The translations under genes were made by a program, and so were the position numbers. A model generated the notes under the pieces. The model worked only from the letters and a program-made list of their open reading frames with translations. It made no database searches and was not told where the DNA came from. From a virus (Duplodnaviria > Caudoviricetes), in IMG/VR virus record IMGVR_UViG_3300024297_000001: a stretch of 64,000 bases of DNA. One strand, 5' to 3'. This document shows, one piece after another, positions 1 through 64,000 of this stretch (within the stretch, counting starts at the first letter, position 1; each line of letters starts with the position of its first letter).

Positions 1-2
1 AT

Positions 3-308
3 GAAAACGCTGATACGATTGGTGGAACAGCAGGTGTTGAGAAGAAACAAATTCAAGTTGACGAACTACCAGAACACGAACACGATATGCGTGGACCAAG
101 TGGAACACAATATTACGCAACAAGAGATGTACAAGGTGCACCAGTAGATGCAGATGCTACAGTGGCAGACGCACCGCAAGGTACAGATGCAGGACAAAAG
201 TTTCCATTCTCAGGTGGAGTGGTAAGCAACACAGCAGTTGGGCAAGACTTTAATGTAATGAACCCGTACTTGGCAATTAACTATCTAATTTATGCGGGGG
301 CAAAATAA
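3..308 (+). CDS. Tail-collar-domain virion protein, C-terminal part (truncated at window start)
   Basis: The frame of ORF 87..308 is open back to nt 3 (ENADTIGGTAGVEKKQIQVDELPEHEHDM...). GG..G.E......ELP.H.H and the terminal N.MNPYLAINYLI are typical of tail-collar/short-fibre proteins. Confidence 0.75.
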   Translation, partial: ENADTIGGTAGVEKKQIQVDELPEHEHDMRGPSGTQYYATRDVQGAPVDADATVADAPQGTDAGQKFPFSGGVVSNTAVGQDFNVMNPYLAINYLIYAGAK

Positions 309-2392
309 TGGCATATCAGATTAATAAAACAAACGGCGACTTACTTGTAAATCTTGTAGACGGACAAGTAAACACACAAACAACTGATATTTCATTAATT
401 GGTAGAAACTATTCAGGATTCGGTGAAAGCATTAACGAAAACTTCGTTAAGATGCTTGAGAACTTTACTAACACACAAGCACCAGCAACTCCGCTAACAG
501 GACAGTTATGGTATGACAGTGGCGAAGCAAGATTAAAATTATATGATGGCGCACAATTTAAAAGTGCAGGCGGTCCAATTGTAAGTCCTACACAACCACA
601 AATGGTTACAGGTGATCTTTGGATTGACAATCAAAACAATAAATTATATTTTTACGATGGAACAGATTTAGTACTTGTTGGTCCTGACTTTTCATCATCA
701 GAAGGAACTTCAGGTTTTACAACTGAAACAGTTTTAGATACAACGCAGTCAAACAGAACACTTGTTAACTTAAACGTTGGTGGACAAAAAGAAGCAATAC
801 TTTCAAATATTAGATTTACACCTAATTCAGCAAATCCTATTACAGGAATTGTTGGAGCAGTTGAAAAAGGTATTAATGTAATTGATGATGACTTTAAGTT
901 TCACGGAACAGCAACTTCGGCAGATACAATTATTAACGCACAAGGCGTTAAGAAAAACGCATCACAGTTTATGCCTACAGATGCTAACGCAACTTCAAAT
1001 GGTACTATCAGCACAATTAACAACGGTGGTATTACAGTAGGACCAGAAGATAATATTAACATTGGTATTGTTGCAAATCAAACAATAATTGCAAACCAAG
1101 TTAGAGATAGAAACTTAGATATCCAAGTAAGAAAAGCAAGTGGTGCAACTTCAGCAATTAAAGTTGACACAGCAAATAGTTACTTAGGTATTTTCAAAGC
1201 ATCACCTACAGCAACACTTGACGTTGGCGGTAGCGTAAAAATTGATGGCGACTTAACAGTTAGTGGTAACACTTTTAGTACAGACGTTGATAACTTAAGA
1301 ATTAAAGATAAAAATATTGAACTTGCTATTACAAGTGATAGTACAGTATTACCAGATGCAGATGTTAATGACGCAGGTATTATTGTTAAAGCAAATCCAG
1401 ACGATAAAGAATTTATTTGGAAACTGGCAACAAACGCATTTACATCAAACGTATTCTTTGATTCAACAGCAGGTTATAAGATTAACGGCAACACAGTTAT
1501 ATCAGGTACAACATTAGGAACAATTACAAGTGCTCCACAAATGCAAACACTTGGTACACTTACAGCATTAGGTGTTGACAACGTTGAAGTTGATGGACAG
1601 AAAGTTTCATCAAACGTAGGTAACTTGCAACTTGAAGCCGCAACAGGCGTAATTGAAATACTTAACACTAATAAGATTTCAGGATTAGGCGAACCAGTTG
1701 CAGGATCAGATGCGGCAACTAAAAATTATGTAGATACTGCTATTGACGGCGAAGGCGTTGCAATGGCACTTGATATCACAGGCATGGGTTACAATCCAGG
1801 TGCAGGAGGCGGAGCGCCTTTTGGTGCTAAACTTGTTACACTGCTTGAGGAGATTGTTCCATCAAGTACAAAAGTAAACGGAACACAAGCAAAAATTCAT
1901 GCAACTGACCAAACATCAGCAAGTGCTACATTGACAGCAAGTGCGTTGAATACAGGGTTAGATGAAACTACAGTAGCAGTTGATAAAACAGTTACAGTAG
2001 CAACAAGAACAGTTGCGTCTATTACTAAAGGTACATTAACTATCTTAACATTAGATGCAGTTCATGGATATGATGCAGGCCGTAATGTAACAATTTCGGG
2101 TGCATTAGGAGTTACAGCAATTAATGGTACATACGCTATTAATAGGATTGTAAGTTCAACAGAAATAGAGATAAACTTAGATACAAGCAGTGAAGTTGGT
2201 ACATATACAGCGGATAGTGCGAGTGTATCGAGGGTAACAGAAACAGGGCAGGAAAACGAGACCGTACTAAAAGATGTACAGTTTAGTGACGTAACAGGAT
2301 CGGTTTCACTAACAGTTAACAGATACGTATTAACATGTACTGTAACTGCTGGTGCCTGGGTTTATACCAGCGGAGTAAGTTCGACGGTATAA
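308..2392 (+). CDS. Virion structural / tail-fibre-baseplate protein (694 aa)
   Basis: N-terminus MAYQINKTNG...LIGRNYSGFGESINENFVKMLENF is paralogous to 2426..3904. Body is Thr/Ser/Gly/Asn-rich and beta-like, with a DAATKNYVD fibre motif. Confidence 0.75.
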   Translation: MAYQINKTNGDLLVNLVDGQVNTQTTDISLIGRNYSGFGESINENFVKMLENFTNTQAPATPLTGQLWYDSGEARLKLYDGAQFKSAGGPIVSPTQPQMVTGDLWIDNQNNKLYFYDGTDLVLVGPDFSSSEGTSGFTTETVLDTTQSNRTLVNLNVGGQKEAILSNIRFTPNSANPITGIVGAVEKGINVIDDDFKFHGTATSADTIINAQGVKKNASQFMPTDANATSNGTISTINNGGITVGPEDNINIGIVANQTIIANQVRDRNLDIQVRKASGATSAIKVDTANSYLGIFKASPTATLDVGGSVKIDGDLTVSGNTFSTDVDNLRIKDKNIELAITSDSTVLPDADVNDAGIIVKANPDDKEFIWKLATNAFTSNVFFDSTAGYKINGNTVISGTTLGTITSAPQMQTLGTLTALGVDNVEVDGQKVSSNVGNLQLEAATGVIEILNTNKISGLGEPVAGSDAATKNYVDTAIDGEGVAMALDITGMGYNPGAGGGAPFGAKLVTLLEEIVPSSTKVNGTQAKIHATDQTSASATLTASALNTGLDETTVAVDKTVTVATRTVASITKGTLTILTLDAVHGYDAGRNVTISGALGVTAINGTYAINRIVSSTEIEINLDTSSEVGTYTADSASVSRVTETGQENETVLKDVQFSDVTGSVSLTVNRYVLTCTVTAGAWVYTSGVSSTV

Positions 2393-2393
2393 C

Positions 2394-2401
2394 GATAAAT
2401 A
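2394..2401 (+). promoter_or_regulatory. T4-late-like promoter box GATAAATA
   Basis: Intergenic variant of TATAAATA, followed by SD-like AAGGGG and the ATG at 2426. Confidence 0.55.
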
Positions 2402-2425
2402 CTAACAATGAAGGGGTAATATACT

Positions 2426-3904
2426 ATGGCATACATTATTAACAAAACCGACGGTAGCCAGATTGCAGTAGTTGAAGACGGTACAGTCAATCAAACTACT
2501 GATCTTAAACTTGTTGGTAAAAATTACGCTGGTTATGGCGAGATTCAGAACGAAAACTTCGTTCATTTGCTTGAGAATTTCTCAAGTGCGAATGCTCCGT
2601 CCAGAGCAATCAGCGGACAACTTTGGTTTGACTCAGGAACGAGCAAATTAAAGTTCTATGACGGAACAAAATTTAGAACAACTGGTGGAGCAGAAGTAAG
2701 TGCAAGTCAACCATCAGGACTAACTGAAGGTGACTTTTGGTGGGATAACGCAAACAATCAGTTGTATGCGAACACTGGTGCAGGCTTTGTACTAATTGGT
2801 CCACAATCACAAGGCGCTACAGTTACATCATTTGTAACTGATTCAGTAACAGACATTGCAAATGTACAAAGAACAGTAATCAAAGGTACTATCAATGATG
2901 AAGTAGTAGTGGTATTAAGTGCCGCTGACTTTACAATCGACGGAACTGTCCCTAACAATGCCATAACAGGGTTCGACGTTATTCATCAGGGTATGACTTT
3001 AAAGAATACTACTAATGCACAACAAGGTGTTACTTCAACAGGACATAGATTCTGGGGTACAGCAACAAACGCAGATAAATTAGGCGGACGTTCAGCAAGT
3101 GAATATGTTGTATCAATTCCAGGACAAGAAAGTTCATTTAACGAAGTTGTAAGATTTGCAGATGCAGGATTTACAGTTGGTGATTCAAATGACTTATCAG
3201 TTAAAATTGAAAACGGTAACCAAGCAGTTATTAGTAACGATGTTGGTACTGTAATTAGATTTAAAGTTGATAATGCATCAGCACAATCAACAGAGCCAGT
3301 ACAGTTTAAAGCAGAGGGTATTTTCCCAGGTGCTAATACAACTTTTGACATTGGTTCAAGTGCATTAAAATTTAGCAACATGTGGGCAACTACATTTAAC
3401 GGTACGGCAACTTCTGCTAACGCAATGGTTGTTGGATCTAATAACAGAACAGCAAGTACTTCAGCAACTAACGACACAGTAGCAGTTAGAGATTCAAGCG
3501 GTGACTTGTTTGCTAACAACTTCCAAGGTGTTGCAAGTTCGGCAAAATACGCTGACTTGGCAGAGAAATATACTACAGACGATCAGTATCCAGTAGGAAC
3601 TATTATGACAATTGGTACAGATGAAGGTAGTGAAGCAACTTGGTGCCCAATGACAGAGATGCCAATTGGTGTTATTAGTACTAAACCAGCATACTTAATG
3701 AATGCAGACGCAGAAGGACAAGCGATTGCACTTAAAGGTAGAGTACCAGTAAGAGTTATAGGACCTGTTAACAAAGGTGACAAACTATACGTAGGTGCTA
3801 ACGGTACTGCACAAAAAGCAGACGAAGGCGACTTGGTTGGTATTGCTTTAGAATCAAATGATAGACACGAAGAAAAATTAGTTGAAGCGTTCTTGAAAGT
3901 ATAA
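2426..3904 (+). CDS. Tail fibre/spike protein with C-terminal intramolecular-chaperone (peptidase G2-like) domain
   Basis: N-terminus paralogous to 308..2392. C-terminal AKYADLAEKY...GT....G...IGVISTKPAYLMN...IALKGRVPVRVIGPV.KGD.L is typical of the phi29-gp12-type autocleavage domain. Confidence 0.75.
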   Translation: MAYIINKTDGSQIAVVEDGTVNQTTDLKLVGKNYAGYGEIQNENFVHLLENFSSANAPSRAISGQLWFDSGTSKLKFYDGTKFRTTGGAEVSASQPSGLTEGDFWWDNANNQLYANTGAGFVLIGPQSQGATVTSFVTDSVTDIANVQRTVIKGTINDEVVVVLSAADFTIDGTVPNNAITGFDVIHQGMTLKNTTNAQQGVTSTGHRFWGTATNADKLGGRSASEYVVSIPGQESSFNEVVRFADAGFTVGDSNDLSVKIENGNQAVISNDVGTVIRFKVDNASAQSTEPVQFKAEGIFPGANTTFDIGSSALKFSNMWATTFNGTATSANAMVVGSNNRTASTSATNDTVAVRDSSGDLFANNFQGVASSAKYADLAEKYTTDDQYPVGTIMTIGTDEGSEATWCPMTEMPIGVISTKPAYLMNADAEGQAIALKGRVPVRVIGPVNKGDKLYVGANGTAQKADEGDLVGIALESNDRHEEKLVEAFLKV

Positions 3905-3917
3905 GAGGAAGTAACAA

Positions 3918-4838
3918 ATGGCAATAATTACAGCGGCAAGATATAACTCGTTACAAGCAACAGTTGAAAACATAATGGGTAATGGTGCGGGTCAGTTCGG
4001 TTATGGACAGACTTTAGCGTCATCACAGGTTGCGGCGGACACTGTAATTGATTCAGGACACATGTCCACACTTTACACAGATTTAATTAATGCAAGAGTA
4101 CACCAAGTAGGTAGTGTTCCTAATTCAGTTGCAACGGTAAGTGCAGGTGATGTTATTGAGGAAGATGCTACAGACACAGGTACTGCAAGAGGTATTTTAC
4201 AATACGAAGATTTAGCAAGTACTGTTGAAACTGACAAAGCATTAATTTATACTGCTGATACTTCACAAAGTACAATCACTGCAAACAAAACAAACAGTTC
4301 ATCAACTAATGCATGGGCAGGAGTACGTGACCATATTGTTACAGTAACGTTTGCAACAGCAGATGCACGTAGACACTTTTTTAATGCAGGTGGTGAAATT
4401 AGATTTACTGCTGACTTAGATCCAGCGGCTTCAAATGGTAAGAACAACGATTGGAACTCATTGTTAGCAAACATGGGAACAGTTACATTTAAATCAAATA
4501 ACTGTCCATCATTAGGTTCAAGTCCAGGAACAAGTTTCAATATTGGTAACTTTGACATGACTGCTACAGACCAACTTGTATTCCAAAAAGATGGTACAGG
4601 TGTATATGCAGAAAACGATTACAATATTAAAGCAAAAGAACTTAATTCAACTACAATACAGTTTACTATTCAATTTAGAGATGATGACGTAGGTGATGAC
4701 ACAAACAACGATGGTGCATTCAACCCACAAGATGAATCAGTAACAGGTACATTACAAAGTGTGGTTGGAGAAAGACTACCTACAGGGTCAAGAGTTTCTT
4801 TAACTTCCCCAACATTTAATACCACAAATACTCTTTAA
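3918..4838 (+). CDS. Virion structural protein (306 aa)
   Basis: Starts MAIITAARYNSLQ...G.GQFGYGQ; Thr/Ser/Asn/Asp-rich; co-oriented with the tail genes. Confidence 0.6.
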   Translation: MAIITAARYNSLQATVENIMGNGAGQFGYGQTLASSQVAADTVIDSGHMSTLYTDLINARVHQVGSVPNSVATVSAGDVIEEDATDTGTARGILQYEDLASTVETDKALIYTADTSQSTITANKTNSSSTNAWAGVRDHIVTVTFATADARRHFFNAGGEIRFTADLDPAASNGKNNDWNSLLANMGTVTFKSNNCPSLGSSPGTSFNIGNFDMTATDQLVFQKDGTGVYAENDYNIKAKELNSTTIQFTIQFRDDDVGDDTNNDGAFNPQDESVTGTLQSVVGERLPTGSRVSLTSPTFNTTNTL

Positions 4839-4851
4839 TACCTTAGTACGT

Positions 4852-4859
4852 AGTAAATA
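4852..4859 (+). promoter_or_regulatory. Late-type box AGTAAATA, 5 nt before ATG 4865
   Basis: Sequence AGTAAATA-TTACT-ATG; no room for an SD. Confidence 0.55.
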
Positions 4860-4864
4860 TTACT

Positions 4865-5209
4865 ATGGACGAGAAACTATCAAAAGCCTTAGAATTTGGA
4901 AACTATTCTGCAACTCTTAATAACCAAAGAAGAATGTTGAAAGAAAAGTTTGCTACAGAGTCAATGTATTTCTTTGCAGGTGGACAATTTACAATTACTA
5001 AAGAGTTGATTAACTATGTTTACACATTAAAATCAACAGAGCAAGATTCATTTGTATTAATTGATGATACAGATACTCCGATCTTAATTGAAGACATATC
5101 AGACTTTTACAATAATATTACAGACAAATACTATGTTGCACTAAACAACTATCACAAAGATTACAGCAAACTTGAAAAAAGTAGATCTGTAGACGGATTG
5201 GTGGAATGA
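4865..5209 (+). CDS. Hypothetical protein (114 aa)
   Basis: Clean ORF after a late box; ATGA overlap with the next gene. Confidence 0.7.
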   Translation: MDEKLSKALEFGNYSATLNNQRRMLKEKFATESMYFFAGGQFTITKELINYVYTLKSTEQDSFVLIDDTDTPILIEDISDFYNNITDKYYVALNNYHKDYSKLEKSRSVDGLVE

Positions 5210-6027
5210 GCAGTGGAGTACTATTATTTGCATTTAATAATGAGCAAGTGGATTATGTATCACAGGCTCAGTACCTTGCAAAAAGAATACGCAAATATTT
5301 AGACTTACCAACTACACTTGTAACAGATGATGTAGAACGTGTTGTAAAATTTTACAACGGAAAAGAAGTGTTTGACGAAATTCTTTCTTCGTCTATAGAA
5401 CAAAAAAATCACAAAACATATCACGACGGAAGTTTATCTAAAAAAGTATTAGAGTTTAAGAACTTTAATAGAAGTGATAGTTACGATATAAGTCCTTATG
5501 ATAGAACTCTTGTGTTAGATACGGACTACATTATAAGTAACGACTTACTTGCACAAGCAATGAAGTTACCACATGAACTAATGATGTATAAAGACAGTAT
5601 GGATATTAGTGGTTGGCGTGATACAAGTGAGTTTAAATTAATTAGTGAAACATCAATAGACTTTTGGTGGGCAACTTGTATTATATTTGACAAGTCAGAA
5701 CGTAATAATGCTTTCTTTGATCTTGTAAAACATATAAAGAAAAATTACGAACACTATCGTAATCTATATCAAGTTACAACAACAGTATTTAGAAATGATA
5801 TTGCATTTAGTATTGCAAATAACATCATGGGTTATACAAAAGAACTGCCGGGCAAAATGGTTTATAGCACAGGCAAAGATATATTACAAGAAATTAAAGA
5901 CGATGAATTAACTTTACTTGTTGAAAAACAAGATCGTGTAGGAGAATATACACTAATAAAGTCAAAAGGTATAAATTTGCATGTAATGAATAAGTTTAGT
6001 TTAGGAAGGGAGATTACAAATGCCTAA
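5206..6027 (+). CDS. GT-A fold glycosyltransferase-like protein
   Basis: GVLLFAFNN...Y...A..LA N-terminus and a TLVLDTDYI DxD motif; paralogous to 6020..6835. Confidence 0.6.
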   Translation: MSSGVLLFAFNNEQVDYVSQAQYLAKRIRKYLDLPTTLVTDDVERVVKFYNGKEVFDEILSSSIEQKNHKTYHDGSLSKKVLEFKNFNRSDSYDISPYDRTLVLDTDYIISNDLLAQAMKLPHELMMYKDSMDISGWRDTSEFKLISETSIDFWWATCIIFDKSERNNAFFDLVKHIKKNYEHYRNLYQVTTTVFRNDIAFSIANNIMGYTKELPGKMVYSTGKDILQEIKDDELTLLVEKQDRVGEYTLIKSKGINLHVMNKFSLGREITNA

Positions 6028-6835
6028 TTTTACCTTCCTTGCACAAAACAGCGAATACAATTACATACGTCAAGCAGAACTATTAGCATTAAGCATTAGG
6101 AAAACTAATCCAGATAGTAAAATTTGTTTAATTACCAACGATGATGTAGAACAAAAAGAATTGTTTGATGACATTGTACCTATACCATGGGAAGATAAAG
6201 CAGAAGAACACAAGTGGAAAGTACAAAACCGTTGGAAGATTTACCATGCTTGTCCATATGATGAAACTTTTGTATTAGACACAGACATGATTGTATGTCA
6301 TGACCTAACACACTGGTGGAACCTAATGCAAAATTACGAAGTTTTTTACACAACAAACGTTACAGATTATAAACAAAGTAAACTTAATGTAACATATTAT
6401 AGAAAAATGTTTGAAGCAAACAACTTACCAGACATTTATGTTGCACTACACTATTTTAAGAAGTCTGACTTTGCAAAAAAGTTTTATGAAGCGTTAGAAT
6501 ACACAATGAAAAATTGGGAAGAGTGTTATACAAAGTATGCACCAAAGAAAATGCAAAAGATTGCCAGTGTAGATGTGTGTACAAGTATTGCAATTAAGAT
6601 GTTAGGTGTAGAAAACAAAGTTACAAACAAGACTTTAGCATTTCCTACGTTCGTTCATATGAAGCCTTATGCACAAACTTGGAATACACAAACAAAGAAG
6701 TGGCAAGATCGTGTAGGTTGTTTTGTTAATGACGATGCACAGTTAAGAGTAGGCGGGCATTTACAAGACACAGTGTTTCATTATACTGAAAAAGATTTTA
6801 CGGATAGATTTTATGACAGATATGCACAAAGATGA
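6020..6835 (+). CDS. GT-A fold glycosyltransferase-like protein (GT8-like)
   Basis: YIRQAELLALSIRKTNP..KICLIT, TFVLDTDMIV (DxD) and a C-terminal FVHMK/FHY motif. Confidence 0.65.
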   Translation: MPNFTFLAQNSEYNYIRQAELLALSIRKTNPDSKICLITNDDVEQKELFDDIVPIPWEDKAEEHKWKVQNRWKIYHACPYDETFVLDTDMIVCHDLTHWWNLMQNYEVFYTTNVTDYKQSKLNVTYYRKMFEANNLPDIYVALHYFKKSDFAKKFYEALEYTMKNWEECYTKYAPKKMQKIASVDVCTSIAIKMLGVENKVTNKTLAFPTFVHMKPYAQTWNTQTKKWQDRVGCFVNDDAQLRVGGHLQDTVFHYTEKDFTDRFYDRYAQR

Positions 6836-7376
6836 AGTACAAACATATATAGAGTTTGATCCTAAGACAGGAAACATTCAAACTATTACCTCCTATCCTC
6901 AGAACCAACACATAGAAGTTAATCCTGATGATGTAAAAGGATTATTAGATGGCTCAGAAAACTTCTTACACTACAAAGTACAGTTCAACCCAACTTCAAC
7001 CATGTATGAACTTGTCAATGTGTATGATGAAGAACGTTTCGAATACAATGTACACAACAGCATATACAAAGTACCTACAGATATTGAAGCAGACATTAAT
7101 ATTATAAAAAATTACAAAACAAAAACATGGCAACTACAGTTTGGCAAACTATTTTCCAAAACATTAGAAAAGAATAGTGTAACATTACAAACTGTTAAAA
7201 ATTTTAGCGTAGTTGCTAAGAACGATCCTTATAAACTACATAGAACATTACGATTTAATTTAGCAGATACAAATTTAGACTTGCAATTTGATCAAGATGA
7301 TGCTATAATAACACAATACGACTTATATACTAACAAGTTGTTCAACAGTTACAGCACAGGAGTCATTAATGATTAA
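6813..7376 (+). CDS. Hypothetical protein (187 aa)
   Basis: ORF overlapping both neighbours in the operon; no recognised motif. Confidence 0.6.
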   Translation: MTDMHKDEVQTYIEFDPKTGNIQTITSYPQNQHIEVNPDDVKGLLDGSENFLHYKVQFNPTSTMYELVNVYDEERFEYNVHNSIYKVPTDIEADINIIKNYKTKTWQLQFGKLFSKTLEKNSVTLQTVKNFSVVAKNDPYKLHRTLRFNLADTNLDLQFDQDDAIITQYDLYTNKLFNSYSTGVIND

Positions 7377-8256
7377 GATTGCAGAACAAGATATTATTTT
7401 TTTAAGTTACGATGAGCCTAATGCTGAAGAAAACTGGGCAGACTTAAAAAGAAAAGTGCCGTGGGCAAAACGTGTACATGGTGTAGAAGGTAGTGATGCC
7501 GCACACAAGGCATGTGCAGACTTATCAGAAACTAAACACTTCGTTACAGTTGACGGAGACACTATTGTTGATCCTAAATTTATAGAAGTAGTATTAGACT
7601 TAGACAAGTTAGGTGTAGATGACGACTATCAGTTTAGTTGGTGTGGTAAGATTGACGTCAACGGACTAATGTATGGTAACGGTAGTTTAAAAATGTGGAC
7701 TAAAGAGTTTGTTAAGAATATGAAAACTCATGAAAACACAGATGGTTCTGATGATACACAAATAGAATTCTGTTACTTTGACAACTATTATCAACTCAAC
7801 GAAAATTATAGTAAAAGTATTATTACTGCTACTCCACACCAAGCATGGCGAGCAGGATTTAGAGAAGGTGTTAAGATGTCATTGGATAGAGGAACACCTA
7901 TTAATGACTTGAAAGAGTTATGGTGGCAGAATTATCATAGATTGTTAGTCTGGATGATGGTAGGTGCAGATGTTGAAAACGGTTTATATAGTATTCTTGG
8001 TGCAAGACAAGGTTGTTATAAAACAATGTGTACCGAATGGGATCATACGCAAACAAGAGATTTTTTATACTTAAATAAACTGTGGGAAGAAAGCGATTTT
8101 CACAGTGGTAATGTTGTGGATCGTATTACAGATATAGGAACTTTAATTAGAAATGAATTAGATGTTCCTCTTGCAGTACATCCATATGATAATGAACAAA
8201 GTGAATTTTTTAAAACTGTTTACAAAAATAGTGATAGGGTGATTAGACGAAAATGA
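7369..8256 (+). CDS. GT-A-like (GT2-like) protein
   Basis: IIFLSYDEPNAEENW...AAHKACA...FVTVDGD (DxD); paralogous to 14965..15654. Confidence 0.55.
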   Translation: MIKIAEQDIIFLSYDEPNAEENWADLKRKVPWAKRVHGVEGSDAAHKACADLSETKHFVTVDGDTIVDPKFIEVVLDLDKLGVDDDYQFSWCGKIDVNGLMYGNGSLKMWTKEFVKNMKTHENTDGSDDTQIEFCYFDNYYQLNENYSKSIITATPHQAWRAGFREGVKMSLDRGTPINDLKELWWQNYHRLLVWMMVGADVENGLYSILGARQGCYKTMCTEWDHTQTRDFLYLNKLWEESDFHSGNVVDRITDIGTLIRNELDVPLAVHPYDNEQSEFFKTVYKNSDRVIRRK

Positions 8257-8498
8257 AAATTAGGTACTATCGAAATATCAAGGGGTGGCGTTGGTTAGGA
8301 TTTTTTCTTGCCATGGCATCTGCTTATATTTTAAGTAGTGGTAATCCTGACTACCAAGTTATGGGTTGGAGTGTTGCATGTTTTAGTTGTGGCATTTGGA
8401 TTTACATGGGTTGGAAAGACGGAGATACACCACGTGCATTGATGGAACTGTTTTATTTGGTACTTGCTATACGTGGAATTATTAACTGGATTCAATGA
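8253..8498 (+). CDS. Small 3-TM membrane protein (half-transporter-like)
   Basis: 81 aa with three hydrophobic segments; pattern similar to 57445 and 58491. Confidence 0.55.
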   Translation: MKIRYYRNIKGWRWLGFFLAMASAYILSSGNPDYQVMGWSVACFSCGIWIYMGWKDGDTPRALMELFYLVLAIRGIINWIQ

Positions 8499-9862
8499 GC
8501 GAAGTAGAAAGAATAAAGCAGATAATGCCAGAGGTCGACAAGATCTCTCCTACCTTCTGCTTGGCTAAATGGCACCACGTAACAATATATTTGCAAACAG
8601 GCGAAACACACAGTTGTTATCACCCAGCACCACATAAGATTCCACTTGAAGGATTAATTGACAATCCAAGTCAACTACACAATACACCGCAAAAGAAACA
8701 AGAACGTAAACAAATGCTTGAAGGCGAAAAGCCAAGCGGTTGTCAATACTGTTGGAATATTGAATGTATGGGTAAAGACTATATTAGTGATAGGCATATT
8801 AAAACAGCAAGTATATACACACCTAAACGTATTGAAGAAATAAAAAGTAATCCATGGGATTATAATATTAATCCAGAATACATTGAAATAAATTTTAGTA
8901 ATGAATGTAATTTTAAATGCGGTTACTGCCATCCTAAGTTTAGCAGTAGATACTATAACGAAATTAAAAAAGAAGGTCCATATACAGATGTATCTGCACA
9001 CCGTAATGACATTGATTGGTTTGAATTATATGAAGAAGAAACTAATCCTTATGTAGAAGCATGGTGGAAGTGGTGGCCAGAAGTTAGTAAGACACTAAAC
9101 ATCTTACGTGTTACAGGCGGCGAACCTTTAATGCACAAAAGTACTTGGCGTTTGTTTGACGAACTTGAAGCAAATCCTAAACCACATATTCAAATTGAAG
9201 TAAACAGTAACATGGGTGTTAAGGAATCTCTTGTACACAAACTTGTAGAACGTGTAAAAGAACTTAAAGCAAAGAACTGTATAAGAAGTTTCAAATTATA
9301 CACAAGCATAGATACTTGGGGACCTAAAGCAGAATACACAAGACGTGGATTAGATATTGAACTATGGGAAAAGAATTTAGATTACTATCTAACAGAACTT
9401 GGTTATCCTGTAACGTTTATGATTACATTTAACTTGTTTGCTGTAACGAGTTTTGATTTATTGCTTAATAAAATACTTGAATGGCGTAAGAAGTACACAA
9501 GATCTAATGCAGGTGTACAATGGCAAAACATTAGATTTGATACTCCTTATCTAAAAGAGCCAATACAGTTTGACATGAACATATTACCTAAGGATCAGTT
9601 TGTTCCGTACATGACAAGGCACCTACAGTTCATCGGAGACAACGTTGATGACAATGACCGCCATAAGTTTAGTTTGTTGGAGTATGAGCGTTTTAGACGT
9701 GTTGTAGACTATATGCGTACAACTACTTACGATGATAAGAAGTTAGCAATAGGACACAAAACTTTTTATAATTGGTTTACGCAATATGATAAACGTAGTG
9801 GTAGTAGTATTGTTAAAACGTTTCCGGAACTTAAAGAATTTTATGATTCTTGTAGATCTTAG
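8495..9862 (+). CDS. Radical SAM protein with N-terminal twitch/SPASM-like Cys region
   Basis: CNFKCGYC motif, TGGEP, and N-terminal CLAKW...SCYH...CQYC. Confidence 0.9.
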   Translation: MSEVERIKQIMPEVDKISPTFCLAKWHHVTIYLQTGETHSCYHPAPHKIPLEGLIDNPSQLHNTPQKKQERKQMLEGEKPSGCQYCWNIECMGKDYISDRHIKTASIYTPKRIEEIKSNPWDYNINPEYIEINFSNECNFKCGYCHPKFSSRYYNEIKKEGPYTDVSAHRNDIDWFELYEEETNPYVEAWWKWWPEVSKTLNILRVTGGEPLMHKSTWRLFDELEANPKPHIQIEVNSNMGVKESLVHKLVERVKELKAKNCIRSFKLYTSIDTWGPKAEYTRRGLDIELWEKNLDYYLTELGYPVTFMITFNLFAVTSFDLLLNKILEWRKKYTRSNAGVQWQNIRFDTPYLKEPIQFDMNILPKDQFVPYMTRHLQFIGDNVDDNDRHKFSLLEYERFRRVVDYMRTTTYDDKKLAIGHKTFYNWFTQYDKRSGSSIVKTFPELKEFYDSCRS

Positions 9863-10850
9863 AAGCAAGAATTTGATTGTGTGTTAACACAGCATTCATT
9901 TCATTTAACATTTCTTTACAGTCATCAATACTTAATAACTTAATGCTATCTAACAAGTAACGTATTTTGTTCATACGTTTTGTATGATCTTCTTCAGTAT
10001 CGTAACTTTCGTCCCAAGTAAATGTTTTAAATCCTAACTCACGAATGTATTCTAATGTATAAGGTGGTGCAACGCAAACAAAAGGACGTTTATGTATCAT
10101 TGCGTTAACAGTTTTCTCACTAAAGTTTCCTGTAGGCTGATAGAAACGTGTTTCGTTTGCTACAACGCAAAAACTTTTTTCATAGTAAGCAGATAAACTT
10201 GCTGGACCGTTTAGTTGTCCTATAGGCCATTTTTTATGTGCAGGGTCTATACTTTGTAATTCTGTATCAATGCTTAATGCTGGATCACTAAATGCCCAAC
10301 TATAGTAACCTGGTGTATCTTGTAAGTGTTCTATTATTAAACGTCTGTGTAAACTATAACGCCAATTAGGACAAATAAAGTGTTTATCAATATTGTTGTT
10401 AACATTAACAATACCGCCGTTGAATTGATTGCGTAAAAATATATCAAAGCATTTAAGTTCAAACGGATAGTAGTCTATATGTTTGTTTACATTGTAATCA
10501 CAAGTGTATACAGTAATTTCTGCATTTAATTTTTTACTAAATTCTAAAATACTATCTAATTCATCAGCACGTAATTTTTCTCCGCCTTGAAATTCGCTAA
10601 AGAAATCTCTGTTATGCTTTTTACCATCTTCGTATAATGTTAATGGTTCGTACAAATATATGTTAAGTTTTTTAAGTTTCTTTAACATTTTAGGAGTAAG
10701 AGGAAACTTATCAAAGTCTATATTATTTGTACCTGTGTATATAATAAAAGGATCTTTAGGAAACCAATGTTCAAATAGTTCAGTAAACATTGAACCTAAC
10801 TTTGTAGATTTTACAGGAAGGTTACCCCAGAATATATCTTGTTTGAACAT
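9831..10850 (-). CDS. GT-B/exostosin-like glycosyltransferase-like protein
   Basis: C-terminal FCVVANET...FSEKT..AMIHKRPFV...L..LGFKTF.WDESYD resembles GT-B (GT10/GT47-like) nucleotide-binding halves. Confidence 0.45.
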   Translation of the reverse strand: MFKQDIFWGNLPVKSTKLGSMFTELFEHWFPKDPFIIYTGTNNIDFDKFPLTPKMLKKLKKLNIYLYEPLTLYEDGKKHNRDFFSEFQGGEKLRADELDSILEFSKKLNAEITVYTCDYNVNKHIDYYPFELKCFDIFLRNQFNGGIVNVNNNIDKHFICPNWRYSLHRRLIIEHLQDTPGYYSWAFSDPALSIDTELQSIDPAHKKWPIGQLNGPASLSAYYEKSFCVVANETRFYQPTGNFSEKTVNAMIHKRPFVCVAPPYTLEYIRELGFKTFTWDESYDTEEDHTKRMNKIRYLLDSIKLLSIDDCKEMLNEMNAVLTHNQILASKIYKNHKIL

Positions 10851-11344
10851 TACCAGTAAGTGCCGGTGATTTGTAAAGTGTATCTTGGATCAACTCCAAT
10901 GTTGCTGGCCGCATGTGGAGTATCAGGTTGCCATAAAACATATTCACCTGCTTTCCAATTTACAAATGCTTTGCTATCTACTTCAAAGTAGTGTCCTGGT
11001 TTCCAGTCTTCTAAGAAAACAATAGCACGTCTTACTTCGTTACGTTCTTTGTTAAACACTTTACAATATGTATTATAATGATCAACGTGTGTAGGCATGA
11101 TATCTAACGTATCCATTTTGTAAAATACAAAACCAGGATTATGTAAATTAAGTAATTGTGCTACTTGAATTGCATAGTCAGGCATTGTATTACGACTGTC
11201 ATACATTTTGCCTGTTGTATTTTCATGCGTATAGCCTTGCTTACGCCAAGCGTCAGACTCAGCACCTGTAATAGGTTGTCTAACGTAATTGAAGTATTTG
11301 TATCCTTCGTCCCATAATACAGGACATTTACCTTTAGTCCACAT
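10850..11344 (-). CDS. 2OG-Fe(II) oxygenase/cupin
   Basis: PTHVD (HxD) ... PHAASN (distal His) ... RYTLQIT. Confidence 0.7.
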   Translation of the reverse strand: MWTKGKCPVLWDEGYKYFNYVRQPITGAESDAWRKQGYTHENTTGKMYDSRNTMPDYAIQVAQLLNLHNPGFVFYKMDTLDIMPTHVDHYNTYCKVFNKERNEVRRAIVFLEDWKPGHYFEVDSKAFVNWKAGEYVLWQPDTPHAASNIGVDPRYTLQITGTYW

Positions 11345-12302
11345 CTCTTTTTGTATCCAATGTTACGCAGTGAAATCCACCGCCAAGTGTACGTTGATGT
11401 CGCATTGGTAACATAGCACACTCTATTCCTTGGTGCTCAAGAAGGTGTCTTAGATCCTCTTGGTGTTCTTCTAATGCAACTAACTTTGTATTTACACTAA
11501 ACAAGTTCATGTTAATCCACGTACTTGCATTACACCATTTAGGATAGTGGCCAATGTCTACAGGTTCAGGACACCATATAATATCCCAATTTCTAAATGG
11601 CTCAGGTAAATCTTCTCTTACTTTTATTCTACTTGGATTAACAAGTAATAACCCTTCACGTAAAAATGCAACAGTACTGTCAATATGCATGTAACTATAA
11701 ACATTTTGTAATAGGTTTACTTTAGCAGTAGCACCTAAGGCACCTTGTAATAAATTTGCACCTAACTTGTTTGCACTATTACTAACCAAGTATAACAGTT
11801 GGTCGTTTGCACGAATTATATTCGCGGCATCAAAAGCAGGACTGTATTCATTAAGTGCTAAAATATCTTTATTGCCAATACATTCTTTATTGTATAATTG
11901 ACTTTCGTTGAAGCAACGTATTTCTTTTGGGTTATCTAAATGATCTTCAAATGCTCTCCACTCGCCTTTTCTTGCACGTATAGGCATTGGTGTAGCAAGT
12001 GTTAGGTTACCATGTATAAACACACTGTCTCGAGGACAGTAATTATAGTAATGACAATCTGTTTTCTCTGGACGTACAACTTCTACACTTTCTGCTTGTA
12101 AAAATTTTACAAATGTTTCTAAGTCTTCATTTGCTTCTTCAATAACTTTACTTGGGTAAGGACCTTTGATAATTTCTGTTTCGTCTTTTTTATCTGCAAA
12201 ATTAACACAACGTAAACTAATATCTATATCATAAGGTATCTTGGCTTTGTCTGCAATGCCAACAATTACTTTTCTAAGTTGTCCCCATTCGTTTGTGTTC
12301 AT
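11334..12302 (-). CDS. Amidinotransferase (AGAT/StrB1-like)
   Basis: NEWGQLRKVIVG, CPRD, FDAAN (Asp), MHIDST (His) and GGGFHCVTLD (Cys) give the full pentein catalytic triad. Confidence 0.9.
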   Translation of the reverse strand: MNTNEWGQLRKVIVGIADKAKIPYDIDISLRCVNFADKKDETEIIKGPYPSKVIEEANEDLETFVKFLQAESVEVVRPEKTDCHYYNYCPRDSVFIHGNLTLATPMPIRARKGEWRAFEDHLDNPKEIRCFNESQLYNKECIGNKDILALNEYSPAFDAANIIRANDQLLYLVSNSANKLGANLLQGALGATAKVNLLQNVYSYMHIDSTVAFLREGLLLVNPSRIKVREDLPEPFRNWDIIWCPEPVDIGHYPKWCNASTWINMNLFSVNTKLVALEEHQEDLRHLLEHQGIECAMLPMRHQRTLGGGFHCVTLDTKRDVD

Positions 12303-12883
12303 TTAAAAACCTTCATGTCTGGAAGATATGGATAATCATTACTGCTCCATTCCTTTGTTGGTTCAGTAACGTTTTCTAATTTTTCAATACCAAGTTGTGC
12401 AGTTTCTGGAGTCATATAATAATGATATCCTATGTATTGAATGTCTTGTTCGCCCCATGGCTTATCATCTGTTCTACCATCATGTGCCATTGCTTTTAAT
12501 ACTGCATAGTCTGTTTCATTAGGACATAATATTGCACCGCCTCTACCTAAACTTAACATTTTCTTATGTTGAAAACTCAAACACTTATAGGTGTTAGGCA
12601 TGTAACTATTACGTTTGAAACTAACAGCACCGTCTATAATTCTTGTACCACCTAATACATATTCTTCATTCCAAGAAGCATCAACAAACTCCCAATCAAT
12701 GTTTAACTTCATTAATGTAAATGGAATACTAATATACGTTCTTGTAGGTATCTTTACGTGGTTAGGCTTTAGATATCGTAAACAAAGTTCAATAGAATGG
12801 GTACAACTATCCGTTGCAACGGCAAATGGTGCATTATAATACTCTGCAATGCGTTTTTCGAACTCTTTCACGGTTTCAAACAT
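12299..12883 (-). CDS. Short DegT/DnrJ/EryC1/StrS-family PLP aminotransferase
   Basis: FEKRIAEY...ATDSCT, IIDGA, LSFQHKKMLSLGRGGAI (Schiff-base Lys region), GYHYYMT; about 194 aa. Start placed at ATG 12883. Confidence 0.8.
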   Translation of the reverse strand: MFETVKEFEKRIAEYYNAPFAVATDSCTHSIELCLRYLKPNHVKIPTRTYISIPFTLMKLNIDWEFVDASWNEEYVLGGTRIIDGAVSFKRNSYMPNTYKCLSFQHKKMLSLGRGGAILCPNETDYAVLKAMAHDGRTDDKPWGEQDIQYIGYHYYMTPETAQLGIEKLENVTEPTKEWSSNDYPYLPDMKVFK

Positions 12884-12888
12884 ACACA

Positions 12889-12896
12889 TATTTATA
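12889..12896 (-). promoter_or_regulatory. Perfect T4 late box TATAAATA, 5 nt before ATG 12883
   Basis: Plus strand tatttata at 12889-12896; divergent intergenic region. Confidence 0.65.
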
Positions 12897-12905
12897 TGCG
12901 TAGTT

Positions 12906-12913
12906 AATAAGTA
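12906..12913 (+). promoter_or_regulatory. Late-box variant AATAAGTA, 5 nt before GTG 12919
   Basis: Same N5 spacing as the other boxes, but with TAAGTA instead of TAAATA. Confidence 0.35.
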
Positions 12914-12918
12914 ATAGT

Positions 12919-12984
12919 GTGAGTGAAATTATTAAATTATCCGTATGGTCTGAAAAATATCAAAATATTGGAGAGAACGCATGA
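12919..12984 (+). CDS. Putative 21-aa leader peptide MSEIIKLSVWSEKYQNIGENA
   Basis: GTG start 5 nt after a late-like box; the TGA stop overlaps the ATG of 12981 (ATGA). Not in the ORF track. Confidence 0.3.
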   Translation: MSEIIKLSVWSEKYQNIGENA

Positions 12985-14165
12985 ATATAGGATTTTTAGG
13001 AGTCGGTAAACTCGGTATACCATGTGCAGAAGAAATAGTCAAAAAAGGTCATACAGTTTTTGGTTATGATACTGCTAAAATTACCAGCGAATTAATTATA
13101 CAAAAGCCTACAATCAAAGATGCAGTAACTGGTGCAGACATTGTGTTTGTTGCAGTACCAACACCGCATCACGAAGATTATGACGGTAAACGTCCTACAA
13201 GTCATTTACCACCAAAAGATTTTAATTACGATATTGTAAATGATGTTCTTGAAGAAGCAGACATGCATATGACAAAGGATCAATTGCTTGTTCTTATCAG
13301 TACAGTATTACCAGGTACAACACGTAGAGAATTTGTACCACGTGTTACACATACACGTTTTGTATATAACCCATATCTAATTGCAATGGGTACTGTGGGT
13401 TGGGATATGATTAATCCTGAGATGGTAATGATAGGAACTGACGATGGTAGCGAAACAGGTGATGCAAAACAATTAAAAGAATTTTATCAAAGCATTATGG
13501 AAAATGACCCACGCTATGTTATAGGAACATATGACGAGTGCGAATGTATCAAAGTGTTTTACAATACATTTATTTCTACTAAATTAAGTTTTGTTAACAT
13601 GATTCAAGATGTTGCACAACGTCAAGGTAACATTAATGTTGACGTAGTAACAAAAGCCTTAGCAGAAAGTACACAACGTATAATGAGTCCTGCATATATG
13701 ACAGCAGGCATGGGTGATGGTGGTAGTTGTCACCCAAGAGATAATATTGCTTTACGTTACATGGCAAAAGAATTAAATTTAGAATATGATATTTTTGATA
13801 ACATTATGAAAGCAAGAGAAATACAAGCAAAAAATCTTGCAAAGTTTGTTGTTGAAACAAAAAAGAAATATGGCGGAAGTATTTTCTTAAATGGTATATC
13901 ATACAAACCAGGCGTACCTTACATTGACGGAAGTTATGCACTACTTGTTGATCACTATGTTAAGGAACTTGGACACAGTATGATTTACATTGATCCACTT
14001 GCAAGTGAAATGCCAAGTAGTCAAGTAAGCCTTGGAGGTATTATTTTACTTGCACACCCAACCCCGTACTTAGAATACTCAACAGACTCAGTGTTTATTG
14101 ATCCGTGGAGAAAAATGAAACCTAATTCTAAGTATCTTGTCATACAATACGGAAACACAAGATAA
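12981..14165 (+). CDS. UDP-glucose/GDP-mannose dehydrogenase family protein (non-canonical motifs)
   Basis: GVGKLG Rossmann motif, VAVPTP, LISTVLPGTT, IKVFYNTFISTK and GDGGSCHPRD (catalytic Cys); C-terminal domain present. Confidence 0.9.
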   Translation: MNIGFLGVGKLGIPCAEEIVKKGHTVFGYDTAKITSELIIQKPTIKDAVTGADIVFVAVPTPHHEDYDGKRPTSHLPPKDFNYDIVNDVLEEADMHMTKDQLLVLISTVLPGTTRREFVPRVTHTRFVYNPYLIAMGTVGWDMINPEMVMIGTDDGSETGDAKQLKEFYQSIMENDPRYVIGTYDECECIKVFYNTFISTKLSFVNMIQDVAQRQGNINVDVVTKALAESTQRIMSPAYMTAGMGDGGSCHPRDNIALRYMAKELNLEYDIFDNIMKAREIQAKNLAKFVVETKKKYGGSIFLNGISYKPGVPYIDGSYALLVDHYVKELGHSMIYIDPLASEMPSSQVSLGGIILLAHPTPYLEYSTDSVFIDPWRKMKPNSKYLVIQYGNTR

Positions 14166-14977
14166 TGTTTTACACTAAGGATCATCCGTTATTATATTTT
14201 CCTGAAATAGCAGGTAAAAGTTTACAATGGTATTGTGGTGACGATTTAGAAAACTACAATCAGTACAACAAAGAAGGTTGGGAGTATCATAATACTGCTG
14301 ATAAGTTAGAATACAACTTTAACAGTCTTGGATATCGTACAAAAGAATTAACGGGTCTTAATAACGATTATATTTTAGTGTTCGGGTGCAGTTATACTGA
14401 AGGCGTAGGTTTATACGAAGAACAAATATGGTGTAATAAAATTAGCAAGATGTATGATATAGACGTAATAAACTTAGCCAAAGCAGGTACAGGACCTGAT
14501 ATTGTTGCGTTAAATACACAATTATTCATAAAGAACAAATTTGTACTTCCTAAATGCGTCTTAATTCAATGGCCACAATCGTCACGAAAAAGTTTTGCAT
14601 ACACTGAAAAGAAATTGTTTACTAATCAAATAAGATTAGAAGATAGGAATATTATGTTCCTTCCAGACGGAACTGAAGAAGAATACGAAATGATGGACTC
14701 AGTTTGGTACCACAAACGTTGGGTTCATGAACAAGGACAAATGAATTATGAGAATTTGTATCATCTAAATAGTGTAAACAATATATGGAACGCACTTGGT
14801 GTGCCTGTACATAATTGGACATTCCAAGCAGACTTTAAAACAAAGTATGACAAAGATATGGTACAAACAGTAAAAACAAAGATGACTGGTCGTGCAAGAG
14901 ATGAGGCCCATGACGGAGAAAGCATACACGACCAAGTTGTCGCACAAATAAAGGATAAAGTAAAATGTATGATATAG
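14165..14977 (+). CDS. SGNH hydrolase/acyltransferase-like protein
   Basis: LVFGCSYTEG (block I Ser), NLAKAG, and C-terminal RDEAHDG (DxxH). Confidence 0.55.
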   Translation: MFYTKDHPLLYFPEIAGKSLQWYCGDDLENYNQYNKEGWEYHNTADKLEYNFNSLGYRTKELTGLNNDYILVFGCSYTEGVGLYEEQIWCNKISKMYDIDVINLAKAGTGPDIVALNTQLFIKNKFVLPKCVLIQWPQSSRKSFAYTEKKLFTNQIRLEDRNIMFLPDGTEEEYEMMDSVWYHKRWVHEQGQMNYENLYHLNSVNNIWNALGVPVHNWTFQADFKTKYDKDMVQTVKTKMTGRARDEAHDGESIHDQVVAQIKDKVKCMI

Positions 14978-15654
14978 TCTTCATAAGTTACGGCGAACCA
15001 AACGCTGATGAAAACTGGAAACATATTAAGCAAATGTTTCCTATGGCGAAACGTGTAAAAGATGTTAAAGGTTTACATCAAGCACACATTGCCGCGGCTA
15101 AAAAATGTTTTACAAAAATGTTCTGGGTTATTGATGCTGATGCAGAGTTAATGCCAGACTTTGATTTTAATTTTGAGGTTTCCGAGTGGGATTTAGAAAC
15201 AGTGCATGTATGGCGAAGTATAAATCCGATCAACGACTTGGAATACGGGTATGGAGGTGTAAAGTTATTACCGCGATCACTCACACTGAACATGGACACT
15301 TCCATGCCCGACATGACTACAAGTATCAGTGATAAGTTCAAAGCAATGCCAGAGATAAGTTGCGTAACAGGATTTAACACTGATCCTTTGAGTACTTGGC
15401 GTGGAGCATTTAGAGAATGTGCAAAATTAGCAAGTAAAACTATTCCAGGACAAGTAGATGAAGAAACAGAGAAGCGTTTGGAAACATGGCTTACTGTTGG
15501 TGCTGAAAGACAGTACGGAAAGATTGCAATGCACGGAGCGGCATGTGGTAAGCAATTTGGAGAACACTATAGAGGCAATGTAGAAGCACTTGCAATGTTA
15601 AATGATTTTGATTATTTAGAAGAGGAGTTTAATGAACACAAAGATTCCTTTTAA
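14965..15654 (+). CDS. GT-A-like (GT2-like) protein
   Basis: IVFISYGEPNADENW...AHIAAAK...WVIDAD (DxD); paralog of 7369..8256. Confidence 0.55.
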   Translation: MYDIVFISYGEPNADENWKHIKQMFPMAKRVKDVKGLHQAHIAAAKKCFTKMFWVIDADAELMPDFDFNFEVSEWDLETVHVWRSINPINDLEYGYGGVKLLPRSLTLNMDTSMPDMTTSISDKFKAMPEISCVTGFNTDPLSTWRGAFRECAKLASKTIPGQVDEETEKRLETWLTVGAERQYGKIAMHGAACGKQFGEHYRGNVEALAMLNDFDYLEEEFNEHKDSF

Positions 15655-16591
15655 GGATATTGTCAGCCTTGGACAAAAGACAATGCTGGATACTAATCTA
15701 TTCAGCGTTAGTTGGATCCTCGGCAGGTTTTGTAATTACAAGTGTAGTTACTGTTGGCCTTATGCTAACACTGACAAGCCAGACTATCAGGAATTAGAAA
15801 TCTATAAAACATCTATTGATGAAATTAAGAAACAAGCAAAAGCAAATGGCTTTGACAAGTTTCATTTTAGTTTTAGTGGAGGAGAGCCTACAGCATACAA
15901 AGGCTTTTTAGATTTAGTTAATCACTATGAAGATTATGAAAGTGAATACCTAAGCATACACATGACAAGTAATTGTAGTCCAGCAAAGAAATGGTGGAAG
16001 AAGTTTTTAGATGTTACAGATGTTATGGACAGAAGAAGTATTACAGCAAGTTTTCATGCAGAATTTGCAAATGAAAAAGAATTCGGAGATAAACTTTTAT
16101 ATCTCCAAGACGAAGGTGTACTTGTAACTATTAATCAAGTTATGGTACCCGAACTATGGGAGGAATATTATGCCAGAAGTAAAAGATTTATTGAACGGGG
16201 TTTACACGTTACTCTTAAGCCTCAGTCTGATCCTACCGCTTCTTTTGTGGTTGATGGTTATACCGAGGAACAAAAAGAAATATTGCGTACCGAAAGCGAA
16301 CAATCGGTCCATCAAGTATCGCTCAAAGATGTTAATGGAGTAGAATACAGTATTGACCAAGCAGAAAGATTAAATGCTTTTGGTTTTAATAAATTTAAAG
16401 GTTGGGAATGTAATAGCGGATATCAAAGTTGTATAATTAGAAACAATGAAGTTAAACGTAGTTACAGTTGCCATGATACACCATTAGGAACATTAACTGA
16501 AGGGTTCAGTTTGTTTGATAAGCCAATGCCTTGTATTACACCAAGTTGTGTAAGCAGTGCAGATAGTAAAATACCAAAGAGAAAAATATGA
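15632..16591 (+). CDS. Radical SAM protein with C-terminal Cys cluster
   Basis: CNYKCSYC, SGGEP, C-terminal GWECNSG...C...CITPSC; paralog of 21383..22327. Confidence 0.9.
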   Translation: MNTKIPFKDIVSLGQKTMLDTNLFSVSWILGRFCNYKCSYCWPYANTDKPDYQELEIYKTSIDEIKKQAKANGFDKFHFSFSGGEPTAYKGFLDLVNHYEDYESEYLSIHMTSNCSPAKKWWKKFLDVTDVMDRRSITASFHAEFANEKEFGDKLLYLQDEGVLVTINQVMVPELWEEYYARSKRFIERGLHVTLKPQSDPTASFVVDGYTEEQKEILRTESEQSVHQVSLKDVNGVEYSIDQAERLNAFGFNKFKGWECNSGYQSCIIRNNEVKRSYSCHDTPLGTLTEGFSLFDKPMPCITPSCVSSADSKIPKRKI

Positions 16592-17340
16592 AAATAGGAA
16601 TAGCAGGATACGGATATGTCGGTAAAGCCATTGCCGAATCTATGAAAGACAAATACGAAGTGCTAATTAACGATCCAGCACTTGGTCATAAAGCAAGTTT
16701 TAAAGAAGTACAGGCACTTATAGTGTGTGTAAGCACACCAAGAAGTTCAGCAGGTTATTGTGTAATGGATAATGTGTATCAGGTAATAGAAAAAGCATCT
16801 AATGAGATTCCTATACTAATTAAAAGCACAATTAGTCTTGAAGGTTGGCGTATGCTTAAAGATACGTTTCCTGAAAAGGAAATAACATTCAGTCCAGAGT
16901 TTTTAACTGCCGCAAATGCAAACTCAGACTTTGCAAACACGCAACAAATTTTACTTGGTGGAGATAATACACAGTTTTGGTCAGGATTTTTTGTAGACTT
17001 ACTTGGTACTGTTGATGTAAAGATTGCAGATCCAGAAGATCTTGTAATAGCCAAGTATGTACGTAACAGTTATCTTGCATTAAAGGTTACATATTTTAAT
17101 CAGTTGTATGATTTCTGTGAAAAAGCAGGTGTAGACTTTGAACAAGTAAGGAAATATGTTGCAGATGACTCTCGTATAGGATACAGTCATACTAATGTAA
17201 CAAAAGAACGTGGATTTGGTGGGCATTGTTTTCCTAAAGACGTAGATGCGTTCTTACATCAAGCAAAAGGATATAATACTGAACTTTCACTGCTTGAAGA
17301 AGCAGTTAAATATAATAGTAAGATTAGAAATGAAAATTGA
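16588..17340 (+). CDS. UDP-glucose 6-dehydrogenase-like protein lacking the C-terminal domain
   Basis: GYGYVG, LIKST, FSPEFL, AKYVRNSYLALK, GFGGHCFPKD; ends at 250 aa. Confidence 0.85.
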   Translation: MKIGIAGYGYVGKAIAESMKDKYEVLINDPALGHKASFKEVQALIVCVSTPRSSAGYCVMDNVYQVIEKASNEIPILIKSTISLEGWRMLKDTFPEKEITFSPEFLTAANANSDFANTQQILLGGDNTQFWSGFFVDLLGTVDVKIADPEDLVIAKYVRNSYLALKVTYFNQLYDFCEKAGVDFEQVRKYVADDSRIGYSHTNVTKERGFGGHCFPKDVDAFLHQAKGYNTELSLLEEAVKYNSKIRNEN

Positions 17341-17938
17341 TATTCAAGATATTAAGTTCTGGATGGACGCAATTCGCAATAGCGAAGATAAAGATCGTAC
17401 ATTAGAAACTTTCTGGGGTGGTCAAATACAATCCAAGTTATGGTTGATTGAAACTGTCGCTGAAAAAAACAAAATGATCCGAAATGCTGAAATTGTTATA
17501 CATGGAGGTTGGAATGGATTGTTAGCAAGTATGCTATTCAACAGTGAAATAGGTATTAAGAAAGTTGTAAGTGTTGATGTTGATCCTGTATGCAAAGAAA
17601 TTGCAACTACAGTAAACAAGAGATACGAAATGGAAGGTAAGTTTGAAGCAGTAACCTGCGATATGGTAGATTACGAATACACAGCAGAACCATACATTGT
17701 AATTAATACAAGTTGCGAACATATTACACAAGACAAATACAAAAAGTGGTTAGCAAAAGTTCCTGATTCAGCACAAGTTGTTGTACAAAGTAATGACTAC
17801 TATGAATTAGAAGAACATATTAACTGTTGTAAGAACTTAGAACAGTTTGCAAGACGAAGTTTGTTAGATGTAGATATTAAAGACGAAATAGAATTACCCA
17901 AATATAAACGTTTTATGGTTATAGGAAAGAAAAAATGA
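17330..17938 (+). CDS. Class I SAM-dependent methyltransferase-like protein
   Basis: VIHGGWNG followed by VVSVDVDP (motif I/II) and VINTSCEH. Start moved to ATG 17330. Confidence 0.6.
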   Translation: MKIDIQDIKFWMDAIRNSEDKDRTLETFWGGQIQSKLWLIETVAEKNKMIRNAEIVIHGGWNGLLASMLFNSEIGIKKVVSVDVDPVCKEIATTVNKRYEMEGKFEAVTCDMVDYEYTAEPYIVINTSCEHITQDKYKKWLAKVPDSAQVVVQSNDYYELEEHINCCKNLEQFARRSLLDVDIKDEIELPKYKRFMVIGKKK

Positions 17939-18552
17939 TTCACAGACTTACACAATACGGTCAACTTATAGAATTAGACATCACAACAGATGCTGAGGCA
18001 ATGATTGCTTGGGCAAATGAATTTGATTGGGTAAAATATAATCCACGTAAGGATATTAATCGTTGGGGTTTAAGTATTACAAGTTTAGATGGCGGTATTA
18101 CAGGTGTACCAGACTTAGATAGTTTGTATGAATATAACAAAGAAAACAAAACAGGATATAACGAAAAAGATTTTAATGTGCCTACACCAGTTCTAAACAA
18201 ACAAATAGAAGAAGTGTTAGAACCTTGGAAGGACAATTACTATAGAACACACTTTTTAAAGTTTGGTCCAGGCGGATTCTTTCCTCCACATAGAGATTGG
18301 AACTACAGTTCAGGTAGAGCAGACAGTTTTAGATTGATAATGCCTTTGCGTAATGTTAATCCACCTTATTTTAATTTTGTATTAGAAGATAAAATGCTAC
18401 ATTGGGAAGTAGGTAGACTATACTTTGTAGATACTTTAAAAATGCACTACCTATTCAATAGTGGCTTTAATGATAGTTACTGGTTAATTGTAAATGTTGA
18501 TCTAAATCCAGACACTGTTAATGCTACACTTGGGAGATTAAATCAAAAGTAA
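17935..18552 (+). CDS. 2OG-Fe(II) oxygenase (Asp/Asn beta-hydroxylase-like)
   Basis: GGFFPPHRD (HxD) ... DTLKMHYLFN. Confidence 0.75.
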   Translation: MIHRLTQYGQLIELDITTDAEAMIAWANEFDWVKYNPRKDINRWGLSITSLDGGITGVPDLDSLYEYNKENKTGYNEKDFNVPTPVLNKQIEEVLEPWKDNYYRTHFLKFGPGGFFPPHRDWNYSSGRADSFRLIMPLRNVNPPYFNFVLEDKMLHWEVGRLYFVDTLKMHYLFNSGFNDSYWLIVNVDLNPDTVNATLGRLNQK

Positions 18553-19550
18553 TGTATAACTACGAAGATATTACATCAATACATTTAGAAGTAACTTCTA
18601 AGTGCCAAGCAAGATGTCCTATGTGTCCAAGACGATTACATGGCGGACCGTTACTTGAAGGCTTAGACTTGGAAGAAATATCTATTGACACTTTTAAGGA
18701 ATGGTTTCCTGTAAGTTTTGTACAACAATTAAAGTTTCTTAATATGTGTGGTAACTTGGGCGATCCTATTGTTGCAAAAGACACATTAGAAATTTTTAGA
18801 TATCTACGTGAAAACAATTCAGAAATGACATTGCAAATGCACACTAACGGAAGTGGTAGAACTAAAGAGTGGTGGCGCGGACTTGCAGAACTAAAAGTAA
18901 AAGTTGTGTTTGGCATTGACGGACTTGGAGATACTCATGCACTATACAGAATAAACACTAACTGGGAAAAGATTATTAACAATGCATCACAGTTTATACA
19001 CGTAGGCGGAGATGCACGTTGGGACATGCTTGTATTCAAACATAACGAACACCAAGTTGATACTTGTGAAAAGATGAGCAAGGAGTTAGGATTCAAAGGA
19101 TTTAGTATTAAACATACAACAAGATTCAAAGACGGTAGGTTTGATGTGCTTGATGACAACTACAAAATCACACATACCTTATTGCCGTCAAGTAAGAGTC
19201 TTGAAATGATTGCTCCGGCAAAAGAAGCACAACAAGAAAAGTTGCCTTTAATTACTTGCAAAGCAAAACAAGATAATCAAATGTACATAAGTGCAAATGG
19301 TAATGTTAGTCCTTGCTGTTGGTTAGACTTAGAATGGTTACCACAGCACAGTGGTAGTAGAATAGATTACATGGTAAAGATTGGTAAGTTTCCTAACTTG
19401 CATAAACAATCATTTAAAGAAATATTTGACAGCAACTTCTTTAGTAGTATTAGTGGTTGTTGGACTTCAACAGGACTTGCAGAATGTTCTAAACAGTGTG
19501 GAAAGTTTGACAAACTAAATGCACAGTTTGAAAGGAAGGAACATGTCTAA
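18552..19550 (+). CDS. Radical SAM protein with C-terminal twitch/SPASM domain
   Basis: CQARCPMC; C-terminal C...YISANGNVSPCC...C.KQC; paralog of 25672..26658. Confidence 0.9.
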   Translation: MYNYEDITSIHLEVTSKCQARCPMCPRRLHGGPLLEGLDLEEISIDTFKEWFPVSFVQQLKFLNMCGNLGDPIVAKDTLEIFRYLRENNSEMTLQMHTNGSGRTKEWWRGLAELKVKVVFGIDGLGDTHALYRINTNWEKIINNASQFIHVGGDARWDMLVFKHNEHQVDTCEKMSKELGFKGFSIKHTTRFKDGRFDVLDDNYKITHTLLPSSKSLEMIAPAKEAQQEKLPLITCKAKQDNQMYISANGNVSPCCWLDLEWLPQHSGSRIDYMVKIGKFPNLHKQSFKEIFDSNFFSSISGCWTSTGLAECSKQCGKFDKLNAQFERKEHV

Positions 19551-20847
19551 AACATTTTGTCCTTTACCTTGGATACATTTAGCAACAAGACCTAACGGCG
19601 ATGTTAGAGTTTGTTGTACTGCTAATGCATCAGGTGCAGGAGTTGAAGATGACAAGACAGCAGGACTTGTTAAGAAAGACGGAGTAAGCATGAACTTGCG
19701 TGAACACACTATTGAAGAAGTATGGAATAGTGAACACATGCGTCGAACAAGATTGCAAATGTTAAATGATGAGATACCAGCAAGTTGTCGTAAATGTTTT
19801 GCAGAAGAAAGCAAAGGTATTGTTAGCAAACGTCAATGGGAAACAGAAGTATGGAAACAACGTTTAGACATAGATAGTATTGTAGCAAAAACAGGAGAAC
19901 AAGGTGACTTACCTGTAAATGTTCCTTACTTTGATTTACGTTTAGGTAATGTATGTCAACTTAAATGTGTTATGTGTAGTCCACATGATTCAAGTAGTTG
20001 GATTAAGGAATGGAAACTAAATCATCCTAAGTATACAAACAAAGATTTAATTAACGATCAAAGTTGGAATGAAGACTTTGATTACACTTGGTATAAGAAA
20101 GGATCGTTTCTTGATTCTATGAAAGACCAAGCACAGCACATCAAAGAATTATATTTTGCAGGTGGCGAGCCTCTAATGATTCCTGAACACTATAACATAT
20201 TACAATTTATGGTTGATGAAGGACATGCTGAAAATTGTTGTATTAGATATAACAGTAATGGACTTGTATTGAAACCTGAACTGTTTGTGTTATGGCAACA
20301 CTTTAAAGAAGTAACATTTAACTTTAGTATTGATGCATATGGTGAAAAGAATGATTACATACGTCACCCAAGCAAATGGGCAGACATTGAAAAGAATATA
20401 AAAATACTTGATTCAAGTAATGCAAATATTAATATTAACATAGCGTCAGCAGTACAGATGTTTAATGTAGCACATCTTGATGAACTTGCTGAATGGAAAC
20501 TTGATCAAAAGTTTAGTAAAGTAAATGCACAAACACAAGGCGGTATGATTAGTACACACCTTGTATACTTTCCGTCTTACTTAAATGTACGAGTGTTACC
20601 AGAAGAGTATAAACAGTTTGCTAAAAAACGCATTGAAGCATTTATAGAAAGACAAAAATTTAACACACAATGGATTCAACACCCAATGGGCCAAGTACGT
20701 TGGGAAGGTTTAATAAAATATATGATGGAAGAAGACTGGTCAGCAAAGTTACCTCAAACACTTGATTACATAAGAGTACTTGATGAACAACGTGGATTAG
20801 ACTACACTAAAATATTTCCTGAACTTGGAGAGGCTTTATGCAAGTAG
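19543..20847 (+). CDS. Radical SAM protein with N-terminal twitch domain
   Basis: MSKTFCPLPW...NGDVRVCC...CRKC, then CQLKCVMC and AGGEP. Confidence 0.9.
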   Translation: MSKTFCPLPWIHLATRPNGDVRVCCTANASGAGVEDDKTAGLVKKDGVSMNLREHTIEEVWNSEHMRRTRLQMLNDEIPASCRKCFAEESKGIVSKRQWETEVWKQRLDIDSIVAKTGEQGDLPVNVPYFDLRLGNVCQLKCVMCSPHDSSSWIKEWKLNHPKYTNKDLINDQSWNEDFDYTWYKKGSFLDSMKDQAQHIKELYFAGGEPLMIPEHYNILQFMVDEGHAENCCIRYNSNGLVLKPELFVLWQHFKEVTFNFSIDAYGEKNDYIRHPSKWADIEKNIKILDSSNANININIASAVQMFNVAHLDELAEWKLDQKFSKVNAQTQGGMISTHLVYFPSYLNVRVLPEEYKQFAKKRIEAFIERQKFNTQWIQHPMGQVRWEGLIKYMMEEDWSAKLPQTLDYIRVLDEQRGLDYTKIFPELGEALCK

Positions 20848-21428
20848 GATTAACAGGACACAAAGCAGGAATTGGAAAAGCATTTTACGAATTATACAAA
20901 CATGATTATGTTTGGGTACTGCTTGACAGAAATGAAGAATGGGCATGTGATGTAAGAGATACTGGAAAAGCATTTGATCATTTACGTGATGTTGATATCT
21001 TTATTAACAATGTTTACTGTGAAAATACACAAAGTACACTGTTTGATATGTGGAGTGTGTTTAATCAAGACAAAGACAAGTTATGTGTAAACATAGGATC
21101 AGTTGTTGCAAATACTACAAATGATATTTTCTTTGAAGAAGATTATTACAAAAACAAATTAGAACTACACACAAAAACACATCAATGGAATAGTTTAAGA
21201 CCTGAGTGTAAAGCAAGTCTTGTTGTTCCTGCATTTTGTGATACAGACTTTGCAGGCAAAGATGTTTATAAAAGCAAAGAAGTATTAGAAGAACTAAGAA
21301 CAAAGTTTCATTATTTTAAAAAACAACACAAATTATTAAAACCAGAATCAGTTGCAAAAGTAATTAAGTTTATAATTGATGAATGGGAAAGTGGAAACCA
21401 TATCAATACATTAGAGATGAGAAATTGA
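20838..21428 (+). CDS. Short-chain dehydrogenase/reductase
   Basis: TGHKAGIG (TGxxxGxG), FINN, NIGS, YYKNK (YxxxK). Confidence 0.75.
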   Translation: MQVGLTGHKAGIGKAFYELYKHDYVWVLLDRNEEWACDVRDTGKAFDHLRDVDIFINNVYCENTQSTLFDMWSVFNQDKDKLCVNIGSVVANTTNDIFFEEDYYKNKLELHTKTHQWNSLRPECKASLVVPAFCDTDFAGKDVYKSKEVLEELRTKFHYFKKQHKLLKPESVAKVIKFIIDEWESGNHINTLEMRN

Positions 21429-22327
21429 AATTAGAATATGTAGACATAACGAAAAAAGATTGGTTCCTTGTTAGTTGGACTCTCAGCAACAAGTGTAACT
21501 ATCGTTGTGAATACTGTCCAGACATTTTACATAACGGAAGTACAGGACAACCTAAATGGGAAACTGTAAAAAACTTTGTTGAAAAATTAAAAGTACCTAA
21601 GACAATGTGTTACAGAATAAGTGGTGGAGAACCTACATACTGGAAACACTTTATTGATCTTGCAAAACTTGTAAAAAAACAAGGACACTATTTTAGTTTT
21701 GTCACAAACGGAAGTCAACGTGTAAAGTATTACAAAGAAATTAGTAATTACACAGACGGATTTATTATTTCGTATCATCCACAATACGCAGACGTAGAAC
21801 ATTTTATTGAAGTAGCAAACAGTGTTGACTGTCCCGTTGCTGTACACCTAATGATGGTACCAGAAAAATTTAATGAGTTAGAAAGCATTGCTAAACAGTT
21901 ATATGAAGGTAGTGATAATCTTACAGTTGAGCCTAAGGTGATCGTAGACAAAACAAGTCAAGAACACGTAACAAATGAAGTTACAGTTTACACACCAGAG
22001 CAAAAAGATTTGATCAATAACTGGAAGTACAAACGAGAGTTTGACTTTAGTAATTTACACCGCGGAGAGTTACTACTAAATAATTCAGTAGTTACTGCTA
22101 ACGAAATCCTACTGCAAGAAAAAAATATGTTTAGTGGTTGGAAATGTTGGGCAGGTATTGATGGAGTAAATGTAGATATGTGGGGTAACCTATATAGAGC
22201 AGATTGTCAATTCGGCGGTGCGTTAGGTAACCTTGAACGTTATAAATTACCCACTGAGCCAATAGTATGTGGTAAAAGTGTGTGTAGTTGTTTAAGTGAT
22301 ATATTCATTAGGAAGGAAGTTGGATGA
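21383..22327 (+). CDS. Radical SAM protein with C-terminal Cys cluster
   Basis: CNYRCEYC, SGGEP, GWKCWAG...C...CGKSVCSC. True start may be TTG 21425. Confidence 0.9.
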   Translation: MGKWKPYQYIRDEKLKLEYVDITKKDWFLVSWTLSNKCNYRCEYCPDILHNGSTGQPKWETVKNFVEKLKVPKTMCYRISGGEPTYWKHFIDLAKLVKKQGHYFSFVTNGSQRVKYYKEISNYTDGFIISYHPQYADVEHFIEVANSVDCPVAVHLMMVPEKFNELESIAKQLYEGSDNLTVEPKVIVDKTSQEHVTNEVTVYTPEQKDLINNWKYKREFDFSNLHRGELLLNNSVVTANEILLQEKNMFSGWKCWAGIDGVNVDMWGNLYRADCQFGGALGNLERYKLPTEPIVCGKSVCSCLSDIFIRKEVG

Positions 22328-22575
22328 CAAACGTAACACGCAAAGATGCATATAGAGTTTTTTGGTTAGTAAAAGGTCACTTTAATGCAACAGAAGATTG
22401 TATCTTTGATTGTTATGATAGTTATTTTAAAAGAGTTTGGTACATGGAAGAAACATATTTACATGAAGAAGGTTTTGAAGAAGCATACGCAAAGGTAACA
22501 AACACATATACTCAACGTGCTTGGGACAGAACAGTTGGTTATGGAACAGTGCCAGAGGAATACAAATGCGAATAG
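22324..22575 (+). CDS. Hypothetical protein (83 aa)
   Basis: ORF overlapping both neighbours. Confidence 0.55.
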   Translation: MTNVTRKDAYRVFWLVKGHFNATEDCIFDCYDSYFKRVWYMEETYLHEEGFEEAYAKVTNTYTQRAWDRTVGYGTVPEEYKCE

Positions 22576-23114
22576 TTGTAACAGGTAATCCTAAGTATGA
22601 AGGATTATGCTCAGGTATATGGGAAGCCTACAGTCGTAATCAAGTAGAATTTATTGGTAGATGGAATGACTGGGATCTTACAGATGCTGACGCAGTAGCA
22701 GAATACGTAAAAGATCATAATGTATTTGTAAACAGTCAATACGGTCCTAATGGCGAACAAGTAGAATTGTTACGTAAGGTATATGAAAAGTTTAATGGTG
22801 AACACATTATTAATATTTCAAGTACAACAAGTTATTGGGGTGACGGTTATAATCCAGGCGACTATCTTAAAAACAAAACTGAACTTGATGAATTAAGTAA
22901 GAAGTATTCACAGTACGGAACATTTGGTAGTAGCAAAATTCGTGTAAGCAATATTGCGTTTGGTCAACTTGCATCACAAACACAATTAGATAAAAGCACT
23001 AATAATAAAATTAGTTTACTTGAAGCAGGTAAACTTGTTAAATGGGTAATTGATAGTCCACGTAGTTACAACTTACACTATATGGCACTTGATCCTATAC
23101 AAAGAGATCTTTAA
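22566..23114 (+). CDS. Short-chain dehydrogenase/reductase-like protein
   Basis: MRIVVTGN, FVNS, IINISS, YLKNK (YxxxK); paralog of 20838. Confidence 0.65.
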   Translation: MRIVVTGNPKYEGLCSGIWEAYSRNQVEFIGRWNDWDLTDADAVAEYVKDHNVFVNSQYGPNGEQVELLRKVYEKFNGEHIINISSTTSYWGDGYNPGDYLKNKTELDELSKKYSQYGTFGSSKIRVSNIAFGQLASQTQLDKSTNNKISLLEAGKLVKWVIDSPRSYNLHYMALDPIQRDL

Positions 23115-24213
23115 GTTCCGGACAAAAATTTAAAACACTTGTATCTCTAATCTTATCTAAATCCTTAGTATAGTTTACAAACATATCTAATAGTTTACTA
23201 TTGTTTTGTTCGTATGTTATGTTAGGCAACTTATGTTTAATGTTGTGTAATATTTCATTAGGCAATACACGTGGATTCAAATAGGCAGGTTGTGCTACAA
23301 CATTATTAAAGTATATACTCCAATTATCTTTTTTGTTAGCATCAAACCAATCTTGTATTTTATCCAAGTGTGAAATGTTATATGCCATTACAGTTACAGC
23401 AATAATAATTCTATCAAAGTCATATTGTTTTAAATTATCATTTAGTTGTTCAAACGTAAAGTTCTTTCCACCTCTAATGTATTCATACAATCCATCAGTA
23501 CCTTCAACACTTACAGTCCATTTAGTTTCGCCATAATGTCTTGCAAGTTCTTGTACTTCCTCATCAACGATCGTACCATTCGTAGTCCAGTCAAGTGTAA
23601 CATTTTTTGCAACTCCTAAGTCTATAAACTTCTGCAATATCTTTTTGTTTGCAGGTTCCATATAAGGCTCTCCGCCTTTAATACTAAGATAACGTAACCC
23701 CATAAACGGAGTAGGATCTTCAAATAGTCTTTGTATTATTTGTTCACTTTTATTAACATATCCAAACTCTGGATTGTCAATTCTTCTATGATATGGGTTA
23801 CCATTTTTTGCAAGTTTCAATTCGTCCTTGACCCAAGCACTTGAATTGATTCCATCGCACATACGGCATTTCAAATTACAAATATTACTCATATTGAACT
23901 CCAAAAATTTGATATCGTGGAAGTTTTTTGAGTAATCATTATTGGATCCTTCAAGCATAGGATTCAAAATATCACGGAAGAATAATCTTCGGCTATGACC
24001 TACTGTAGCCTCTTTTAAAGCACATTGTTGGCACTCGGGCGGTAACACTCCATTACGGATACTATCCTTTGTGTATGACGCTGTAAATGCGTTTAAGACG
24101 GTGTTTAAGGGCTCTTGTAGCACGTTTCCGTAGCGGTTTGTGTACACACCATCGGGTACAATATCGCCGTTAAAACGTACCAAAATACTATGCCAAGGTG
24201 CGTAACATTTCAT
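23095..24213 (-). CDS. Radical SAM protein with N-terminal twitch domain
   Basis: MKCYAPW...NGDIVP...CQQC, then CNLKCRMC and KGGEP. Confidence 0.9.
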   Translation of the reverse strand: MKCYAPWHSILVRFNGDIVPDGVYTNRYGNVLQEPLNTVLNAFTASYTKDSIRNGVLPPECQQCALKEATVGHSRRLFFRDILNPMLEGSNNDYSKNFHDIKFLEFNMSNICNLKCRMCDGINSSAWVKDELKLAKNGNPYHRRIDNPEFGYVNKSEQIIQRLFEDPTPFMGLRYLSIKGGEPYMEPANKKILQKFIDLGVAKNVTLDWTTNGTIVDEEVQELARHYGETKWTVSVEGTDGLYEYIRGGKNFTFEQLNDNLKQYDFDRIIIAVTVMAYNISHLDKIQDWFDANKKDNWSIYFNNVVAQPAYLNPRVLPNEILHNIKHKLPNITYEQNNSKLLDMFVNYTKDLDKIRDTSVLNFCPELKDLFV

Positions 24214-24652
24214 CGAATTTCTCTCCAAAAGCAGACCTTAAATCGCTTTCCAATTTATCAAAAACCACATTGGGTTGATACACACCTACATTGTCCCAAT
24301 CAATTAATTCATAGGAATCACCCTGTACAATAATGTTACTGAGTACCCAATCTCCGTGTGCAAATGGTTGTGTTTCATTTATGTTCTGTAAACAAAAGTC
24401 GTATATGCTTTTTACAAATTCAGATGTGTGCGGTAGTGTGTTTGCTACAGTGCCTTCGATAATTTTAGTATCAATAAACATTCTGCCACCTTCAACACCA
24501 TGATTAATAATGTAACCAGGACGCACTTCTTCCATTATATCAATATGGTCGTCAAGCCATTCTTGATTTGTAAAGTCCCATTGCTTACGATAAAAGTTTG
24601 CACCTTTGTAAACACGTCTTAGTTTTTCTTTATTTTCCTTTATTAATTCCAT
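24188..24652 (-). CDS. Minimal APH/choline-kinase-like phosphotransferase
   Basis: AHGDWVLSNII (Brenner HGDxxxxN motif) and LIDWD (metal-binding DxD/DFG equivalent). Confidence 0.7.
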   Translation of the reverse strand: MELIKENKEKLRRVYKGANFYRKQWDFTNQEWLDDHIDIMEEVRPGYIINHGVEGGRMFIDTKIIEGTVANTLPHTSEFVKSIYDFCLQNINETQPFAHGDWVLSNIIVQGDSYELIDWDNVGVYQPNVVFDKLESDLRSAFGEKFDEMLRTLA

Positions 24653-25682
24653 ATGCTTCTGCAACTTCAGGAATGTAATCCTGTATGTGGCATCCTCTTA
24701 ATTTATCAAATGTTTTTATCCAATGTAAAAATGCATTTTGTTGTACTTGATCTGGTTCTTGGTTTACCCAATACTTAAATTTTTCTGGCGAAAACTTTTT
24801 AATTGTATCAGGTGCATTCTTTGAATCAAAGTATGTAGGATGAAAAAGTAAATTATCAAACACATCAAAGTCATTTGTTTTTGCCCATGCAACAATATCA
24901 TTGTAATTATGTAAGTTCATTATTTGTATAGTTGGACCTACACTTTTATATTTTACAAATTCTGCCCAACGTAACATATTTGTTTCTACAGTTTTCCAAT
25001 CACTTCCCCAACGTATGTAATCATTTACTTTACCTATACCGTCAATACTAAAACACATATTAACAGTATCGAAACGTTTTAGTTCTTCATATACATTAGG
25101 ATTAATAATTGTAGCATTAGTATTAAATCTTATTTCAACACTGTTATCTAACTTCTTAAGAAACTTATGTAAGCCTCTTACCATCATAGGTTCGCCACCT
25201 GTTAAGTACACTTCTCTAAGTTCAGGTAAACTTGCAAGGTAATCTCCACGTTCTTCTGTGTACCAATCGTAATTAGGAAACTGTTCATTACCCCAAGGCG
25301 ATTCCATACCTTTTGCAATTAGTTCTTTATGATCCTGATTAACACCGCTTGATGTTGCAGGGTAACACATAGTACACTTTAAATTACAGTTACTACCAAA
25401 ACGTAAATCAAGATGACTTACACCAGGCCCGTATGGTCTTGGTTTTGTACGTTGACTACCTTCACCGGACGCTTCTTGTATTTCGCATTTTTTACAAGCC
25501 TCTGGGAATTCATTATTATCAAACTTTTGAACTGCGTCTTTAAACACTTTACTTTCACGCCATTCTTCTATAGTGTGTGTTTGAATGTTTTCTTTGTTTG
25601 TAGGTTCGTTACTAATACAACACAGACGAAACTCGCCAGAAGTTCTAATGCAAACTTGATGATCTAAATATTTACACTTCAC
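24630..25682 (-). CDS. Radical SAM protein with N-terminal twitch domain
   Basis: KCKYLD...SGEFRLCC...CKKC, then CNLKCTMC and TGGEP. Confidence 0.9.
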   Translation of the reverse strand: MKCKYLDHQVCIRTSGEFRLCCISNEPTNKENIQTHTIEEWRESKVFKDAVQKFDNNEFPEACKKCEIQEASGEGSQRTKPRPYGPGVSHLDLRFGSNCNLKCTMCYPATSSGVNQDHKELIAKGMESPWGNEQFPNYDWYTEERGDYLASLPELREVYLTGGEPMMVRGLHKFLKKLDNSVEIRFNTNATIINPNVYEELKRFDTVNMCFSIDGIGKVNDYIRWGSDWKTVETNMLRWAEFVKYKSVGPTIQIMNLHNYNDIVAWAKTNDFDVFDNLLFHPTYFDSKNAPDTIKKFSPEKFKYWVNQEPDQVQQNAFLHWIKTFDKLRGCHIQDYIPEVAEAYGINKGK

Positions 25683-26658
25683 CGCAAGTTACCTCACATA
25701 TTTTAAATCTATTGTCACTTGGATGATTTAGTATATCGCTTTCAAGTATTTCTTCTAATGGCATATTATTAACATTAGGCCATTCTACACTGTTACATTC
25801 TTTTGCATAAGGACTATCAGGATTTTTAGCATAACGATCACTTAACAAATAGCAACAAGGAAACACTTCGCCTGTATGACTTATTTGTATTTTTTGTTTT
25901 TTCTTCCACTTACAAGTTATACAACCTTTATCAAATCCTTTTTCAATCAAACCTTTTACACGTTTTACATTATCTAACTTACTTGTATCATATGCAATGG
26001 TACGTGCTTGTTCTTTTTTAGTTGCTTTAAAAGTTTCTACTGCTTCATTAATAACACTATCAATAGCAGTAAAAGTATAACCACCATTAATGTCAAAAAC
26101 TTTGAAACCCATGTCTTTGCTTAATTCTTCTGCTTGTTCTATTTGATGTTTGTTATGTTCAAACACAAGCATACGCCAACGTGCAATACCACCTGAGTCT
26201 ATAAATGCTTTTGCATTTTCCATAACACTTTTCCATACCACATGTCGTCTATATAAATGATTAGTATCTTCCAATCCGTCTATGCTAAAGGTAATAATTG
26301 CTTGAGGGAAGCCACTTAAAATTTGTGCTAACATTCTATATAAATTAGGTTTACCTATACCACCATTAGTGTGTATCATAATTTTACATTTTAATTTTTT
26401 TCTTGCATACTCTAATGCAAAAGGTAAATTAGGATTCATAATAGGATCGCCATAAGATCCATTAAAAATTATTTCATCAATTCCTTTAGCATTGTCAACA
26501 ATGTTCTTCCAAGTGTCCATATCCATATGACCAAGAGGCATGTTAGGATTGACTTTTACTCCGTCAATATTCCGTGAGCAGTTACCGCACATAGCATTAC
26601 AATGGCTCGTGAAGTCTACTACAAGTGTCTTTAAGTCCTTTTTTCGTACGAATGGCAT
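25672..26658 (-). CDS. Radical SAM protein with C-terminal twitch/SPASM domain
   Basis: CNAMCGNC, FSIDGLEDTNHLYR, C...ISHTGEVFPCC...CEVTC. Start placed at ATG 26658. Confidence 0.9.
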   Translation of the reverse strand: MPFVRKKDLKTLVVDFTSHCNAMCGNCSRNIDGVKVNPNMPLGHMDMDTWKNIVDNAKGIDEIIFNGSYGDPIMNPNLPFALEYARKKLKCKIMIHTNGGIGKPNLYRMLAQILSGFPQAIITFSIDGLEDTNHLYRRHVVWKSVMENAKAFIDSGGIARWRMLVFEHNKHQIEQAEELSKDMGFKVFDINGGYTFTAIDSVINEAVETFKATKKEQARTIAYDTSKLDNVKRVKGLIEKGFDKGCITCKWKKKQKIQISHTGEVFPCCYLLSDRYAKNPDSPYAKECNSVEWPNVNNMPLEEILESDILNHPSDNRFKICEVTCGEV

Positions 26659-26663
26659 CATAG

Positions 26664-26671
26664 TATTTACC
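26664..26671 (-). promoter_or_regulatory. Late-type box GGTAAATA, 5 nt before ATG 26658
   Basis: Minus strand reads GGTAAATA-CTATG-ATG; one half of a divergent pair. Confidence 0.55.
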
Positions 26672-26703
26672 GCCAAAAAAGTAGCACTTAATGAACCCTG
26701 GCA

Positions 26704-26711
26704 GGTAAATA
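26704..26711 (+). promoter_or_regulatory. Late-type box GGTAAATA, 5 nt before ATG 26717
   Basis: GGTAAATA-TGAGT-ATG; divergent partner of 26664-26671. Confidence 0.55.
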
Positions 26712-26716
26712 TGAGT

Positions 26717-27433
26717 ATGCAGGAATTAGAAAAATACCATAGCGAACATGGCATCCTGAAGCAAGAATTATACCCAGATACATTTGATCCGAAGTGGTTA
26801 GTAATGGAAAGCGGTTGGGGTTATTTTCATCTTAGTGCTTTAGATAACCAACCATGGAAAGAAATGCACAAAGAAGCAGAAGCACTTGCTGATAAGTTTC
26901 ATAGTCATAGAGAAGATAGTTATGGCAAAGGTTGGAAGAGTCTAACACTACATGGACTAAATGAAGATACACAAAGTTTAAATCAATATGGCGATAGAGA
27001 TAAAGTTCTTGAAGAATTAGATTGGACTTGGGTAGCAGACGAATGTCCTGTTACTAAAAAGTTTTTAACAACAGTATGGCCTGCAGAGTTTTTAAATCGT
27101 GTAAGGTTTATGTTACTTGAACCAGGCGGTTACATACTACCACATCAAGATCGTAAAGACGAAGAAAAGCGTTTGAGTGTTTGTAACATCAGTCTAAACA
27201 ATCCAGAAGAATGTCAATTTGTTTACAAAGACAAAGGCATTGTTCCTTTCAAAGACGAAGGTAGTGCGTTCTTAATGGATATTAGTAACGTACACAGTGT
27301 TTGGAATCGTAGCGACAAACCAAGAATACATATGATTATACATTACGAACTTGGTAGACGTACAAGAGATATGTTTTATACATTAAGGGAAAGTTTCTAC
27401 ACTAATAGGAGAACACTTGATGGATTGGAATAG
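26717..27433 (+). CDS. 2OG-Fe(II) oxygenase (Asp/Asn beta-hydroxylase-like)
   Basis: GWKSLTLHG, LLEPGGYILPHQD (HxD), SNVHSVWN...RIHMI. Confidence 0.8.
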   Translation: MQELEKYHSEHGILKQELYPDTFDPKWLVMESGWGYFHLSALDNQPWKEMHKEAEALADKFHSHREDSYGKGWKSLTLHGLNEDTQSLNQYGDRDKVLEELDWTWVADECPVTKKFLTTVWPAEFLNRVRFMLLEPGGYILPHQDRKDEEKRLSVCNISLNNPEECQFVYKDKGIVPFKDEGSAFLMDISNVHSVWNRSDKPRIHMIIHYELGRRTRDMFYTLRESFYTNRRTLDGLE

Positions 27434-28874
27434 TCTTACAGTTGATCGTTATTACGAAGATCTAAATTCTAATAACGAAGTTGGTGTAGGTATATTAGAC
27501 ATCACACGAGATATCGATAACGAATTTGTTGCCAAACGTACATTCGATATGACTTACTTCTACATTAACAGAATGATTAAAATGAACTTATGTTCATATG
27601 TAGGACGACATAAGACTGTAAAAGAAATATTAGAAAATGCAATTATAGAAGGTAAGAAATATTGCATGGTGGCATGCCAAGGATTACTATTATATAGAGG
27701 TCCAAGTTTAGTGCAGAAAAGTGTTGCATACGCAGAAAACAATCCGCAGTTTTTTGTTATAGGACATATTATGGACAAGCAAGGCCAACATCATTATCTA
27801 ACCAAAGGTGCTTATCCTGGATTACATAGACAATACTTGTTTGTAAATTTAAACAAATGGGTTGAATTAGGACAACCAGAGTTTGATGAACTTGGTGTGT
27901 TTACTGACCGACCAAGAAACTACCGCAATGTAGAATACAGTGAAGAAAAGGTTCACAGTGAATATACACCTAAGTGGGTAAAAGGTGCAGAAGGTTATAT
28001 GCAGAGTACTATTACTGCTGATGGAAGTAACTGGATACATCTTGCCGCAGAAAATGATATTACTATTGACAATCTTGATAACGATATGCGAGAATGTAAA
28101 GTATTTTTATATCCTTACAACAAGCCAGACATACTTGAAAAGGTATGGTTAGATAAAACTAATGACAAACTTGTTGATCAATTAAACTACAGTCAACGTG
28201 CATGGATACGTAAATTAGGATATCAAGAAGAAATAGAAAAGAACAGAGTGTATGCTTTTAACACAGAAAGATTAAGTGGAGAAGGTGTACGTACAAGTAC
28301 TTTTATAGATCATTTCTTTAGTGCGGCCGCAGGATTTAAACCACTTGCAATATTAAATGCAAACGGCTTTCATGAAGGTACTACAGTACATTACTTTGAT
28401 TGGTGCGAAGCAAGTTTAAACTATAAGAAGCATTTATTAGAAACTTGGGACGGTTATGATTTGGATAAATGGCTCTTAGAAAACGATTTACAGTATAATT
28501 TCAGTAGCACTTACCGTGCCAACTATAAACAATTCTGGGAACAAGAACTAAAAGAGTTCGGTGGAAACCTTGCTTTTCAAAGATTATGGTCAAGGTATAG
28601 AGATTTAAAACATGAGTTTCATGTAATTGATATTGTACAAGACAGTGATAAACTGTTTGATATAATAGATAATGTACACGGAACAAAAGTATTATGGACT
28701 ACAAACATATGGTCAAGCGAAATGCTACAATGGAATATAGAACCAGAAGAACTTGAAAAGCATTACACAAAATTTAAAAGCAGAGTAAAAAATCTCGTAG
28801 TATACGGACACGATTACTGCGGTATTGATTTAAACGATAGTGTCAAAGGAAACTATACACATGTCAAATTTTAG
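27420..28874 (+). CDS. Hypothetical two-domain protein (possible GT-A-like N-terminus, SAM-binding-like C-terminus)
   Basis: 484-aa ORF; C-terminal SAAAGFKP...VHYFDWCEASL loosely resembles a degenerate Rossmann SAM site. Confidence 0.5.
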   Translation: MDWNSLTVDRYYEDLNSNNEVGVGILDITRDIDNEFVAKRTFDMTYFYINRMIKMNLCSYVGRHKTVKEILENAIIEGKKYCMVACQGLLLYRGPSLVQKSVAYAENNPQFFVIGHIMDKQGQHHYLTKGAYPGLHRQYLFVNLNKWVELGQPEFDELGVFTDRPRNYRNVEYSEEKVHSEYTPKWVKGAEGYMQSTITADGSNWIHLAAENDITIDNLDNDMRECKVFLYPYNKPDILEKVWLDKTNDKLVDQLNYSQRAWIRKLGYQEEIEKNRVYAFNTERLSGEGVRTSTFIDHFFSAAAGFKPLAILNANGFHEGTTVHYFDWCEASLNYKKHLLETWDGYDLDKWLLENDLQYNFSSTYRANYKQFWEQELKEFGGNLAFQRLWSRYRDLKHEFHVIDIVQDSDKLFDIIDNVHGTKVLWTTNIWSSEMLQWNIEPEELEKHYTKFKSRVKNLVVYGHDYCGIDLNDSVKGNYTHVKF

Positions 28875-29436
28875 AATAGAACGGGTTGGCAGATATTGTA
28901 GAATAGCAGATTGGCAAGTAAATGTTGACCTAACAGATTATTATAAAAGAGCAAAAGAAAAAGGCTTTGTTAATAATGCAAGTCGTGAAATGCTTATTGA
29001 TTGTTTTAATAATGAAAGCCAAATGCACTTGTTCTTACTTTACGAAGATGATACAATTATTGGAACACAGGTGTTACATACGTTTCCAGAGATGGGACCT
29101 AATTGTTGGAGAGTAGGAAGAACAAGTTTACTTGTACCACCATTAGGCAAAGGCAAAAGTATTATTACAAAGTTTCAAAATCATACAGATCAATTTTTAC
29201 ATCCTGCCGTTATTAAATTTGTATCAGAACGCAAAGGTGAATTGTATTCAACTACAAATATGAATCCAGAAGCCAAACAAAATCAATCACACTTAATATA
29301 TTTTCCTTTAATAGAAAAGATGGGTGTAGTTGATAAAGTTGGAGATATGGATTACAGATATACCAAACAGTCAGTTTGGAAATTTAACTTTAATCGTTTT
29401 TGGGAATTGTATAACTTATTTCCTAAATGGAATTAA
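28861..29436 (+). CDS. Hypothetical protein, possibly GNAT-like
   Basis: LFLLYEDDTIIGTQVLH...CWRVGRT pattern resembles GNAT beta-strands; weak. Confidence 0.4.
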   Translation: MSNFRIERVGRYCRIADWQVNVDLTDYYKRAKEKGFVNNASREMLIDCFNNESQMHLFLLYEDDTIIGTQVLHTFPEMGPNCWRVGRTSLLVPPLGKGKSIITKFQNHTDQFLHPAVIKFVSERKGELYSTTNMNPEAKQNQSHLIYFPLIEKMGVVDKVGDMDYRYTKQSVWKFNFNRFWELYNLFPKWN

Positions 29437-30743
29437 GCAATCATTGCCACCCACGCCGCGCCTGTATAGAACACTGGGTAAGGTGTTGATCCACTGTAAC
29501 TTGCTGGATCCCAATTAGTTTTGTTAGCAACTGCAATCATTCCAATAACTGGAGTAGCCGGAGCCGCCGTTTGTGGTTCCAATGTCATTACACCTTCAAC
29601 GTCAAGTGTTGATCTTGCACTTGTTCTGTTAACTGCAAGTTGACCTTTAGCGTCAAACAACATTGTTTTAGCAACAGGTGTTGTACCTGTGCCTGCGTTA
29701 GTTACAAATTCAATTTGACCTTTTGCAGTATCGTTTGCAATAGCCTCAGTTGGATCTGATCTAAATAAAATTAATGAAGAAAGAACTTTCTTTCCAGTAC
29801 CGTTACCATCAAAGTCTGGATCAAATGCCAATGCACTTAATTCACCAATGTAATTACCTGATGTAATTTTAACTTCACTACCACTGCCGTCAAAGCCACC
29901 GTAGTAACCGTTAATTGAAAAACCTGAAATGTTTGCTGATGTGTTACCGTTTAATCCGTTAACTCTAATTGCTGTCGCTTCATCTCTGTTGTATGCTTCA
30001 AGTACTGTTGAAGTTGATTCAGTTTTGTTACTAACTTCTACGTTACCTGTAGATGATGTAAGTGAGTCAGCAGTAATATCCATTACGCCATTGTAAAGTC
30101 TTACTGTACTTGATATACCATCAACAAGTAGTGTTGAGTCATCGCCAAATACTGAACCTTTTAGATCAGCATTTAAGTTTACGATAGATGCGTTAGCAAG
30201 ATCTAAGTCACCTGGCTTCCACTGTGAATTTGTATCATCCCATACCAAGTATTGTCCTGGTGTTGGTTCGTCTGCACCTGATGTACTAACATCACCTAAG
30301 CCGTCAATACTCTTACTTGCAAGTTGTGTATCAAAGTTAAAACTTGCGAAATCTTCGTCTGCTACTTCCCAGTTAGTTGTAGATGCATTGTATTTTAAAA
30401 TTTTGTTATTAACAACACCTGTTACATCAACATCTGTTAATGCACCAATAGTAGTTGTAAGGTTAAGTGTAGACGCTTCAAAACGTGCATTTGATGTATT
30501 CCAAGCAAGTACTTGTCCTGTTGCTGGTGCTAATGAAGGATCAACGTCTGTTAGTTTAGCAATTGAAATTGGAGGATTAACTGCAATACCGCCGCTTGTT
30601 GCTCCGTCACCTATGTATAATGTGCCGTTTTCACCGTTAATGTTTACTTTATCAGTTACCCAAATAGGTTCTGCAAGGGCAGGATTAGCGCCAGTCATTG
30701 CGCCACGTTCTGCTGTTGTACCTCGTCTAATCTTAAGTGCCAT
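29433..30743 (-). CDS. Tail-fibre-like structural protein (Mtd/hyaluronidase-type N-terminus)
   Basis: MALKIRRGT...EP.W.TD....LYIGDG..GG N-terminus; three L.DV...GQVL.W...W repeats. Confidence 0.75.
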   Translation of the reverse strand: MALKIRRGTTAERGAMTGANPALAEPIWVTDKVNINGENGTLYIGDGATSGGIAVNPPISIAKLTDVDPSLAPATGQVLAWNTSNARFEASTLNLTTTIGALTDVDVTGVVNNKILKYNASTTNWEVADEDFASFNFDTQLASKSIDGLGDVSTSGADEPTPGQYLVWDDTNSQWKPGDLDLANASIVNLNADLKGSVFGDDSTLLVDGISSTVRLYNGVMDITADSLTSSTGNVEVSNKTESTSTVLEAYNRDEATAIRVNGLNGNTSANISGFSINGYYGGFDGSGSEVKITSGNYIGELSALAFDPDFDGNGTGKKVLSSLILFRSDPTEAIANDTAKGQIEFVTNAGTGTTPVAKTMLFDAKGQLAVNRTSARSTLDVEGVMTLEPQTAAPATPVIGMIAVANKTNWDPASYSGSTPYPVFYTGAAWVAMIA

Positions 30744-30775
30744 ACTTACCTACTCCAAATTTGTTTTGCTATATG

Positions 30776-30783
30776 TATTTATC
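30776..30783 (-). promoter_or_regulatory. Late-type box GATAAATA upstream of 30743
   Basis: Intergenic, followed by SD-like GGAG/AGGT. Confidence 0.55.
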
Positions 30784-30811
30784 CAATACCAATTGTTTTA
30801 CTATAATGTAT

Positions 30812-31183
30812 TTATTTCTTGAAACGTGCTTTTTTAAATAGGTTTTTGGTGCCTTTTTGTACGTCTTCTTTGATCTTCTTACTGTCCACTGCAAAGTCTA
30901 CATTCTGTATTGTAGTGCCGTATTCATTGAATAGTTCGCGGATATCTTTCTCAAAACGCTTCTGAGACAGCGAAGGCGTACATTCTATGATCCACTTTTT
31001 CCTATTGGAAAACGTTACCTCTATATGCTGAAGGTATTCGAGTGGTATAGTTTTTACTTCTATGCCCTCGAATACTTCAGGCCAATGTCTAATAACGTCC
31101 GCAGGAAGTTTTAGTAGTTTCTTCCTCGGCATAGCGGTGCTACGCTTTTTTCTTTTTGGTCGGAACCAACGCCTCAGCATCAC
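30812..31183 (-). CDS. Hypothetical protein
   Basis: ORF in co-oriented run; start uncertain. Confidence 0.6.
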   Translation of the reverse strand: MMLRRWFRPKRKKRSTAMPRKKLLKLPADVIRHWPEVFEGIEVKTIPLEYLQHIEVTFSNRKKWIIECTPSLSQKRFEKDIRELFNEYGTTIQNVDFAVDSKKIKEDVQKGTKNLFKKARFKK

Positions 31184-31742
31184 GCCTCAATTGAGCCGCT
31201 TCTTTGCTTAAACGATCTGCTTGAGATCTGTAAGATTTTGCTAAATCTTCATCACTCATTACACCATCACTTGATGCTGGTGTAGTAGGTTCATTGCTTG
31301 GTGCATACGCATCAGCACTTGCAGGTGTTTCACTAACAGTTGCAACGTCCTGTGTATCGTCCTTAAGAGCCAAGTCAGCAATGCTAACACCTTTTTGCTC
31401 TGCAATAACCTTGTTTAATTCAGCAAGATTAATAGTGTCAGTGTTTGTAGGCATCATGTCTACATCTGTTGTTGGTACTCTTTGCAATTTACCAGTAGAA
31501 TGGAATCTTGCTAACATAACACTACCGTCTGAAAGACGTGTACGTGCCATTGCTTCAGCAAGTTCGCCAGCATCTTGTCCTGCTGGTGATTCTACTAATT
31601 GCATTAAGATATCGTGATCTGAATCTGTTAAGTTTTCAGTCGATACGATCAATGCATGTTCTGGATCATTAGGAAGGGTTCTGTATGCAACAGCCACCTT
31701 TCTTTTATTTGACTTTAATTTGCCAATATGTTTAATCGCCAT
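31140..31742 (-). CDS. Hypothetical protein (200 aa, coiled-coil C-terminus)
   Basis: SD GGAG; stop/start overlap with 31742. Confidence 0.7.
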   Translation of the reverse strand: MAIKHIGKLKSNKRKVAVAYRTLPNDPEHALIVSTENLTDSDHDILMQLVESPAGQDAGELAEAMARTRLSDGSVMLARFHSTGKLQRVPTTDVDMMPTNTDTINLAELNKVIAEQKGVSIADLALKDDTQDVATVSETPASADAYAPSNEPTTPASSDGVMSDEDLAKSYRSQADRLSKEAAQLRRDAEALVPTKKKKA

Positions 31743-32086
31743 TATTTCTTCTCCGTTGTTGGTGCAGTTGGTTCAGCACTCATTGCCGCCGCCGCGTCTG
31801 CTCCACTAATAGGTTGTGCCGTTGCTGGAACTCCCTCTGGTGTTGCTGGTGCGTTTTGGTCTTGCTGAGCCTTCTGTACCTGCTGAAGGAACATATCTAA
31901 CTTGTTGTAAGTAGTTCCAACTGCTTGTAATTCATTTGCTTTGAAGGCGCCACGTTGTGTAGCGATATCAATCACAGTTCTTAATGTATTTAGATCTTGA
32001 ACTGTAAGATCTACCTGCCCACCTGCCGCTGGAGCATTTGCCGATGCTTCAGTAGGTGCCGCAGTCTTTTGGTTTGTATCAGACAT
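31742..32086 (-). CDS. Hypothetical protein (114 aa)
   Basis: SD AAGGAG; central DLTVQDL..L...IDIA.QRGAFKANEL..VG..YNKL core. Confidence 0.7.
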   Translation of the reverse strand: MSDTNQKTAAPTEASANAPAAGGQVDLTVQDLNTLRTVIDIATQRGAFKANELQAVGTTYNKLDMFLQQVQKAQQDQNAPATPEGVPATAQPISGADAAAAMSAEPTAPTTEKK

Positions 32087-32129
32087 TGTCTTCTCCTTTG
32101 TTAACTTATTAATGTATATACTTAATTAC

Positions 32130-32405
32130 TTATTTGTATTTTAAATGAGGACACGCCAAAGCGAAATATGAAAGTTCTTTTGGATCCTCAAATCCAATTC
32201 TGAGTTTACTTGCTACTTCATTAGAGTCTGTTAAGGTAACGTTTTTACCTACGTAAAAGCGACTCTTACAATTGGTAAGTATCCAATTACTGATTGCTTT
32301 TTCAATATTATAATTTGGTGAAATTTCCATGTACTCTAAATGCGAGCCTGGATAATCTAACTTCCTTATGCCGAAAAAATTAAGCGGATTTGGTTTCATC
32401 TTCAT
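32130..32405 (-). CDS. Hypothetical protein
   Basis: ORF; start moved to MKMKPN to reduce overlap. Confidence 0.6.
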   Translation of the reverse strand: MKMKPNPLNFFGIRKLDYPGSHLEYMEISPNYNIEKAISNWILTNCKSRFYVGKNVTLTDSNEVASKLRIGFEDPKELSYFALACPHLKYK

Positions 32406-33681
32406 AGTGGGTTGTAACTCCAAAAGGTGCTTGTAAATTTTTATCATGGTTACTATGGATTACAAATACAGTATCACAGTAATCTTCGTCACCCCATGTG
32501 TCCCAAGTATAACCATCAGTAAACATAATGAACTTCTTAGGATTAATATCATTCGCTTTCATGTATTCCCAATTTGCCATAAAGTCAGTACCGCCACCGC
32601 CAGCAACTTCATACTCTAATAGGTTGTCATTACTTGCGTCAAAATCTTGTTCATTGTAAACTTCTGTATCGAAACACCATAGTTTAATTTTATAATCTTG
32701 GTATTGTTCCATAATACCTTTGATCTCTGATAAAAATATCTGTGCTTGTTTATTACTAATACTACCTGACATATCAATAGCAATACACAAGTCAATAGTT
32801 TCATCATAGTTTAGTCCTGGAAGGATAGCACTTGTATGCCAAGCCTTACGTGAAGGACGAGTAAATGTATAATCATTTCTAATTGTACTTTGAATCTGTT
32901 GCTGAAGTAATTCTCTCCAGTTCATCTTAGGTTCAGTAAGTTCCTTAATCATACGTTCGATTTCTTTAGGCATATTACCTGCACCAGCCGCCTGTGCTGA
33001 TTGTAACATACTGTCTTTGATCTCGTCACGTATCTTTTTAAGTTCTTCTTTACTGTATGAAGGTTTGTCTCCTTTATCTTTACCACCTTTAGAAGGTGCT
33101 TTACCTTTTGGCTGATTCTCTTTATCCCAGTCAATGTGTTCGTCAAGTAATTGACCAAGTTGTTCTAATTCTTCTTCATCATACTTTTGATAGATATCAT
33201 CATATACAGCCTCTGACGTCCAACCATCATATTTAAAGTCTTGGAAAATTGGAATGTCTCTCGGCTTTTCACCAATGTTATCTCTAACAAGTGTATTGTT
33301 TACAATATAGTCTGCGGCAATGTTATGTATCTGTGGATCTCTATCTTCTCTACGTGTCATATGGTCAAATACACAATGCATAATTTCATGTGCAATAACA
33401 AATTCAACTTCTTTATTAGACATCTTAGCAAAGAATGGAACACTATAAAATAAGTGTCTGCCATCTGTTGCGGCAGTAGGACACCAATCACTTGCTTCTT
33501 TAATGATAAGTCTTGTAGCCATGTTACCAAAGAACGGATGTCTTAGCAACAAACCAACACGAGCAACGATGATACGATCTTTTACTTCTGCACGAAGTTC
33601 GTCAGTTATCTCAGGCTGTTCATCAGCCTTCTTCTTAATCTCTTCCCATCTATCTAAAACTTCTTGATCTTGTGTTGCCAT
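32380..33681 (-). CDS. Metallopeptidase-vWA domain protein (DUF2201-like)
   Basis: TAATDG, AHEIMH (HExxH), and C-terminal vWA MIDAS DMSGS...GGGTDF...FTDG. Confidence 0.9.
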   Translation of the reverse strand: MATQDQEVLDRWEEIKKKADEQPEITDELRAEVKDRIIVARVGLLLRHPFFGNMATRLIIKEASDWCPTAATDGRHLFYSVPFFAKMSNKEVEFVIAHEIMHCVFDHMTRREDRDPQIHNIAADYIVNNTLVRDNIGEKPRDIPIFQDFKYDGWTSEAVYDDIYQKYDEEELEQLGQLLDEHIDWDKENQPKGKAPSKGGKDKGDKPSYSKEELKKIRDEIKDSMLQSAQAAGAGNMPKEIERMIKELTEPKMNWRELLQQQIQSTIRNDYTFTRPSRKAWHTSAILPGLNYDETIDLCIAIDMSGSISNKQAQIFLSEIKGIMEQYQDYKIKLWCFDTEVYNEQDFDASNDNLLEYEVAGGGGTDFMANWEYMKANDINPKKFIMFTDGYTWDTWGDEDYCDTVFVIHSNHDKNLQAPFGVTTHYEDETKSA

Positions 33682-33709
33682 GTGCCTATTCCTTATTGTT
33701 TATAATATT

Positions 33710-33738
33710 ATTATAGTATATTTAATTGGATTTGTCAA
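33710..33738 (-). promoter_or_regulatory. Consensus sigma70 promoter TTGACA-17-TATAAT for the vWA gene
   Basis: Both hexamers perfect, 17-nt spacer. Confidence 0.8.
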
Positions 33739-33740
33739 TC

Positions 33741-33777
33741 AAAAAAATGGGGTAGTATACCAAAATATACTACCCCA
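33741..33777 (-). terminator. Rho-independent terminator after the MoxR gene
   Basis: 12-bp perfect stem (33748-33759/33766-33777), 6-nt loop, then a T7 tract on the minus strand. Confidence 0.8.
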
Positions 33778-33783
33778 AAGTTG

Positions 33784-34872
33784 TTACGAAGCCTGTGCGG
33801 CAGTTACGTACTTTCCAAACTTTTCATGGAACTCATCAAAACAGTCAACTTCATCTGGATCGATTGGAAGTTGGTATTGTGTAAGTGCCAATTTGATACC
33901 CATTACAACTAATTCAGTATCAAAGTTCTTCATAGCAAACAATAAGAAGTTATTAACCATAGAGTCAAATTTCTTATCGCCTTTGTCGCTGGCTTCTTTT
34001 AGTTCATAGCAGAGCGAAACTGTTAAGGAATACATGGCACTGATTTCTTTAGTTTCTAACTCTGTTACCTTACCTTTCAAAATCTCCGATGGATTCGGAA
34101 GTTTTGAAGCCATCTTACGATGGGCCATGAACTTCACTGCAAGGCCTTCGCCTACAGAACCACTAACCAAATCGGTAGTGGTATTCTCGTCATCATCGTC
34201 TTCAAGTAACTCAGACACAAATGACCAAGAACGAGGTGTAGCAAATGAACGACTTGGTGACTTAGGATCAAAGTCATATAAGTCCTTCTTGCTAAAGGTC
34301 AAGTAACCCACAACGTCTGTGTGGATTTTATTCTCAGTTGCCCACTGAAACCAATCATCAAAGTCCACCTTAAGTTCTAAGTGAACAAATCTGTTTGCCA
34401 ATGGTGCAGGCATTCTGTATGTAACACCCTTATCAGCATCTCTGTTACCAGCCGCTACGATAAGAACGTTATCAGGTAGTACATAAGTACCAACCCTACG
34501 ATTCAAAATTAACTGATAAGCCGCCGCTTGTACAGCCGGAGCCGCCGAGTTCATCTCGTCCAAGAATAAAACAATGGTCTTATATTTCTTAGCCATTGCC
34601 GCATCTGGAAGTTCCATTGGCGGTGCCCATTTCATTGTATTATCATTTGCGGCATAATACGGCATACCTTTAATGTCCGTAGGATCCCACAATGACAAAC
34701 GAATGTCGATTAGTTTTGAATCTTCAAAAGTATTAGTGATTTGACTTACAATGTCCGACTTACCAATACCTGGAGGTCCCCAAATAAAGATTGGACGTTG
34801 TTTCTTCATAGCCCTAAGGATACTTTTCTTAGCATCATTTGGACCAATTGTTCTTGTTGCAATGTTTTCCAT
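33784..34872 (-). CDS. MoxR-like AAA+ ATPase
   Basis: Walker A GPPGIGKS, Walker B LFLDEMN, AAGN sensor, PLANRF Arg finger. Confidence 0.9.
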   Translation of the reverse strand: MENIATRTIGPNDAKKSILRAMKKQRPIFIWGPPGIGKSDIVSQITNTFEDSKLIDIRLSLWDPTDIKGMPYYAANDNTMKWAPPMELPDAAMAKKYKTIVLFLDEMNSAAPAVQAAAYQLILNRRVGTYVLPDNVLIVAAGNRDADKGVTYRMPAPLANRFVHLELKVDFDDWFQWATENKIHTDVVGYLTFSKKDLYDFDPKSPSRSFATPRSWSFVSELLEDDDDENTTTDLVSGSVGEGLAVKFMAHRKMASKLPNPSEILKGKVTELETKEISAMYSLTVSLCYELKEASDKGDKKFDSMVNNFLLFAMKNFDTELVVMGIKLALTQYQLPIDPDEVDCFDEFHEKFGKYVTAAQAS

Positions 34873-34928
34873 TTTGTACTCCTTATACGTTTACTTCAGT
34901 GCCATACTTAATTTCTAAGTATGTATAT

Positions 34929-34957
34929 ATAATACAGTCATTAGGAGCAAAGGTCAA
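34929..34957 (-). promoter_or_regulatory. sigma70-like promoter TTGACC-17-TATTAT for the MoxR gene
   Basis: Near-consensus with 17-nt spacer in an intergenic region. Confidence 0.65.
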
Positions 34958-35019
34958 CCATTATTTGCACTTTTTTTAAATTATTTTTGGATAAGGCTTA
35001 CCAAAATAAGCCAGTAAAA

Positions 35020-35415
35020 TCAAGAGGTTAGTTCTTCGTCGGCTCTTTTCAATGCTTTTGTAAGGCCATATTTCTTAACATCTCCACTAAAAAGATGTAA
35101 TTCGAGTGCTTTCTTTTCGTCAAATACAGTGATTCCTCTGTTAGTTAGATAGTATGGACACGTAATAAAACGGTCTAACCAAATTACTGTATTAGTTGTA
35201 AGTTGAAAGTCTTCTGGGAAAGGAACATCATATGATACTAAATCTAATTTTTCTGTGAGAAATAGCATACCAGCATCAGTTAATCTTAAGCCACCTTCGT
35301 CTTTGGCTCTTGTGTTTTGCCACCATGCAGGCAAATACTGCTTCATGGTTGCTTCGTTAATGCTAATGTCTGCTTGTTTTAAGAAGACCTTTGTATAGGT
35401 TTCTTTCCAATTCAT
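35020..35415 (-). CDS. Hypothetical protein (131 aa)
   Basis: Clean ORF abutting 35416. Confidence 0.7.
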   Translation of the reverse strand: MNWKETYTKVFLKQADISINEATMKQYLPAWWQNTRAKDEGGLRLTDAGMLFLTEKLDLVSYDVPFPEDFQLTTNTVIWLDRFITCPYYLTNRGITVFDEKKALELHLFSGDVKKYGLTKALKRADEELTS

Positions 35416-35868
35416 TTACTTCTTCTTTGGCTTGGGTGGTGTAACTATACCTTCACGGATTAATTTTTCTCTGTTTGCCATGTGTTTCATTTGAACTTCT
35501 TCTTTCGATCCGCCGAAGTATGCTACAGCATATCCCTCTTCAATAAGTATGTCAGTGCATCTTTTGTCGTCTTTGGTGATAAAGTCTCCAAGGATTCTTC
35601 CGAACTTTCCTTTTTTATCTTCACCGCTTCTGTCGATTTCTGTTTTAAGGATTTGTATGGATCCGATTGGTAACAGGTCTTTAAGTTTGGCTTTCGATGC
35701 GAGTCCAAATGCTTTCTCCACTTTATCACGTGTTCTTGATTCAGGAGTGTCTATACCCATCATTCGAACACGTTCTTTGTGCATCCACATGCCAAAGCCA
35801 AGATCGATATCTACGTCAACGGTATCACCGTCTACTACTCTTAAAATTTTACATTTATATTCATACAT
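35416..35868 (-). CDS. Thermonuclease (SNase-like) family protein
   Basis: RVVDGDT, RVRMMGIDTPE, GKFGRILG. Confidence 0.85.
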   Translation of the reverse strand: MYEYKCKILRVVDGDTVDVDIDLGFGMWMHKERVRMMGIDTPESRTRDKVEKAFGLASKAKLKDLLPIGSIQILKTEIDRSGEDKKGKFGRILGDFITKDDKRCTDILIEEGYAVAYFGGSKEEVQMKHMANREKLIREGIVTPPKPKKK

Positions 35869-36162
35869 TTATTTGCCCTCTGTAATTACTGTTCCATCTT
35901 TAAGTTCTACAACAGTAAACTCGCTACAGTTAAACAAGTCGTTTAACTTCTTAGCAAGGTTGTGTGCATGTCCTGGATTACTAAAAGAAACTTTCTTGTA
36001 CTTAGGTCCTGGAAAACTTGATAATGAATTTTGTGTTTTTAGATTGAAAGGTTTTCCCTGATAGAAAACTGCCCAAATCGCATCGGCCGCGAGTATCTGA
36101 TCTGACTTGTAAGTCTTCTTATCAATGTACTCCAACAGTATTGTTGGTTTAGGTCTACTCAT
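35869..36162 (-). CDS. Hypothetical protein (97 aa)
   Basis: SD AGAGG and an upstream late box at 36195-36202. Confidence 0.7.
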   Translation of the reverse strand: MSRPKPTILLEYIDKKTYKSDQILAADAIWAVFYQGKPFNLKTQNSLSSFPGPKYKKVSFSNPGHAHNLAKKLNDLFNCSEFTVVELKDGTVITEGK

Positions 36163-36194
36163 ATACGTTGTTCCTCTTTTATAAACTACGTATA

Positions 36195-36202
36195 TATTTA
36201 TC
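36195..36202 (-). promoter_or_regulatory. Late-type box GATAAATA
   Basis: Immediately after the stop of 36203; upstream of 36162. Confidence 0.5.
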
Positions 36203-36817
36203 CTAATTCTCAGTAATTGTTATGTTGAATGCTGTCGTTATTCTCGGTACATCAGATTTTTGTACAGGAATACTATGATTTAAATAGGGTGGAAAGAATA
36301 TCATATCGCCTTCTAAGGCGTCTGCATTAACGACTTCTTTTGGCCACATTGTAGGTAAGTTATTTGTAATAGGCGTAGGAGCACTACTACGTATGCCATC
36401 GCTTGATGGATTATAAAATATTGTAGGAGTATGATGTTCAGGATCGTACTTTACATAATGTACTGCACTAATTTGTATTGTTCTTGGACTTGATAAGTGA
36501 TTGTGTGTTTCTCCCCAACCGCCTTTTCCTGTTACGTTATACCAAGCATCAATACCAACCTTCCAGTTGTGCGAATCTTTATATCCGTATTCGTTTAGAA
36601 ACTCTTGTATCGTTGATTGATACTTTGGAAGAATGTCTTCCCAGTCTACTGGCCGAGCGCCTGAAAAATAATCACTGTATACATTGCAGAAATCGCAATT
36701 AGGACCTTTAACATTATATTCACTTTCTATGTTTGAGACGAAGAAACTTTTTAGTTCTTCTTGTTGCTTAACTTTTACCTTGTATATATCTGTTGAAAAC
36801 AAAGTTTGTTTTATCAT
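36203..36817 (-). CDS. Putative 2OG-Fe(II) oxygenase
   Basis: WYN...HNH...SAVHY...GDMIFFPPYLNHSIP...RITTAFNI. Confidence 0.8.
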   Translation of the reverse strand: MIKQTLFSTDIYKVKVKQQEELKSFFVSNIESEYNVKGPNCDFCNVYSDYFSGARPVDWEDILPKYQSTIQEFLNEYGYKDSHNWKVGIDAWYNVTGKGGWGETHNHLSSPRTIQISAVHYVKYDPEHHTPTIFYNPSSDGIRSSAPTPITNNLPTMWPKEVVNADALEGDMIFFPPYLNHSIPVQKSDVPRITTAFNITITEN

Positions 36818-37068
36818 TACTCTTTGAATCCACCACCGTCCATCTCTACGTTAATAACTTCTGATTCTTTTTCTATTGCTTTGGTAGAAATAAATTCTTC
36901 TATGTTACCAAGTAGACGGGCATTGATTTGCCCTAATGTAAATGCAAGTAATTTAGCATCGTCGAGTGTTAGTCTTACATCATGTGCATTGCTTGACTCG
37001 GCGGCCTTTACTTGCGAAAAGAACTTTTCTAAAGGAACTGTATTAATTGGCTCTTTTTGCATCTGCAT
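36817..37068 (-). CDS. Hypothetical protein
   Basis: ORF; start moved to MQMQKEP. Confidence 0.6.
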   Translation of the reverse strand: MQMQKEPINTVPLEKFFSQVKAAESSNAHDVRLTLDDAKLLAFTLGQINARLLGNIEEFISTKAIEKESEVINVEMDGGGFKE

Positions 37069-37534
37069 TTGCCTTTGATAGTTCCGAACGCATTTCGAGT
37101 TCTGTTTTGAAAGGTCCTTTTGAAACATAATTTTCACAAGTTACCATCTTAGGACAAAAACTTCTTACCCAGCCTTTGTCAAATTTAATAATGTAGTAAC
37201 CTGCACAATATAAACTTTTAGATTTTTTACTCTTTGTAAACAAAGGTAACTTCTTTTTTACATCATACATACTATTGTGTGGTACACATGAAGTTGGAAA
37301 TCCATGTACTTCTTTATCTGCAACCTTATCTTTGTTTGCATCAGAAATAGTTGTTTCCCATTCGATAGCAATCTCTTTACTTAACTGCTTTTCGCTTTCA
37401 TAAAATTTTGTATGTGTATTGCAACAGTACATATAAGTTTTATCTTCTTGTTTAGAAAGAGTACCGATACGTTCACCGTCCTCTTCAACAATCCAAAACT
37501 TGCCTGCTACAATAGATTTTCCTTTAATAGTCAT
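37043..37534 (-). CDS. Hypothetical protein (163 aa)
   Basis: SD GGAGG; clean ORF. Confidence 0.7.
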   Translation of the reverse strand: MTIKGKSIVAGKFWIVEEDGERIGTLSKQEDKTYMYCCNTHTKFYESEKQLSKEIAIEWETTISDANKDKVADKEVHGFPTSCVPHNSMYDVKKKLPLFTKSKKSKSLYCAGYYIIKFDKGWVRSFCPKMVTCENYVSKGPFKTELEMRSELSKANADAKRAN

Positions 37535-38066
37535 TTATTCCTCCTAATACTTCAGTTGTTATGACAGTTACATCTAAACTTTTGTTTGACGCCACGGCCG
37601 CATATAATCTTGTTCTGCCATCGATAACAAATCGACCGCTGTCTAATTCTATAATCAAAGGTGGGCGACATGACCCGGCTTCTACTGCTTCAATAATAGG
37701 CTCTAAAGGAAACTCTCTTTCTCTACTATCACGTTTATCACGTGCAGTTAGTTCCTTAATGTACACTTCTCTATACCCTTCTTTACCACTTATATCCTGT
37801 AATGCTTTAAGCATATAAGGGTCTTGAGGCATATTGTCTAAGTTATTTAACTTCGTTATTTCGCTAACTGACATATTTTGGACAGGTAAATCGTCTAAAA
37901 TAGTACCTAATTTCTTGGCTACGTTCTCCCTTAATACAACCATTCTACGTGTTTCTACACCGCCATTTAAGAACGGAAATTTAGTAGTAACGGCTTTTTG
38001 TACATCAGGATCTAATGAGCAAAGTAGTTCATATGCGTCAGCATAATTTTCGTCCATTAGTTGCAT
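37524..38066 (-). CDS. ParB/Srx-like domain protein
   Basis: C-terminal PPLII......VIDGRTRLYAA resembles the ParB-N GxxR motif. Confidence 0.5.
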   Translation of the reverse strand: MQLMDENYADAYELLCSLDPDVQKAVTTKFPFLNGGVETRRMVVLRENVAKKLGTILDDLPVQNMSVSEITKLNNLDNMPQDPYMLKALQDISGKEGYREVYIKELTARDKRDSREREFPLEPIIEAVEAGSCRPPLIIELDSGRFVIDGRTRLYAAVASNKSLDVTVITTEVLGGINDY

Positions 38067-39046
38067 ACGTATCTCGCATTTAATGGCTCGCTATAACTCT
38101 GTACTTGTTCACCTACTTTTACCAAGTCGTGTTTAGCACAGAACTTCATAAGTTTAATACCTACTTGTGTAATTGCCTTAGGCTCTACTGTAGCATCTTT
38201 GATTACACTATCAATAATACTTCTAATGTTATCTGGCTGTGCAGTCAAATCACAAAGTGTTACGTTACGAGTATAGTCATCTAATACTCTATGTTCGTCA
38301 CCATTATGATCTACCCAACGTTGTAACATCAAGTTATTCCAGTTGTAGCCTTTGCTATCCTTGTCAGCAAACGCCTCTGTTAAGCCTACCTTGTTCTTTG
38401 TACCTTTTACTCTTACACCAGGATATGCACTGAACACGTTATCACTTGTGTCACCTCGCATACACTTTTCAAACAATAACCATTGTGGATTAGGTGCAGG
38501 ACGTTCTGCCTTAGTTTTCTTATCTATAACACGATTACCTTTCTTATCAAAGTAACCTTCATGTGTAATAGTCATGTCTTGAATACCATTGTATTGTTTA
38601 CAGTTAGGAGCAATAAGTTGTGCAAAGTCGCCATCAGTTGAAACAATAACATGATTATCATTAGGGTGTGCTTGTACCCAACCTGCAATCAAGTCATCTG
38701 CTTCAAGTTCAGGATGTTGTAATACAGAACAATTAGTTTTATTACCTACGAAATCTTTGAACTCATCAAACATTTCCCAGAACACTTCATCTTCTTCTTG
38801 TTGTTGTGGAGTAGCCGCCGCTCGTGCATCACTTCTATTTCGCTTGTACGGCTCATAAAAGTCCTTACGCCAACTACGACCTTCTAAACAAAATACAACA
38901 TGCGACCCATCAAAGTCCTGCCAAGCCTTTCTTACACCAGCAAGTGTAATATGAAAAGCCATACCAACCTTATCTGTAAGGTTACCACGAATTACGTGTC
39001 TTGCACGAAAAAATGTGTTAGCAGTATCAACGAGTATGTATGTCAT
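38057..39046 (-). CDS. rnh: T4 RNase H-like 5'-3' exonuclease
   Basis: ILVDTAN, SWRKDFYEPYKRNR, EADDLIA, IVSTDGDFAQL, GDTSDNV. Confidence 0.9.
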   Translation of the reverse strand: MTYILVDTANTFFRARHVIRGNLTDKVGMAFHITLAGVRKAWQDFDGSHVVFCLEGRSWRKDFYEPYKRNRSDARAAATPQQQEEDEVFWEMFDEFKDFVGNKTNCSVLQHPELEADDLIAGWVQAHPNDNHVIVSTDGDFAQLIAPNCKQYNGIQDMTITHEGYFDKKGNRVIDKKTKAERPAPNPQWLLFEKCMRGDTSDNVFSAYPGVRVKGTKNKVGLTEAFADKDSKGYNWNNLMLQRWVDHNGDEHRVLDDYTRNVTLCDLTAQPDNIRSIIDSVIKDATVEPKAITQVGIKLMKFCAKHDLVKVGEQVQSYSEPLNARYVCN

Positions 39047-39078
39047 TTAGTTGTCCTCTTGTAATAAAATATAGTGTT

Positions 39079-39107
39079 ATTATACTACTTTTTAGTACTG
39101 TTGTCAA
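39079..39107 (-). promoter_or_regulatory. Consensus sigma70 promoter TTGACA-17-TATAAT for rnh
   Basis: Perfect hexamers; the -35 lies in the last codons of 39085..39813. Confidence 0.8.
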
Positions 39108-39813
39108 CCTGTTTATTTGCTTCTGCTTGTGCTTTATACTTTTCTTGTATTTTGGTTAGCACTTCTTTGTTCATAAACGGAATGGCATTCATTTCTTCGT
39201 GATTGAATGAACCCGTTAATCTTAAATCAAATGCTACACTAACTCTTGGATCTTTTGAATCATGCTCACCTGTATAGTGTTGTGTGCTACTCGGGAACAT
39301 TACACAGCCACCTTTTTTATTTGGTAAGCCAAGTTTTGATTCAGGATCATAACAACTTCTGTAAAATGTTGCAGTTGAATAATCTTCCAAATGCATATTA
39401 CCACTCAAATAAGAATCTGGTTGAGCACCGTGTGAGTGCGGTTCCATTGCTTCATTTTGTTTAAGAATGTTTGCCCAACATACAATCTGCAAGTCTTTAA
39501 GTTCAAGTTGTGCAGTTTGCACGTACTCAATATATGAATATCTTAAAAACGTTAGCAGTTCATTAAATGCAGGATCGTCTTGTGATAGTAAGTTATACTT
39601 TCCAAAACGTGTTGTAATATGATCTTTGCTTAGACCTGTACCACCTGTTGAGGTATATTCGTAATCTAAGATAGTCTTCTCGTTATCAATTATCCATTTT
39701 TTAATGGCATCTACATGCTCATGGTCAGTCCAGTTTGTTAACCAAAGAGGAATATTCCAACTTGGTGCAAACTCTGTTAATGGATGAAAACTTTTAATTC
39801 TTACAATACTCAT
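39085..39813 (-). CDS. Putative 2OG-Fe(II) oxygenase
   Basis: WANI...PHSH...YLSGN...MFPSSTQHYT...RVSVAFD. Confidence 0.8.
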   Translation of the reverse strand: MSIVRIKSFHPLTEFAPSWNIPLWLTNWTDHEHVDAIKKWIIDNEKTILDYEYTSTGGTGLSKDHITTRFGKYNLLSQDDPAFNELLTFLRYSYIEYVQTAQLELKDLQIVCWANILKQNEAMEPHSHGAQPDSYLSGNMHLEDYSTATFYRSCYDPESKLGLPNKKGGCVMFPSSTQHYTGEHDSKDPRVSVAFDLRLTGSFNHEEMNAIPFMNKEVLTKIQEKYKAQAEANKQVDNSTKK

Positions 39814-39935
39814 TACTTAATCTTCTTTCCGATATGACACATTTCTTTTAGTATCATTCTTAAATTTCTTGCAATCTTATATAGAAAAAATACTCCTGCA
39901 ATCATTATTGCGGTATCTAAATATTCAATTATCAT
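39813..39935 (-). CDS. Small membrane protein (40 aa; not in ORF track)
   Basis: SD GGAGG, MIIEYLDTAIMIAGVFFLYKIARNLRMILKEMCHIGKKIK, TAATG overlap with 39813. Confidence 0.6.
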   Translation of the reverse strand: MIIEYLDTAIMIAGVFFLYKIARNLRMILKEMCHIGKKIK

Positions 39936-40312
39936 TTTACCTCCGATTTATCTTTGCTTATTTTTGTTGTGTTAATATAACCTGCACCTCTTGTAGTGTC
40001 CATGCCTTCTTCTGCAAGTACATTTCTTGCGAGGTCTTTAAACCACAGGTCAACAATTTCTTCATTTGACTCACCTTTGTAACCAGCATCAAGCAGTTGC
40101 TCAATAAACTCGTTGTTCCAGTCAAGTTCAAAGAAACCATTTTTAATATTATCTTTGTTTACTTGTGTATCAAGTACGCCAACCCAAGGTTTCTTAGCCT
40201 TAGTTGCCGCTTCTTTTTCTTTTAACATAAGATCTCTATGCGAGAGCTCAGTTCCTTTTGTAGCCTTTTTCATGCCTAACATGTCTTTCATTTTATCTAA
40301 CATATTCACCAT
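39932..40312 (-). CDS. Hypothetical protein (126 aa)
   Basis: Clean ORF; FELDWN.EFIE.L..AGY core. Confidence 0.7.
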   Translation of the reverse strand: MVNMLDKMKDMLGMKKATKGTELSHRDLMLKEKEAATKAKKPWVGVLDTQVNKDNIKNGFFELDWNNEFIEQLLDAGYKGESNEEIVDLWFKDLARNVLAEEGMDTTRGAGYINTTKISKDKSEVK

Positions 40313-40746
40313 CCTGCCTTTCTAATAGCATCTTCGTCAAGTTGCTTGTTTTTGTTTTTCTTCTTACGTTTCACTTCGTCACGTGCCTCGTTCATTTCTT
40401 TATATGGATATAAACCGTCTGAATGTAAATGTACATCATTATCGACTTTTACTTTTTTCTTTGTTAACTTCTTAACAAGTAATGGAAGATACACACTTAC
40501 GCCTACAACCGTCCAAAAGGTTGCCAGCACTGTGAAATATAACTTCCAGTTAGCAATGTCTACCGCCATACCTAACGTAACACCACCTATCCATACATAA
40601 TCTAATAAGGCATGGAAACGTTTCCAATTACTTCCATACTTGGCTATTAGTGCTTCTCTCTTATGTGCAAACCAAGGGTGTACGTGTCGCATGATCACGA
40701 ACCCTTCGTTCAATACCATAACAGTAAATCCTAACCAAAATATCAT
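40306..40746 (-). CDS. Membrane protein
   Basis: Hydrophobic N-terminal and central segments, basic C-terminus. Confidence 0.6.
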   Translation of the reverse strand: MIFWLGFTVMVLNEGFVIMRHVHPWFAHKREALIAKYGSNWKRFHALLDYVWIGGVTLGMAVDIANWKLYFTVLATFWTVVGVSVYLPLLVKKLTKKKVKVDNDVHLHSDGLYPYKEMNEARDEVKRKKKNKNKQLDEDAIRKAGW

Positions 40747-40747
40747 A

Positions 40748-41647
40748 TTATGTTCCTATGGCGTTACCAAACAAGTAAACGTGTACTCGTGCCGCCACAT
40801 TATATCCTCTCTGAAAAGCCATCTTTGCAACATCACCTGCCGTTGCAGTTTGCTCTTCTTCTCTGGCTCCTACAGGCATAACCCATACAGGCCATTCAAC
40901 GCCTTCTGCTCTAAATTTTTCTATAACAGAATCCATTTCATCCCATTGTCTTTGTTCAGAACCAACAACAAACTTTAATTGTCCTGCTTTAGATAGTTCT
41001 GCATATTCGCCAACTACTTCTGGAATAATTGCTTTTTTACTTTCTTCACCTGCTACTGTCCATAATTTAGGACTACAACTAAAGAATACTTCTTCATTAA
41101 TTCTTTTTACCCATTCTTTAAATGGATCTCTTAACTTCTGTGTGCCGTTAGTTTCAAACGTCATGCTATCAGGCAAGTTACCTTGTCTTTCAAGTTCTTC
41201 ATATATTCCAACACTTGCCGCCTGTCCTGTAACCATTAAAGGTTCACCGCCAGTAAAACATAAGTGTTGTCTTTGTTTACTCATAGGATGAAGAAACAAT
41301 CCTTCTGGATTGCTATCTGTTTTTAATATATCAACAATCTTATTTGCTAATACAGTAGGAGTTTCTTGTCCCATTAAGTGTTTATACTTCTTTGCCCAAG
41401 TATAAGAACTATCGCAACCTTTTTCCCATACAGGTAAGTCTTCAACTCTTTTTACTTGGCTTACGTCATAATCCAGGAACGGCAGGTCATATGTATCCGG
41501 GTTAGTTGGATCTACTTGACCAAAGCCGCTACACTGTAAGTTACACAAGAAGAATCTAATCCATGCTGTCGGAACACCAGTATAGTGTCCTTCACCTTGA
41601 ATGGAGTGAAATATCTCACTGTAATAATACTTCTTCTCAGTTGTCAT
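40748..41647 (-). CDS. queE: 7-carboxy-7-deazaguanine synthase (radical SAM) with extended Cys motif
   Basis: YSEIFHSIQGEG.YTGVPTAWIRFFLCNLQC...GCDS, FTGGEPL, FETNGT, SPKL, RVHVYLFGN; adjacent to folE. Confidence 0.9.
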   Translation of the reverse strand: MTTEKKYYYSEIFHSIQGEGHYTGVPTAWIRFFLCNLQCSGFGQVDPTNPDTYDLPFLDYDVSQVKRVEDLPVWEKGCDSSYTWAKKYKHLMGQETPTVLANKIVDILKTDSNPEGLFLHPMSKQRQHLCFTGGEPLMVTGQAASVGIYEELERQGNLPDSMTFETNGTQKLRDPFKEWVKRINEEVFFSCSPKLWTVAGEESKKAIIPEVVGEYAELSKAGQLKFVVGSEQRQWDEMDSVIEKFRAEGVEWPVWVMPVGAREEEQTATAGDVAKMAFQRGYNVAARVHVYLFGNAIGT

Positions 41648-41659
41648 TATAAGAGCCTC

Positions 41660-42343
41660 CTAACAAGCAAACTGTTGTTGCAGTTTTACGTTGTCTATAA
41701 ACTCTTTTTTAGTTGCTGGATCGTCTTTAAATGCTCCACGTAATACAGTAGTTTGCGTTAAAGAACTATGTGCTTTAATACCTCTGTTCTCACAACAACC
41801 ATGTGTTGCTTGTACATAAACACCAACGTGTTCACTACCTGTTTCTTTTTGTATTGCATTTGCAATCATAACATTAAGTTCTTCTTGCAATGTTCCACGT
41901 GTTGCACACCATTGTGCGATCCTTGTGTACTTACTAAGACCTAAAAGTTTCGGACCTGCAATGATACCAATGTATGCTACTCCTTTAACAGTCTGGTGAT
42001 GATGTGAACATAAACTTGTAAGTTCACTCCTTACTACCAACATACCTTCATAACCACCTTCAATGTAGTTTGGAAATGCACTTGGGTTAGGCATCTTATC
42101 ATAACGTCCGGCCATAATCTCATTAATGTACATCTTAGCCATACGTCTTGCAGTATCCATACTGTTAGGATCTGTTTCTGTATCAATTAACAGTTTTTGC
42201 AATACATTTTCAAAAGCAGGAATTGCCTCTTCGATAAGTGCTTGTTTGTCACCTTCTTCGAGTACTTCGCTAATATTATCATTAGCCCAGTAACGAATAC
42301 CTTGCTCTTTTAGTTTTGCTTTTATTTCTTCTACTTTACTCAT
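41660..42343 (-). CDS. folE: GTP cyclohydrolase I
   Basis: SLCSHH, GLSKYTRI, LQE, HGCCENRG, TQTTVLRGAF. Confidence 0.95.
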   Translation of the reverse strand: MSKVEEIKAKLKEQGIRYWANDNISEVLEEGDKQALIEEAIPAFENVLQKLLIDTETDPNSMDTARRMAKMYINEIMAGRYDKMPNPSAFPNYIEGGYEGMLVVRSELTSLCSHHHQTVKGVAYIGIIAGPKLLGLSKYTRIAQWCATRGTLQEELNVMIANAIQKETGSEHVGVYVQATHGCCENRGIKAHSSLTQTTVLRGAFKDDPATKKEFIDNVKLQQQFAC

Positions 42344-42392
42344 TTACTTCTCCGATGTTAAGGCAGTGGATTGCCTGTCTTAGTTGTATTAT

Positions 42393-42421
42393 ATTATACG
42401 ATATATTTAGATCAATGTCAA
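42393..42421 (-). promoter_or_regulatory. Consensus sigma70 promoter TTGACA-17-TATAAT for folE-queE
   Basis: Perfect hexamers, 17-nt spacer. Confidence 0.8.
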
Positions 42422-42438
42422 ACACTTTATATATGGAT

Positions 42439-42642
42439 TTAACCAAAGTATTTGTTGAGCATTTCTAAACGATCGTGCGCCTGAGCCATTTTATCCAATT
42501 CCTTTTGGATGGTCTCAATAATATCTGAGTGTTCACCAATTCCAACTACCTGTTGCATGTACACTTCGATATTAGCCTTGTGCAAGTCAATCTCTGCTTC
42601 TGCATGTTTTCTTGCCGCATCTATCATTACTTGTTTCAACAT
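42439..42642 (-). CDS. Hypothetical protein (67 aa)
   Basis: Clean ORF with SD GGAAG. Confidence 0.65.
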   Translation of the reverse strand: MLKQVMIDAARKHAEAEIDLHKANIEVYMQQVVGIGEHSDIIETIQKELDKMAQAHDRLEMLNKYFG

Positions 42643-43448
42643 AAACTTCCTTTCATGTTAGGGATATATTCGTTTGCAATAAGAGTATGTGCTTCTAAAT
42701 TGAAATGCTCATCATCTACTACAAAGTCTTGTAATTCACCCTTGGTTAATAAAAACTGTGTTGCAGTTTTTTCTGATACGTCCGCTTGTACGTTCCCAAT
42801 GATATTTAGATCTTTAGGTAGCCAAGTCTGGTCGTTTATGGCAAAGATTTTTAACACCGCGTTGTTTTCTTTGCACATTTGATTCCAAAGATATACTTCT
42901 TTGAAAAACTGTCTTTGATTAACAACAGTCATTACTTCGTACCATGCTTTTACTCTTTGGTAACCTTCCTGTTGTAAGTTTGGTTCAACTAAATCAAACG
43001 GATCAAACTTCATACTTAATGTTGGTTGTATTGCATAATCACCAGACATAGTTATACGTCCGCCATCAAAACTTTTAAGTTCGTCATTCCACATATTAAT
43101 ATTATAACAATCAATACGTCCTTTTGTTTCTTCTTGCATCATATGAGCATCAAGTGGAATAATGTTTTCGTAATAACAAGGATTACTAAATCCTAATCTA
43201 TAACGATTCCAATATGTTTGTTGTATAACAACTTCGTCAATGTCGTCATACTTTTTAAACAAGAAAGCAAGACGCTCACTATAATCATACCAACCTCTAC
43301 CAGGACAAGCAAATATCACACCGTCCTTGTTTTGATTGTTAATATAAACTTCCGCCCAGTTGTTATCATTCCAACGGTCACGTATACCATCGGGAGCAGG
43401 GAATTGATATCCTGCACTATGACTACAACCTATAACGGCAGTTCTCAT
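42636..43448 (-). CDS. SGNH hydrolase-like protein
   Basis: AVIGCSHSAG (block I) and C-terminal VDDEHFN (DxxH); resembles 14165. Confidence 0.5.
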   Translation of the reverse strand: MRTAVIGCSHSAGYQFPAPDGIRDRWNDNNWAEVYINNQNKDGVIFACPGRGWYDYSERLAFLFKKYDDIDEVVIQQTYWNRYRLGFSNPCYYENIIPLDAHMMQEETKGRIDCYNINMWNDELKSFDGGRITMSGDYAIQPTLSMKFDPFDLVEPNLQQEGYQRVKAWYEVMTVVNQRQFFKEVYLWNQMCKENNAVLKIFAINDQTWLPKDLNIIGNVQADVSEKTATQFLLTKGELQDFVVDDEHFNLEAHTLIANEYIPNMKGSLC

Positions 43449-43840
43449 TATACGCAATCTCCTTCAAGAAATAAATCTGGTTGTTTAGGATTTGAAATTG
43501 TATACTTTTGCATATTAGGAATAACTCCACGTACACCGCCTTTAGGATCAGACATGTCGCCTTTGCGTCTTGGAATTAAATGTACGTGTGGATACATAAC
43601 AGTTTGTCCTGCTTCTTCTCCAACGTTCTGTCCTACATTAAAAGCATCACAGTAGCCACGTTCAACCCAATCGTAACCCCATTTATATGCCGCTTCCCAA
43701 CACTTAACAATATCTTGCCAAGACTGCTCTTTCGGTACAAAAAGAAGATGTCCTTCTGTTACTGGATACTTGTCTTTAAAAACTGTAAAACCTTTAGCAT
43801 CAAGTAAAACATCTTTCCATGGTGTTTCGTTAAATTGCAT
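43448..43840 (-). CDS. HIT family nucleotide hydrolase
   Basis: DKYPVTEGHLLFVPK, FNVGQNVG..AGQTV, HVHLIPR. Confidence 0.9.
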   Translation of the reverse strand: MQFNETPWKDVLLDAKGFTVFKDKYPVTEGHLLFVPKEQSWQDIVKCWEAAYKWGYDWVERGYCDAFNVGQNVGEEAGQTVMYPHVHLIPRRKGDMSDPKGGVRGVIPNMQKYTISNPKQPDLFLEGDCV

Positions 43841-44413
43841 TTAATATACTCCTACGTTTTCCCAAGGATAAACCAACCAGACGTCTTCCTCGGCTTTGTT
43901 AACTTCATGACAACTATAACTCACCTGGCTAAAGTTGCTGGCTAAATTTTCTGTAAGTGTAGCAAATTTTACACTGTTTCCCCATACCGCATTCCAGGCA
44001 ACATCTTCTTGTGGCAAACAACCACTTTGCCAATCATTCTTAATCCAATTAAATGTAGCACCAGTATCGTTGATGTCATCTACAATAAGTATCTTCTTTC
44101 TTAAACTTGGATCCCATCTTGAACCTGCAACCTTAGTTGTTGTACCTGTGGTATCTTCATTGTAACCAAATGCATCACTGGCCATCCAGGCGGCACTATC
44201 ATTATAGCCACCTTTCTCTCCATCACGTAAACTTACCTTAAGTGCTTCGCAACGTATTCCTGTCATGTTACTAATAATAGTTGCAGGAACATTACCACCT
44301 CGTGTAATGCCTACAATATAGTCAGGACGCCAATCGTCCTTGTACATCTGATTTATAATACTTTGACACATATTTTCTACGTCAGTCCAAGTATAATAAT
44401 GCTTCTTAACCAT
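43841..44413 (-). CDS. Type I phosphoribosyltransferase (Gpt-like)
   Basis: IVGITRGG, PRPP motif ILIVDDINDTGAT, WLVYPWE. Start at ATG 44413. Confidence 0.85.
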   Translation of the reverse strand: MVKKHYYTWTDVENMCQSIINQMYKDDWRPDYIVGITRGGNVPATIISNMTGIRCEALKVSLRDGEKGGYNDSAAWMASDAFGYNEDTTGTTTKVAGSRWDPSLRKKILIVDDINDTGATFNWIKNDWQSGCLPQEDVAWNAVWGNSVKFATLTENLASNFSQVSYSCHEVNKAEEDVWLVYPWENVGVY

Positions 44414-45038
44414 AGTTTCTCCTAATTTGTAATACGTCTTGATTACCTTGTTGAACAATTATTCCAGTACCGTTGCCTTTACCTGCCTCAACAAATTTAA
44501 GTGCAGGAACAAATCTTGCAGTGTTTCTAAATCCTGTAGCACTATGATTAATGCTACTCTTAAAGAAACAGAACCTGCCTGGTATTGGTGCGATACTTAA
44601 CACCAATGGATCTGTGTTTCCTTGTATATCTTGAAGTTTATATCCATCAAGATCATCTTTAGTAATATAGAACTTTGTTTCTCCTTTATCATCAGGCTTC
44701 CATGATGTATTGCAGTAATAAAGCAATGTCCAATCACAATCATCTTTGTGATAGTATGCATCTTCGCCTGTTGCAAAAAAGTTTAAGTTACTTCTACGGT
44801 ATTCTAATCCTTCAAGGTCTTTTAGTTTTTCATTAACTACGTTCCATAAAGTTTGCCATGAATGAGTAGGCTCAAAGTCAAAGCATTGTAATCCTGTAGG
44901 TGGTTGATCTGGATTGTCTCTCGTACCCCACTTAAACGGAACATCTTGAATATTCTTTTCAAGAGCACCTATAGTATTAGGTGTAAACACGTTATCGTAT
45001 GTTATTATAAGTCCGCCAAAGTAAGATGTTCTATCCAA
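44406..45038 (-). CDS. 2OG-Fe(II) oxygenase (prolyl-hydroxylase-like)
   Basis: YYHKD (HxD), LLYYCN..W....GET.F, FFKSSINHSA...RF. Confidence 0.8.
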   Translation of the reverse strand: MDRTSYFGGLIITYDNVFTPNTIGALEKNIQDVPFKWGTRDNPDQPPTGLQCFDFEPTHSWQTLWNVVNEKLKDLEGLEYRRSNLNFFATGEDAYYHKDDCDWTLLYYCNTSWKPDDKGETKFYITKDDLDGYKLQDIQGNTDPLVLSIAPIPGRFCFFKSSINHSATGFRNTARFVPALKFVEAGKGNGTGIIVQQGNQDVLQIRRNYG

Positions 45039-45549
45039 TGTTATTCTCCCGTTCGTTCAAGTATTCTTCATTATGAACCCATCTGTAACCTGCATTGGCC
45101 CATTCATTACCTGAGTTACCATATACGAAACGTACAAATCCCCATTCCTTTTCTTTACGTCCCATATAAAAAATACTCCAACAAGGTATTTCATTTCCAT
45201 CTTCGTCTTTAGCAAGTTCTAACCAATGTAAGTCATCTGCTTTTCTAAAACGGAAACTACCAGGTCCACGCCATACTTTTGTTGAACCAACGACAGCACC
45301 TTCCTGTGAATGTATTGGAATGTGTTCCCAATATCCACCTTTAATAATAAATGCTCCCCAATTCCAAGGATGATCATGCAATGTAGGTTCATCACTTACA
45401 AGAACCTTATGCAATGTAATATTGAAAGGAAACTTCTTTCTATCTTTTAGAAACAAGTAGTAACGAACAAGATATGGTATCTTGCCTGTTCTATCTGTAA
45501 TAACTCGGCGTCTTCCGAGCATGTCCATTATTTTAGAAAGGAAGTTCAT
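45031..45549 (-). CDS. Cupin-like protein
   Basis: LHDHPW...IIKGGYWEH...DLHWLEL His-rich cupin pattern. Confidence 0.6.
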   Translation of the reverse strand: MNFLSKIMDMLGRRRVITDRTGKIPYLVRYYLFLKDRKKFPFNITLHKVLVSDEPTLHDHPWNWGAFIIKGGYWEHIPIHSQEGAVVGSTKVWRGPGSFRFRKADDLHWLELAKDEDGNEIPCWSIFYMGRKEKEWGFVRFVYGNSGNEWANAGYRWVHNEEYLNERENNIG

Positions 45550-45835
45550 CTTTATAATCGTCTTTCACTAAATTGTATACTTCTAAAAATTTTTCATATT
45601 GTATTTTTAAAGCAGGATATTGTTTAATCATTTCTTGTACTTTGTATTCGCTTGGCCATGTTTCTTCTTTGTATGATGTGCCTGCAAAGTCAGTGTTAAT
45701 TGTTAATGGAGTAGTACCGTCTTGACCATCTAAGTCTGAAATGTCAAATGTGTATGTTGGTGTTTCACTCACTATGCCGCCAACTGTTTCACCACTGTAT
45801 GTAAGTGTATAATCAGTGCTATCATCGTCCATCAT
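45533..45835 (-). CDS. Hypothetical acidic protein
   Basis: ORF with SD GGAG; C-terminal YPAL..QYEKF..VYNLV. Confidence 0.6.
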   Translation of the reverse strand: MMDDDSTDYTLTYSGETVGGIVSETPTYTFDISDLDGQDGTTPLTINTDFAGTSYKEETWPSEYKVQEMIKQYPALKIQYEKFLEVYNLVKDDYKDELPF

Positions 45836-46877
45836 TATCTCCAATAGTTTTATATAATGCTTTTCCTGAAAAGAACTCGCCTTTCAGTTTATTAACTTGT
45901 TGTTGTACTTTTAGCAAGTACTTGTCATAGTTCTCAACATAATCTGTAATAAGATTCATTACTTTTTGTTTATGTTTTTTGTAACTATCTAAGTCTTGTG
46001 TCCATTCACTTGGATATAAAAACTCTGGCAATGCCATTTCACTGTAACTTAATCTATCTGGCATCATTGGCAATGCATCTACAAGAGCACCTTCATACCA
46101 ACTAATACCTAATGTTTCTTGTAAGTTAGCACTAAACACAACCTTTGCTTCACCTAATAAATTATGATATTCATTTTTAGTAAGTTCACGTTCTTGACAA
46201 ATAACAAATTCGTATTGTGTCATGCTTTCTTTTAAATCTCTAAATATATCAACTTGCTTCTCTGGAGCAATTCTATGCGGAAACAAAATCATGTTTTTCT
46301 TTGTCATGCCTTTGTACTGTGCAAAACTATTTGCCAAGTACTCCATAGGCCAACCTACTATGTTTGACTTTGTTAATAATGTTGGAAAACTTTGTATATA
46401 CAGTTGTTTATGAAACTCTGTTGCAAAAAAATTATTATCATAGCATTCATACATACTACGTTCTGCACTTCTACACCAATCAGCATCACCAATTAATCTT
46501 CCTAAGAAGTCTTGTGGATCATAACTGCCGGCGTGCCACATACCACCTACCTTAATCTTAACACCAAGTAATTCAGCCATATACTTTAATTGTATTACAG
46601 TTGGATTCCAAGCATCTGTGTATAGGAAGTAGTCGCCATCTTTAATTTCACCATTAGCAAATAGTCTGCTAATTTCTAACATTTGCTGAGACTTATAATT
46701 GTTAGTCCCTGCAAAGTTAAGGAATGCCCCAGGCGTTGTAGCCTGAGGCACTTCTCCGCCACTAATAACAACTACCTCAGAATTAGTTGCACGTTTCATT
46801 TGCTTTGGAAGATGTTCCTTCCACTGCTTTGTGTAACGTGTATCAACTGCTTCAATGTCTACGATGTAAATTGTCAT
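45822..46877 (-). CDS. GT-B glycosyltransferase (GT4-like)
   Basis: FPHRIAPEKQ (R...K) and QETLGISWYEG...PMMPDRLSYSEM (ExxGxxxxE nucleotide-sugar motif). Confidence 0.75.
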   Translation of the reverse strand: MTIYIVDIEAVDTRYTKQWKEHLPKQMKRATNSEVVVISGGEVPQATTPGAFLNFAGTNNYKSQQMLEISRLFANGEIKDGDYFLYTDAWNPTVIQLKYMAELLGVKIKVGGMWHAGSYDPQDFLGRLIGDADWCRSAERSMYECYDNNFFATEFHKQLYIQSFPTLLTKSNIVGWPMEYLANSFAQYKGMTKKNMILFPHRIAPEKQVDIFRDLKESMTQYEFVICQERELTKNEYHNLLGEAKVVFSANLQETLGISWYEGALVDALPMMPDRLSYSEMALPEFLYPSEWTQDLDSYKKHKQKVMNLITDYVENYDKYLLKVQQQVNKLKGEFFSGKALYKTIGDNDGR

Positions 46878-46887
46878 TAGTGTCTCC

Positions 46888-47490
46888 TTATTTTAGTGCA
46901 TACTTCTTTTGAAGTTGTTTCAACAATAGTCCGTATGCTGGTAGGAATACAATTAAGCCTACTGCAATTTTGAGTACAGTTTGTGATCCTGCAATCTCAA
47001 CCCAGTTAGCCGCCATGTATTCATCTGCCGAGTTATTAAATGCGACAGCAAAGAACGTATACGTGTCAATGATGTTCGCCGCGATAGTAGATACCGCAGG
47101 TGCTAACCACCAATTCTTTGTAAACGCTTCTCTAATGTATTGGAATACATATACATCAAGCATTGTACCAATAGCATAAGCCGTTGCCGAAGCAAAACCA
47201 ATACGCATTGCTACTGATTGTGGTGCTCCTTCTGCAAGTACAACTGCAATGGATCCAATGATTGCCAATGGATACGCCGCCGCGATTGTTGATCTTGCAA
47301 TATTTTTTCCAAGTAGTCTAACAGTCAAGTCCGTTGCTATTACAACTAATGGGAAAGTAAATGCCGCCCACGTTAGTTTCACACCTGCAATTTCTACAGG
47401 GATTGCCACCAACGCATTTGAAACAGTGATCACGATAACGTGAAGTGCCACTAATTTCATCAGCATACTTTTATCTACGTCTTTGAACAT
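46888..47490 (-). CDS. yhhQ: Queuosine-precursor (preQ0/preQ1) transporter
   Basis: HVIVITVSNALV..P...TWAAFTFP..VIATDLTVRLLG...AR; AYAIGTMLDVYVF; WWLAPAVST...IDT; closely follows the YhhQ pattern. Confidence 0.85.
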   Translation of the reverse strand: MFKDVDKSMLMKLVALHVIVITVSNALVAIPVEIAGVKLTWAAFTFPLVVIATDLTVRLLGKNIARSTIAAAYPLAIIGSIAVVLAEGAPQSVAMRIGFASATAYAIGTMLDVYVFQYIREAFTKNWWLAPAVSTIAANIIDTYTFFAVAFNNSADEYMAANWVEIAGSQTVLKIAVGLIVFLPAYGLLLKQLQKKYALK

Positions 47491-47724
47491 TTAAGTCCTC
47501 CTATACATCTTCTTTTTATTTGGCTTGTACTTAGGCTTCTTGCCTTGAGTGAACAAAACGTATGTTCTCCAAGCCTCGCTTTTGTTGTTATAAAGATCAC
47601 GTTCGTCAAAGCGATAAGAACGTCCGTAACCCGTTACCCAAGAAGTCTTTGAACAAAAGTCCTTGAATTTCTCGAGATCAGTGAACACCTGCTCATAGGC
47701 TTCACGATTAAATTTGAGTGACAT
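47491..47724 (-). CDS. Hypothetical protein (77 aa)
   Basis: SD AGAGG; abuts yhhQ. Confidence 0.6.
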   Translation of the reverse strand: MSLKFNREAYEQVFTDLEKFKDFCSKTSWVTGYGRSYRFDERDLYNNKSEAWRTYVLFTQGKKPKYKPNKKKMYRRT

Positions 47725-47736
47725 CGCATTTTTCCT

Positions 47737-48171
47737 CTATCTTGCATACTCAATATGGGCACCGTTTTCTCCATCTTCACTTACGTCAATATGGACTTCA
47801 CGGCCTGGGTGTTTAGCATTGATCTCTTTGTAAAGATCATCTGCCATCATTTCACAACTCTTATAATCTAACTCTAATGTTTTCTCCTCATAAAGTTTTT
47901 CTAACCATCTTTTAAATTGTATAAACTCGATATCTCTATCATTGTGTGTAACTGTGATTGCTACCTTAAAATGAAAGATGTGTCTGTGTGGATATCCTAA
48001 GAAACTAACATCATACTCATCACCTGTTGCAAGTGCTGGATCATCTAATGCCGCCGGATACTTGTGAATACCTTCCTTACGGAAAGTTACCCAAATCATT
48101 CGTTTTGCTGTATTCATAATTCTTGCCTTGTTGTCTTTATCTGATTGTTCTTTAATTAACTGATCTGTCAT
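47737..48171 (-). CDS. T-fold QueD-like protein with LxxxHRHxF motif (DpdL-like)
   Basis: SFLGYPHRHIFHFKV...RDIEFI.FK...SCEMMA...V.EDGENGA T-fold pattern. Start is 48171 or 48177. Confidence 0.75.
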   Translation of the reverse strand: MTDQLIKEQSDKDNKARIMNTAKRMIWVTFRKEGIHKYPAALDDPALATGDEYDVSFLGYPHRHIFHFKVAITVTHNDRDIEFIQFKRWLEKLYEEKTLELDYKSCEMMADDLYKEINAKHPGREVHIDVSEDGENGAHIEYAR

Positions 48172-48173
48172 AC

Positions 48174-49406
48174 TCATATTATAAAGCCTTTCGCCTCATT
48201 TGTCAATGGTTTTTCTTGATTTATTTTGGTTACCAAGTCATCGAATACGTTCAAAATATAATCTGTTTCGACTTTCTTAGTTTCATAAAAACTACAAAAT
48301 TTAATTGTAGTTGTCGAGTATTGCCAAATACCGCAGTTATTTAGGAATGCTCGAATTTCGTTTAGTGTCTTTACGTCTCTACCTTTGTCCATTTTACAAT
48401 TTAAGAAACTGTTTTTATATGATACATCAAAAGTTTCTACCTGTTCAAGTATCTCTGCAAGTTGCACCAAAAATTTTGTAACTTGATTTGTTACGTTAAA
48501 CATCAATTTATTTTTATCACAGTATTCAAGTGCGGCCACTACCGCAGTTGCTCCTACAGGATCTTGGCTACGTGAGTTACCAACTGCTATAGGCAATGCC
48601 CAACCTGTGTCTGTTGGCTTTGAAATCTTATCATACATCTCTTTTGAAAGGCAAGTGATTGCAAAAGAACTAAATCCACCTGCAAGTGCTTTACCAAAAC
48701 AAGCAATGTCAGGTTGTAGATTACGTTCCATGCTATGTGCGAAACTACCAAATCTATACATACCTGTAAATATTTCGTCAGCAATAATTTTATAATCGTA
48801 TTTGAATTTACCTTGTTTAATTTTCTTAATAAGTTCATCGGACATTTCACTAACACCGTTAAACCAACTTACAGTATCACACAATACGGCACAAATGTTT
48901 CCTTGGTGTTTTTCTAATACAGTTGTAAAGTCATCATCATAAAAGTCTACATACTCTACATCAGGAAGGTGTGTACTCCAACCTCTGTAATCACTCATTG
49001 CCCAACCACTTAAACTTCCGCTATGGAAACTTCCTTTACGTACAAGTACTTTGTTTTTCTTTTTATTGTTGTAGTATTGGAAACAAAACTTTAGTGCATT
49101 GTCTGTTGCATCACTTCCGCTATGTGCTGGAATGAATGCAAAATAATCTGGAAGTTTCTTTTGTAATATATCTTCTAACTTTGTCCATATCTCAGGTTTA
49201 GCATTCCAATCGTTGCTTGGCCAAACTCTATGTGCATGAGAAATATGATATTGTATGTATTCGTTGTTAAAGCCTAATACGTTGCAACCTTTACCTGCAC
49301 TAATGTCATAGTAGTTCTTTCCTTCCGAATCAATAAACCTTCCGTTAAAACTCGTAACAGTAGGCATTGTGTCAGTTGGATCGCAAAAACTATGCAGTAG
49401 TTTCAT
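48174..49406 (-). CDS. Class-III PLP aminotransferase
   Basis: YYDISAG.GCNVLG, SGSDATDNALK, GSFH, IIADEIFTGMYRFG, PDIACFGKALAGG. Confidence 0.9.
   Translation of the reverse strand: MKLLHSFCDPTDTMPTVTSFNGRFIDSEGKNYYDISAGKGCNVLGFNNEYIQYHISHAHRVWPSNDWNAKPEIWTKLEDILQKKLPDYFAFIPAHSGSDATDNALKFCFQYYNNKKKNKVLVRKGSFHSGSLSGWAMSDYRGWSTHLPDVEYVDFYDDDFTTVLEKHQGNICAVLCDTVSWFNGVSEMSDELIKKIKQGKFKYDYKIIADEIFTGMYRFGSFAHSMERNLQPDIACFGKALAGGFSSFAITCLSKEMYDKISKPTDTGWALPIAVGNSRSQDPVGATAVVAALEYCDKNKLMFNVTNQVTKFLVQLAEILEQVETFDVSYKNSFLNCKMDKGRDVKTLNEIRAFLNNCGIWQYSTTTIKFCSFYETKKVETDYILNVFDDLVTKINQEKPLTNEAKGFII
48178..48206 (-). promoter_or_regulatory. Consensus sigma70 promoter TTGACA-17-TATAAT, 6 nt before ATG 48171
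   Basis: Perfect hexamers embedded in the last codons of the aminotransferase gene. Confidence 0.75.
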
Positions 49407-49913
49407 TTAGTCCTCCGAGGGGCTATCGTCGCCGTACTTTGACCAATCTGTAAATTTATCCCATTGTAGTAACGGGTGAACTTGATGTACCCATACACCT
49501 GGATTAGAATGATCAAAATCAGCATCGTCAATCTTAATACAAGCATTGTAGTTAAGTTGTTTTACGTATGGTAGTTTAACACTAATCATACTAATAAAAT
49601 TATGTCTTTCATTGTAACCTGTTTCAAGTACCCAGTCATGATACTTTGCATCATAGTCAAGTGTTACAAGATATTTCTTGTCAAGCAATCCAAACACAAG
49701 ATCGTCCCAACTTTCTTTAGGAACAAAACTATGATTAGCACCTAAGTAAATATGATCTACTACGTGTTTCTTTGCTTGTGCTAATACATCTTCTAATGGT
49801 TGACAACCTGTAACAAACAATGTGTCCATACCTTCAGCAGGAGTTTTTTCAACTTCATAACCTGTAAAGTAGATTACATCATCTTTTACGCCATCTGCAT
49901 ATTGTCTTTCCAT
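49407..49913 (-). CDS. Hypothetical protein adjacent to the TGT-like gene
   Basis: SD AGAGG; FTGYEVEKTPAEGMDTLFV, HIYLGANHS and KIDD.DF..SNPGVW.H. Confidence 0.7.
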   Translation of the reverse strand: MERQYADGVKDDVIYFTGYEVEKTPAEGMDTLFVTGCQPLEDVLAQAKKHVVDHIYLGANHSFVPKESWDDLVFGLLDKKYLVTLDYDAKYHDWVLETGYNERHNFISMISVKLPYVKQLNYNACIKIDDADFDHSNPGVWVHQVHPLLQWDKFTDWSKYGDDSPSED

Positions 49914-49914
49914 A

Positions 49915-51375
49915 TTATTCCTCTGTAAATAAATTGCCAAACTGTGTTTGTGCGTTTACTGTTTTCTTTCCTGTTGCGCCACGTGTTCCAATAATTGACA
50001 TCCAGAACTTACTATAATGTTCAATTACTGCGTTCGCTTCATCTCTGCTGTCTGTTGCAAATATTGCCTCCACAACATCTCTAAAAAATAACCTGTCGAA
50101 CCGTTCCTCCACAAGCATGTTCGGAATGACTCCATTGTCGTATTGTCTATTTGCTTCTTGTACTGCATTAATATGACTCCATACATTATGACCCATCTGG
50201 ATCGCATATGAAAAACTATCCCAAGATGTTTTTCCTTCTTTGCCTATTTTGTTCAAGTCACCTTGTGCATACTTACAAATGTCTTGTGCAGTTAGTCCTG
50301 TTGTAATAGGCGAATCTTTAAAACTTGTATGCTTACCTTCTCTAACAAATGCTTGACTGAATGGCGTTGTATCAGTTGCTAATCCTTTATCATCAATGCT
50401 TGGCACCATTCTGTAAACCCATTTCTTACGATCTAATGTTTCAAGTTCGCAATAAATTTGTCCATTAGCAGTTGCTAAGAACGGACTTGCACAATCAAAC
50501 GTAATCATAAAGTTTGGATTATGATACTTACGTACTGCTCTTTGTATATCTGTAAGTAGTGTTGCCCACTCTAATTTACTTGTACCTAAGAAGTGCATTA
50601 CATCATGTACGCCTTTCTCAAGTAGTCCATCAAATCTAAGTGCAACAAGTCTTTTAAGAACAAGATGAATATCACACATATTCTGTCCACCCATACTCCA
50701 ACCATTAAAGTGTGTGCCAGGATACTTAACTGGATCACAATAGTCTTTCATTTGCTGATACCAATCTTCTGCGTCAGCATGATTTTCACCTTGTAATACA
50801 TTTAAGAATTTACAAGCACCACTTCTATGTTTCATAAAGTAGTCATTGTTAATACGTGTAGCATTAACGGCATCTTGATAATTGTCAATTCCAGTTGCTT
50901 TAGCACCTTCGGGAGACCGTGCTACCCAAGCCGGAATATCAAGTATCATTCCATAGTCCATATATGCGTCCATCCATCTAAGAACTTGTTCACGTTTCTT
51001 TTGTGCTTTAGGACAATTAGGATTCTTCCAATCGCCTTCCCATACACCTTTACCTATCTGGAAACCACCACTGTCACCTAACAACCAAGAAGTGTTACGA
51101 TCTCTATCTCGTACCATATCTTCTTTGGGTGCGTCCTTGTTAATATCAAGTTCGGCGTGACCTGCGGAATACAAACTCCATTGATACTCAAACAACGACT
51201 TACTCGGATTAAGCCAGTTCATGCTCTCAACACCATTTGTAAAGTGTTTAGGTATACGATTATATTCTACGTACTCCTCACGTCTTTGCTTACCTACAAA
51301 GGTTGCAAAGAAGCCACTCAGTGCTGGCAAGAAAGTTGCGTAATCTTTTTGTGCAGTTGTTAAGTTAGTATTCAA
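49915..51375 (-). CDS. dpdA: tRNA-guanine-transglycosylase-like protein, probable DNA 7-deazaguanine transglycosylase (DpdA-like)
   Basis: LLGDSGGFQ (TGT catalytic Asp motif), MILDIP, NVLQG, GWSMGG, HFLG, ITFDCASP, HN; clustered with folE, queE and yhhQ. Confidence 0.8.
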   Translation of the reverse strand: MNTNLTTAQKDYATFLPALSGFFATFVGKQRREEYVEYNRIPKHFTNGVESMNWLNPSKSLFEYQWSLYSAGHAELDINKDAPKEDMVRDRDRNTSWLLGDSGGFQIGKGVWEGDWKNPNCPKAQKKREQVLRWMDAYMDYGMILDIPAWVARSPEGAKATGIDNYQDAVNATRINNDYFMKHRSGACKFLNVLQGENHADAEDWYQQMKDYCDPVKYPGTHFNGWSMGGQNMCDIHLVLKRLVALRFDGLLEKGVHDVMHFLGTSKLEWATLLTDIQRAVRKYHNPNFMITFDCASPFLATANGQIYCELETLDRKKWVYRMVPSIDDKGLATDTTPFSQAFVREGKHTSFKDSPITTGLTAQDICKYAQGDLNKIGKEGKTSWDSFSYAIQMGHNVWSHINAVQEANRQYDNGVIPNMLVEERFDRLFFRDVVEAIFATDSRDEANAVIEHYSKFWMSIIGTRGATGKKTVNAQTQFGNLFTEE

Positions 51376-51573
51376 TTAAATGTCCGTCCTTACAATATGT
51401 TTTCTAAGGGCTCTAACAAGTTCTTCGATCTTGTCTACTACAGATATCATATCTTTGTCTGTAATATACTTTTGTTTCTCTCTCAACTTGTCATACTCCT
51501 TAAGTGGTATGGTTACTGTGCTACCTTCATTTTCAAACGATCTATCGTCATCTCTTTCATCAACACTTGTCAT
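51376..51573 (-). CDS. Hypothetical protein (65 aa)
   Basis: SD AAGGA; short ORF abutting dpdA. Confidence 0.6.
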   Translation of the reverse strand: MTSVDERDDDRSFENEGSTVTIPLKEYDKLREKQKYITDKDMISVVDKIEELVRALRKHIVRTDI

Positions 51574-51580
51574 AAAGTCC

Positions 51581-52309
51581 TTATTTTGTTTGAGCTGGAA
51601 GAATATAATTATATTCTGCTAATCCAGAATCAACGGTTAATTGCATTGCACCTTGATCTGAAATACTCATTGTTACTTTGCCGTCCAAGTTCAAGATTGC
51701 TTGTACTTGTGCTACAGGCCATGCCCATGCATGTTTCAAACTACCTGTTACATCTGTTTGGAATACAAACGAACCTGCGTGTTGTGAAGCATCACCGAAA
51801 CTAAACACAAGGTTAGTACCTTCTGTTCTTACTGTAAATACAGTTTCTTCTGCGTGTGCCATGCTCTGAAACTTCATTCTTTGAATTGAAGCCATGCTTG
51901 GTTCTACAACAACGTCCCACGATGCACCTTTAAACTTTACAGTTTTAAGTTTCTCATCAATGATTTGTTTATTCATAAACCTATAATCATTTTCAAAGTC
52001 ACCTGCTTCGTTCTCAAAGTGAATATGAGTTGGAACAGTTTCACCATTGCGTTCTGCTTGTTCAACACTAACTTTTGCGTTAGTTTGATACTCAGGACAC
52101 TTAAGGTGTAATGCTAATTTGTCTAAGTTAGGCATACCAAATGTACCAGCAAATTCTGCCACTGGGTTTTTAGTCTGCGAACTTAAAATTACAGATCTAT
52201 CTTCTGCCATCGATTCAATAGTAGTATCTGCTTCGCTCGTTACTTTTACAATGTTAAGAAATCCTAACGAATGTGTATGAGCAACGATATCTTGTAAAAT
52301 GTCTTTCAT
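51581..52309 (-). CDS. Probable sliding clamp (gp45-like)
   Basis: 242 aa with an alternating beta/alpha PCNA-like pattern, own early promoter, near the DNA polymerase. Assigned from size, pattern and context. Confidence 0.55.
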   Translation of the reverse strand: MKDILQDIVAHTHSLGFLNIVKVTSEADTTIESMAEDRSVILSSQTKNPVAEFAGTFGMPNLDKLALHLKCPEYQTNAKVSVEQAERNGETVPTHIHFENEAGDFENDYRFMNKQIIDEKLKTVKFKGASWDVVVEPSMASIQRMKFQSMAHAEETVFTVRTEGTNLVFSFGDASQHAGSFVFQTDVTGSLKHAWAWPVAQVQAILNLDGKVTMSISDQGAMQLTVDSGLAEYNYILPAQTK

Positions 52310-52333
52310 GTTTTTTAGTCTCCTATTTTAACT

Positions 52334-52362
52334 ATTATACTTACAAAATTATGATTTGTCAA
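52334..52362 (-). promoter_or_regulatory. Consensus sigma70 promoter TTGACA-17-TATAAT
   Basis: Perfect hexamers; the -35 lies in the last codons (LDKS*) of the epimerase gene. Confidence 0.8.
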
Positions 52363-53086
52363 GTGCTTTTTCCTGGCTGACGAATTCTAATGCATCAATT
52401 TTTGATTTCCAACCAATTGATGATAAATGACTAATGTCTGCGACATTGTCTTTACGTTCATGCTCGTCACCGTTTCTTTCTTCATAATTTTCTAAGCCTA
52501 CTGCTTTGCAGTAATCCGATAAAGGTCTTGACGTACCCGTTCCTACATCAATTACTCCTGTTAAATCACTTTCTAACAATTGAGTAACTGCTCTACACAC
52601 ATCAGATATATGTATAAAATCTCTTTTATGATCTACATTAATAAATGTAACTTCATTGTTTAATAATTTTGGTACAAACATATAGTCTCTACCTGCTCCA
52701 CCAATTACAGTTGTAAATCTCATACCTAAACTATCTTCAGGTGCAATACGTTCTACAACATATTTTGACATTGCATATGGATTTCTTTGTGGCTCTTTTG
52801 CAGTGCTTGAACTTGCATATAAGATCCTTGCATTTGGAAATGCTTTAAACAATCTATTTGATGCAACAACATTATTATCAAAATATTCTTGCGGAACTTC
52901 AAGGCTTTTTCTTACACCACTCATTGCCGCTAAATGAACTACTGCATCTACTTGATAATTTAACTCACAGTCAAGTAAGTCATTGCCAGACTTAATGTCA
53001 ATTGGTATTACGGTATGCATACCTGCCCAATACTTCTTAAGTACTGAACCTATCATTCCGTCACTACCTGTTAGTAATATTCTCAT
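52349..53086 (-). CDS. NAD-dependent epimerase/dehydratase
   Basis: LTGSDGMIG, VVHLAA, YASSS, YAMSK (YxxxK), MRF.TV.G. Confidence 0.9.
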   Translation of the reverse strand: MRILLTGSDGMIGSVLKKYWAGMHTVIPIDIKSGNDLLDCELNYQVDAVVHLAAMSGVRKSLEVPQEYFDNNVVASNRLFKAFPNARILYASSSTAKEPQRNPYAMSKYVVERIAPEDSLGMRFTTVIGGAGRDYMFVPKLLNNEVTFINVDHKRDFIHISDVCRAVTQLLESDLTGVIDVGTGTSRPLSDYCKAVGLENYEERNGDEHERKDNVADISHLSSIGWKSKIDALEFVSQEKALDKS

Positions 53087-53484
53087 TATGTTATTTCCTC
53101 CTCGATGTATCTTTTTAATTCATGGTCTTGTACATCGTTTGGTATATTATTTTTATAAAAGATCTGATAACTATCCGAACCATACTTGCCTACGCCATAT
53201 AGTTTAGTAGCATCTTCTCCGTCCCAATTTAAAAAGTCTTTTGACATTTGTCTAATTGTGTTTTCACGTCTATTATAAAAGCCTAAACTCTTAATAACTT
53301 CTATTACAGTTTTCCTATCGCTTTTTAAATACTTTTGTGGAGTAGGCCATTTGTCAAAGAACTCTGGTAATACTCTTTTAACCTGTACCCTACCTGTTTG
53401 ATTCAAACAAATAACACCTACAAAGTGTTGCCATAAGTTAGCAACCTGTTGTTGTACCATTAAATCAGGATCCATTATTTTCAT
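53086..53484 (-). CDS. HhH-GPD DNA glycosylase, MBD4-catalytic-domain-like
   Basis: W....VICLNQT, FF.KWPTP, LGFYNRR, LYGVGKYGSDSYQIF, VQDHELKRY. Confidence 0.8.
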   Translation of the reverse strand: MKIMDPDLMVQQQVANLWQHFVGVICLNQTGRVQVKRVLPEFFDKWPTPQKYLKSDRKTVIEVIKSLGFYNRRENTIRQMSKDFLNWDGEDATKLYGVGKYGSDSYQIFYKNNIPNDVQDHELKRYIEEEIT

Positions 53485-54177
53485 TTATTCTTCCTCATAA
53501 AAAAATACATCATAACCTTTGCCACGTGTGTCGCCACCGCCGTTATCAAGTTCATGTTCTCCATATGTTACACGTTCTAATATTTCTTCGTCATTGGGCA
53601 TTGTGCTTGAATAAAACTTAAACTTATTAATATCAAACTTTTCGCCTCTCAAATGTAACATACCATCATAGAACGTACCTTTCTCATGACTAATCATTTG
53701 TGCATAATGTCCTTTAGGAATACTATATCCTTTGTCATCAATATCATGTTCGCAAGTTACATTTTCAAAGAAATCGTAAAACTCTCCGTCATAGTGTTCT
53801 TTTATAGTTTGTGCAGAATAACCTTCGCCTGATACTTCTTCAATCATTAATTTACAATTACCAATGCTACCACCATACCAATGACTTTGTTCATTAGGTG
53901 GTTCATGCCATTCACTATGCCCTTCACTATCTTGATCCCAAAGAAAGTCTGCTTCTTGAGGCATATCATGTTGCTGTCTAAATTCTTCAGCACCACTCAT
54001 ATATTCTGAGGCATAGATATCGTTTTCATTCTCATTTGCTTTCCACCAATCATGACACTTTTTTGTTATAGGACACCATGACATTTCTGCACCATATCCA
54101 TAAAGCGATACACGAAAGTACCTATCAGGATTTTTAATATTTTCAATAAGTTCTTGTTTTTCTTCTGTAGTAGCCAT
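53485..54177 (-). CDS. Hypothetical acidic protein (230 aa)
   Basis: Clean ORF in the replication operon. Confidence 0.7.
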   Translation of the reverse strand: MATTEEKQELIENIKNPDRYFRVSLYGYGAEMSWCPITKKCHDWWKANENENDIYASEYMSGAEEFRQQHDMPQEADFLWDQDSEGHSEWHEPPNEQSHWYGGSIGNCKLMIEEVSGEGYSAQTIKEHYDGEFYDFFENVTCEHDIDDKGYSIPKGHYAQMISHEKGTFYDGMLHLRGEKFDINKFKFYSSTMPNDEEILERVTYGEHELDNGGGDTRGKGYDVFFYEEE

Positions 54178-54722
54178 TACCTTGCTTTCGTAATATTAAA
54201 ATGCTTATAAGTTTGTTGTACACACTTTGCTTGATAATAACAGTCAGCAAGTGCATTGTGCAATTCTTCTTGTATTGCTTTACGTGGATCACTTGGCATA
54301 AGTGCAAACAATGTTCTGCTATCTCTAATTTGCCAATAGTTCCATGGAGTAGGCTTACCAATATTTTTATACAAGTTTTGTAGTATTGCATAATCAAATA
54401 AAGGACCTTGACACCATAAGTAATCAAGTCCTACACACCATTTGTTTAATTGCTTTGTTAGTGTGTCCATGTTTACTCTTTCATGGTCACCAAATGCTTC
54501 ATCACGTATTTCAGGCTTTTGTTTGCCCCACCATTCAAGTGTATTGTCATCTATTGTACGTCCATACTTTTCACTTTGTTCTTCTATGTCAAGTCTTAGA
54601 TACAAAGGTTGATGTGGCTCTGCATTAGTTGTAGGATCAAACTTAACTGCGCCAAGTGTTATGATTACACTATCTGGTTCTACACCAAGTGTTTCTAAAT
54701 CTATCATTCCATGTGTTGCCAT
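54177..54722 (-). CDS. DEDDh 3'-5' exonuclease (Rv2179c-like)
   Basis: MIDLETLG, FDYAIL, RDSRT, HNALADCYYQA. Confidence 0.85.
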   Translation of the reverse strand: MATHGMIDLETLGVEPDSVIITLGAVKFDPTTNAEPHQPLYLRLDIEEQSEKYGRTIDDNTLEWWGKQKPEIRDEAFGDHERVNMDTLTKQLNKWCVGLDYLWCQGPLFDYAILQNLYKNIGKPTPWNYWQIRDSRTLFALMPSDPRKAIQEELHNALADCYYQAKCVQQTYKHFNITKAR

Positions 54723-57397
54723 TATTCTTCACCTCCAAAGTCAAACAAGTTGTTAAATGTATTCTTTTGTTTTGTACTTTCTAAGTCATAGTTTAGCGGA
54801 CCAATCAAGTTACCCAACTTGTTATCAATGATTGTTTCTTCCATAGCATCACCATCGAATGGTAGTTCCTTAAACCATTCTGGCAAGTGTAATTCATCTA
54901 CAGGATATGCTACACTTGTATAACCCATTGGATTCTGTTTTAGTTTACAAACAATAACTTTCATACCATCTACAATCTCTTGACTGTATTTGTCACTGTT
55001 CATACGTTTTAATGTGTTCCAGTTAATACTTGCTCGAACGTGTCCGGGCATATTTGCTTTGCCTTGTTTCTGTTCAAGTTTCTGATAATGTCCAATCTTG
55101 TTTGCACGTTTCGGACTACCTTTTTCATGTCCTGGACGACTCTTAAAGTCTGTTCTAAATTCTGCAATGCTGTCAAGTATTTCATCTTCTGTGCCTTTTT
55201 GTAATACTTTAAGCAGTACTTCGCTCAAGAAGTCTTGCATAAACACAGGAGTATCAGAACGTTTTAGATCAAGACCCATTGCTTTTACTTTGCCTGGCTT
55301 ACCATCTACATCACGTCTTGTACCTTCATCATCATACACAAGAATTGCATAACGTTTCTTTGTAATAAACAATCCGCTTTCGCCAACAATCTCTCTACCT
55401 GCCGCGATAACATCTGATCTGCTCTTTGGACAATGGAAAGTATCTAACATAAACTTACCAAATGATTTGTTTGCTTCATCACAAACTTGTTCATATAGTT
55501 GTACTACACTTTCTTTAGTCCAAGGAATACTACCTTTATCTATTTCGTCTTTTAGTATTGGATATGCACTAAAGTACACAGAGTCTGTGTCTCCGTAAAT
55601 TATACTCTTACCTACGTAATTGTATTCACCTGTAATAACTTTGTTTACTTCTGCACTCATGTGTTTAACAATTTGTCTACCTGTTAGTGTTGTACTTTGA
55701 CCAATACGTCCATCAAAGAATCTACAACCAGGATTAAGAATAGCACCATATAAACTATTTAGGTTAATCTTCTTAACAAGTTGTCTTTTATCCCAAAATT
55801 CTATTTCTGCTTTGTTCTCTGCGGCCAATGCCTTTTTCTTCATAGCCTGCATTTCTTTACGTTCACTGTACCAACGTTTAAGTAGTCCAGGAATAACACC
55901 TTCAAACTCTGTTGTAAAGATTGTACCGTTAGCACTGATCATCCACGGCTTGTTGCTATTAAAGATAACTTCATGTATTTGTGCACCACTCATTACGTCT
56001 GACTCGCCATTCTCCCAGTCAACTGTAATGCTGATGTCTCTACGTTTTTCCATGACAGCATCAAACTCGATAGTACCGAATCTACCTTCCCATGCCGCGG
56101 CAAAACTCTTTTTCTTTAGACCCATTTGTTCACCAACATATTTGTTAGTGTGTTCTGGACGAAGTTGTCCTATAACAGTTGCTGGATCCATATTCAAACT
56201 TCTAATAACAGATGGATACAGTGAATTCAAGTCCATTGATCCAATCCATTCATGTACGCCTACCTTAGGATATGCAACATAGGCACCCGCCGCTGGCTCT
56301 GAGCCTGGCTCACGTTTTATTCTATTAGGAACTTGTTGTCCACGTCTGTGTGCTTCATTAATAATTGCTTGTTCTGTAACTGCGACAGCACCCATAGTGG
56401 TCTGTAGCAAAACAGTATTTGCATGAGCAAGTTCGTTACTAAGATCAATAAACCTTAGTTTTTTGTCCAACTTGTCCAGTAGTGCAACGTCTTGTCTGTT
56501 GTACTCAATGAACGTTCTGAAGTCATTGTTATAAAGGGCATCGAGTGTACCTTCGTACACAGTTTTCGTTTCGCCAACTTCCATTTCACCAATGGCATCA
56601 AGTCTGTAAGTGTGTCTTTCTTCATACGTATATTTACGATATAATTCCAAACTATCTAAATGCACTCTACCTATTAGGTCATAGGTTTCTTGTTGTCTAC
56701 CAAACTTTTCATATTCTCTTTTCTTAGGAAACTGATCAAACAAACAAAAACGTCTTGTGTCATCTTTGCTTAATACTTTTGCTACACGGTTAACAGTATA
56801 TGGAATATCATAACCTTCACTGTTCCAACCTGTAATAATATCACTGTCTTGTATTAGATCAAGGAATGTTTTTAACATATCTCTTTCATCTGCAAACAAG
56901 TGTGTGTTAGGGAATTCTTTACATTGCTCTTGTGCTTCTTCCATTGTAAGTGTCTTAGGCGGTACTGCAAGTGTTACAAGTGTATCAAGCCACTGTAGGT
57001 GTACGGAAATAGCAGTAATAGGCATAAACGGATCACTTGGATCAGCGAAGCCTCGCTCTGGATCATAGTCTGTCTCAATATCAAAAAATGCTACGTTTAG
57101 TTTAGGAGCATCTTGATTAAGATAGTTTTCACTTAAACATTGAAAGATAGGATTAATATCGCTTTCAAACAATTTCTTGTTTTTATTAATTGCTTGTTCT
57201 TTACGAAAGTCTTTTGTATTCTTGGATACAATTCTACTTAATGGATCACCGTAAATACTTCTGTACTTACCTCGTTGATCTTCATAATAGAAAGTATATT
57301 TTACAGGGTATTCAGCAAACTGACGTTTGCCGTCTTTTCGTTCTACAACACGAATAATATCTGCGTTGCGATCAAAGTGTGCGTCTACATAACTCAT
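54722..57397 (-). CDS. gp43: Family B DNA polymerase (T4 gp43-like)
   Basis: Exo I FDIETD, Exo II WNSEGYD, Exo III YNRQD, DLNSLYPS, KINLNSLYG, YGDTDS; uninterrupted 891 aa. Confidence 0.97.
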   Translation of the reverse strand: MSYVDAHFDRNADIIRVVERKDGKRQFAEYPVKYTFYYEDQRGKYRSIYGDPLSRIVSKNTKDFRKEQAINKNKKLFESDINPIFQCLSENYLNQDAPKLNVAFFDIETDYDPERGFADPSDPFMPITAISVHLQWLDTLVTLAVPPKTLTMEEAQEQCKEFPNTHLFADERDMLKTFLDLIQDSDIITGWNSEGYDIPYTVNRVAKVLSKDDTRRFCLFDQFPKKREYEKFGRQQETYDLIGRVHLDSLELYRKYTYEERHTYRLDAIGEMEVGETKTVYEGTLDALYNNDFRTFIEYNRQDVALLDKLDKKLRFIDLSNELAHANTVLLQTTMGAVAVTEQAIINEAHRRGQQVPNRIKREPGSEPAAGAYVAYPKVGVHEWIGSMDLNSLYPSVIRSLNMDPATVIGQLRPEHTNKYVGEQMGLKKKSFAAAWEGRFGTIEFDAVMEKRRDISITVDWENGESDVMSGAQIHEVIFNSNKPWMISANGTIFTTEFEGVIPGLLKRWYSERKEMQAMKKKALAAENKAEIEFWDKRQLVKKINLNSLYGAILNPGCRFFDGRIGQSTTLTGRQIVKHMSAEVNKVITGEYNYVGKSIIYGDTDSVYFSAYPILKDEIDKGSIPWTKESVVQLYEQVCDEANKSFGKFMLDTFHCPKSRSDVIAAGREIVGESGLFITKKRYAILVYDDEGTRRDVDGKPGKVKAMGLDLKRSDTPVFMQDFLSEVLLKVLQKGTEDEILDSIAEFRTDFKSRPGHEKGSPKRANKIGHYQKLEQKQGKANMPGHVRASINWNTLKRMNSDKYSQEIVDGMKVIVCKLKQNPMGYTSVAYPVDELHLPEWFKELPFDGDAMEETIIDNKLGNLIGPLNYDLESTKQKNTFNNLFDFGGEE

Positions 57398-57409
57398 TCA
57401 TTCTCCTCT

Positions 57410-57427
57410 TGTCCTTTGCGGCGGACA
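57410..57427 (-). promoter_or_regulatory. 5-bp stem/8-nt loop hairpin directly 5' of the polymerase SD (possible translational operator)
   Basis: Minus strand TGTCC-GCCGCAAA-GGACA, then AGAGGAG, then ATG 57397. Confidence 0.4.
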
Positions 57428-57444
57428 TATACCAATTGTTTCGT

Positions 57445-57705
57445 TTATTGGCCGAAAAAACCATCTTGTATAAGACCTGCAATATATATTATTGTAAGTC
57501 CTGCGTTTAAAATAATCAACGACTTTTCTTTCCAAAGTACTCCAACAAGTACCCAAATACTATTTGCAATAGTAAATGCGTAACTATACCAAGGATACAT
57601 ATTGAAAGCGGCCATTGTTGCGGCTATCAATAATACTGTTGTCCCTGTCCATGCTAACCATTGATATGGTTTAACCTGTATATCGTTTGTTTCTAAAGTA
57701 CTCAT
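57445..57705 (-). CDS. Small 3-TM membrane protein (half-transporter-like)
   Basis: WLAW.GT..L...; YPW...AN.IW..VG.LWKEKSLI.LN; three hydrophobic helices. Confidence 0.65.
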   Translation of the reverse strand: MSTLETNDIQVKPYQWLAWTGTTVLLIAATMAAFNMYPWYSYAFTIANSIWVLVGVLWKEKSLIILNAGLTIIYIAGLIQDGFFGQ

Positions 57706-57982
57706 CTGCGTTTTGTGCCTTGTCATCTATCCAAATATCGTAGTGTGGTTTGTGAAATCTAACACTTGTATATTCTACTCCCCACTCTTCTAATTGCCTA
57801 ACTGTAAACTGTGACCAATCTTTGTGCGAGTTTGCACCCCGAGCAGTCCAATAGTGTACCTCATTGCCTTGTGCCAAAAGTTCATTAAAATACTTAATTC
57901 GCTCTTTATTGGGAACACTATTTTCATAATTACTGTTAACAGTATAACATATAGTCCCGTCGATGTCAACCATATATTTCAA
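57671..57982 (-). CDS. Minimal HAD phosphatase (capsule-biosynthesis-phosphatase-like)
   Basis: YMVDIDGTIC (DxD), WTARG, KPHYDIWIDDKA. Confidence 0.85.
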   Translation of the reverse strand: MKYMVDIDGTICYTVNSNYENSVPNKERIKYFNELLAQGNEVHYWTARGANSHKDWSQFTVRQLEEWGVEYTSVRFHKPHYDIWIDDKAQNADEYFRNKRYTG

Positions 57983-58491
57983 TATTTTGACTCCTTAGGT
58001 TCTTCAAAAAAGTGTTTGTCACCCATTGCTTCTCGTATCTTTCTGAATATCATATTATGCGGATATGTTTTGTAATAATCCGTTTGGTATAGTTTTTCGC
58101 TTGCCTTTTTAGTTTCTGTAATCTTTTGTATAATGAATAGCCTAATTGTTGGATCGTTTAGTTCATTTTTATAATGATCATAATTATATTCAATAAACAA
58201 CAAATCCCTGTCTACAAAGTATTGTGTTTTACACAAACCAATTAAATCTTGTCCTTCATTTCTATCTTGAACTCCATGCAATACAATTAACAATCCGTGT
58301 AAGTTATCTTCATAAGGAAAGTTAATCATGTGCTTCATGATATCCATATATTGGTCTGTGTGAATTACTGGTACTTTCGAACTGTATGCCCAAGGACATC
58401 TTGCCACTGAGCCATCTGTTGGTTGAGATAATTCTTTAAGGTGTATCTCTAACCAATCATCAATTCGTTTTTTATCTTCTTCTAATACCAT
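57979..58491 (-). CDS. Hypothetical protein
   Basis: ORF with TAATG coupling; ARCPWA motif. Confidence 0.6.
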   Translation of the reverse strand: MVLEEDKKRIDDWLEIHLKELSQPTDGSVARCPWAYSSKVPVIHTDQYMDIMKHMINFPYEDNLHGLLIVLHGVQDRNEGQDLIGLCKTQYFVDRDLLFIEYNYDHYKNELNDPTIRLFIIQKITETKKASEKLYQTDYYKTYPHNMIFRKIREAMGDKHFFEEPKESKY

Positions 58492-58772
58492 TAGTACCAA
58501 CCTGCGGCTACTCCGTATCCAAATATATTAACGCATACGAACCAACCTGTTATTAACATTACCCAAGCGGCACCTCTACGATAAGATGCATAGCATTGTG
58601 TTGTACTACCAACAAAAAATGCAGGATAAACTAATAACATATTAGGTTCTTTGGCTGTTATTGCCAGCGTCATACTTGCGCCGACTGTAAAAATAAAACT
58701 GACAAGTTCGAATGAAAATGCAATCTTATCTGATTTGTAACTGTTAATCCAAAAGTCTTTTATCTTTTGCAT
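58491..58772 (-). CDS. Small 3-TM membrane protein
   Basis: 93 aa, three hydrophobic segments; resembles 8253 and 57445. Confidence 0.65.
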   Translation of the reverse strand: MQKIKDFWINSYKSDKIAFSFELVSFIFTVGASMTLAITAKEPNMLLVYPAFFVGSTTQCYASYRRGAAWVMLITGWFVCVNIFGYGVAAGWY

Positions 58773-59032
58773 TACTTGTCTTTGCCGACTGTGACAACAA
58801 GTGTTTCAAGATCATCAAATTCATCAGCAACTTTATGCCAATCTTGTTTGTGTGCAATCTTAATTGCCTTGTTGATCAATGCAGGCTTAATGTCTAATTC
58901 TTGAGCAACTGCTTTTACAGTTTCTCTTAGACCTTCTTGCAAGTCTTCGACTTCTCTAAGAACAGTAGCACCTTCATTTACCAATCTTTCAAGTTTGGCT
59001 TTTTCGTCACCACCATAAGTTCTGTCTGACAT
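58772..59032 (-). CDS. Small DNA-binding protein (T4 DsbA-like)
   Basis: 86 aa helical protein, L.E.VKAVAQELDIKPALINKAIKIAHK; strong early promoter and SD AGGAG. Confidence 0.5.
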   Translation of the reverse strand: MSDRTYGGDEKAKLERLVNEGATVLREVEDLQEGLRETVKAVAQELDIKPALINKAIKIAHKQDWHKVADEFDDLETLVVTVGKDK

Positions 59033-59064
59033 AAATCATCTCCTAAGTTTAAATTATGTTTTAT

Positions 59065-59093
59065 ATTATATATTCGTTAGATACAGAAGTCAA
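59065..59093 (-). promoter_or_regulatory. sigma70 promoter TTGACT-17-TATAAT
   Basis: Near-perfect; intergenic. Confidence 0.7.
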
Positions 59094-59105
59094 CTGTTAA
59101 TGTGA

Positions 59106-59756
59106 CTACGTGTCCAAAGTTTCGTCTTTTGATTTGTATGCCCAATCGTCAGTGTGTCCTACTGACCATTTTGGTGTGTTTTCAACTGTGTAGTTTTGAG
59201 TACATACTTTGAAGTCTGGTGTTAGTCTGTTTGGATTTACAAGGCTTTGGTCTGTGAATACAGTTCTATTATTTGGTTGTGCGGCAAACTGTCCGTTGTC
59301 TAATTTAATAACATTAAACGTCTTATGCTCTGGATCGTGTTCGCTAAAATTAATATCAAGTGTTGAGTGTTGTGCATGACACGTATCAAGTGTAAACATA
59401 TATTCGCCTTTGTGCATCTTTCTGTCCTTGCCAAAAAACTCACAATCGCATAGTAAAGGTTTTTTAATTAGTGTAATGTCGTAATCAAAACAATCCCATA
59501 TTTGTAATGTGTCTAAAGGAAGTTGATCTTCTGGATTGAAATCTTCTTTCCATACAAATGCTGAGATAGGAAGTTTGTCATACAATGCTCCATACTCTGT
59601 TAGCAGTGTTTCAAAATATAATGCTTTGGATTGAATGCTTCTTATTGAGATCCATACACCTGGAGTAAGTTCTCCGTGGCCCTTCTGGTGATCATATAGA
59701 TACTCTTTTTTAACATATACTTCTACAGGTGGTAGGTTATGTACTAAGAAAGCCAT
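59106..59756 (-). CDS. Hypothetical protein (216 aa)
   Basis: SD AGAGG, upstream TATAAATA; no recognised function. Confidence 0.75.
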   Translation of the reverse strand: MAFLVHNLPPVEVYVKKEYLYDHQKGHGELTPGVWISIRSIQSKALYFETLLTEYGALYDKLPISAFVWKEDFNPEDQLPLDTLQIWDCFDYDITLIKKPLLCDCEFFGKDRKMHKGEYMFTLDTCHAQHSTLDINFSEHDPEHKTFNVIKLDNGQFAAQPNNRTVFTDQSLVNPNRLTPDFKVCTQNYTVENTPKWSVGHTDDWAYKSKDETLDT

Positions 59757-59785
59757 ATGGATCCTCTGTTAAATTTGTTACTGAG

Positions 59786-59793
59786 TATTTATA
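59786..59793 (-). promoter_or_regulatory. Perfect T4 late box TATAAATA
   Basis: Intergenic, upstream of 59756. Confidence 0.65.
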
Positions 59794-59826
59794 TGAAAGT
59801 GTTAGAGTGGAAGGTAGTTTAGTGAA

Positions 59827-60435
59827 CTACATCTTAACGCAGTTGTCCACAGTTTTACCACCTTTTTTCTTTGTACCCATTCGCTTGTAGCCTTTCCAGC
59901 ATACCTTGCCGTCAACGCCTTTTTGCTTTTCTTCTGGGAGTGTAGTGTAACTTGGATTACCACATTCTGAACAGTTAGACTTTTCAGCAAGTTTGCTTTC
60001 AAGTACTTGTGCTAAAGATTCTTTGTAATCTTTTTTCTTTTCGTCTTTAGTATCTTTACCATTCTTCTTTGCTAATGCGTCAATAGCCGCTTGTGGCATT
60101 TTGCCTTCTTTAGCAACGTCTTCTTTTTTCTTTTTGCTACCACGATCGTGATTGTATTTTTCTGTAGTTTGTTTTGCTTCTTGAACTTCGTCAAACTTTT
60201 GCTCGTAGTCCATATGGTGATAAACTGAACCCATATAGTCTGCGGCTTTAGTAATTTTTGATTGCACCCAACCTTCAAGTCCTTCACGCTCTTCTACGCC
60301 TTTAAGCATCTCGTGCATCTTAATTGCATACTTGGCAATCTTGTATAGTTCTGCACGTGCCATTTGCACTTCGTGATCTGATTCAGCCTTGTAGGCTAAA
60401 TCTGCTAAACCTTCTTTAAGTTGTTTTGCTTTCAT
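59827..60435 (-). CDS. Lys-rich modular protein, probable internal head protein
   Basis: N-terminus MKAKQLKE; modules HEVQMAR...WVQSKITKAADY and CWKGYKRMGTKKKGGKTVDNCV; late box upstream. Confidence 0.6.
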   Translation of the reverse strand: MKAKQLKEGLADLAYKAESDHEVQMARAELYKIAKYAIKMHEMLKGVEEREGLEGWVQSKITKAADYMGSVYHHMDYEQKFDEVQEAKQTTEKYNHDRGSKKKKEDVAKEGKMPQAAIDALAKKNGKDTKDEKKKDYKESLAQVLESKLAEKSNCSECGNPSYTTLPEEKQKGVDGKVCWKGYKRMGTKKKGGKTVDNCVKM

Positions 60436-60440
60436 AATAG

Positions 60441-60448
60441 TATTTACC
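60441..60448 (-). promoter_or_regulatory. Late-type box GGTAAATA, 5 nt before ATG 60435
   Basis: GGTAAATA-CTATT-ATG. Confidence 0.6.
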
Positions 60449-61418
60449 TTCTAACTGTTGCTCCGCCCATCAAATTATCTTTGATATCAAGAGCGTTTTC
60501 TGCTGTACCGTCTGCCTTTTTCTTCTGTGGTGCTTTAGGTAATCCTTTTGAGTCTTTAGGTCTTTGACCTTTTGCTTGAGCAGGGTTGGCTACTGATGCA
60601 ATATTACCAGCGGAAGTTGCTCCTGCTGTTGCAAATTCGTTAATACCTGCAAGTTTTTTTAATTCTTCTGAGTATGCTGTTTGTGGAGTACTTGCTTTAG
60701 AAACTATACCTGCAAGTTGCTTAATAGCATCTACTTCAGCATCTTCTTTGTATCCTTTATCTTTTCCTTCTTTGTCTAACTCGTACTTCTTTTTCATTAA
60801 CTCTTTTTTAAGTTCATCGTCTTTGTGCGTGTTAGGATCCATTTGGATATCTTGTAGTGCTTTTTTCTTTGCTTGGTAATCATCTTTGTTTTTAGCCATG
60901 TCTTCTTGTGCAACATCTTCTGCCGGAGCCGCACCTTTTTCTGCTTGTTTAACAAGCATCATAAATTTTTGTCTTAGTTGTTGATTACCTAAAATAGTAG
61001 TTAACTGTTTTGCAAATGGAGCAATCTGTTTAGAAAGTGCACCTGTCATTGCGCCACCTGATGCAAGTTTATCTAAACCCTTTGCCATCATTGCGCCTGA
61101 TCCGCCTTTTGCTCCCATAGCGTTTGCCGCCATCTTAGAACCTTGAGCAGTCTTTGCCGCCGCCTGTTTATCACCGCCGGAAGCCATACCAGCAACTTTA
61201 CCTGCAACGCCACCTTGTTGTTGTGCCGCCGCTTTAACATCACCTTTAGATGCTCCTGTAGCGCCTGCTACTGCACCTACGGCCATATCAGCACCTTTTT
61301 GTGCTACTTTGCCAGCCGCCGACTTAACTGCACCTGCCGCCTTCTGAGCACCTGTTTTCACAGCGGTTAACGGATTTTCAGTTACTACTGTTGATTCTGT
61401 AATTTCTCTCAGTTTCAT
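60444..61418 (-). CDS. Ala/Gly/Lys-rich modular protein, probable internal head protein
   Basis: N-terminus MKLREITE; low-complexity AGK region; KQLAG and ELKKLAG motifs. Confidence 0.6.
   Translation of the reverse strand: MKLREITESTVVTENPLTAVKTGAQKAAGAVKSAAGKVAQKGADMAVGAVAGATGASKGDVKAAAQQQGGVAGKVAGMASGGDKQAAAKTAQGSKMAANAMGAKGGSGAMMAKGLDKLASGGAMTGALSKQIAPFAKQLTTILGNQQLRQKFMMLVKQAEKGAAPAEDVAQEDMAKNKDDYQAKKKALQDIQMDPNTHKDDELKKELMKKKYELDKEGKDKGYKEDAEVDAIKQLAGIVSKASTPQTAYSEELKKLAGINEFATAGATSAGNIASVANPAQAKGQRPKDSKGLPKAPQKKKADGTAENALDIKDNLMGGATVRR
60645..60659. repeat. Dispersed coding repeat ACCTGCAAGTTTTTT (KKLAG motif)
   Basis: Identical 15-mer at 63956-63970; 11-mer ACCTGCAAGTT at 60708-60718. 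Confidence 0.6.
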
Positions 61419-61422
61419 ACTA

Positions 61423-61629
61423 CTATTTACCTTTTTTCTTTCGTCCGCCCTTCATGTTGGCGCACCAATGATACATCTTAGCCTTCTCTCCAGATGCGTT
61501 TTTAGCCTTCTTACGCAATGATGTTACGCTACCATTACAACTTGCACCCGATTTTTTGACTCTTCCGGGCCTACTTTTGCCCTTCTTTTTGCCATCAGCA
61601 AAGTTTTCAACTATTTCTAATACTCTCAT
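61423..61629 (-). CDS. Small basic protein, probable internal head protein
   Basis: N-terminus MRVLEIVE; very Lys/Arg-rich 68 aa. Confidence 0.6.
   Translation of the reverse strand: MRVLEIVENFADGKKKGKSRPGRVKKSGASCNGSVTSLRKKAKNASGEKAKMYHWCANMKGGRKKKGK
61424..61431 (-). promoter_or_regulatory. Late-type box GGTAAATA, 5 nt before ATG 61418
   Basis: GGTAAATA-GTAGT-ATG. Confidence 0.6.
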
Positions 61630-63776
61630 CTTTTAATTAAACTTTTATCTTTTTTCTTTAAGAATTTTTTATCTGTAGTGTTCTTTTTAATAAAGTCATT
61701 TGCTTGTACTTCAACACCAGCAAGTCTGGCATTTAGTGCATCAATTTTTGGTTCAAGTTCTTTAAACTTTTTTAGTACTGTTTTAAGTTTATCGTTTTGT
61801 TCATCATCTACTTTATCGTTATCTTGATCAGTATCAACAACTGATTTAAGTAATGCATCTAAAGGATCACTTGCATGTGGATACTTTGCTCTAAGATCTG
61901 CTAACGCCTGCATTGTTTCAGGATCAAAACCCTTAATTACTTCACCTTCGTCATCTTTACCCTTGCTTAATCTTTTTTCATGTAAGTTTTGTACATAGTC
62001 GTCAAGCATAACAACACGAGCCATTTCTTTACCTTGTGTAGCAAGAGCATCATATCTATGATGTCCATTTACTATTCTGCCTCTACGATCTACTACGATT
62101 GGTTCGTATGTATCTTCACGTACTTTTTTGTATTGTTTTGTAAGTTTAATGAAATCTCTTTCCTTTTGTACAGGCTTCATGTTTGATAACTTCATCATAC
62201 CTTTTTTACCATCTACATCTTTGCCTTTGATTTGTGGTGGTGCTTGTCCGTCTGTAGGCTCTGGGTCAAAGTTATGATCTTGATATCCACTTACGTCACC
62301 TACCTTGTATCCTAAACGTTTTAAGTTACTGATCATATGTTTTGCTTCATCTGCTCCACCAAAGAAGTTTAACATAATATCTTGATCGCCCATATTGGCA
62401 TCATCTGGATTTGTAGTTTTTATGTTAGCCATGTTACGACCTAACTTCATAAAGTCATAGTCTGTTGCATCACTATCTACTGATACACTGTTCTTTGGTA
62501 ACGGAATAAGATCACCTTCGTTTGTATCTTTGTCTAAATTCTTTTTTAATTTGTCTATTGGACTTTGTGGTATGTCAGCATCTGGATTGTTAGGCAAAGT
62601 AATGTCAACTTGTATACCTAAGTTGTTAAACAATCCTTTTGCATTGTTAACACTTGTTAATGCTTTTTGCATAAGTTCTTGTTCATCTTTAGCACGTTTT
62701 TCATAGAAGTCAATAAACTTACGTGCCTGCTTTGGTGTAAGACTAACTGTTCCGCCTGTACTTGCACCGCCAGTATCTTTGTAACTTAATGGAAAAGGTT
62801 TTCCATCTTTACGATCAGCAATGTTATAGATTACATCAAGTTTTGGTCTTTGTTGTTGTACTACCAACTCTGAAACTTGTTCTTCATCTACAGGCTTATT
62901 CATGTGTGCTTTTAATTCTTTAGCAGTTCTTTCAAACTTATGATCTTTGTGTTTAAATCCAACACCACCTGCCGCTTCCCATTTAGCAACGTTTTGTCCA
63001 AAGTCATCAATTAGTATGTTAGGTGTACCACCTGTTGAAGTAGCATACTTGGCTTTGTCTGTTGTAATAATAACCTTCTTAGGAGGAAACGCAGTTAAGT
63101 TCTTTTCAATCCATTCACGCTTGTGTGGTTCTGCTCTTGGATCATCTGCAAGAGGAGCACTTAAAATATTGTACTCGCCTCTAATTTCTTTTACTAATCC
63201 TAACAGTTTATCTGCGTTAGGTGTAGGCTTTAGTTTAAGCCAAAAATCTTCTGTATCTCTAATGTCTTGTAATGCTTTGCCAACGTTTTTAATTTGTTTC
63301 CAATCTTTAACGCCTTGCATTTTAGTCCACTCGCCAAAGAAGTCAACAAGCACACCGTCCATGTCAATGTATATTTCACTTGCTTCTGATAATTCATCTG
63401 CTTGTAGTTCGTGTACTTGACCTTCCTTTGCCATCTTAGTTGCTGTTGCATACATAACTGCTTCAGCATCTTTGCCGTAACGGTCTTTAAAGTCGCCTTT
63501 AGACTTCTTCATACCTTTTACATACTTTTCTTTTTTCTTTTCTTCGCCTTTAGATAATGAACGTTCTTCAACACTTTCAGCCATTCCTAAATTAAACAGT
63601 ACGTTTGTTTTAGAACCTTTTACTTTTTTAGATAGTGTAGGTGGACGACCGTCTTTGTCTACTTTGTTTCCAAACTTGGCCGCTTGTTTCTTAATAGCAT
63701 CAACGCCAACATCGGGTGTAGTGTTAACACCTTTTACAACACGACCGCCGTTTTCTTTTATATCAACGAATCTCAT
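61626..63776 (-). CDS. Multidomain protein: capsid-targeting-like N-terminus, 5'(3')-deoxyribonucleotidase-like HAD domain, ParB-like domain
   Basis: MRFVDIKE; IYIDMDGVLVDF...ILSAP...KAKYA...ILIDD...W..AGG.G (HAD); PIVVD..GRIVNGHHR (ParB-N); coiled-coil tail. Confidence 0.75.
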   Translation of the reverse strand: MRFVDIKENGGRVVKGVNTTPDVGVDAIKKQAAKFGNKVDKDGRPPTLSKKVKGSKTNVLFNLGMAESVEERSLSKGEEKKKEKYVKGMKKSKGDFKDRYGKDAEAVMYATATKMAKEGQVHELQADELSEASEIYIDMDGVLVDFFGEWTKMQGVKDWKQIKNVGKALQDIRDTEDFWLKLKPTPNADKLLGLVKEIRGEYNILSAPLADDPRAEPHKREWIEKNLTAFPPKKVIITTDKAKYATSTGGTPNILIDDFGQNVAKWEAAGGVGFKHKDHKFERTAKELKAHMNKPVDEEQVSELVVQQQRPKLDVIYNIADRKDGKPFPLSYKDTGGASTGGTVSLTPKQARKFIDFYEKRAKDEQELMQKALTSVNNAKGLFNNLGIQVDITLPNNPDADIPQSPIDKLKKNLDKDTNEGDLIPLPKNSVSVDSDATDYDFMKLGRNMANIKTTNPDDANMGDQDIMLNFFGGADEAKHMISNLKRLGYKVGDVSGYQDHNFDPEPTDGQAPPQIKGKDVDGKKGMMKLSNMKPVQKERDFIKLTKQYKKVREDTYEPIVVDRRGRIVNGHHRYDALATQGKEMARVVMLDDYVQNLHEKRLSKGKDDEGEVIKGFDPETMQALADLRAKYPHASDPLDALLKSVVDTDQDNDKVDDEQNDKLKTVLKKFKELEPKIDALNARLAGVEVQANDFIKKNTTDKKFLKKKDKSLIKR

Positions 63777-63994
63777 TTTTTACGTCCTCTAAACGTTGGT
63801 GTGCCAGTCATGAAAGGTTGACTAAACCAAAGTTTAAACCATTCAGCATCGCCAGGCTTTAATCCTAATTTCTTTTCTTTTGCTTTTAATGCCGTAGCAG
63901 TAACACTTGGGTTCTCATCAAGTTTGTATGGCGAATAACCATTCCACTCGTTTACACCTGCAAGTTTTTTAAGTTCGTCTATGCTATCGTACAT
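63773..63994 (-). CDS. Small protein with ELKKLAG motif
   Basis: MYDSIDELKKLAGVNE; TAATG coupling with an upstream gene outside the window. Confidence 0.65.
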   Translation of the reverse strand: MYDSIDELKKLAGVNEWNGYSPYKLDENPSVTATALKAKEKKLGLKPGDAEWFKLWFSQPFMTGTPTFRGRKK

Positions 63995-64000
63995 TATGCC

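Follow-up and report, generated by a model that had tools for sequence, protein, structure and literature searches.

Why would a tailed phage carry a long block of tailoring enzymes beside its tail-fibre genes? The question is raised by a window of 64,000 nucleotides (the whole stretch of DNA analysed) from IMG/VR record IMGVR_UViG_3300024297_000001. In the original prediction, the block was read as a late-expressed pathway for a heavily modified glycan or a small molecule. Genes are named below by their first coordinate.

Organisation and conservation of the island

Based on an ORF scan with a threshold of 80 aa or more, positions 4865-29436 hold 31 ORFs with nearly no intergenic space, so that the contiguous cluster predicted at this site stands and its count of about 29 genes becomes 31. 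The island is flanked by the following genes:

308-2392, 2426-3904 and 3918-4838, plus strand: three tail-fibre/virion structural genes (PHROG tail fibre and virion structural matches)
29433-30743, minus strand: fibre-like protein of the right flank (weak Mtd_N and minor-tail matches)

Structural genes had been expected on both sides; this is borne out on the left by tail and tail-fibre PHROG matches, while the right-hand gene is weakly fibre-like. The left-flank proteins (308..4838), two of which are paralogs (308 and 2426), have a high Ser/Thr content (18-22%) and could be the acceptors of a glycan. Gene 29433 is preceded by a Shine-Dalgarno site and, about 38 nt upstream, a TAAATAC box; its homologs are 29-84% identical and in relatives are separated from the island by a variable spacer of 0.6-8 kb. 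In relatives, the genes upstream of the island include one for a giant protein of 4907 aa and one for a Collar/Gp10_C protein.

The island backbone is found in more than 200 marine viral contigs, on scaffolds of up to about 330 kb. The phage carrying it is uncultured, ocean-wide and giant. A synteny survey of marine viral contigs, proposed with the original prediction, finds the backbone recurring and its position behind the fibre genes kept clade-wide (80/80 and 54/54 fetched marine loci), with a middle region that is hypervariable and cassette-like among relatives. Across every island gene, dN/dS lies between 0.06 and 0.26, indicating purifying selection. Loss of catalytic residues had been named as evidence against a working system; the motifs looked at are intact, namely CxxxCxxC (8/8), DxD, the amidinotransferase Cys-His-Asp and the SDR Ser-Tyr-Lys. 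With its families identified, its motifs kept and all genes under purifying selection, the predicted enzyme mix is upheld.

Glycosyltransferase-like proteins

The glycosyltransferase-like proteins and the smaller genes among them are:

4865-5209, plus strand: 114-aa conserved protein, first in operon 1 (no Pfam or PHROG match)
5206-6027 and 6020-6835, plus strand: two GT8/glycogenin-like GT-A glycosyltransferases (joint profile, invariant DxD)
6813-7376, plus strand: 187-aa protein (no family match)
7369-8256, plus strand: GT-A-fold (GT2-like) glycosyltransferase-like protein (AF2 model and fold matches)
8253-8498, plus strand: 81-aa membrane protein, accessory, in 13 loci (hydrophobic segment; weak NMN_transporter match, E=0.0014)
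9831-10850, minus strand: GT10-like protein, a lead (Atlas score 0.80)
14965-15654, plus strand: GT-A paralog of 7369 (33% paralogy)
27417-28874, plus strand: 485-aa two-domain conserved protein (virus-only family)

About five such proteins had been proposed; four are supported as GT-A-like (5206, 6020, 7369 and 14965), with 9831 and 27417 as leads. The joint profile of 5206 and 6020, which are 27% paralogs, matches glycogenin (GT8) with E=1.5e-5. The AF2 model of 7369 (pLDDT 76) matches GT-A folds in Foldseek and VIA (best VIA Z 9.2), and its D62 and D64 are invariant. Its family, which has no Pfam entry, is very large and virus-dominated, with at least 8000 metagenome homologs, and its Atlas matches are viral clusters. 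The model of 27417 (pLDDT 62) gives weak matches, GT-A-like for the N-terminal half, whose possible role as a glycosyltransferase is a lead only, and Rossmann-like for the C-terminal half; in some viruses this family is fused to the Asp/Asn-hydroxylase-type oxygenase. Gene 4865 is kept in 57 loci. Gene 6813 is conserved in position, but poorly in sequence (median identity 29% across loci), with a dN/dS of 0.09 among close relatives.

All island enzymes are predicted to be soluble, the sole predicted membrane segment being that of the 8253 protein. A Pfam scan and membrane prediction found no Wzx, Wzy, ABC exporter or polyprenyl-phosphate transferase among the island ORFs.

Nucleotide-sugar and other tailoring enzymes

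12981-14165, plus strand: UDP-sugar 6-dehydrogenase-family enzyme (UDPG_MGDP_dh N-terminal and central domains above cut-off)
16588-17340, plus strand: truncated UDP-sugar dehydrogenase of 250 aa, without the UDP-binding domain, accessory (Pfam)
12299-12889, minus strand: mini-DegT aminotransferase, 196 aa (Pfam E=2.9e-16)
11334-12302, minus strand: StrB1-type amidinotransferase (full-length profile match to StrB1, 1bwd, E=4e-68)
10850-11344, minus strand: cupin-like HxD...H protein (motif only)
20838-21428, plus strand: SDR-like protein (SDR profile)
22521..23114, plus strand: SDR, start likely near 22566 (SDR profile)
17935-18552, plus strand: Asp/Asn-hydroxylase-type 2OG oxygenase (Asp_Arg_Hydrox 24.0 bits, cut-off 22.6)
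26540-27433, plus strand: Asp/Asn-hydroxylase-type oxygenase, operon start 26711, ATG box 26717 (Asp_Arg_Hydrox E=1.1e-14)
17330-17938, plus strand: Rossmann/methyltransferase-like protein, core (Methyltransf_25 E=0.022)
14165-14977, plus strand: possible SGNH hydrolase (motifs only)
24188-24664, minus strand: APH-like mini-kinase (weak, E=0.006 and 0.06)
28840-29436, plus strand: GNAT/FeeM-like protein (FeeM E=0.008)
From 22324, plus strand: 83-aa protein, accessory (no family match)

Both predicted UDP-sugar dehydrogenases are present, 12981 at full length with the catalytic Cys motif GGSCHPRD and 16588 in truncated form, the latter missing from a 98%-identical relative (L002). The amidinotransferase, the DegT aminotransferase (though short) and the two SDRs were likewise recovered; the joint profile of 20838 and 22521 matches SDRs with E=3e-10, and the Ser, Tyr and Lys residues are invariant. 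The three well-conserved genes of the accessory minus-strand cassette 9831..12889 occur in 27-28 of the 80 loci. For two of the three 2OG/cupin oxygenases (17935 and 26540) the Asp_Arg_Hydrox cut-off is exceeded, while 10850 shows an HxD...H motif alone. The genes called methyltransferase, SGNH protein, kinase, GNAT and transporter exist, but their identities come from sub-threshold matches or motifs, and a PDB profile search with 17330 gave no match.

Radical SAM enzymes

8495-9862, plus strand: N-twitch radical SAM NF033640, core (NCBIfam 309.5 bits, cut-off 170)
15632-16591, plus strand: radical SAM without SPASM domain (Pfam)
18552-19550, plus strand: radical SAM with C-terminal SPASM (Pfam)
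19519-20847, plus strand: N-twitch radical SAM (NF033640, 419 bits)
21383-22327, plus strand: radical SAM, paralog of 15632 (Pfam, paralogy)
23095-24228, minus strand: N-twitch radical SAM (Pfam, NCBIfam)
24630-25682, minus strand: N-twitch radical SAM (Pfam, NCBIfam)
25672-26661, minus strand: radical SAM with SPASM (Pfam)

Exactly eight ORFs exceed the Pfam PF04055 cut-off, the number originally proposed, and CxxxCxxC is present in all. Half of them belong to the uncharacterised N-terminal-twitch family NF033640, and in an alignment of these four enzymes and relatives the N-terminal auxiliary-cluster Cys are invariant. Gene 8495 is the most conserved of the island, with relatives at 65-100% identity on 238 IMG/VR contigs. 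C-H bonds of sugars or cyclitols are the targets of the characterised twitch enzymes BtrN, HygY and NeoN; radical SAM/SPASM enzymes are mostly peptide modifiers.

Promoters and timing

Four of the five island operons begin with TAAATA-N5-ATG, a promoter-like motif that resembles a T4 late box and whose placement would fit leaderless mRNA. It is found at 4865 (operon 1), 26658 (minus-strand operon 23095..26661, syntenic across relatives) and 26717 (plus-strand operon 26711..29436), and the minus-strand cassette 9831..12889 begins with TATAAATA-N5-ATG, a box kept in 27/27 homologs. TAAATA boxes are non-random in the window, and the TAAATA(C) core also lies upstream of two fibre genes. The switch to another promoter type is marked by one feature:

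33710-33777, minus strand: transcription-programme boundary (strong terminator 33777-33748, then sigma70 promoter 33738-33710)

No 12/12 sigma70 promoter occurs in 1-33 kb, and perfect copies are located at 33738-33710 and 39107-39079, in agreement with the claim that this consensus is confined to the right of 33 kb. The late-type promoters proposed for the island are supported in part: late-like boxes are used in this phage, but late timing does not hold generally, since in 12 of 35 distinct relatives the region upstream of the first operon carries a perfect TTGACA-N17-TATAAT with a Shine-Dalgarno site instead, which suggests early expression there.

Comparison with known phages and bacteria

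An eight-gene core is also present in the distant soil Ralstonia jumbo phage RsoM2USA. There, as in the marine island, baseplate or tail-fibre genes immediately precede it, and it adjoins tail sheath and structural ORFs. Its order is a fibre-like gene, homologs of 4865 (ORF354), 5206 and 6020 (ORF353 and ORF352 as a pair), a gene at the 6813 position that is unrelated to the window's 6813, and then homologs of 7369, 8495, 14965 (ORF348) and 17330 (ORF347). ORF349 and ORF202 are 36-37% identical to 8495, and ORF355, directly upstream of the core, shares the N-terminal domain of 2426. In a Pseudobdellovibrionaceae MAG, a similar cluster (radical SAM, 2OG, SDR, DegT) is found with none of the window's glycosyltransferase families nearby.

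According to PMC7029224, pelagimyophages and cyanomyophages carry a fibre-adjacent 'host recognition cluster' with GT8, UDP-glucose dehydrogenase, radical SAM cassettes and an Asp/Asn hydroxylase. The island is a variant of this published kind. The claim that no characterised phage pathway is of this complexity can be kept for the word 'characterised', but the same kind of island had already been described.

Possible function

On the most economical reading the product is sugar-based, and a heavily tailored glycan, made in the cytoplasm and placed on fibre or baseplate proteins, is favoured with a probability somewhat short of even. Soluble cytoplasmic enzymes would make unusual nucleotide-sugar donors: uronic acids would come from the UDP-sugar dehydrogenases and keto-sugars from oxidoreduction by SDR-type and twitch radical SAM enzymes, the latter sugars being transaminated by the mini-DegT enzyme and, in some strains, the amine amidinated by the StrB1-type enzyme. 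A short glycan would be assembled by the GT-A enzymes, four to six in number (the GT8/glycogenin-like pair, the two GT2-like proteins and possibly the GT10-like and 485-aa proteins), and be tailored by the eight radical SAMs, two or three Fe/2OG oxygenases and putative methyl- and acyl-transferases. It would be put directly onto concurrently made virion proteins, the likeliest acceptors being the fibre/baseplate proteins encoded immediately upstream. We infer the chemistry of each radical SAM, the step order, the acceptor and the timing.

The glycosyltransferase and nucleotide-sugar families, intact motifs, selection, fibre synteny, shared boxes and lack of export genes all count for such a virion glycan. 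Direct cytoplasmic glycosylation of proteins by sets of GT8 and GT2 enzymes is established for glycogenin and for streptococcal serine-rich repeat proteins, and in mycobacteriophages, chloroviruses and mimiviruses virus-encoded enzymes add the glycans of virion proteins. Against it, radical SAM/SPASM enzymes most often modify peptides, the sigma70-type first-operon promoters of some relatives suggest early expression in these, and the radical SAM set may act on something other than a glycosyltransferase-built glycan, because the MAG cluster lacks the window's glycosyltransferases nearby.

The alternative that survives best, though unlikely, is remodelling of the host surface: the enzymes would supply modified sugar donors and attach new sugars to lipid-linked intermediates of the host's O-antigen, capsule or LOS, or change sugars already there, with flipping and ligation by host machinery. 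If true, superinfection would be blocked or progeny would not be trapped on cell debris. An initiating transferase, flippase, polymerase, ligase and Gtr-type membrane protein are all missing in the Pfam and membrane scans; many O-antigen glycosyltransferases are also soluble, however, which makes the lack of membrane proteins compatible with action on host lipid-linked intermediates. The hypervariable middle recalls O-antigen locus dynamics, and early-type promoters occur in about one-third of distinct relatives, whereas operons and fibre genes share late-like boxes here and late expression would be ill-timed for exclusion. The core also stays beside fibre genes even in the soil Ralstonia phage, which has a quite different host envelope. 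Analogous pelagimyophage islands have been read as modifying the host O-chain (PMC7029224), which by analogy favours remodelling and speaks against a virion glycan.

Clearly less probable is a small molecule, diffusible or intracellular (guanidino-sugar, aminoglycoside-like or cofactor-like), as the joint product of the radical SAMs, oxygenases, aminotransferase and amidinotransferase; it would be directed at host defences or at competitors. The amidinotransferase is closer to StrB1-type enzymes (233 bits) than to glycine amidinotransferase (137 bits), the DegT-type enzyme and APH-like mini-kinase lie alongside, the MAG cluster does without the phage glycosyltransferases, and a small membrane protein (8253) is present. 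However, the amidinotransferase cassette is accessory (28/80 loci), no exporter was found besides the accessory 81-aa protein, and the four to six glycosyltransferases and the conserved fibre-gene position would be left unexplained. The aminocyclitol flavour of the original prediction was not retained either: no cyclitol-forming enzyme, and neither an inositol-phosphate synthase nor a 2-deoxy-scyllo-inosose synthase, was found among the Pfam-scanned island ORFs.

Slightly lower again is the probability that radical SAM/SPASM and Asp/Asn-hydroxylase-type enzymes act on virion proteins directly, with fibre proteins cross-linked, epimerised or hydroxylated and glycosylation secondary. PF05118 members hydroxylate protein Asp/Asn residues, hydroxylases of this type are in the island, and the island adjoins fibre genes. 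The top NCBIfam matches of 18552 and 25672 are peptide or metalloenzyme maturases, but far below cut-offs; a precursor-like small peptide, RiPP recognition element or protease was not found in the island, and the nucleotide-sugar enzymes and glycosyltransferases would still need a glycan role. Decoration of modified phage-DNA bases with a complex glycan is very improbable: a passage in PMC12619734, citing Pyle et al. 2024, has phage GT-A and GT-B enzymes building glycans on 5-hydroxymethylpyrimidines, and some relatives have early-type first-operon promoters, but the island lies in the structural region with late-like boxes in this phage, and no thymidylate-synthase-family hydroxymethylase was found in the contigs of five relatives (35-75% complete).

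The phage that carries the island is best read as a member of an uncultured marine jumbo myovirus lineage with a genome of at least about 330 kb, and the island itself as a fibre-adjacent accessory module of that lineage.

Phage lineage and island anatomy

The DNA polymerase of the window (54722-57397, minus strand) shares 44-51% identity with those of Sinorhizobium phage Phosso, Agrobacterium phage Atu_ph07 and the E. coli 121Q/Rak2-like jumbo phages. Relatives of the radical SAM protein 8495 (genes are named by their start coordinate) occur at 65-100% identity on 238 IMG/VR contigs, and those of 27417, which encodes a 485-aa protein, on 57. The same region is carried by Tara Oceans scaffolds of 215 and 327 kb, the longest listed being 338.5 kb, and one 268-kb relative is rated 75% complete by CheckV. 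The source is a widespread, uncultured lineage of marine jumbo myoviruses with genomes of at least about 330 kb. The lineage treated in the 'moraphage' paper is another one than that of the window.

The ORF listing of the island (4865-29436) contains 31 close-packed or overlapping ORFs, in agreement with the contiguity, though not the exact number (about 29), given in the original prediction. At the nucleotide level, megablast matched the island to none of 50,697 deposited phage records. Mapping of the window proteins onto 134 loci fetched from relatives revealed an invariant backbone with variable cassettes, in the following order.

Order of backbone genes and variable stretches in the relatives
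Tail-fibre genes
4865, 5206, 6020, 6813, 7369, (8253) and 8495
Variable stretch of 5-6 kb
14965, 15632, 17330, 18552 and 19519
21383 and 22521, followed on the minus strand by 23095, 24188, 24630 and 25672
26540 and 27417
Variable stretch of 0.6-8 kb
Fibre-like gene and conserved genes up to the DUF2201 peptidase/MoxR ATPase pair

This last pair, a DUF2201 metallopeptidase/VWA protein and a MoxR-type ATPase, lies to the right of the island in the window (32380-34872, minus strand). The minus-strand cassette at 9831-12889, which encodes a putative DegT-type aminotransferase (12299), an amidinotransferase (11334), a cupin-like protein (10850) and a GT10-like protein (9831), occurs in some 28 of the 80 loci and is accessory. 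In the Tara scaffolds, the region comes after the genes of a 4907-aa protein, in which carbohydrate-binding and FG-GAP signatures were recognised, of a Collar/Gp10_C baseplate protein and of the fibres. Every island gene has a dN/dS of 0.06-0.26 relative to relatives of 75-97% identity, which speaks against the loss of catalytic residues that the original prediction had named as a possible objection.

Among the 50,697 deposited phages, the core was found in a single one, the soil phage Ralstonia RsoM2USA. Its ORF354-347 include homologs, in the same order, of 4865, 5206, 6020, 7369, 8495, 14965 and 17330, while the position of 6813 is taken by an unrelated gene. Ahead of these ORFs lies ORF355, which has an N-terminal domain in common with fibre protein 2426, and the tail sheath and structural proteins confirmed by proteomics are encoded next to them. 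Because this eight-gene core stays beside a fibre gene across such a distance, its position argues for a function coupled with the virion.

Radical SAM enzymes

Eight island proteins match PF04055 with 32.8-48.0 bits (Pfam gathering cut-off 29.5) and the CxxxCxxC motif was read in all eight, exactly the number of radical SAM enzymes originally predicted. All-against-all BLAST divides them into three subfamilies, i.e. four N-twitch enzymes, two with a C-terminal SPASM domain (18552 and 25672) and two short ones (15632 and 21383). The N-twitch enzymes were assigned to NF033640, the 'twitch domain-containing radical SAM' family of NCBIfam, for which a whole-protein score of at least 170 bits and an auxiliary Cys cluster on the N-terminal side of the radical SAM core were required. 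With 309.5 (8495), 419.3 (19519), 217.8 (23095) and 223.2 bits (24630), all four are members, and C14, C90 and C93 are invariant in their alignment, upstream of CxxxCxxC. We know of no NF033640 member with a characterised reaction, and literature searches for 'N-terminal twitch' and for radical SAM together with jumbo phage and glycosyltransferase returned nothing specific. The closest likeness is to the twitch/SPASM carbohydrate enzymes BtrN, HygY, NeoN and AprD4, which have an auxiliary Cys cluster and a sugar-enzyme context as well; however, the auxiliary domain is N-terminal in the four phage enzymes and not C-terminal.

The N-twitch paralogs diverge too far for their joint alignment to serve in a genome scan; a scan with a single protein led to one bacterial MAG. 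This Pseudobdellovibrionaceae genome encodes ten NF033640 paralogs above the cut-off (loci L137-L144, G001). It also has an N-twitch and SPASM radical SAM cluster with a 2OG hydroxylase, an SDR and a full-length DegT protein, at 40-50% identity to the phage genes; the cluster adjoins the housekeeping genes ndk and rodZ and is without the glycosyltransferases of the window.

A RiPP cluster, a type to which the island does not conform, was defined by a precursor peptide beside a radical SAM/SPASM maturase that passes its family cut-off. The best maturase-family scores in the island were 45-65 bits against cut-offs of at least 340, and neither a Cys-rich nor a repeat precursor core was found in the small ORFs (83 and 114 aa).

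Glycosyltransferase-like proteins

The paralogs 5206 and 6020 have no Glyco_transf_8 match in Pfam; their profile, built from 26 sequences, matches glycogenin (GT8) over the N-terminal 100 residues (E = 1.5e-5), with D105 and D107 (DxD) invariant. For 7369, no match was obtained in Pfam, PHROG or NCBIfam, and a PDB profile search gave nothing significant. Its AF2 model (pLDDT 76) matches GT2-like clusters in AFDB and reaches a VIA Z-score of 9.2 to B4GALNT1 and STIV A197, while the first Foldseek match in the PDB is, weakly, PBCV-1 A64R, an enzyme that glycosylates the capsid (E = 1.2e-3). As nucleotidyltransferases score almost equally in the VIA comparison (Z 8.4-8.7), the predicted GT-A assignment of 7369 and its 33% paralog 14965 is kept to the level of the fold. 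D62 and D64 are invariant in 7369, whose family has at least 8000 metagenomic members, all of them unnamed. The GT10-like label of 9831 reflects a sub-threshold match or motif, and PDB profile searches for 9831 and 27417 gave nothing significant. For 27417 no fold is claimed, given a model pLDDT of 62 and non-significant PDB matches. The genes 26540 and 27417 overlap (26540-28874), and the Asp/Asn hydroxylase and the 485-aa protein are fused in some viruses (Atlas cluster, 688 aa, 97% with PF05118).

Sugar-nucleotide and other tailoring enzymes

The amidinotransferase 11334 aligns over its full length (residues 3-319) with StrB1 (1bwd; E = 4e-68, 233 bits) and scores 137 bits to glycine amidinotransferase (AGAT). 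With C311, H205 and D91 invariant, it belongs to the StrB1/AGAT family and has a predicted amidinotransferase activity. DegT/DnrJ/EryC1 aminotransferases have a PLP fold of two domains and about 360 aa with a Schiff-base Lys. The neighbouring 12299 (12299-12889, minus strand) has only 196 aa and a DegT match of 60 bits with partial profile coverage; the SF(Q)HKK...GGAI motif with the Lys is present and the C-terminal domain absent. This short form is kept at 64-99% identity in 27 loci. Some relatives have 673 nt extra beside the 12299 homolog.

The UDP-sugar dehydrogenase 12981 exceeds the cut-offs in its N-terminal and central domains, scores 20.1 against a cut-off of 30 in its C-terminal domain, carries the catalytic Cys motif GGSCHPRD and is a full member of its family. 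A second such protein (16588-17340, 250 aa) keeps the catalytic Cys and ends after the central domain; without the UDP-binding C-terminal domain, it does not have the UDP-glucose/GDP-mannose dehydrogenase architecture. It occurs only in the closest relatives and is missing from one that is 98% identical, and is therefore a recent accessory. When 20838 and 22521 were combined with their relatives in one profile, it matched SDRs at E = 3e-10, the Ser, Tyr and Lys residues being invariant; 17935 and 26540 pass the Asp/Asn-hydroxylase model. The labels methyltransferase, SGNH, kinase, GNAT, third oxygenase and small transporter correspond to sub-threshold matches or motifs. PDB profile searches gave nothing significant for 17330, 14165 and 10850, and E = 0.06 at best for the kinase. 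Outside the island, two more 2OG-Fe(II) oxygenases and a nucleotide-sugar epimerase (PHROG 540) are encoded in the early region (36203-36817, 39085-39813 and 52349-53086, all minus strand).

Transcription signals

No 12/12 sigma70 promoter is present left of 33.7 kb, and perfect ones are found at 33.7 kb (33738-33710) and 39.1 kb, at the start of the replication-gene region. The former is accompanied by a strong terminator (33777-33748) in the gap between the DUF2201 and MoxR genes. T4-type late transcription uses TATAAATA at -10, with the late sigma factor gp55 and gp33 encoded in the genome. In the window, TATAAATA is rarer than expected (2 copies versus about 14 from base composition), a perfect copy lying at 12896 on the minus strand, and gp55 was not recognised among the ten window ORFs scanned. 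The arrangement TAAATA-N5-ATG occurs seven times, with nearly no occurrences at other spacings, and six of the seven are real gene starts.

Gene starts with TAAATA-N5-ATG
4865, plus strand
12883, minus strand
26658, minus strand
26717, plus strand
60435, minus strand
61418, minus strand

Four of the five island operons open in this way, and the box is kept in all 27 of the 12299 homologs compared as well as in the divergent 25672/26540 region. The N5 spacing puts the ATG where transcription begins relative to the -10 box of T4 late promoters, so that these genes would give leaderless mRNAs of the T4 late type. At the fibre genes 2426 and 29433 (minus strand), a TAAATAC box lies about 30-38 nt upstream, together with a Shine-Dalgarno site. 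A TATAAATAC box is located 35 nt upstream of 59106-59756 (minus strand), a PHROG 3704 'ferredoxin' (338 bits) without Pfam match or ferredoxin-like Cys pattern, whose label looks unreliable.

A perfect TTGACA-N17-TATAAT with a Shine-Dalgarno site takes the place of the TAAATA box before the first operon in 12 of 35 distinct relatives (ahead of the 4865 homolog in loci L016, L018, L020, L021, L023, L031, L035, L050, L051, L054, L062 and L069). Judged by these boxes, promoters of different classes have replaced one another in a single gene module. The late-type boxes of the original prediction are seen in the window as T4-late-like TAAATA boxes, with no 12/12 sigma70 promoter left of 33.7 kb, but do not extend to these 12 relatives. 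Late timing is plausible for the window phage but, because of the sigma70 promoters in the relatives, no property of the system as a whole. The major capsid gene of relatives sits inside an operon without intergenic space, and its upstream region is uninformative on a late promoter. Contigs from seawater RNA libraries of three studies (runs X1, X3, X4 and X5) align, at 0-3 mismatches, with the fibre genes and with segments of the island, covering parts of 5.4-13.3 kb (window 1-20000 compared). As such contigs are blind to strand, 5' ends and level and DNA carry-over is possible, they were set aside as evidence of expression or timing.

Relation to known systems

According to Zaragoza-Solas et al. 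(2020, PMC7029224), the host recognition cluster (HRC) of pelagimyophages and cyanomyophages holds GT8-type glycosyltransferases, a UDP-glucose dehydrogenase, radical SAM cassettes and an Asp/Asn beta-hydroxylase, its function being inferred only. The HRC is a variable island with glycosyltransferase, LPS-type and radical SAM genes behind the giant baseplate protein and fibres, and the relatives of the window have the same layout after the 4907-aa protein. By architecture, not by homology, the island is of the same kind as the HRC of marine T4-like phages, and such islands have been described before. No deposited pelagiphage or cyanophage record yielded a sequence homolog of the core genes. 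In contrast to the HRC, the island belongs to another lineage, that of jumbo phages (at least about 330 kb) with a polymerase closest to Atu_ph07, Phosso and Rak2-like phages. It contains a conserved eight-gene core in common with a soil phage, is much richer in radical SAM genes of an uncharacterised family, and has both a cassette with a StrB1-type amidinotransferase and leaderless-type TAAATA-N5-ATG starts. In its architecture, the undescribed system of the original prediction is a known kind of island. To our knowledge, no member of its core families is characterised, nor is one of the large families NF033640, the Pfam-less GT-A family (at least 8000 sequences) and the 485-aa family.

Mycobacteriophages (capsid/tail-tube O-glycans), chloroviruses (PBCV-1 A64R) and mimiviruses (fibril clusters) glycosylate structural proteins in the cytoplasm. 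They resemble the island in having their own soluble GT-A and sugar-nucleotide tailoring enzymes, but are without radical SAM enzymes. No relationship to these systems was found at the sequence level.

Proposed function

Glycosylation of the virion, on fibre or baseplate, is the best reading, although we rate it as somewhat short of probable. Uronic acid formation, keto-sugar transamination and amidination would be the identifiable sugar-nucleotide chemistry, followed by four to six putative GT-A transferases and heavy oxidative and radical tailoring. The island enzymes are all predicted to be soluble, the 81-aa 8253 being the only hydrophobic protein, and no Pfam match to a lipid-carrier transferase, flippase, polymerase or exporter was found in the island. 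GT8 and GT2 sets are a known toolkit for direct protein glycosylation in the cytoplasm, and several viruses glycosylate their own structural proteins. It is this combination, together with the linkage to fibre genes, that favours virion glycosylation.

Remodelling of the host envelope, the published guess for the analogous HRC (PMC7029224), agrees with the early promoters in relatives and seems a doubtful explanation here: the initiating transferase, flippase/exporter and polymerase/ligase of an O-antigen or capsule locus (Wzx/Wzy or ABC) are unmatched in Pfam. A small molecule as the product is unlikely. The trio of StrB1, DegT and kinase and the Pseudobdellovibrionaceae cluster without these glycosyltransferases suggest it, and the streptidine branch of streptomycin (StsC-type DegT, APH-type kinase, StrB1) has counterparts in the StrB1-type enzyme, the adjacent DegT-type protein and the APH-like mini-kinase. 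However, the cyclitol-forming enzyme and the phosphatase of that branch were not found in the island, the putative aminotransferase is a 196-aa mini form and the cassette is accessory. The aminocyclitol flavour of the original prediction was not borne out either, as the Pfam families of myo-inositol-1-phosphate synthase and 2-deoxy-scyllo-inosose synthase are absent from the 31 ORFs, where family-less ORFs could hide one; the UDP-sugar dehydrogenases point to sugars over inositol. Direct radical modification of the fibre proteins, with the radical SAM enzymes acting on the polypeptide, is quite unlikely, and DNA hypermodification most improbable, a hydroxymethylase not being found in the contigs (35-75% complete) of five relatives.

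Taking virion glycosylation further, we tentatively propose that N-twitch radical SAM enzymes and their GT-A partners may form an ocean-wide, hitherto uncharacterised viral system that puts a radically tailored glycan, guanidinylated in some strains, on tail fibres, expressed from leaderless late mRNAs. The phages concerned are abundant in ocean metagenomes and homologs of the core genes number in the thousands, while the cultured RsoM2USA, with its eight-gene core, makes the proposal testable at the bench. If true, NF033640 would gain its first function, in carbohydrate C-H chemistry, and abundant marine jumbo phages would be shown to glycosylate their receptor-binding apparatus. A product that decorates the fibres would represent new radical carbohydrate chemistry and would bear on the host range and adsorption of marine phages and on their evasion of glycan-binding defences.

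Follow-up and report, generated by a model that had tools for sequence, protein, structure and literature searches.

The 64 kb stretch of DNA analysed here (the window) comes from an uncultured marine giant phage, and the viral setting given by a reading made from the sequence alone (the sequence-only reading) is borne out by a T4-type DNA polymerase. Directly behind the tail-fibre genes lies an island of about 24 kb, whose tightly overlapping genes (overlaps of 1–46 nt) continue the tail-fibre gene run. Three fibre-type virion genes (308–2392, 2426–3904 and 3918–4838; plus strand) stand directly upstream of the island and are co-directional with it, with gaps of 13–33 nt from fibre-type genes to the next genes. 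The second matches phrog_19602, a tail fiber protein (E = 2.9e-16), and phrog_14394, a virion structural protein, matches the N-termini of the first and the second; the third has no match in PHROGs.

A six-frame scan of the whole window for C-x3-C-x2-C in ORFs of at least 100 aa gave exactly eight sites, all within 8.5–26.8 kb, and 8/8 proteins pass the gathering score of Pfam PF04055 (32.8–48 bits against a cut-off of 29.5). The eight radical SAM paralogs and their division into three groups, both proposed in the sequence-only reading, are thereby confirmed: the BLASTP identity is 20–25% within group A (E = 2e-6 to 6e-36), 29% within group B (E = 1e-37) and 25% within group C (E = 9e-17), with just weak core matches between groups. 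Groups A and C share an invariant GGEP-type SAM motif; group B carries a G-x-x-GDP motif. All eight have one-to-one orthologues in the same order in two related marine phage contigs, L004 and L001, and their dN/dS ratios of 0.06–0.15 indicate purifying selection. Every named NCBIfam equivalog, QueE included, scores far below its curated cut-off: 18 versus 400 for BlsE (TIGR04466), 33 versus 284 for MoaA, 45 versus 180 for viperin_w_prok and 28 versus 349 for sulfatase_rSAM. The best NCBIfam matches of group C are viperin-like and limited to the N-terminal 90–100 residues. For none of the eight is a function known or a closely related structure solved, identity to solved enzymes being below 20%. 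The seven-Cys SPASM motif (C-x9-15-G-x4-C ... C-x2-C-x5-C-x3-C ... C) was not found, groups A and B holding four to five conserved Cys; A2, B1 and B2 still pass the Pfam SPASM profile (PF13186), since that profile covers twitch domains too. The twitch motif, C-x9-15-G-x4-C with further Cys, is present in A1, A2, A4, B1 and B2. These profile and motif matches are best explained if the eight are functional members of the SPASM/twitch clade of radical SAM enzymes.

Group A consists of A1 (8495–9862, plus strand; PF04055 34.5 bits), A2 (19543–20847, plus), A3 (23095–24228, minus; orthologues of 80–84%) and A4 (24630–25682, minus; L004 orthologue 92%). The A2 ORF opens at 19519 or 19543, the latter being the probable start as judged by orthologue lengths. 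All four pass the NCBIfam profile NF033640 (N_Twi_rSAM; cut-off 170 bits) end to end over model positions 1–398, with 309.5 (A1), 419.3 (A2), 217.8 (A3) and 223.2 bits (A4); B1 (58), B2 (48.5), C1 (40.4) and C2 (23.8) fall below the cut-off and are non-members. Together with a SPASM/twitch signature ahead of the core (C-x12-13-G-x4-C ... C-x2-C), this full-length match upholds the claim that the twitch is N-terminal in four enzymes. The Cys-rich pattern described for the segment stands in part: its C...G-x4-C...C-x2-C frame is present, but the 'PW' is absent from A4, and A3 lacks the second Cys. The N-terminal residues are C22, C41, C83 and C86 in A1 and C6, G19, C24, C25, C82 and C85 in A2, both with the core Cys at C138/C142/C145; A3 and its L001 orthologue retain three N-terminal Cys (C8, C66 and C69 in A3). 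In an alignment of 122 family sequences, C6, G19, C24, C82 and C85 (A2 numbering) are at least 90% conserved. Pfam SPASM passes on the N-terminus of A2 (residues 14–93, 40.6 bits), falls just below its cut-off of 21.5 bits for A4 (residues 3–67, 20.9 bits) and A3 (18.0 bits), and gives no match for A1. An hhalign comparison of the group A N-terminal segment with the group B C-terminal segment returned a probability of 73% (E = 3e-5).

The permuted order is also seen in an AF2 model of A2 (pLDDT 94, pTM 0.92), in which strands 12–15 and 20–22 lie between C6 and C24, and a helix at 80–90 holds C82 and C85; this twitch hairpin and helix precede the core, the cluster itself being predicted. The nearest folds of the A2 and C1 models are BlsE, anSME, SkfB, EpeE and MoaA (Z 13–16), and the superposition of A2 on BlsE (Z 13.4) covers residues 125–403 only. 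No close relative of A1–A4 was found in a PDB sequence search or in the fold searches, and no paper describing an N-terminal twitch was found in the literature. Presenting the permuted order as a novelty was nonetheless an overstatement, as it already defines the curated NF033640 profile, which collects 6,841 clusters (50% identity) at E≤1e-30; for A2 by itself, 3,405 relatives reach E≤1e-10. Elsewhere, two or three N-twitch copies are fused in tandem, and a radical SAM/PP-loop fusion also occurs. By profile membership, group A is thus a catalogued but unstudied type with a predicted helper-cluster domain at the front, and this permuted Cys domain probably holds one auxiliary cluster in each of A1–A4.

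In groups B and C the corresponding domain would stand at the other end of the protein. B1 (18552–19550, plus) and B2 (25672–26661, minus) pass both PF04055 (32.8 and 42.8 bits, respectively) and PF13186 (32.4 and 24.3 bits), and the family alignment gives for B1 the core C18/C22/C25 followed by C236, G250, C255, C256, C312 and C316, in agreement with the C-terminal twitch first proposed. The longest B2 ORF extends to 26754; orthologue lengths (327–342 aa for B2) favour starts near 26661 for B2 and near 24213 for A3. C1 (15632–16591, plus; PF04055 48 bits) and its paralogue C2 (21383–22327, plus; 43.8 bits; L001/L004 orthologues 62–81%) form a real subfamily, but their conserved C-terminal Cys set had been missed. 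In C1 the core C34/C38/C41 is followed by C260, C301, C306 and a fourth Cys near 281–285, a pattern conserved in group C and shared by C2. The twitch of group C was assigned by fold only, since the twitch enzymes BlsE and SkfB match it over its full length: the AF2 model of C1 (pLDDT 87.9) has a twitch-type fold, and VIA-align placed EpeE at Z 16.1, SkfB at Z 15.9 and BlsE at Z 15.9 over residues 21–318 (264 residues). B1, B2, C1 and C2 thus probably carry one auxiliary cluster on a C-terminal twitch-type Cys domain.

The remaining genes of the island surround these enzymes. Two paralogous proteins with D-x-D-like motifs (5206–6027 and 6020–6835, plus) have no Pfam or NCBIfam match, the second belonging to phrog_1903 (unknown function); homologues of about 40% occur in 6–9 of 60 loci of a second phage lineage, and calling the pair transferases is only a guess. 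The gene at 7369–8256 (plus) encodes a paralogue of the GT-A-like family of 14965–15654, being 35% identical to the L004/L001 orthologues of that protein and aligning within the family alignment. An accessory module on the minus strand (9831–12889) comprises two unknowns, a 322-aa protein and a short DegT-type aminotransferase (12299–12889; PF01041, E = 2.9e-16), the other three proteins having no Pfam or NCBIfam family match; it is present in L004 at 62–79% identity and absent from L001. A protein of the UDP-glucose/GDP-mannose dehydrogenase family follows (12981–14165, plus; PF00984, E = 4e-18; PF03721, E = 1e-14; L001/L004 orthologues 68–80%), and a second, shorter member (16588–17340, plus; PF00984, E = 5e-24) is accessory, with no orthologue in L001 or L004. 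The gene at 17336–17938 (plus) has no Pfam match and is described as class I methyltransferase-like from a protein-atlas lead, Methyltransf_31 on 21% of a viral cluster (score 0.96). Two oxygenases of the Asp/Arg beta-hydroxylase (2OG/Fe) family are encoded at 17935–18552 (plus; PF05118, E = 3.9e-5) and 26720–27433 (plus; PF05118, E = 1.1e-14). Sub-threshold NCBIfam SDR matches (E ~1e-3) suggest a short-chain dehydrogenase-like protein at 20838–21428 (plus), and the protein at 22566–23114 (plus; L001/L004 orthologues 69–81%) looks Rossmann-like by eye and has no Pfam match. A small protein at 24188–24664 (minus) may be kinase-like, as it shows an APH/choline-kinase catalytic-loop motif with matches to PF01636 (E = 0.006) and to NCBIfam GntI and APH below cut-off. 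The island closes with a conserved 485-aa unknown (27417–28874, plus; L004 orthologue 84%), whose protein-atlas neighbours are viral, one related cluster carrying Asp_Arg_Hydrox, and a 198-aa unknown ending at 29436 (plus).

Five of these genes, encoding the GT-A-like protein (14965–15654, plus), C1, the methyltransferase-like protein, B1 and A2, form a core cassette that recurs in the second phage lineage and in Bdellovibrionota chromosomes. The first was placed by homology and by a weak hhalign match to a six-sequence GT2 alignment (probability 31%, E = 5e-4) over the G..A(H/R)..A...DxD region, with D59 invariant in its family alignment. It has no PDB, Pfam or PHROG match, and protein-atlas leads point to GT2, GT92 and CgtA with scores below 0.9; a glycosyltransferase identity is only suggestive. 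Its homologues occur in 36/60 phage loci of the second lineage (54% identity) and 22/40 Bdellovibrionota loci (40%), where they usually abut the A2 orthologue. Homologues of the methyltransferase-like protein were found in 47/60 and 18/40 of these loci, orthologues of C1 (~50%) and B1 (37%) in both settings, and those of A2 (~44%) in all 40 Bdellovibrionota loci. A1 has orthologues in L001 (70%), Ralstonia phage RsoM2USA (37%, full-length) and the cultured Bdellovibrio sp. HCB2-146 (39%). In the latter, the B1, C1, A2 and A1 orthologues are interleaved with four to five PF00535 (GT2) glycosyltransferases and a GNAT gene, and a 1,959-aa Peptidase_S74 fibre-like protein borders the cluster. A complete Bdellovibrionales chromosome (L120) has a minimal cassette of two radical SAM genes, a GT-like gene and A2, with no sugar or sugar-nucleotide gene nearby, so that a sugar substrate would have to be a common metabolite there. 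No report of what the core cassette makes was found in the literature.

The homologues indicate that this gene core is frequent among marine phages and predatory Bdellovibrio-type bacteria. The kept gene order and purifying selection support a co-inherited set of eight and, with the N-twitch and PP-loop fusions elsewhere, fit enzymes working in one pathway. Outside this phage lineage, orthologues are confined to A2, B1, C1 and A1, so the set resembles a conserved core with lineage-specific additions rather than a fixed eight-step line. The original interpretation is partly supported: the N-terminal twitch, the three subfamilies, the viral setting and the co-inherited set hold, and a single scaffold for all eight is conjectural.

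Our preferred reading, to which we give a probability of about one half, is that the enzymes tailor a sugar, sugar nucleotide or glycan by oxygen-independent radical chemistry, the decoration being made late, beside the fibre genes. Each enzyme would bind a SAM-cleaving [4Fe-4S] cluster on C-x3-C-x2-C and one auxiliary cluster on the twitch-type Cys domain. It would generate a 5'-deoxyadenosyl radical and abstract a substrate hydrogen, whereupon the auxiliary cluster would take up an electron or hold the substrate. The chemistry may resemble that of BtrN or BlsE (oxidation, epimerization, dehydration, decarboxylation or C–C coupling), and the product would be moved onto a surface structure, either virion fibres or capsid or the envelope of the infected cell. 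The core cassette would supply the conserved steps, and A1, A3, A4, B2 and C2 further, more lineage-restricted ones. The sugar reading is favoured by the two dehydrogenase homologues and the DegT gene in the window, by the glycosyltransferases around the HCB2-146 cassette and by a bacterial triple-fused N-twitch enzyme adjoining PMT_2, GT2, GT1 and DegT genes; GT2 genes occur in 13/54 bacterial loci. Several observations count against it. No enzyme reaches the cut-off of any characterized sugar-acting radical SAM family, glycosyltransferase support for 14965–15654 is weak, canonical GT2 genes were found in 0/79 viral loci (by a crude HMM), and L120 lacks a sugar gene. In addition, the best fold match of C1, tied with BlsE, is the peptide epimerase EpeE, and PF05118 oxygenases often act on proteins.

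These last points lead to the strongest alternative, which we consider unlikely yet serious: direct modification of tail fibres or other virion proteins by epimerization, cross-links or C-beta oxidation, with the 2OG hydroxylases, methyltransferase and kinase-like protein adding marks and the sugar enzymes merely glycosylating modified residues. The island is contiguous with fibre genes and contains two PF05118 genes; peptide- or protein-acting EpeE, SkfB, CteB and anSME are among the nearest folds; and both the fibre-like flank of the HCB2-146 cluster and the sugar-free L120 cassette are compatible with a protein target. However, a fibre-like neighbour is present in only 3/54 bacterial loci, while the family repeatedly has sugar-nucleotide dehydrogenase, DegT and GT2 genes as neighbours. 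N-terminal to the core, Pfam detected no domain in groups B and C and only the twitch in group A, hence no peptide-recognition domain there in 8/8. Small ORFs read in the window, L001 and L004 showed no obvious mutual similarity, and no conserved precursor-like ORF was noticed among them; by its parts, this would not be a peptide system.

Doubtful, and less probable again, is a free small molecule, such as an aminocyclitol- or aminoglycoside-like compound, in place of a surface decoration. BtrN-type twitch enzymes act in aminoglycoside pathways, and both the DegT-type aminotransferase and the kinase-like protein with weak APH and GntI similarity would suit such a product. Against it, the amidinotransferase label of the 322-aa protein has no Pfam or NCBIfam support, L001 does not carry the module to which that protein belongs, and the kinase and SDR matches fall short of their cut-offs. 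Neither an exporter nor a resistance gene was seen, and the GT-like genes and fibre-adjacent position point to a polymer or virion target. Nucleotide or DNA-base hypermodification with the 7-deazaguanine genes of the phage, 15–25 kb away in the same window, is highly improbable despite QueC-like PP-loop proteins and a class-III aminotransferase in related islands and the viperin-like matches of group C, because the L001 aminotransferase is just 22% identical to that of the window's deazaguanine island, the window lacks the PP-loop gene, the radical SAM island stands apart and adjoins the fibre genes, and the Bdellovibrionota cassettes sit among glycosyltransferases.

Among the closest known systems are the sugar-acting twitch enzymes (BtrN, BlsE and SpeY; also DesII and AprD4), which share the core fold and have one domain for an auxiliary cluster. 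BlsE comes first or joint first among the structural matches of A2 and C1, and the gene neighbourhood is sugar-nucleotide-like. The differences from BlsE-type enzymes are an identity of 13–16%, NCBIfam scores far below the cut-offs and, in group A, a twitch that precedes the core. The SPASM maturases (anSME, SkfB, CteB, EpeE/YydG and AlbA) fall in the same clade, judged by fold and weak sequence similarity, but they have a seven-Cys two-cluster motif and an N-terminal recognition domain, neither of which was found here (four to five Cys; no such Pfam domain). Within NF033640, A1–A4 are members with no structural difference, A3 being a three-Cys variant. As for multi-radical-SAM sets in marine phage genomes, an environmental T4-like genome has 12 radical SAM genes (Nishimura et al., 2017; PMC5332604), and radical SAM cassettes lie by the tail fibres in the host recognition cluster of pelagimyophages (Zaragoza-Solas et al., 2020; PMC7029224). 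These phages display the same phenomenon, and the island belongs to a known but uncharacterized kind reported in marine T4-like genomes in 2017. The genes were only counted or mentioned in those papers, with no description of families, permuted twitch, core cassette or Bdellovibrionota link.

A six-frame scan of open reading frames (ORFs) of at least 100 aa recovered exactly eight C-x3-C-x2-C ORFs in the window, between 8.5 and 26.8 kb, and these are the same eight that the sequence-only reading had picked out. All eight pass the Pfam Radical_SAM model, and none of them reaches the cut-off of a characterized equivalog. The proposed division into three subfamilies agrees with pairwise BLASTP: group A (A1, 8495-9862, and A2, 19543-20847, on the plus strand; A3, 23095-24228, and A4, 24630-25682, on the minus strand) shows 20-25% identity, group B (B1, 18552-19550, plus; B2, 25672-26661, minus) 29% and group C (C1, 15632-16591, and C2, 21383-22327, both plus) 25%. 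The members of each group are old paralogues rather than recent duplicates.

The group A enzymes carry their twitch-like cysteines ahead of the core. In A1, A2 and A4, the pattern C-x12-13-G-x4-C is followed 50-60 residues on by C-x2-C, and the conservation of C6, G19, C24, C82 and C85 (numbered as in A2, counted from 19543) is at least 90% in 122 diverse members. The second twitch Cys is missing from A3 and its orthologue; since only three of the four remain, the auxiliary cluster of A3 may have an open iron site or a non-Cys ligand. The auxiliary cluster of MoaA is an example with an open iron site. Pfam SPASM scores 40.6 bits on residues 14-93 of A2, with A3 and A4 slightly under the cut-off. 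The AlphaFold model of A2 (pLDDT 94, pTM 0.92) places a beta-hairpin at C6-C24 and C82 and C85 on a helix at 80-90. Only the core of A2 (residues 125-403) superposes with solved structures (BlsE and anSME, Z 13.4); the fold search returned no close solved structure for A2 (Foldseek TM 0.3-0.36), and the PDB sequence search with the group A profile matched cores only (TigE, 8VPO; MoaA; SkfB). In a profile-profile comparison, the group A N-terminal segment aligned with the group B C-terminal segment across the hairpin (73% probability, E 3e-5), which fits permutation of one shared module. The N-terminal segment is a putative cluster-binding twitch. The reversed domain order singled out in the sequence-only reading is real, but it is not new: A1-A4 all match NCBIfam NF033640 (N_Twi_rSAM) end to end (218-419 bits; cut-off, 170), so that this order already defines a curated subfamily. 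The N-twitch family is very large and abundant in ocean phages. The group A profile matches 34,971 representatives (50% clusters) when the limit is E<=1e-3, and E<=1e-30 leaves 6,841. Many polypeptides of 800-1,400 aa with two or three copies are among the matches. We found no description of the N-terminal twitch in the literature, nor a family member whose reaction is known or that has a solved structure close to it.

For group B, the conserved residues (C236, G250, C255, C256, C312 and C316) agree with the C-terminal twitch that had been proposed, and this Cys set is a one-cluster twitch pattern and not the seven-Cys SPASM motif. Group C had been recognized as a pair of paralogues by motif; that holds, and C260, C301, C306 and a fourth Cys are also conserved. 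The C1 model (pLDDT 87.9) matches EpeE (Z 16.1), BlsE (Z 15.9, residues 21-318), SkfB (Z 15.9) and MoaA (Z 14.8) in fold, and group C therefore also belongs to the twitch clade. In PDB sequence searches, B2 had no match and C2 matched GDGT-MAS alone, in the core region only.

The source of the window is an uncultured marine jumbo phage of the T4 type. The 891-aa protein at 54722-57397 matches the PHROG of T4-type family B DNA polymerases (phrog_262, E 1e-198), and its closest cultured relatives are those of Sinorhizobium phage Phosso (51%), Agrobacterium phage Atu_ph07 (47%) and the Escherichia phage 121Q group (43-44%); no near-identical DNA was found among cultured phages. Outside the island, the minus strand also encodes two further 2OG-Fe(II) oxygenases (PF13759; 36203-36817 and 39085-39813), an NAD-dependent sugar epimerase/dehydratase (PF01370, E 4.5e-20; 52349-53086) and a staphylococcal-nuclease homologue (35416-35868).

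Overlaps of 1-46 nt join the genes of the island, which run on unbroken from fibre-type genes at 308-4838. Two related TARA contigs, L004 (200 kb) and L001 (130 kb), hold all eight radical SAM genes, 57-92% identical and in unchanged order, and dN/dS for the eight is 0.06-0.15, rough values as dS is near saturation. Judged by these sequence measures, the eight genes are functional and inherited together. A minus-strand accessory module at 9831-12889 (DegT and unknowns) is kept in L004 and replaced in L001; an amidinotransferase identity within it has no Pfam or NCBIfam family support. Between a GT-like paralogue and A1 lies a translationally coupled, hydrophobic 81-aa ORF (8253-8498, plus) with a weak PnuC/NMN-transporter-like match (E 1.4e-3); none of the related loci examined has a homologue. 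No gene for Fe-S assembly or a reductant was found among ten more ORFs between 28.8 and 54 kb, and a flavodoxin-like gene ends the island in L001 only. The T4 late-promoter motif TATAAATA occurs at two sites against 8.6 expected, a count that is uninformative on timing. In RNA libraries of two marine studies, short exact contigs cover 24-27 of the island's 30 bins; because such contigs may stem from carried-over DNA, they give no more than a weak hint that the island is transcribed.

Marine metagenomes contain thousands of orthologues of A2, C1 and B1, the longest of the contigs reaching 405 kb, and at least 573 IMG/VR stretches encode group A relatives, with up to 12 C-x3-C-x2-C ORFs in a single 21-kb locus. 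A core cassette recurs, consisting of a GT-A-like protein (14965-15654), C1, a methyltransferase-like protein (17336-17938), B1 and A2. In a second phage lineage, where A2 is about 42% identical, the cassette is represented by A2 in 60/60 loci, B1 in 52, C1 in 49, the methyltransferase-like protein in 47 and the GT-like protein in 36, and the remaining radical SAM genes are different paralogues. A1 has a full-length orthologue (37%), gene 202, in the cultured Ralstonia phage RsoM2USA, and Vibrio phage K566 carries several N-twitch genes. One second-lineage island with 12 radical SAM genes (L061) includes an alternative oxidase (AOX, 8070-8675, E 1e-78). Plastoquinol terminal oxidase (PTOX) is commonly met in cyanophages, and owing to the AOX gene this second lineage may be cyanophage-like. 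Two contigs from bacterial MAGs, labelled Rickettsiales MED657 (L125) and Gammaproteobacteria MED685 (L126), have 12 and seven radical SAM ORFs, respectively; both fall inside the viral clade of the A2 tree, the former is near-identical to L061, and both appear to be phage DNA that was placed in bacterial bins. Related islands, L067 (8248-8907 and 12544-15036) and L001 (12926-13612), encode QueC-like PP-loop ATPases that end in a C-x2-C-W-W-C motif, and also an 830-aa radical SAM/PP-loop fusion; these proteins, absent from the window, hint at an amidation or thiolation step on a carboxylate. A link to the deazaguanine island of the window was rejected: the L001 aminotransferase is only 22% identical to the one in that island, and the window has no PP-loop gene. 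In other phage lineages the domain of the 14965 family forms part of fusion proteins 984-1,288 aa long (L067, 325-3279; L069, 1294-4941; L030, 259-4125). The target might become apparent from the fusion partners; the rest of the L067 fusion protein, the one scanned, had no Pfam match.

The cassette also occurs in bacteria. Scanning species-representative genomes for the A2 orthogroup gave 54 loci, nearly all in Bdellovibrionota and including the cultured isolate Bdellovibrio sp. HCB2-146 (GCA_047345725.1); the bacterial loci have A2 in 40/40, B1 in 33/40, C1 in 31/40, the GT-like protein in 22/40 and the methyltransferase-like protein in 18/40. In HCB2-146, orthologues of B1, C1, A2 and A1 are interleaved with four to five PF00535 glycosyltransferases and a GNAT, and the cluster is flanked by a 1,959-aa Peptidase_S74 protein (endosialidase chaperone, phage-fibre type; 17278-21377 of L104/L147), which mirrors the fibre-then-island order of the phage. 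A general fibre link was dropped, as S74 relatives lie near the cassette at only 3/54 bacterial loci and at none of the viral ones. On one complete Bdellovibrionales chromosome the cassette is bare, with two radical SAM genes, the GT-like gene and A2 amid housekeeping genes. In a quick A2 tree (SH-aLRT only; midpoint-rooted, with every second viral row and rows of less than 38% identity or 380 aligned residues omitted), the window lies within a viral clade of 20 rows, and a second viral clade stands within the Bdellovibrionota group, beside Bacteriovoracaceae (SH-aLRT 96). Because the root is a midpoint and the paralogue outgroups sit on long branches, we do not read the direction of transfer from this tree.

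Sugar or glycan tailoring is our main reading of the island, with a probability of about 0.5. It is suggested by the context in the window (two UDP-Glc/GDP-Man dehydrogenase homologues and DegT), by the GT2 genes that surround bacterial cassettes and by BlsE as a top fold neighbour; it is weakened by the poor support for the 14965 family as a glycosyltransferase and by the minimal cassette without sugar genes. It is also weakened because peptide-acting enzymes are as close as BlsE to C1 in fold, a resemblance that speaks for direct modification of a protein, which we consider rather unlikely. A free small molecule as the product is less likely still, and nucleotide or DNA modification is highly improbable. 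Within the sugar reading, we tentatively propose that the core cassette could convert a common sugar nucleotide, by radical rearrangement in several steps, into an undescribed sugar class; this sugar, attached to the fibres of phages or to surface fibres of predators, would serve as a determinant of recognition or shielding, and the permuted twitch would define a new mechanistic subclass of radical SAM enzymes. To maintain 8-12 oxygen-sensitive Fe-S enzymes per island in oxic seawater presumably brings an important gain, likely at the level of host recognition or the surface. The four- to five-gene core, Bdellovibrio sp. HCB2-146 and phage RsoM2USA with its A1 orthologue are practical entry points.

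Radical SAM sets of this kind have precedents. A marine T4-like genome that has Fe-S carrier genes as well as 12 radical SAM genes has been described (Nishimura et al., 2017; PMC5332604), and radical SAM cassettes have been found in the host recognition cluster of pelagimyophages (Zaragoza-Solas et al., 2020; PMC7029224); neither study assigns a function to these genes. The window set is a well-preserved case of a kind already counted in the literature and uncharacterized, and it offers a clean set of eight genes, all intact.

What the first reader, a model, noticed from the sequence alone, without database searches (positions are those of the whole stretch)
9831..12896. Amidinotransferase + mini-DegT aminotransferase + oxygenase + GT operon: a guanidino-sugar (streptidine-like) module
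Seen: a self-contained minus-strand unit under a perfect TATAAATA box, with an intact Cys-His-Asp amidinotransferase directly after a DegT-type aminotransferase. Established: in streptomycin biosynthesis a DegT-family aminotransferase makes an inosamine, and StrB1 transfers an amidino group from arginine to its phosphorylated form. Inference: this module turns a keto-sugar or cyclitol into an amino and then guanidino derivative, which the GT-B-like protein attaches. A kinase and SDRs elsewhere in the cluster would fit the same logic. Phage-made guanidino sugars are unknown to me.
Basis: partly seen in the sequence, partly recalled or inferred. Interest (0 to 1): 0.82.

Follow-up and report, generated by a model that had tools for sequence, protein, structure and literature searches.

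The report
Phage amidinotransferase sugar-tailoring operon
A large marine phage carries a tightly coupled four-gene operon (a shrunken sugar aminotransferase, a streptomycin-type amidinotransferase, a small iron/2-oxoglutarate oxygenase and a glycosyltransferase) that recurs in hundreds of marine phage contigs and most likely makes a positively charged guanidino-sugar, which is not yet shown for any phage.

Summary
Window 9831-12896 (minus strand) has four overlap-coupled genes behind a TATAAATA box:
- a 194-196 aa mini-DegT that keeps the PLP residues;
- a 322 aa amidinotransferase, nearest solved relative StrB1 (E 2e-57, about 40% identity), with Asp-His-Cys intact;
- a 164 aa 2OG/Fe oxygenase (HxD...H...R);
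- a 339 aa GT-B glycosyltransferase.

In 83 related phage loci the amidinotransferase lies near the oxygenase in 75, the mini-DegT in 72 and the GT-B in 44, although gene order differs between clades. A UDP-sugar 6-dehydrogenase is a fifth frequent partner (44). Metagenomes hold natural fusions of mini-DegT with the GT-B and with the oxygenase. Together this marks one sugar pathway.

The acceptor is unknown. No cyclitol synthase was found, so a nucleotide-sugar route fits better than streptidine.

The genes have been listed before without a function: in Synechococcus phage S-SCSM2R (2025, as "antibiotic synthesis genes") and in Campylobacter phages CP220/CPt10 (2010). First readers of this scan noted similar cassettes in other genomes.

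The guanidino-sugar product remains an inference. Interest is moderately high.

The parts
12889..12896 (-). TATAAATA box (T4-type late-promoter-like motif), 5 nt before the probable start codon of the first gene
   Evidence: 2 matches in 64 kb against 8.6 expected; (T/C)ATAAATA is conserved at the same distance from the MFETV start in 21 of 24 related loci. Reading it as a late promoter rests on general knowledge of T4-like phages and was not tested.
12299..12889 (-). Mini-DegT: a 196 aa PLP-dependent sugar-aminotransferase-like protein (194 aa if it starts at 12883). It lacks about 50 mid-domain residues and the whole C-terminal domain.
   Evidence: Pfam PF01041, E 3e-16. Alignment A2 of 27 relatives has invariant Asp27/Thr30 (phosphate loop), Asp86 (pyridine-N Asp), Ser105-Phe-Gln-x-x-Lys110 (Schiff-base Lys) and Gly-Arg-Gly-Gly. 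Homodimer with PLP predicted at ipSAE 0.87, best control 0.00, pLDDT 93. It belongs to a family of roughly 200 aa proteins that is 97-100% viral.
11334..12302 (-). L-arginine-dependent amidinotransferase, 322 aa, StrB1-like
   Evidence: PDB sequence search: StrB1 1BWD E 2e-57, HsvA 3e-34, AGAT 1e-28, SxtG 2e-25. Arg91, Asp92, Arg111, Asp158, His206, Asp208, His311 and Cys312 are invariant. PHROG 25854, E 2e-32. More than 7,800 metagenomic relatives.
10850..11344 (-). Small 2-oxoglutarate/Fe(II) oxygenase, 164 aa, double-stranded beta-helix fold
   Evidence: Model pLDDT 91.5. Best structural matches are P. putida prolyl 4-hydroxylase, PolD, AsqJ, OlsC and PKHD-type hydroxylases. His86-x-Asp88...His144 are invariant and Arg154 nearly so (at least 90%) across 32 relatives.
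9831..10850 (-). GT-B fold glycosyltransferase-like protein, 339 aa
   Evidence: Model pLDDT 85.5, pTM 0.87. All top Foldseek, VIA-align and Swiss-Prot matches are GT-B glycosyltransferases: TarM, Gtf3, GtfC, T4 beta-glucosyltransferase and fucosyltransferases, Z about 11 over about 250 residues. Invariant Glu233, Arg235, Asn242, Ser244, Glu245 and Lys246. The resemblance of this motif to the GT10 motif is my inference.
12981..14165 (+). Divergently transcribed UDP-glucose/GDP-mannose-type nucleotide-sugar 6-dehydrogenase, 394 aa. It is a co-conserved partner of the module.
   Evidence: Pfam PF00984/PF03721. PDB UDP-glucose and GDP-mannose dehydrogenases, E 1e-18. The catalytic Cys motif GGSCHPRD is kept. 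Present in 44 of 83 loci and directly fused in order to the amidinotransferase gene in several clades.

Best explanation
The four genes are a late-expressed, translationally coupled sugar-tailoring cassette. It sits inside the glycan / host-recognition island that follows the tail-fibre genes of a large marine myovirus.

Proposed pathway (inferred, not shown):
1. The neighbouring nucleotide-sugar 6-dehydrogenase supplies an NDP-hexuronate.
2. The small 2OG/Fe oxygenase, or one of the island's radical SAM enzymes, oxidises a sugar carbinol to a ketone. This is the logic of Ugd -> ArnA -> ArnB, or of BtrN/KanJ.
3. The dimeric mini-DegT transaminates the ketone to an amine.
4. The StrB1-like amidinotransferase moves an amidino group from L-arginine, through its Cys312 thiouronium intermediate, onto that amine. 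This gives a guanidino-sugar and ornithine.
5. The GT-B enzyme transfers the cationic sugar, or a sugar onto which it is built, to a glycan on the virion or on the host envelope.

Shown here: the enzyme families, the intact catalytic residues, the conserved linkage and the natural fusions.
Inferred: the substrates, the order of steps, the product and the target.
For: Families and catalytic residues.

Linkage across 83 viral loci (53 distinct amidinotransferase sequences, 61-100% identical): oxygenase in 75, mini-DegT in 72, GT-B in 44, dehydrogenase in 44. At least eight different gene orders occur:
- D-A-C-G;
- D-x-A-C-G;
- D-C-A;
- C-D-x-A-U;
- A-U-C-D;
- D-rSAM-GT-C-A in S-SCSM2R;
- C | D~G fusion-A-U;
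- A-2OG-D~G fusion.
. Linkage that survives this much rearrangement argues for a shared function.

In one locus (L095) A-U-C-D, followed by one unidentified 276-aa gene, sits among small unrelated genes.

Fusions: mini-DegT + GT-B domain (P0124, P0136, P0183), mini-DegT + oxygenase (P0130), and GT1 + FkbM methyltransferase + mini-DegT (P0257). Each recurs in independent assemblies, with 15, 10, 4 and 2 cluster members.

At 40-47% amidinotransferase identity the same partners are still adjacent.

The mini-DegT is predicted to form the DegT-type dimer: ipSAE 0.87, best control 0.00. That mark was reached by 20 of 30 known homodimers and 1 of 23 monomers. Run agreement was at least 95% and pLDDT 93. 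The pass may reflect likeness to solved DegT dimers.

The conserved TATAAATA box and the position after tail-fibre genes in several loci fit late, virion-related expression.

Near-identical fragments of all four genes occur in contigs of RNA libraries from three studies. This is weak support, because DNA carry-over is not excluded.
Against: There is no biochemical evidence of any kind.

The amidinotransferase family also uses glycine, lysine, polyamines and other amines. HsvA, a polyamine enzyme, is the second-best solved relative.

The mini-DegT lacks the C-terminal domain that helps full-length DegT enzymes hold nucleotide-sugars. Its substrate may therefore not be an NDP-sugar.

The oxygenase's nearest structures are protein, lipid and small-molecule hydroxylases (P4H, OlsC, PolD), not known sugar oxidases.

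Linkage to the mini-DegT is not universal. One clade has A-C-G without it within 4.7 kb upstream and 8 kb downstream. Two loci show the amidinotransferase alone.

The GT-B is absent from about half of the loci.

The many loci are not independent, because several are near-identical.
Confidence: 0.5

Rival explanations
1. The amidinotransferase makes a small guanidino metabolite from a non-sugar amine, such as guanidinoacetate, homoarginine or an amidino-polyamine as HsvA does. It would serve as an auxiliary metabolic gene, and its neighbours would work on something else.
For: Most characterised family members use amino acids or polyamines. HsvA is the second-best solved relative. JGI annotations call relatives glycine amidinotransferase. 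Two loci carry the gene without any of the partners. The bacterial relatives found lie in an NRPS cluster.
Against: The oxygenase and the mini-DegT are kept next to it in 87-90% of loci through many rearrangements. The mini-DegT is physically fused to the GT-B and to the oxygenase elsewhere. A nucleotide-sugar dehydrogenase gene is often overlap-coupled to it.
Confidence: 0.18
2. The cassette acts on a polymer rather than on a free sugar nucleotide. It would hydroxylate, aminate and amidinate residues or already-attached sugars of tail-fibre or other virion proteins. Examples would be hydroxylation of Pro/Lys/Asp followed by glycosylation, or conversion of amine side chains to guanidines.
For: The oxygenase is closest to protein prolyl hydroxylases and Asp/Asn-hydroxylase-type enzymes. 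The GT-B's neighbours include protein O-glycosyltransferases (GtfA, Gtf3, GtfC, SdgB) and EarP. The island has eight radical SAM / SPASM genes, a type often used for peptide maturation. The mini-DegT has lost the nucleotide-sugar-binding domain. The island lies directly after tail-fibre genes.
Against: A DegT-type PLP enzyme acting on a protein has no precedent that I know of. The co-conserved nucleotide-sugar dehydrogenase keeps its catalytic Cys, which points to a soluble sugar-nucleotide precursor.
Confidence: 0.14
3. The island makes a diffusible aminoglycoside-like or aminocyclitol-like compound (an 'antibiotic'), as the S-SCSM2R paper suggested.
For: StrB1 is the nearest solved relative. 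The mini-DegT gives weak hits to the 2-deoxy-scyllo-inosose aminotransferase and to AHBA synthase. Radical SAM enzymes are present, and one in the Campylobacter phage module is annotated BtrN. There is a weak APH-like mini-kinase at 24188-24664 (Pfam E 0.006, below cut-off). See also PMC12801897.
Against: No cyclitol synthase, exporter or resistance gene was recognised in the island. Late-promoter control and the tail-fibre neighbourhood fit virion or envelope glycans better. A lytic phage has little time to profit from a secreted antibiotic.
Confidence: 0.08
4. The cassette hypermodifies phage DNA, for example a glycosylated or aminated base that is then amidinated.
For: The GT-B matches T4 beta-glucosyltransferase as well as it matches any other GT-B. 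The distant amidinotransferase homologues in isolates are in Campylobacter phages, whose DNA I recall (not checked here) to carry modified guanine. An earlier unchecked note reports a separate 7-deazaguanine island in this same window.
Against: No base hydroxymethylase or DNA-targeting enzyme is in the cassette. Late-type promoter and tail-fibre context. The GT-B is dispensable in half of the loci. The deazaguanine genes lie 30 kb away on their own.
Confidence: 0.06

Closest known systems
StrB1, L-arginine:inosamine-phosphate amidinotransferase of Streptomyces griseus (PDB 1BWD)
   Same: Best solved relative: E 2e-57, about 40% identity over 316 residues (counted from the alignment). It has the same Asp-His-Cys triad and the same arginine-binding Asp and Arg residues. 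It is likewise paired with a DegT-family aminotransferase in its pathway (the pairing is from general knowledge).
   Different: The phage enzyme is shorter (322 against 348 aa) and forms a phage-only clade. The scan of 185,579 species' genomes, limited to two short peptide patterns, found only two relatives, at 30-31% identity. No cyclitol synthase or clear inosamine kinase lies nearby. The acceptor is unknown.
Ugd - ArnA - ArnB route to UDP-4-amino-4-deoxy-L-arabinose (enterobacterial lipid A modification)
   Same: The same set of chemistries sits side by side: a nucleotide-sugar 6-dehydrogenase, an oxidising step that would give a keto-sugar, a DegT-family transaminase, and then a transferase. 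Both would give a cationic sugar for a surface glycan (pathway from general knowledge; the analogy is my inference).
   Different: The oxidant here would be a 2OG/Fe oxygenase or a radical SAM enzyme, not an SDR. The DegT is miniaturised. An amidinotransferase is added, which would turn the amine into a guanidine. None of this was tested.
Synechococcus phage S-SCSM2R ORF305-309 ('antibiotic synthesis genes', PMC12801897)
   Same: True homologues: amidinotransferase 62% identical, mini-DegT 53%, and the oxygenase is also recognisable. It is the only cultured phage found with the close form of the cassette.
   Different: The gene order is D-rSAM-GT-C-A-GT2. The paper only annotates the genes and leaves the function open.
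Radical SAM + 'glycine amidinotransferase' module of Campylobacter phages CP220/CPt10 (PMC2853527)
   Same: An amidinotransferase (25% identical, triad kept) sits among five radical SAM genes plus a small aminotransferase. Three of those radical SAM proteins match radical SAM proteins of this window's island, weakly.
   Different: Very distant. No mini-DegT, oxygenase or GT-B homologue was detected there. Its function is equally unknown.
Host recognition cluster of pelagimyophages and cyanomyophages (PMC7029224)
   Same: A hypervariable island next to tail-fibre genes, holding glycosyltransferases, UDP-glucose 6-dehydrogenase and radical SAM cassettes. The authors read it as surface-glycan modification.
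   Different: That paper does not mention the aminotransferase (no occurrence of the word), and the passages I read do not mention the cassette. The DNA polymerase of this window's phage is closest to jumbo phages (44-51% identity to Phosso, Atu_ph07, Rak2-like), not to classical T4-like cyanophages.

Membership tests
Amidinotransferase (pentein / guanidino-group-modifying superfamily; AGAT, StrB1, HsvA, SxtG) | Full-length sequence similarity to characterised members | tested here: met
   1BWD E 2e-57 over residues 4-319; 5WPI 3e-34; 1JDW 2e-28; 6U1R 2e-25. Pfam and NCBIfam give no hit. A 47%-identical relative carries a faint PF02274 hit.
Amidinotransferase (pentein / guanidino-group-modifying superfamily; AGAT, StrB1, HsvA, SxtG) | Catalytic Cys-His-Asp triad and arginine-binding Asp/Arg residues | tested here: met
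   Asp92, His206 and Cys312 align with StrB1 Asp108, His227 and Cys332. Arg111, Asp158 and Asp208 align with StrB1 Arg127, Asp179 and Asp229. All are invariant in alignments A1 and A5.
Amidinotransferase (pentein / guanidino-group-modifying superfamily; AGAT, StrB1, HsvA, SxtG) | Arginine-dependent amidino transfer with ornithine release | not testable with these tools
   Needs an enzyme assay.
Inosamine-phosphate amidinotransferase (StrB1-type specificity, streptidine pathway) | Pathway context: inositol/inosose-forming enzyme, inosamine kinase, phosphorylated aminocyclitol acceptor | tested here: inconclusive
   No cyclitol synthase or inositol dehydrogenase family appeared in Pfam scans of about 34 island ORFs, but many ORFs have no family at all. 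There is only a sub-threshold APH-like hit at 24188-24664. A nucleotide-sugar dehydrogenase is the conserved partner instead.
DegT/DnrJ/EryC1/StrS sugar aminotransferases (PF01041) | PLP-binding residues: Schiff-base Lys, pyridine-N Asp, phosphate loop | tested here: met
   Lys110 in SFQxKK aligns with the catalytic Lys of 7B0M. Asp86, Asp27/Thr30 and GRGG are invariant in 27 relatives.
DegT/DnrJ/EryC1/StrS sugar aminotransferases (PF01041) | Full two-domain fold-type-I architecture of about 360-400 aa | tested here: not met
   Only profile positions 24-93 and about 187-260 of 360 are matched. The whole family is about 190-260 aa. It is best called a miniaturised offshoot, not a canonical member.
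DegT/DnrJ/EryC1/StrS sugar aminotransferases (PF01041) | Homodimer with the active site at the interface | tested here: met
   Prediction only: ipSAE 0.87 against best control 0.00. That mark was reached by 20 of 30 known homodimers and 1 of 23 single chains. Run agreement at least 95%, pLDDT 93. The interface includes invariant residues 27-31, 52-54 and 137-139. The pass may reflect memory of solved DegT dimers.
2-oxoglutarate/Fe(II)-dependent oxygenases | Double-stranded beta-helix fold with an HxD/E...H iron triad and a 2OG-binding Arg | tested here: met
   Model pLDDT 91.5. Foldseek probability 1.00 to P4H, PolD, AsqJ, OlsC and PKHD hydroxylases. His86, Asp88 and His144 are invariant and Arg154 is nearly invariant.
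GT-B glycosyltransferases | Two Rossmann-like domains with an inter-domain cleft | tested here: met
   Model pLDDT 85.5. VIA-align Z 10-11 over about 250 residues spanning both domains. The best 50 rows are all glycosyltransferases.
GT-B glycosyltransferases | Nucleotide-sugar donor use and a defined CAZy family | tested here: inconclusive
   No Pfam or PHROG hit. There is a weak language-model lead to GT10 (score 0.80-0.81) and an invariant NETR...NFSEK motif. The donor is unknown.

The most novel reading that the evidence does not exclude
Marine phages widely encode a phage-specific, miniaturised pathway that builds a guanidino-sugar from a nucleotide-hexuronate and arginine (for example a 4-guanidino-4-deoxy pentose or uronate). 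They would install this permanently cationic sugar on their own virions or on the host envelope late in infection. That would be a glycan chemistry so far known only from a few actinomycete antibiotics (from memory).
Probability: 0.33. Interest if true: 0.82.

Novelty: new variant of a known kind. Interest (0 to 1): 0.66.

Why it matters
If the product is a guanidino-sugar, it would add a new, strongly cationic building block to phage and host surface glycans. Such a sugar could affect adsorption, superinfection exclusion, stickiness of virions to particles, or resistance to host defences in the ocean.

The family is abundant: more than 7,800 metagenomic relatives, 273 viral contig stretches, and presence in many seawater metagenomes. 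The effect would therefore be ecologically broad.

The cassette also offers naturally minimised enzymes of interest for enzymology: a 195 aa DegT and a 164 aa 2OG oxygenase.

It also gives a testable handle on the unexplained radical SAM + amidinotransferase modules of Campylobacter phages. S-SCSM2R is a cultured phage in which the idea can be tested directly.

Tried and rejected
- Pfam and NCBIfam gave no hit for the amidinotransferase or the GT-B. PHROGs gave only an unnamed family.
- No whole genome is held for the window, so a second amidinotransferase could not be sought.
- Megablast of 25 kb against isolate phages found nothing. My early reading of a "T4-like cyanophage" was dropped after the DNA polymerase matched jumbo phages best.
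- The scan of bacterial genomes found only two distant relatives, in an actinomycete NRPS context. That scan was limited to two short peptide patterns, so it does not prove absence from cells.
- I considered that the neighbouring dehydrogenase might stop at the C6 aldehyde and so feed a 6-amino / 6-guanidino sugar. I rejected this because the catalytic Cys is kept.
- A named phylogeny against AGAT, StrB1, CyrA and SxtG could not be built, because no named reference sequences were available in the box. Only the order of PDB bit scores is given.
- The literature search for 'guanidino sugar' returned nothing. No paper found assigns a function to this cassette.
- RNA-library contigs cover only parts of the operon, at low depth. 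Gaps (for example 9408-9708) and the lack of start sites say nothing.
- The APH-like mini-kinase is below the Pfam threshold.

Full report
**What is there**

Window 9831-12896 holds four minus-strand ORFs. They are joined by overlaps of 4 nt (ATGA), 11 nt and 1 nt (TAATG). They form an inverted unit between plus-strand genes. At the 3' side the unit overlaps the end of a radical SAM gene by 32 nt. At the 5' side a 91-bp spacer separates it from a divergent dehydrogenase gene at 12981.

A perfect TATAAATA lies at 12896-12889. The motif occurs only twice in 64 kb against 8.6 expected. (T/C)ATAAATA is conserved 5 nt before the ATG of the conserved MFETV N-terminus in 21 of the 24 distinct-sequence relatives whose mini-DegT is at least 65% identical. 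The annotated first ATG (12889) lies inside the box. The true start is therefore probably 12883, and the mRNA would have almost no leader. Calling the box a T4-type late promoter rests on general knowledge and was not tested.

**The four proteins**

1. Mini-DegT, 196 aa.
   - It matches Pfam DegT_DnrJ_EryC1 (E 3e-16), but only over two pieces of the profile.
   - Twenty-seven relatives keep the phosphate loop (Asp27/Thr30), the pyridine-N Asp (Asp86), the SFQxxK Schiff-base lysine (Lys110) and GRGG.
   - About 50 mid-domain residues and the whole C-terminal domain are missing.
   - This is not a truncation artefact. A search of 1.8 billion representatives found 436 clusters at E <= 1e-10, nearly all 190-260 aa long. 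The closest Atlas clusters are 97-100% viral.
   - A homodimer with PLP is predicted with ipSAE 0.87 against 0.00 for the best control. That mark was reached by 20 of 30 known homodimers and 1 of 23 single chains. Run agreement was at least 95% and pLDDT 93. The pass may reflect likeness to solved DegT dimers.
2. Amidinotransferase, 322 aa.
   - It has no Pfam or NCBIfam hit but matches StrB1 (1BWD) at E 2e-57. By my count from the printed alignment that is about 40% identity.
   - HsvA, AGAT and SxtG follow.
   - Asp92, His206 and Cys312 align with the StrB1 triad, and Arg111, Asp158 and Asp208 align with its substrate-binding residues.
   - All are invariant in relatives down to 23% identity.
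3. Oxygenase, 164 aa.
   - It folds with pLDDT 91.5 into a double-stranded beta-helix.
   - Closest structures are P. putida prolyl hydroxylase, PolD, AsqJ, OlsC and PKHD-type hydroxylases.
   - His86-x-Asp88...His144 are invariant and Arg154 nearly so.
4. GT-B protein, 339 aa.
   - It folds with pLDDT 85.5.
   - It matches only glycosyltransferases, at Z about 11 over about 250 residues.
   - It has an invariant NETR...NFSEK motif.

**Is the grouping meaningful?**

The amidinotransferase has more than 7,800 metagenomic relatives and 273 matching stretches in viral contigs. In a pattern-limited scan of 185,579 species' genomes, only two relatives appeared, both at 30-31% identity.

In 83 viral loci (53 distinct sequences, 61-100% identical) I found:
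- the oxygenase in 75;
- the mini-DegT in 72;
- the GT-B in 44;
- the UDP-glucose/GDP-mannose-type dehydrogenase in 44.

Several of the misses are contig ends. The gene order differs between clades:
- D-A-C-G;
- D-x-A-C-G;
- D-C-A;
- C-D-x-A-U;
- A-U-C-D;
- D-rSAM-GT-C-A in the cultured phage S-SCSM2R.

Linkage that survives such shuffling argues for a shared function.

The strongest evidence is fusion. Metagenomes hold proteins in which the mini-DegT is fused to a domain homologous to this GT-B (P0124, P0136, P0183). Others fuse it to the oxygenase (P0130), or to a GT1 plus an FkbM methyltransferase (P0257). Each fusion was seen in several independent assemblies. Around two of the mini-DegT-GT-B fusions, an amidinotransferase only 40-47% identical to this one is again adjacent.

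Exceptions exist. One clade has A-C-G with no mini-DegT nearby, and two loci have the amidinotransferase alone.

**Context**

The cassette lies in a roughly 25-kb island with eight radical SAM genes, two Asp/Asn-hydroxylase-type oxygenases, two sugar dehydrogenases and many unassigned ORFs. In several related loci the island starts right after tail-fibre genes. This matches the host recognition cluster described for pelagimyophages and cyanomyophages (PMC7029224).

The phage itself is not a classical T4-like cyanophage. Its DNA polymerase is closest (44-51% identity) to jumbo phages Phosso, Atu_ph07 and the Rak2-like group. No isolate matches at the DNA level.

The stretch occurs word for word in at least 14 seawater or marine metagenome runs. 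Fragments occur in contigs of RNA libraries from three studies. That is weak evidence of expression.

**How it most likely works**

The enzyme set reads as consecutive steps on one sugar: oxidation to a ketone, transamination, amidination and transfer.

The co-conserved dehydrogenase keeps its catalytic cysteine, so an NDP-hexuronate is a likely entry point. The combination of dehydrogenase, oxidant and DegT then parallels Ugd-ArnA-ArnB, which makes a cationic amino-pentose. The amidinotransferase would turn that amine into a guanidine. The mini-DegT-oxygenase and mini-DegT-GT-B fusions fit neighbouring steps.

All of this is inference. No cyclitol-forming enzyme was recognised, so the streptidine-like version is less likely than a nucleotide-sugar version.

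The loss of the DegT C-terminal domain and the protein-hydroxylase-like oxygenase keep open a rival in which the enzymes work on an already attached glycan or on a protein.

**What is known already**

The S-SCSM2R paper lists the homologues (ORF305, ORF306, ORF309) as "antibiotic synthesis genes" and says their role is unclear (PMC12801897).

Timms et al. noted in 2010 that CP220 and CPt10 each carry an interchangeable cluster of five radical SAM genes plus a putative glycine amidinotransferase (PMC2853527). I confirmed this in a CP220-like phage. Three of its radical SAM proteins match radical SAM proteins of this window's island, weakly.

No paper found assigns a function. First readers of this scan noted similar cassettes in other genomes.

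**Verdict**

The family assignments and the functional coupling are well supported. The guanidino-sugar product is a reasonable but untested inference.

This is a new, phage-specific variant of known chemistry (amidinotransferase plus DegT logic) inside a known kind of phage glycan island.

Noticed in passing
window 12883-12896 and related loci L008-L043: The (T/C)ATAAATA box ends 5 nt before the conserved start codon, leaving no room for a ribosome-binding site. The first gene may be translated from a leaderless or near-leaderless late mRNA. TATAAATA is also strongly depleted in the window (2 against 8.6 expected).
   Followed up: partly
window 16588-17340: A second UDP-glucose/GDP-mannose dehydrogenase paralogue of only 250 aa. 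It keeps the catalytic GGHCFPKD motif but lacks the C-terminal UDP-binding domain. The next ORF (17246-17938) is not that domain; it looks like a class I methyltransferase. This is another miniaturised enzyme, alongside the mini-DegT and the mini-APH-like ORF at 24188-24664.
   Followed up: partly
window 54722-57397: The DNA polymerase is closest (44-51% aa identity) to jumbo phages Sinorhizobium Phosso, Agrobacterium Atu_ph07, Vibrio 2.275.O and Rak2-like coliphages. The window's phage is probably a marine jumbo myovirus rather than a classical T4-like cyanophage. Relatives of the cassette sit on contigs of 246-343 kb.
   Followed up: partly
P0124, P0136, P0183, P0130, P0257; loci L097, L098, L099: Natural multi-domain proteins fuse the mini-DegT to the GT-B family, to the small 2OG oxygenase, or to GT1 + FkbM methyltransferase. 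They recur in independent assemblies and would be good targets for structural work.
   Followed up: yes
L093 (Campylobacter phage vB_CjeM_WX1 104500-119417): A CP220-type module: five radical SAM genes, an amidinotransferase (25% identical, triad kept) and a short class I/II aminotransferase. Three of the radical SAM proteins match window ORFs 15632, 21383 and 25672, weakly. Its function has been unknown since 2010.
   Followed up: partly
window 8495-26754: Eight radical SAM genes. Three of them (19519, 23095, 24630) have the SPASM-type Cys-rich domain before the radical SAM core rather than after it (Pfam coordinates).
   Followed up: partly
PQ898602.1 (S-SCSM2R) ORF266: The S-SCSM2R paper reports a different 'glycine amidinotransferase' (ORF266) and a prolyl dihydroxylase-like protein (ORF269) in the purified virion proteome. 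tblastn with this window's enzyme found only ORF309 in that genome, so ORF266 is a distant or unrelated protein that I did not examine.
   Followed up: no
L062, L064, and L056/L061/L065/L071: Some phage lineages keep the amidinotransferase alone, or with only the oxygenase and the GT-B (no mini-DegT within several kb). The amine acceptor may sometimes come from the host.
   Followed up: partly
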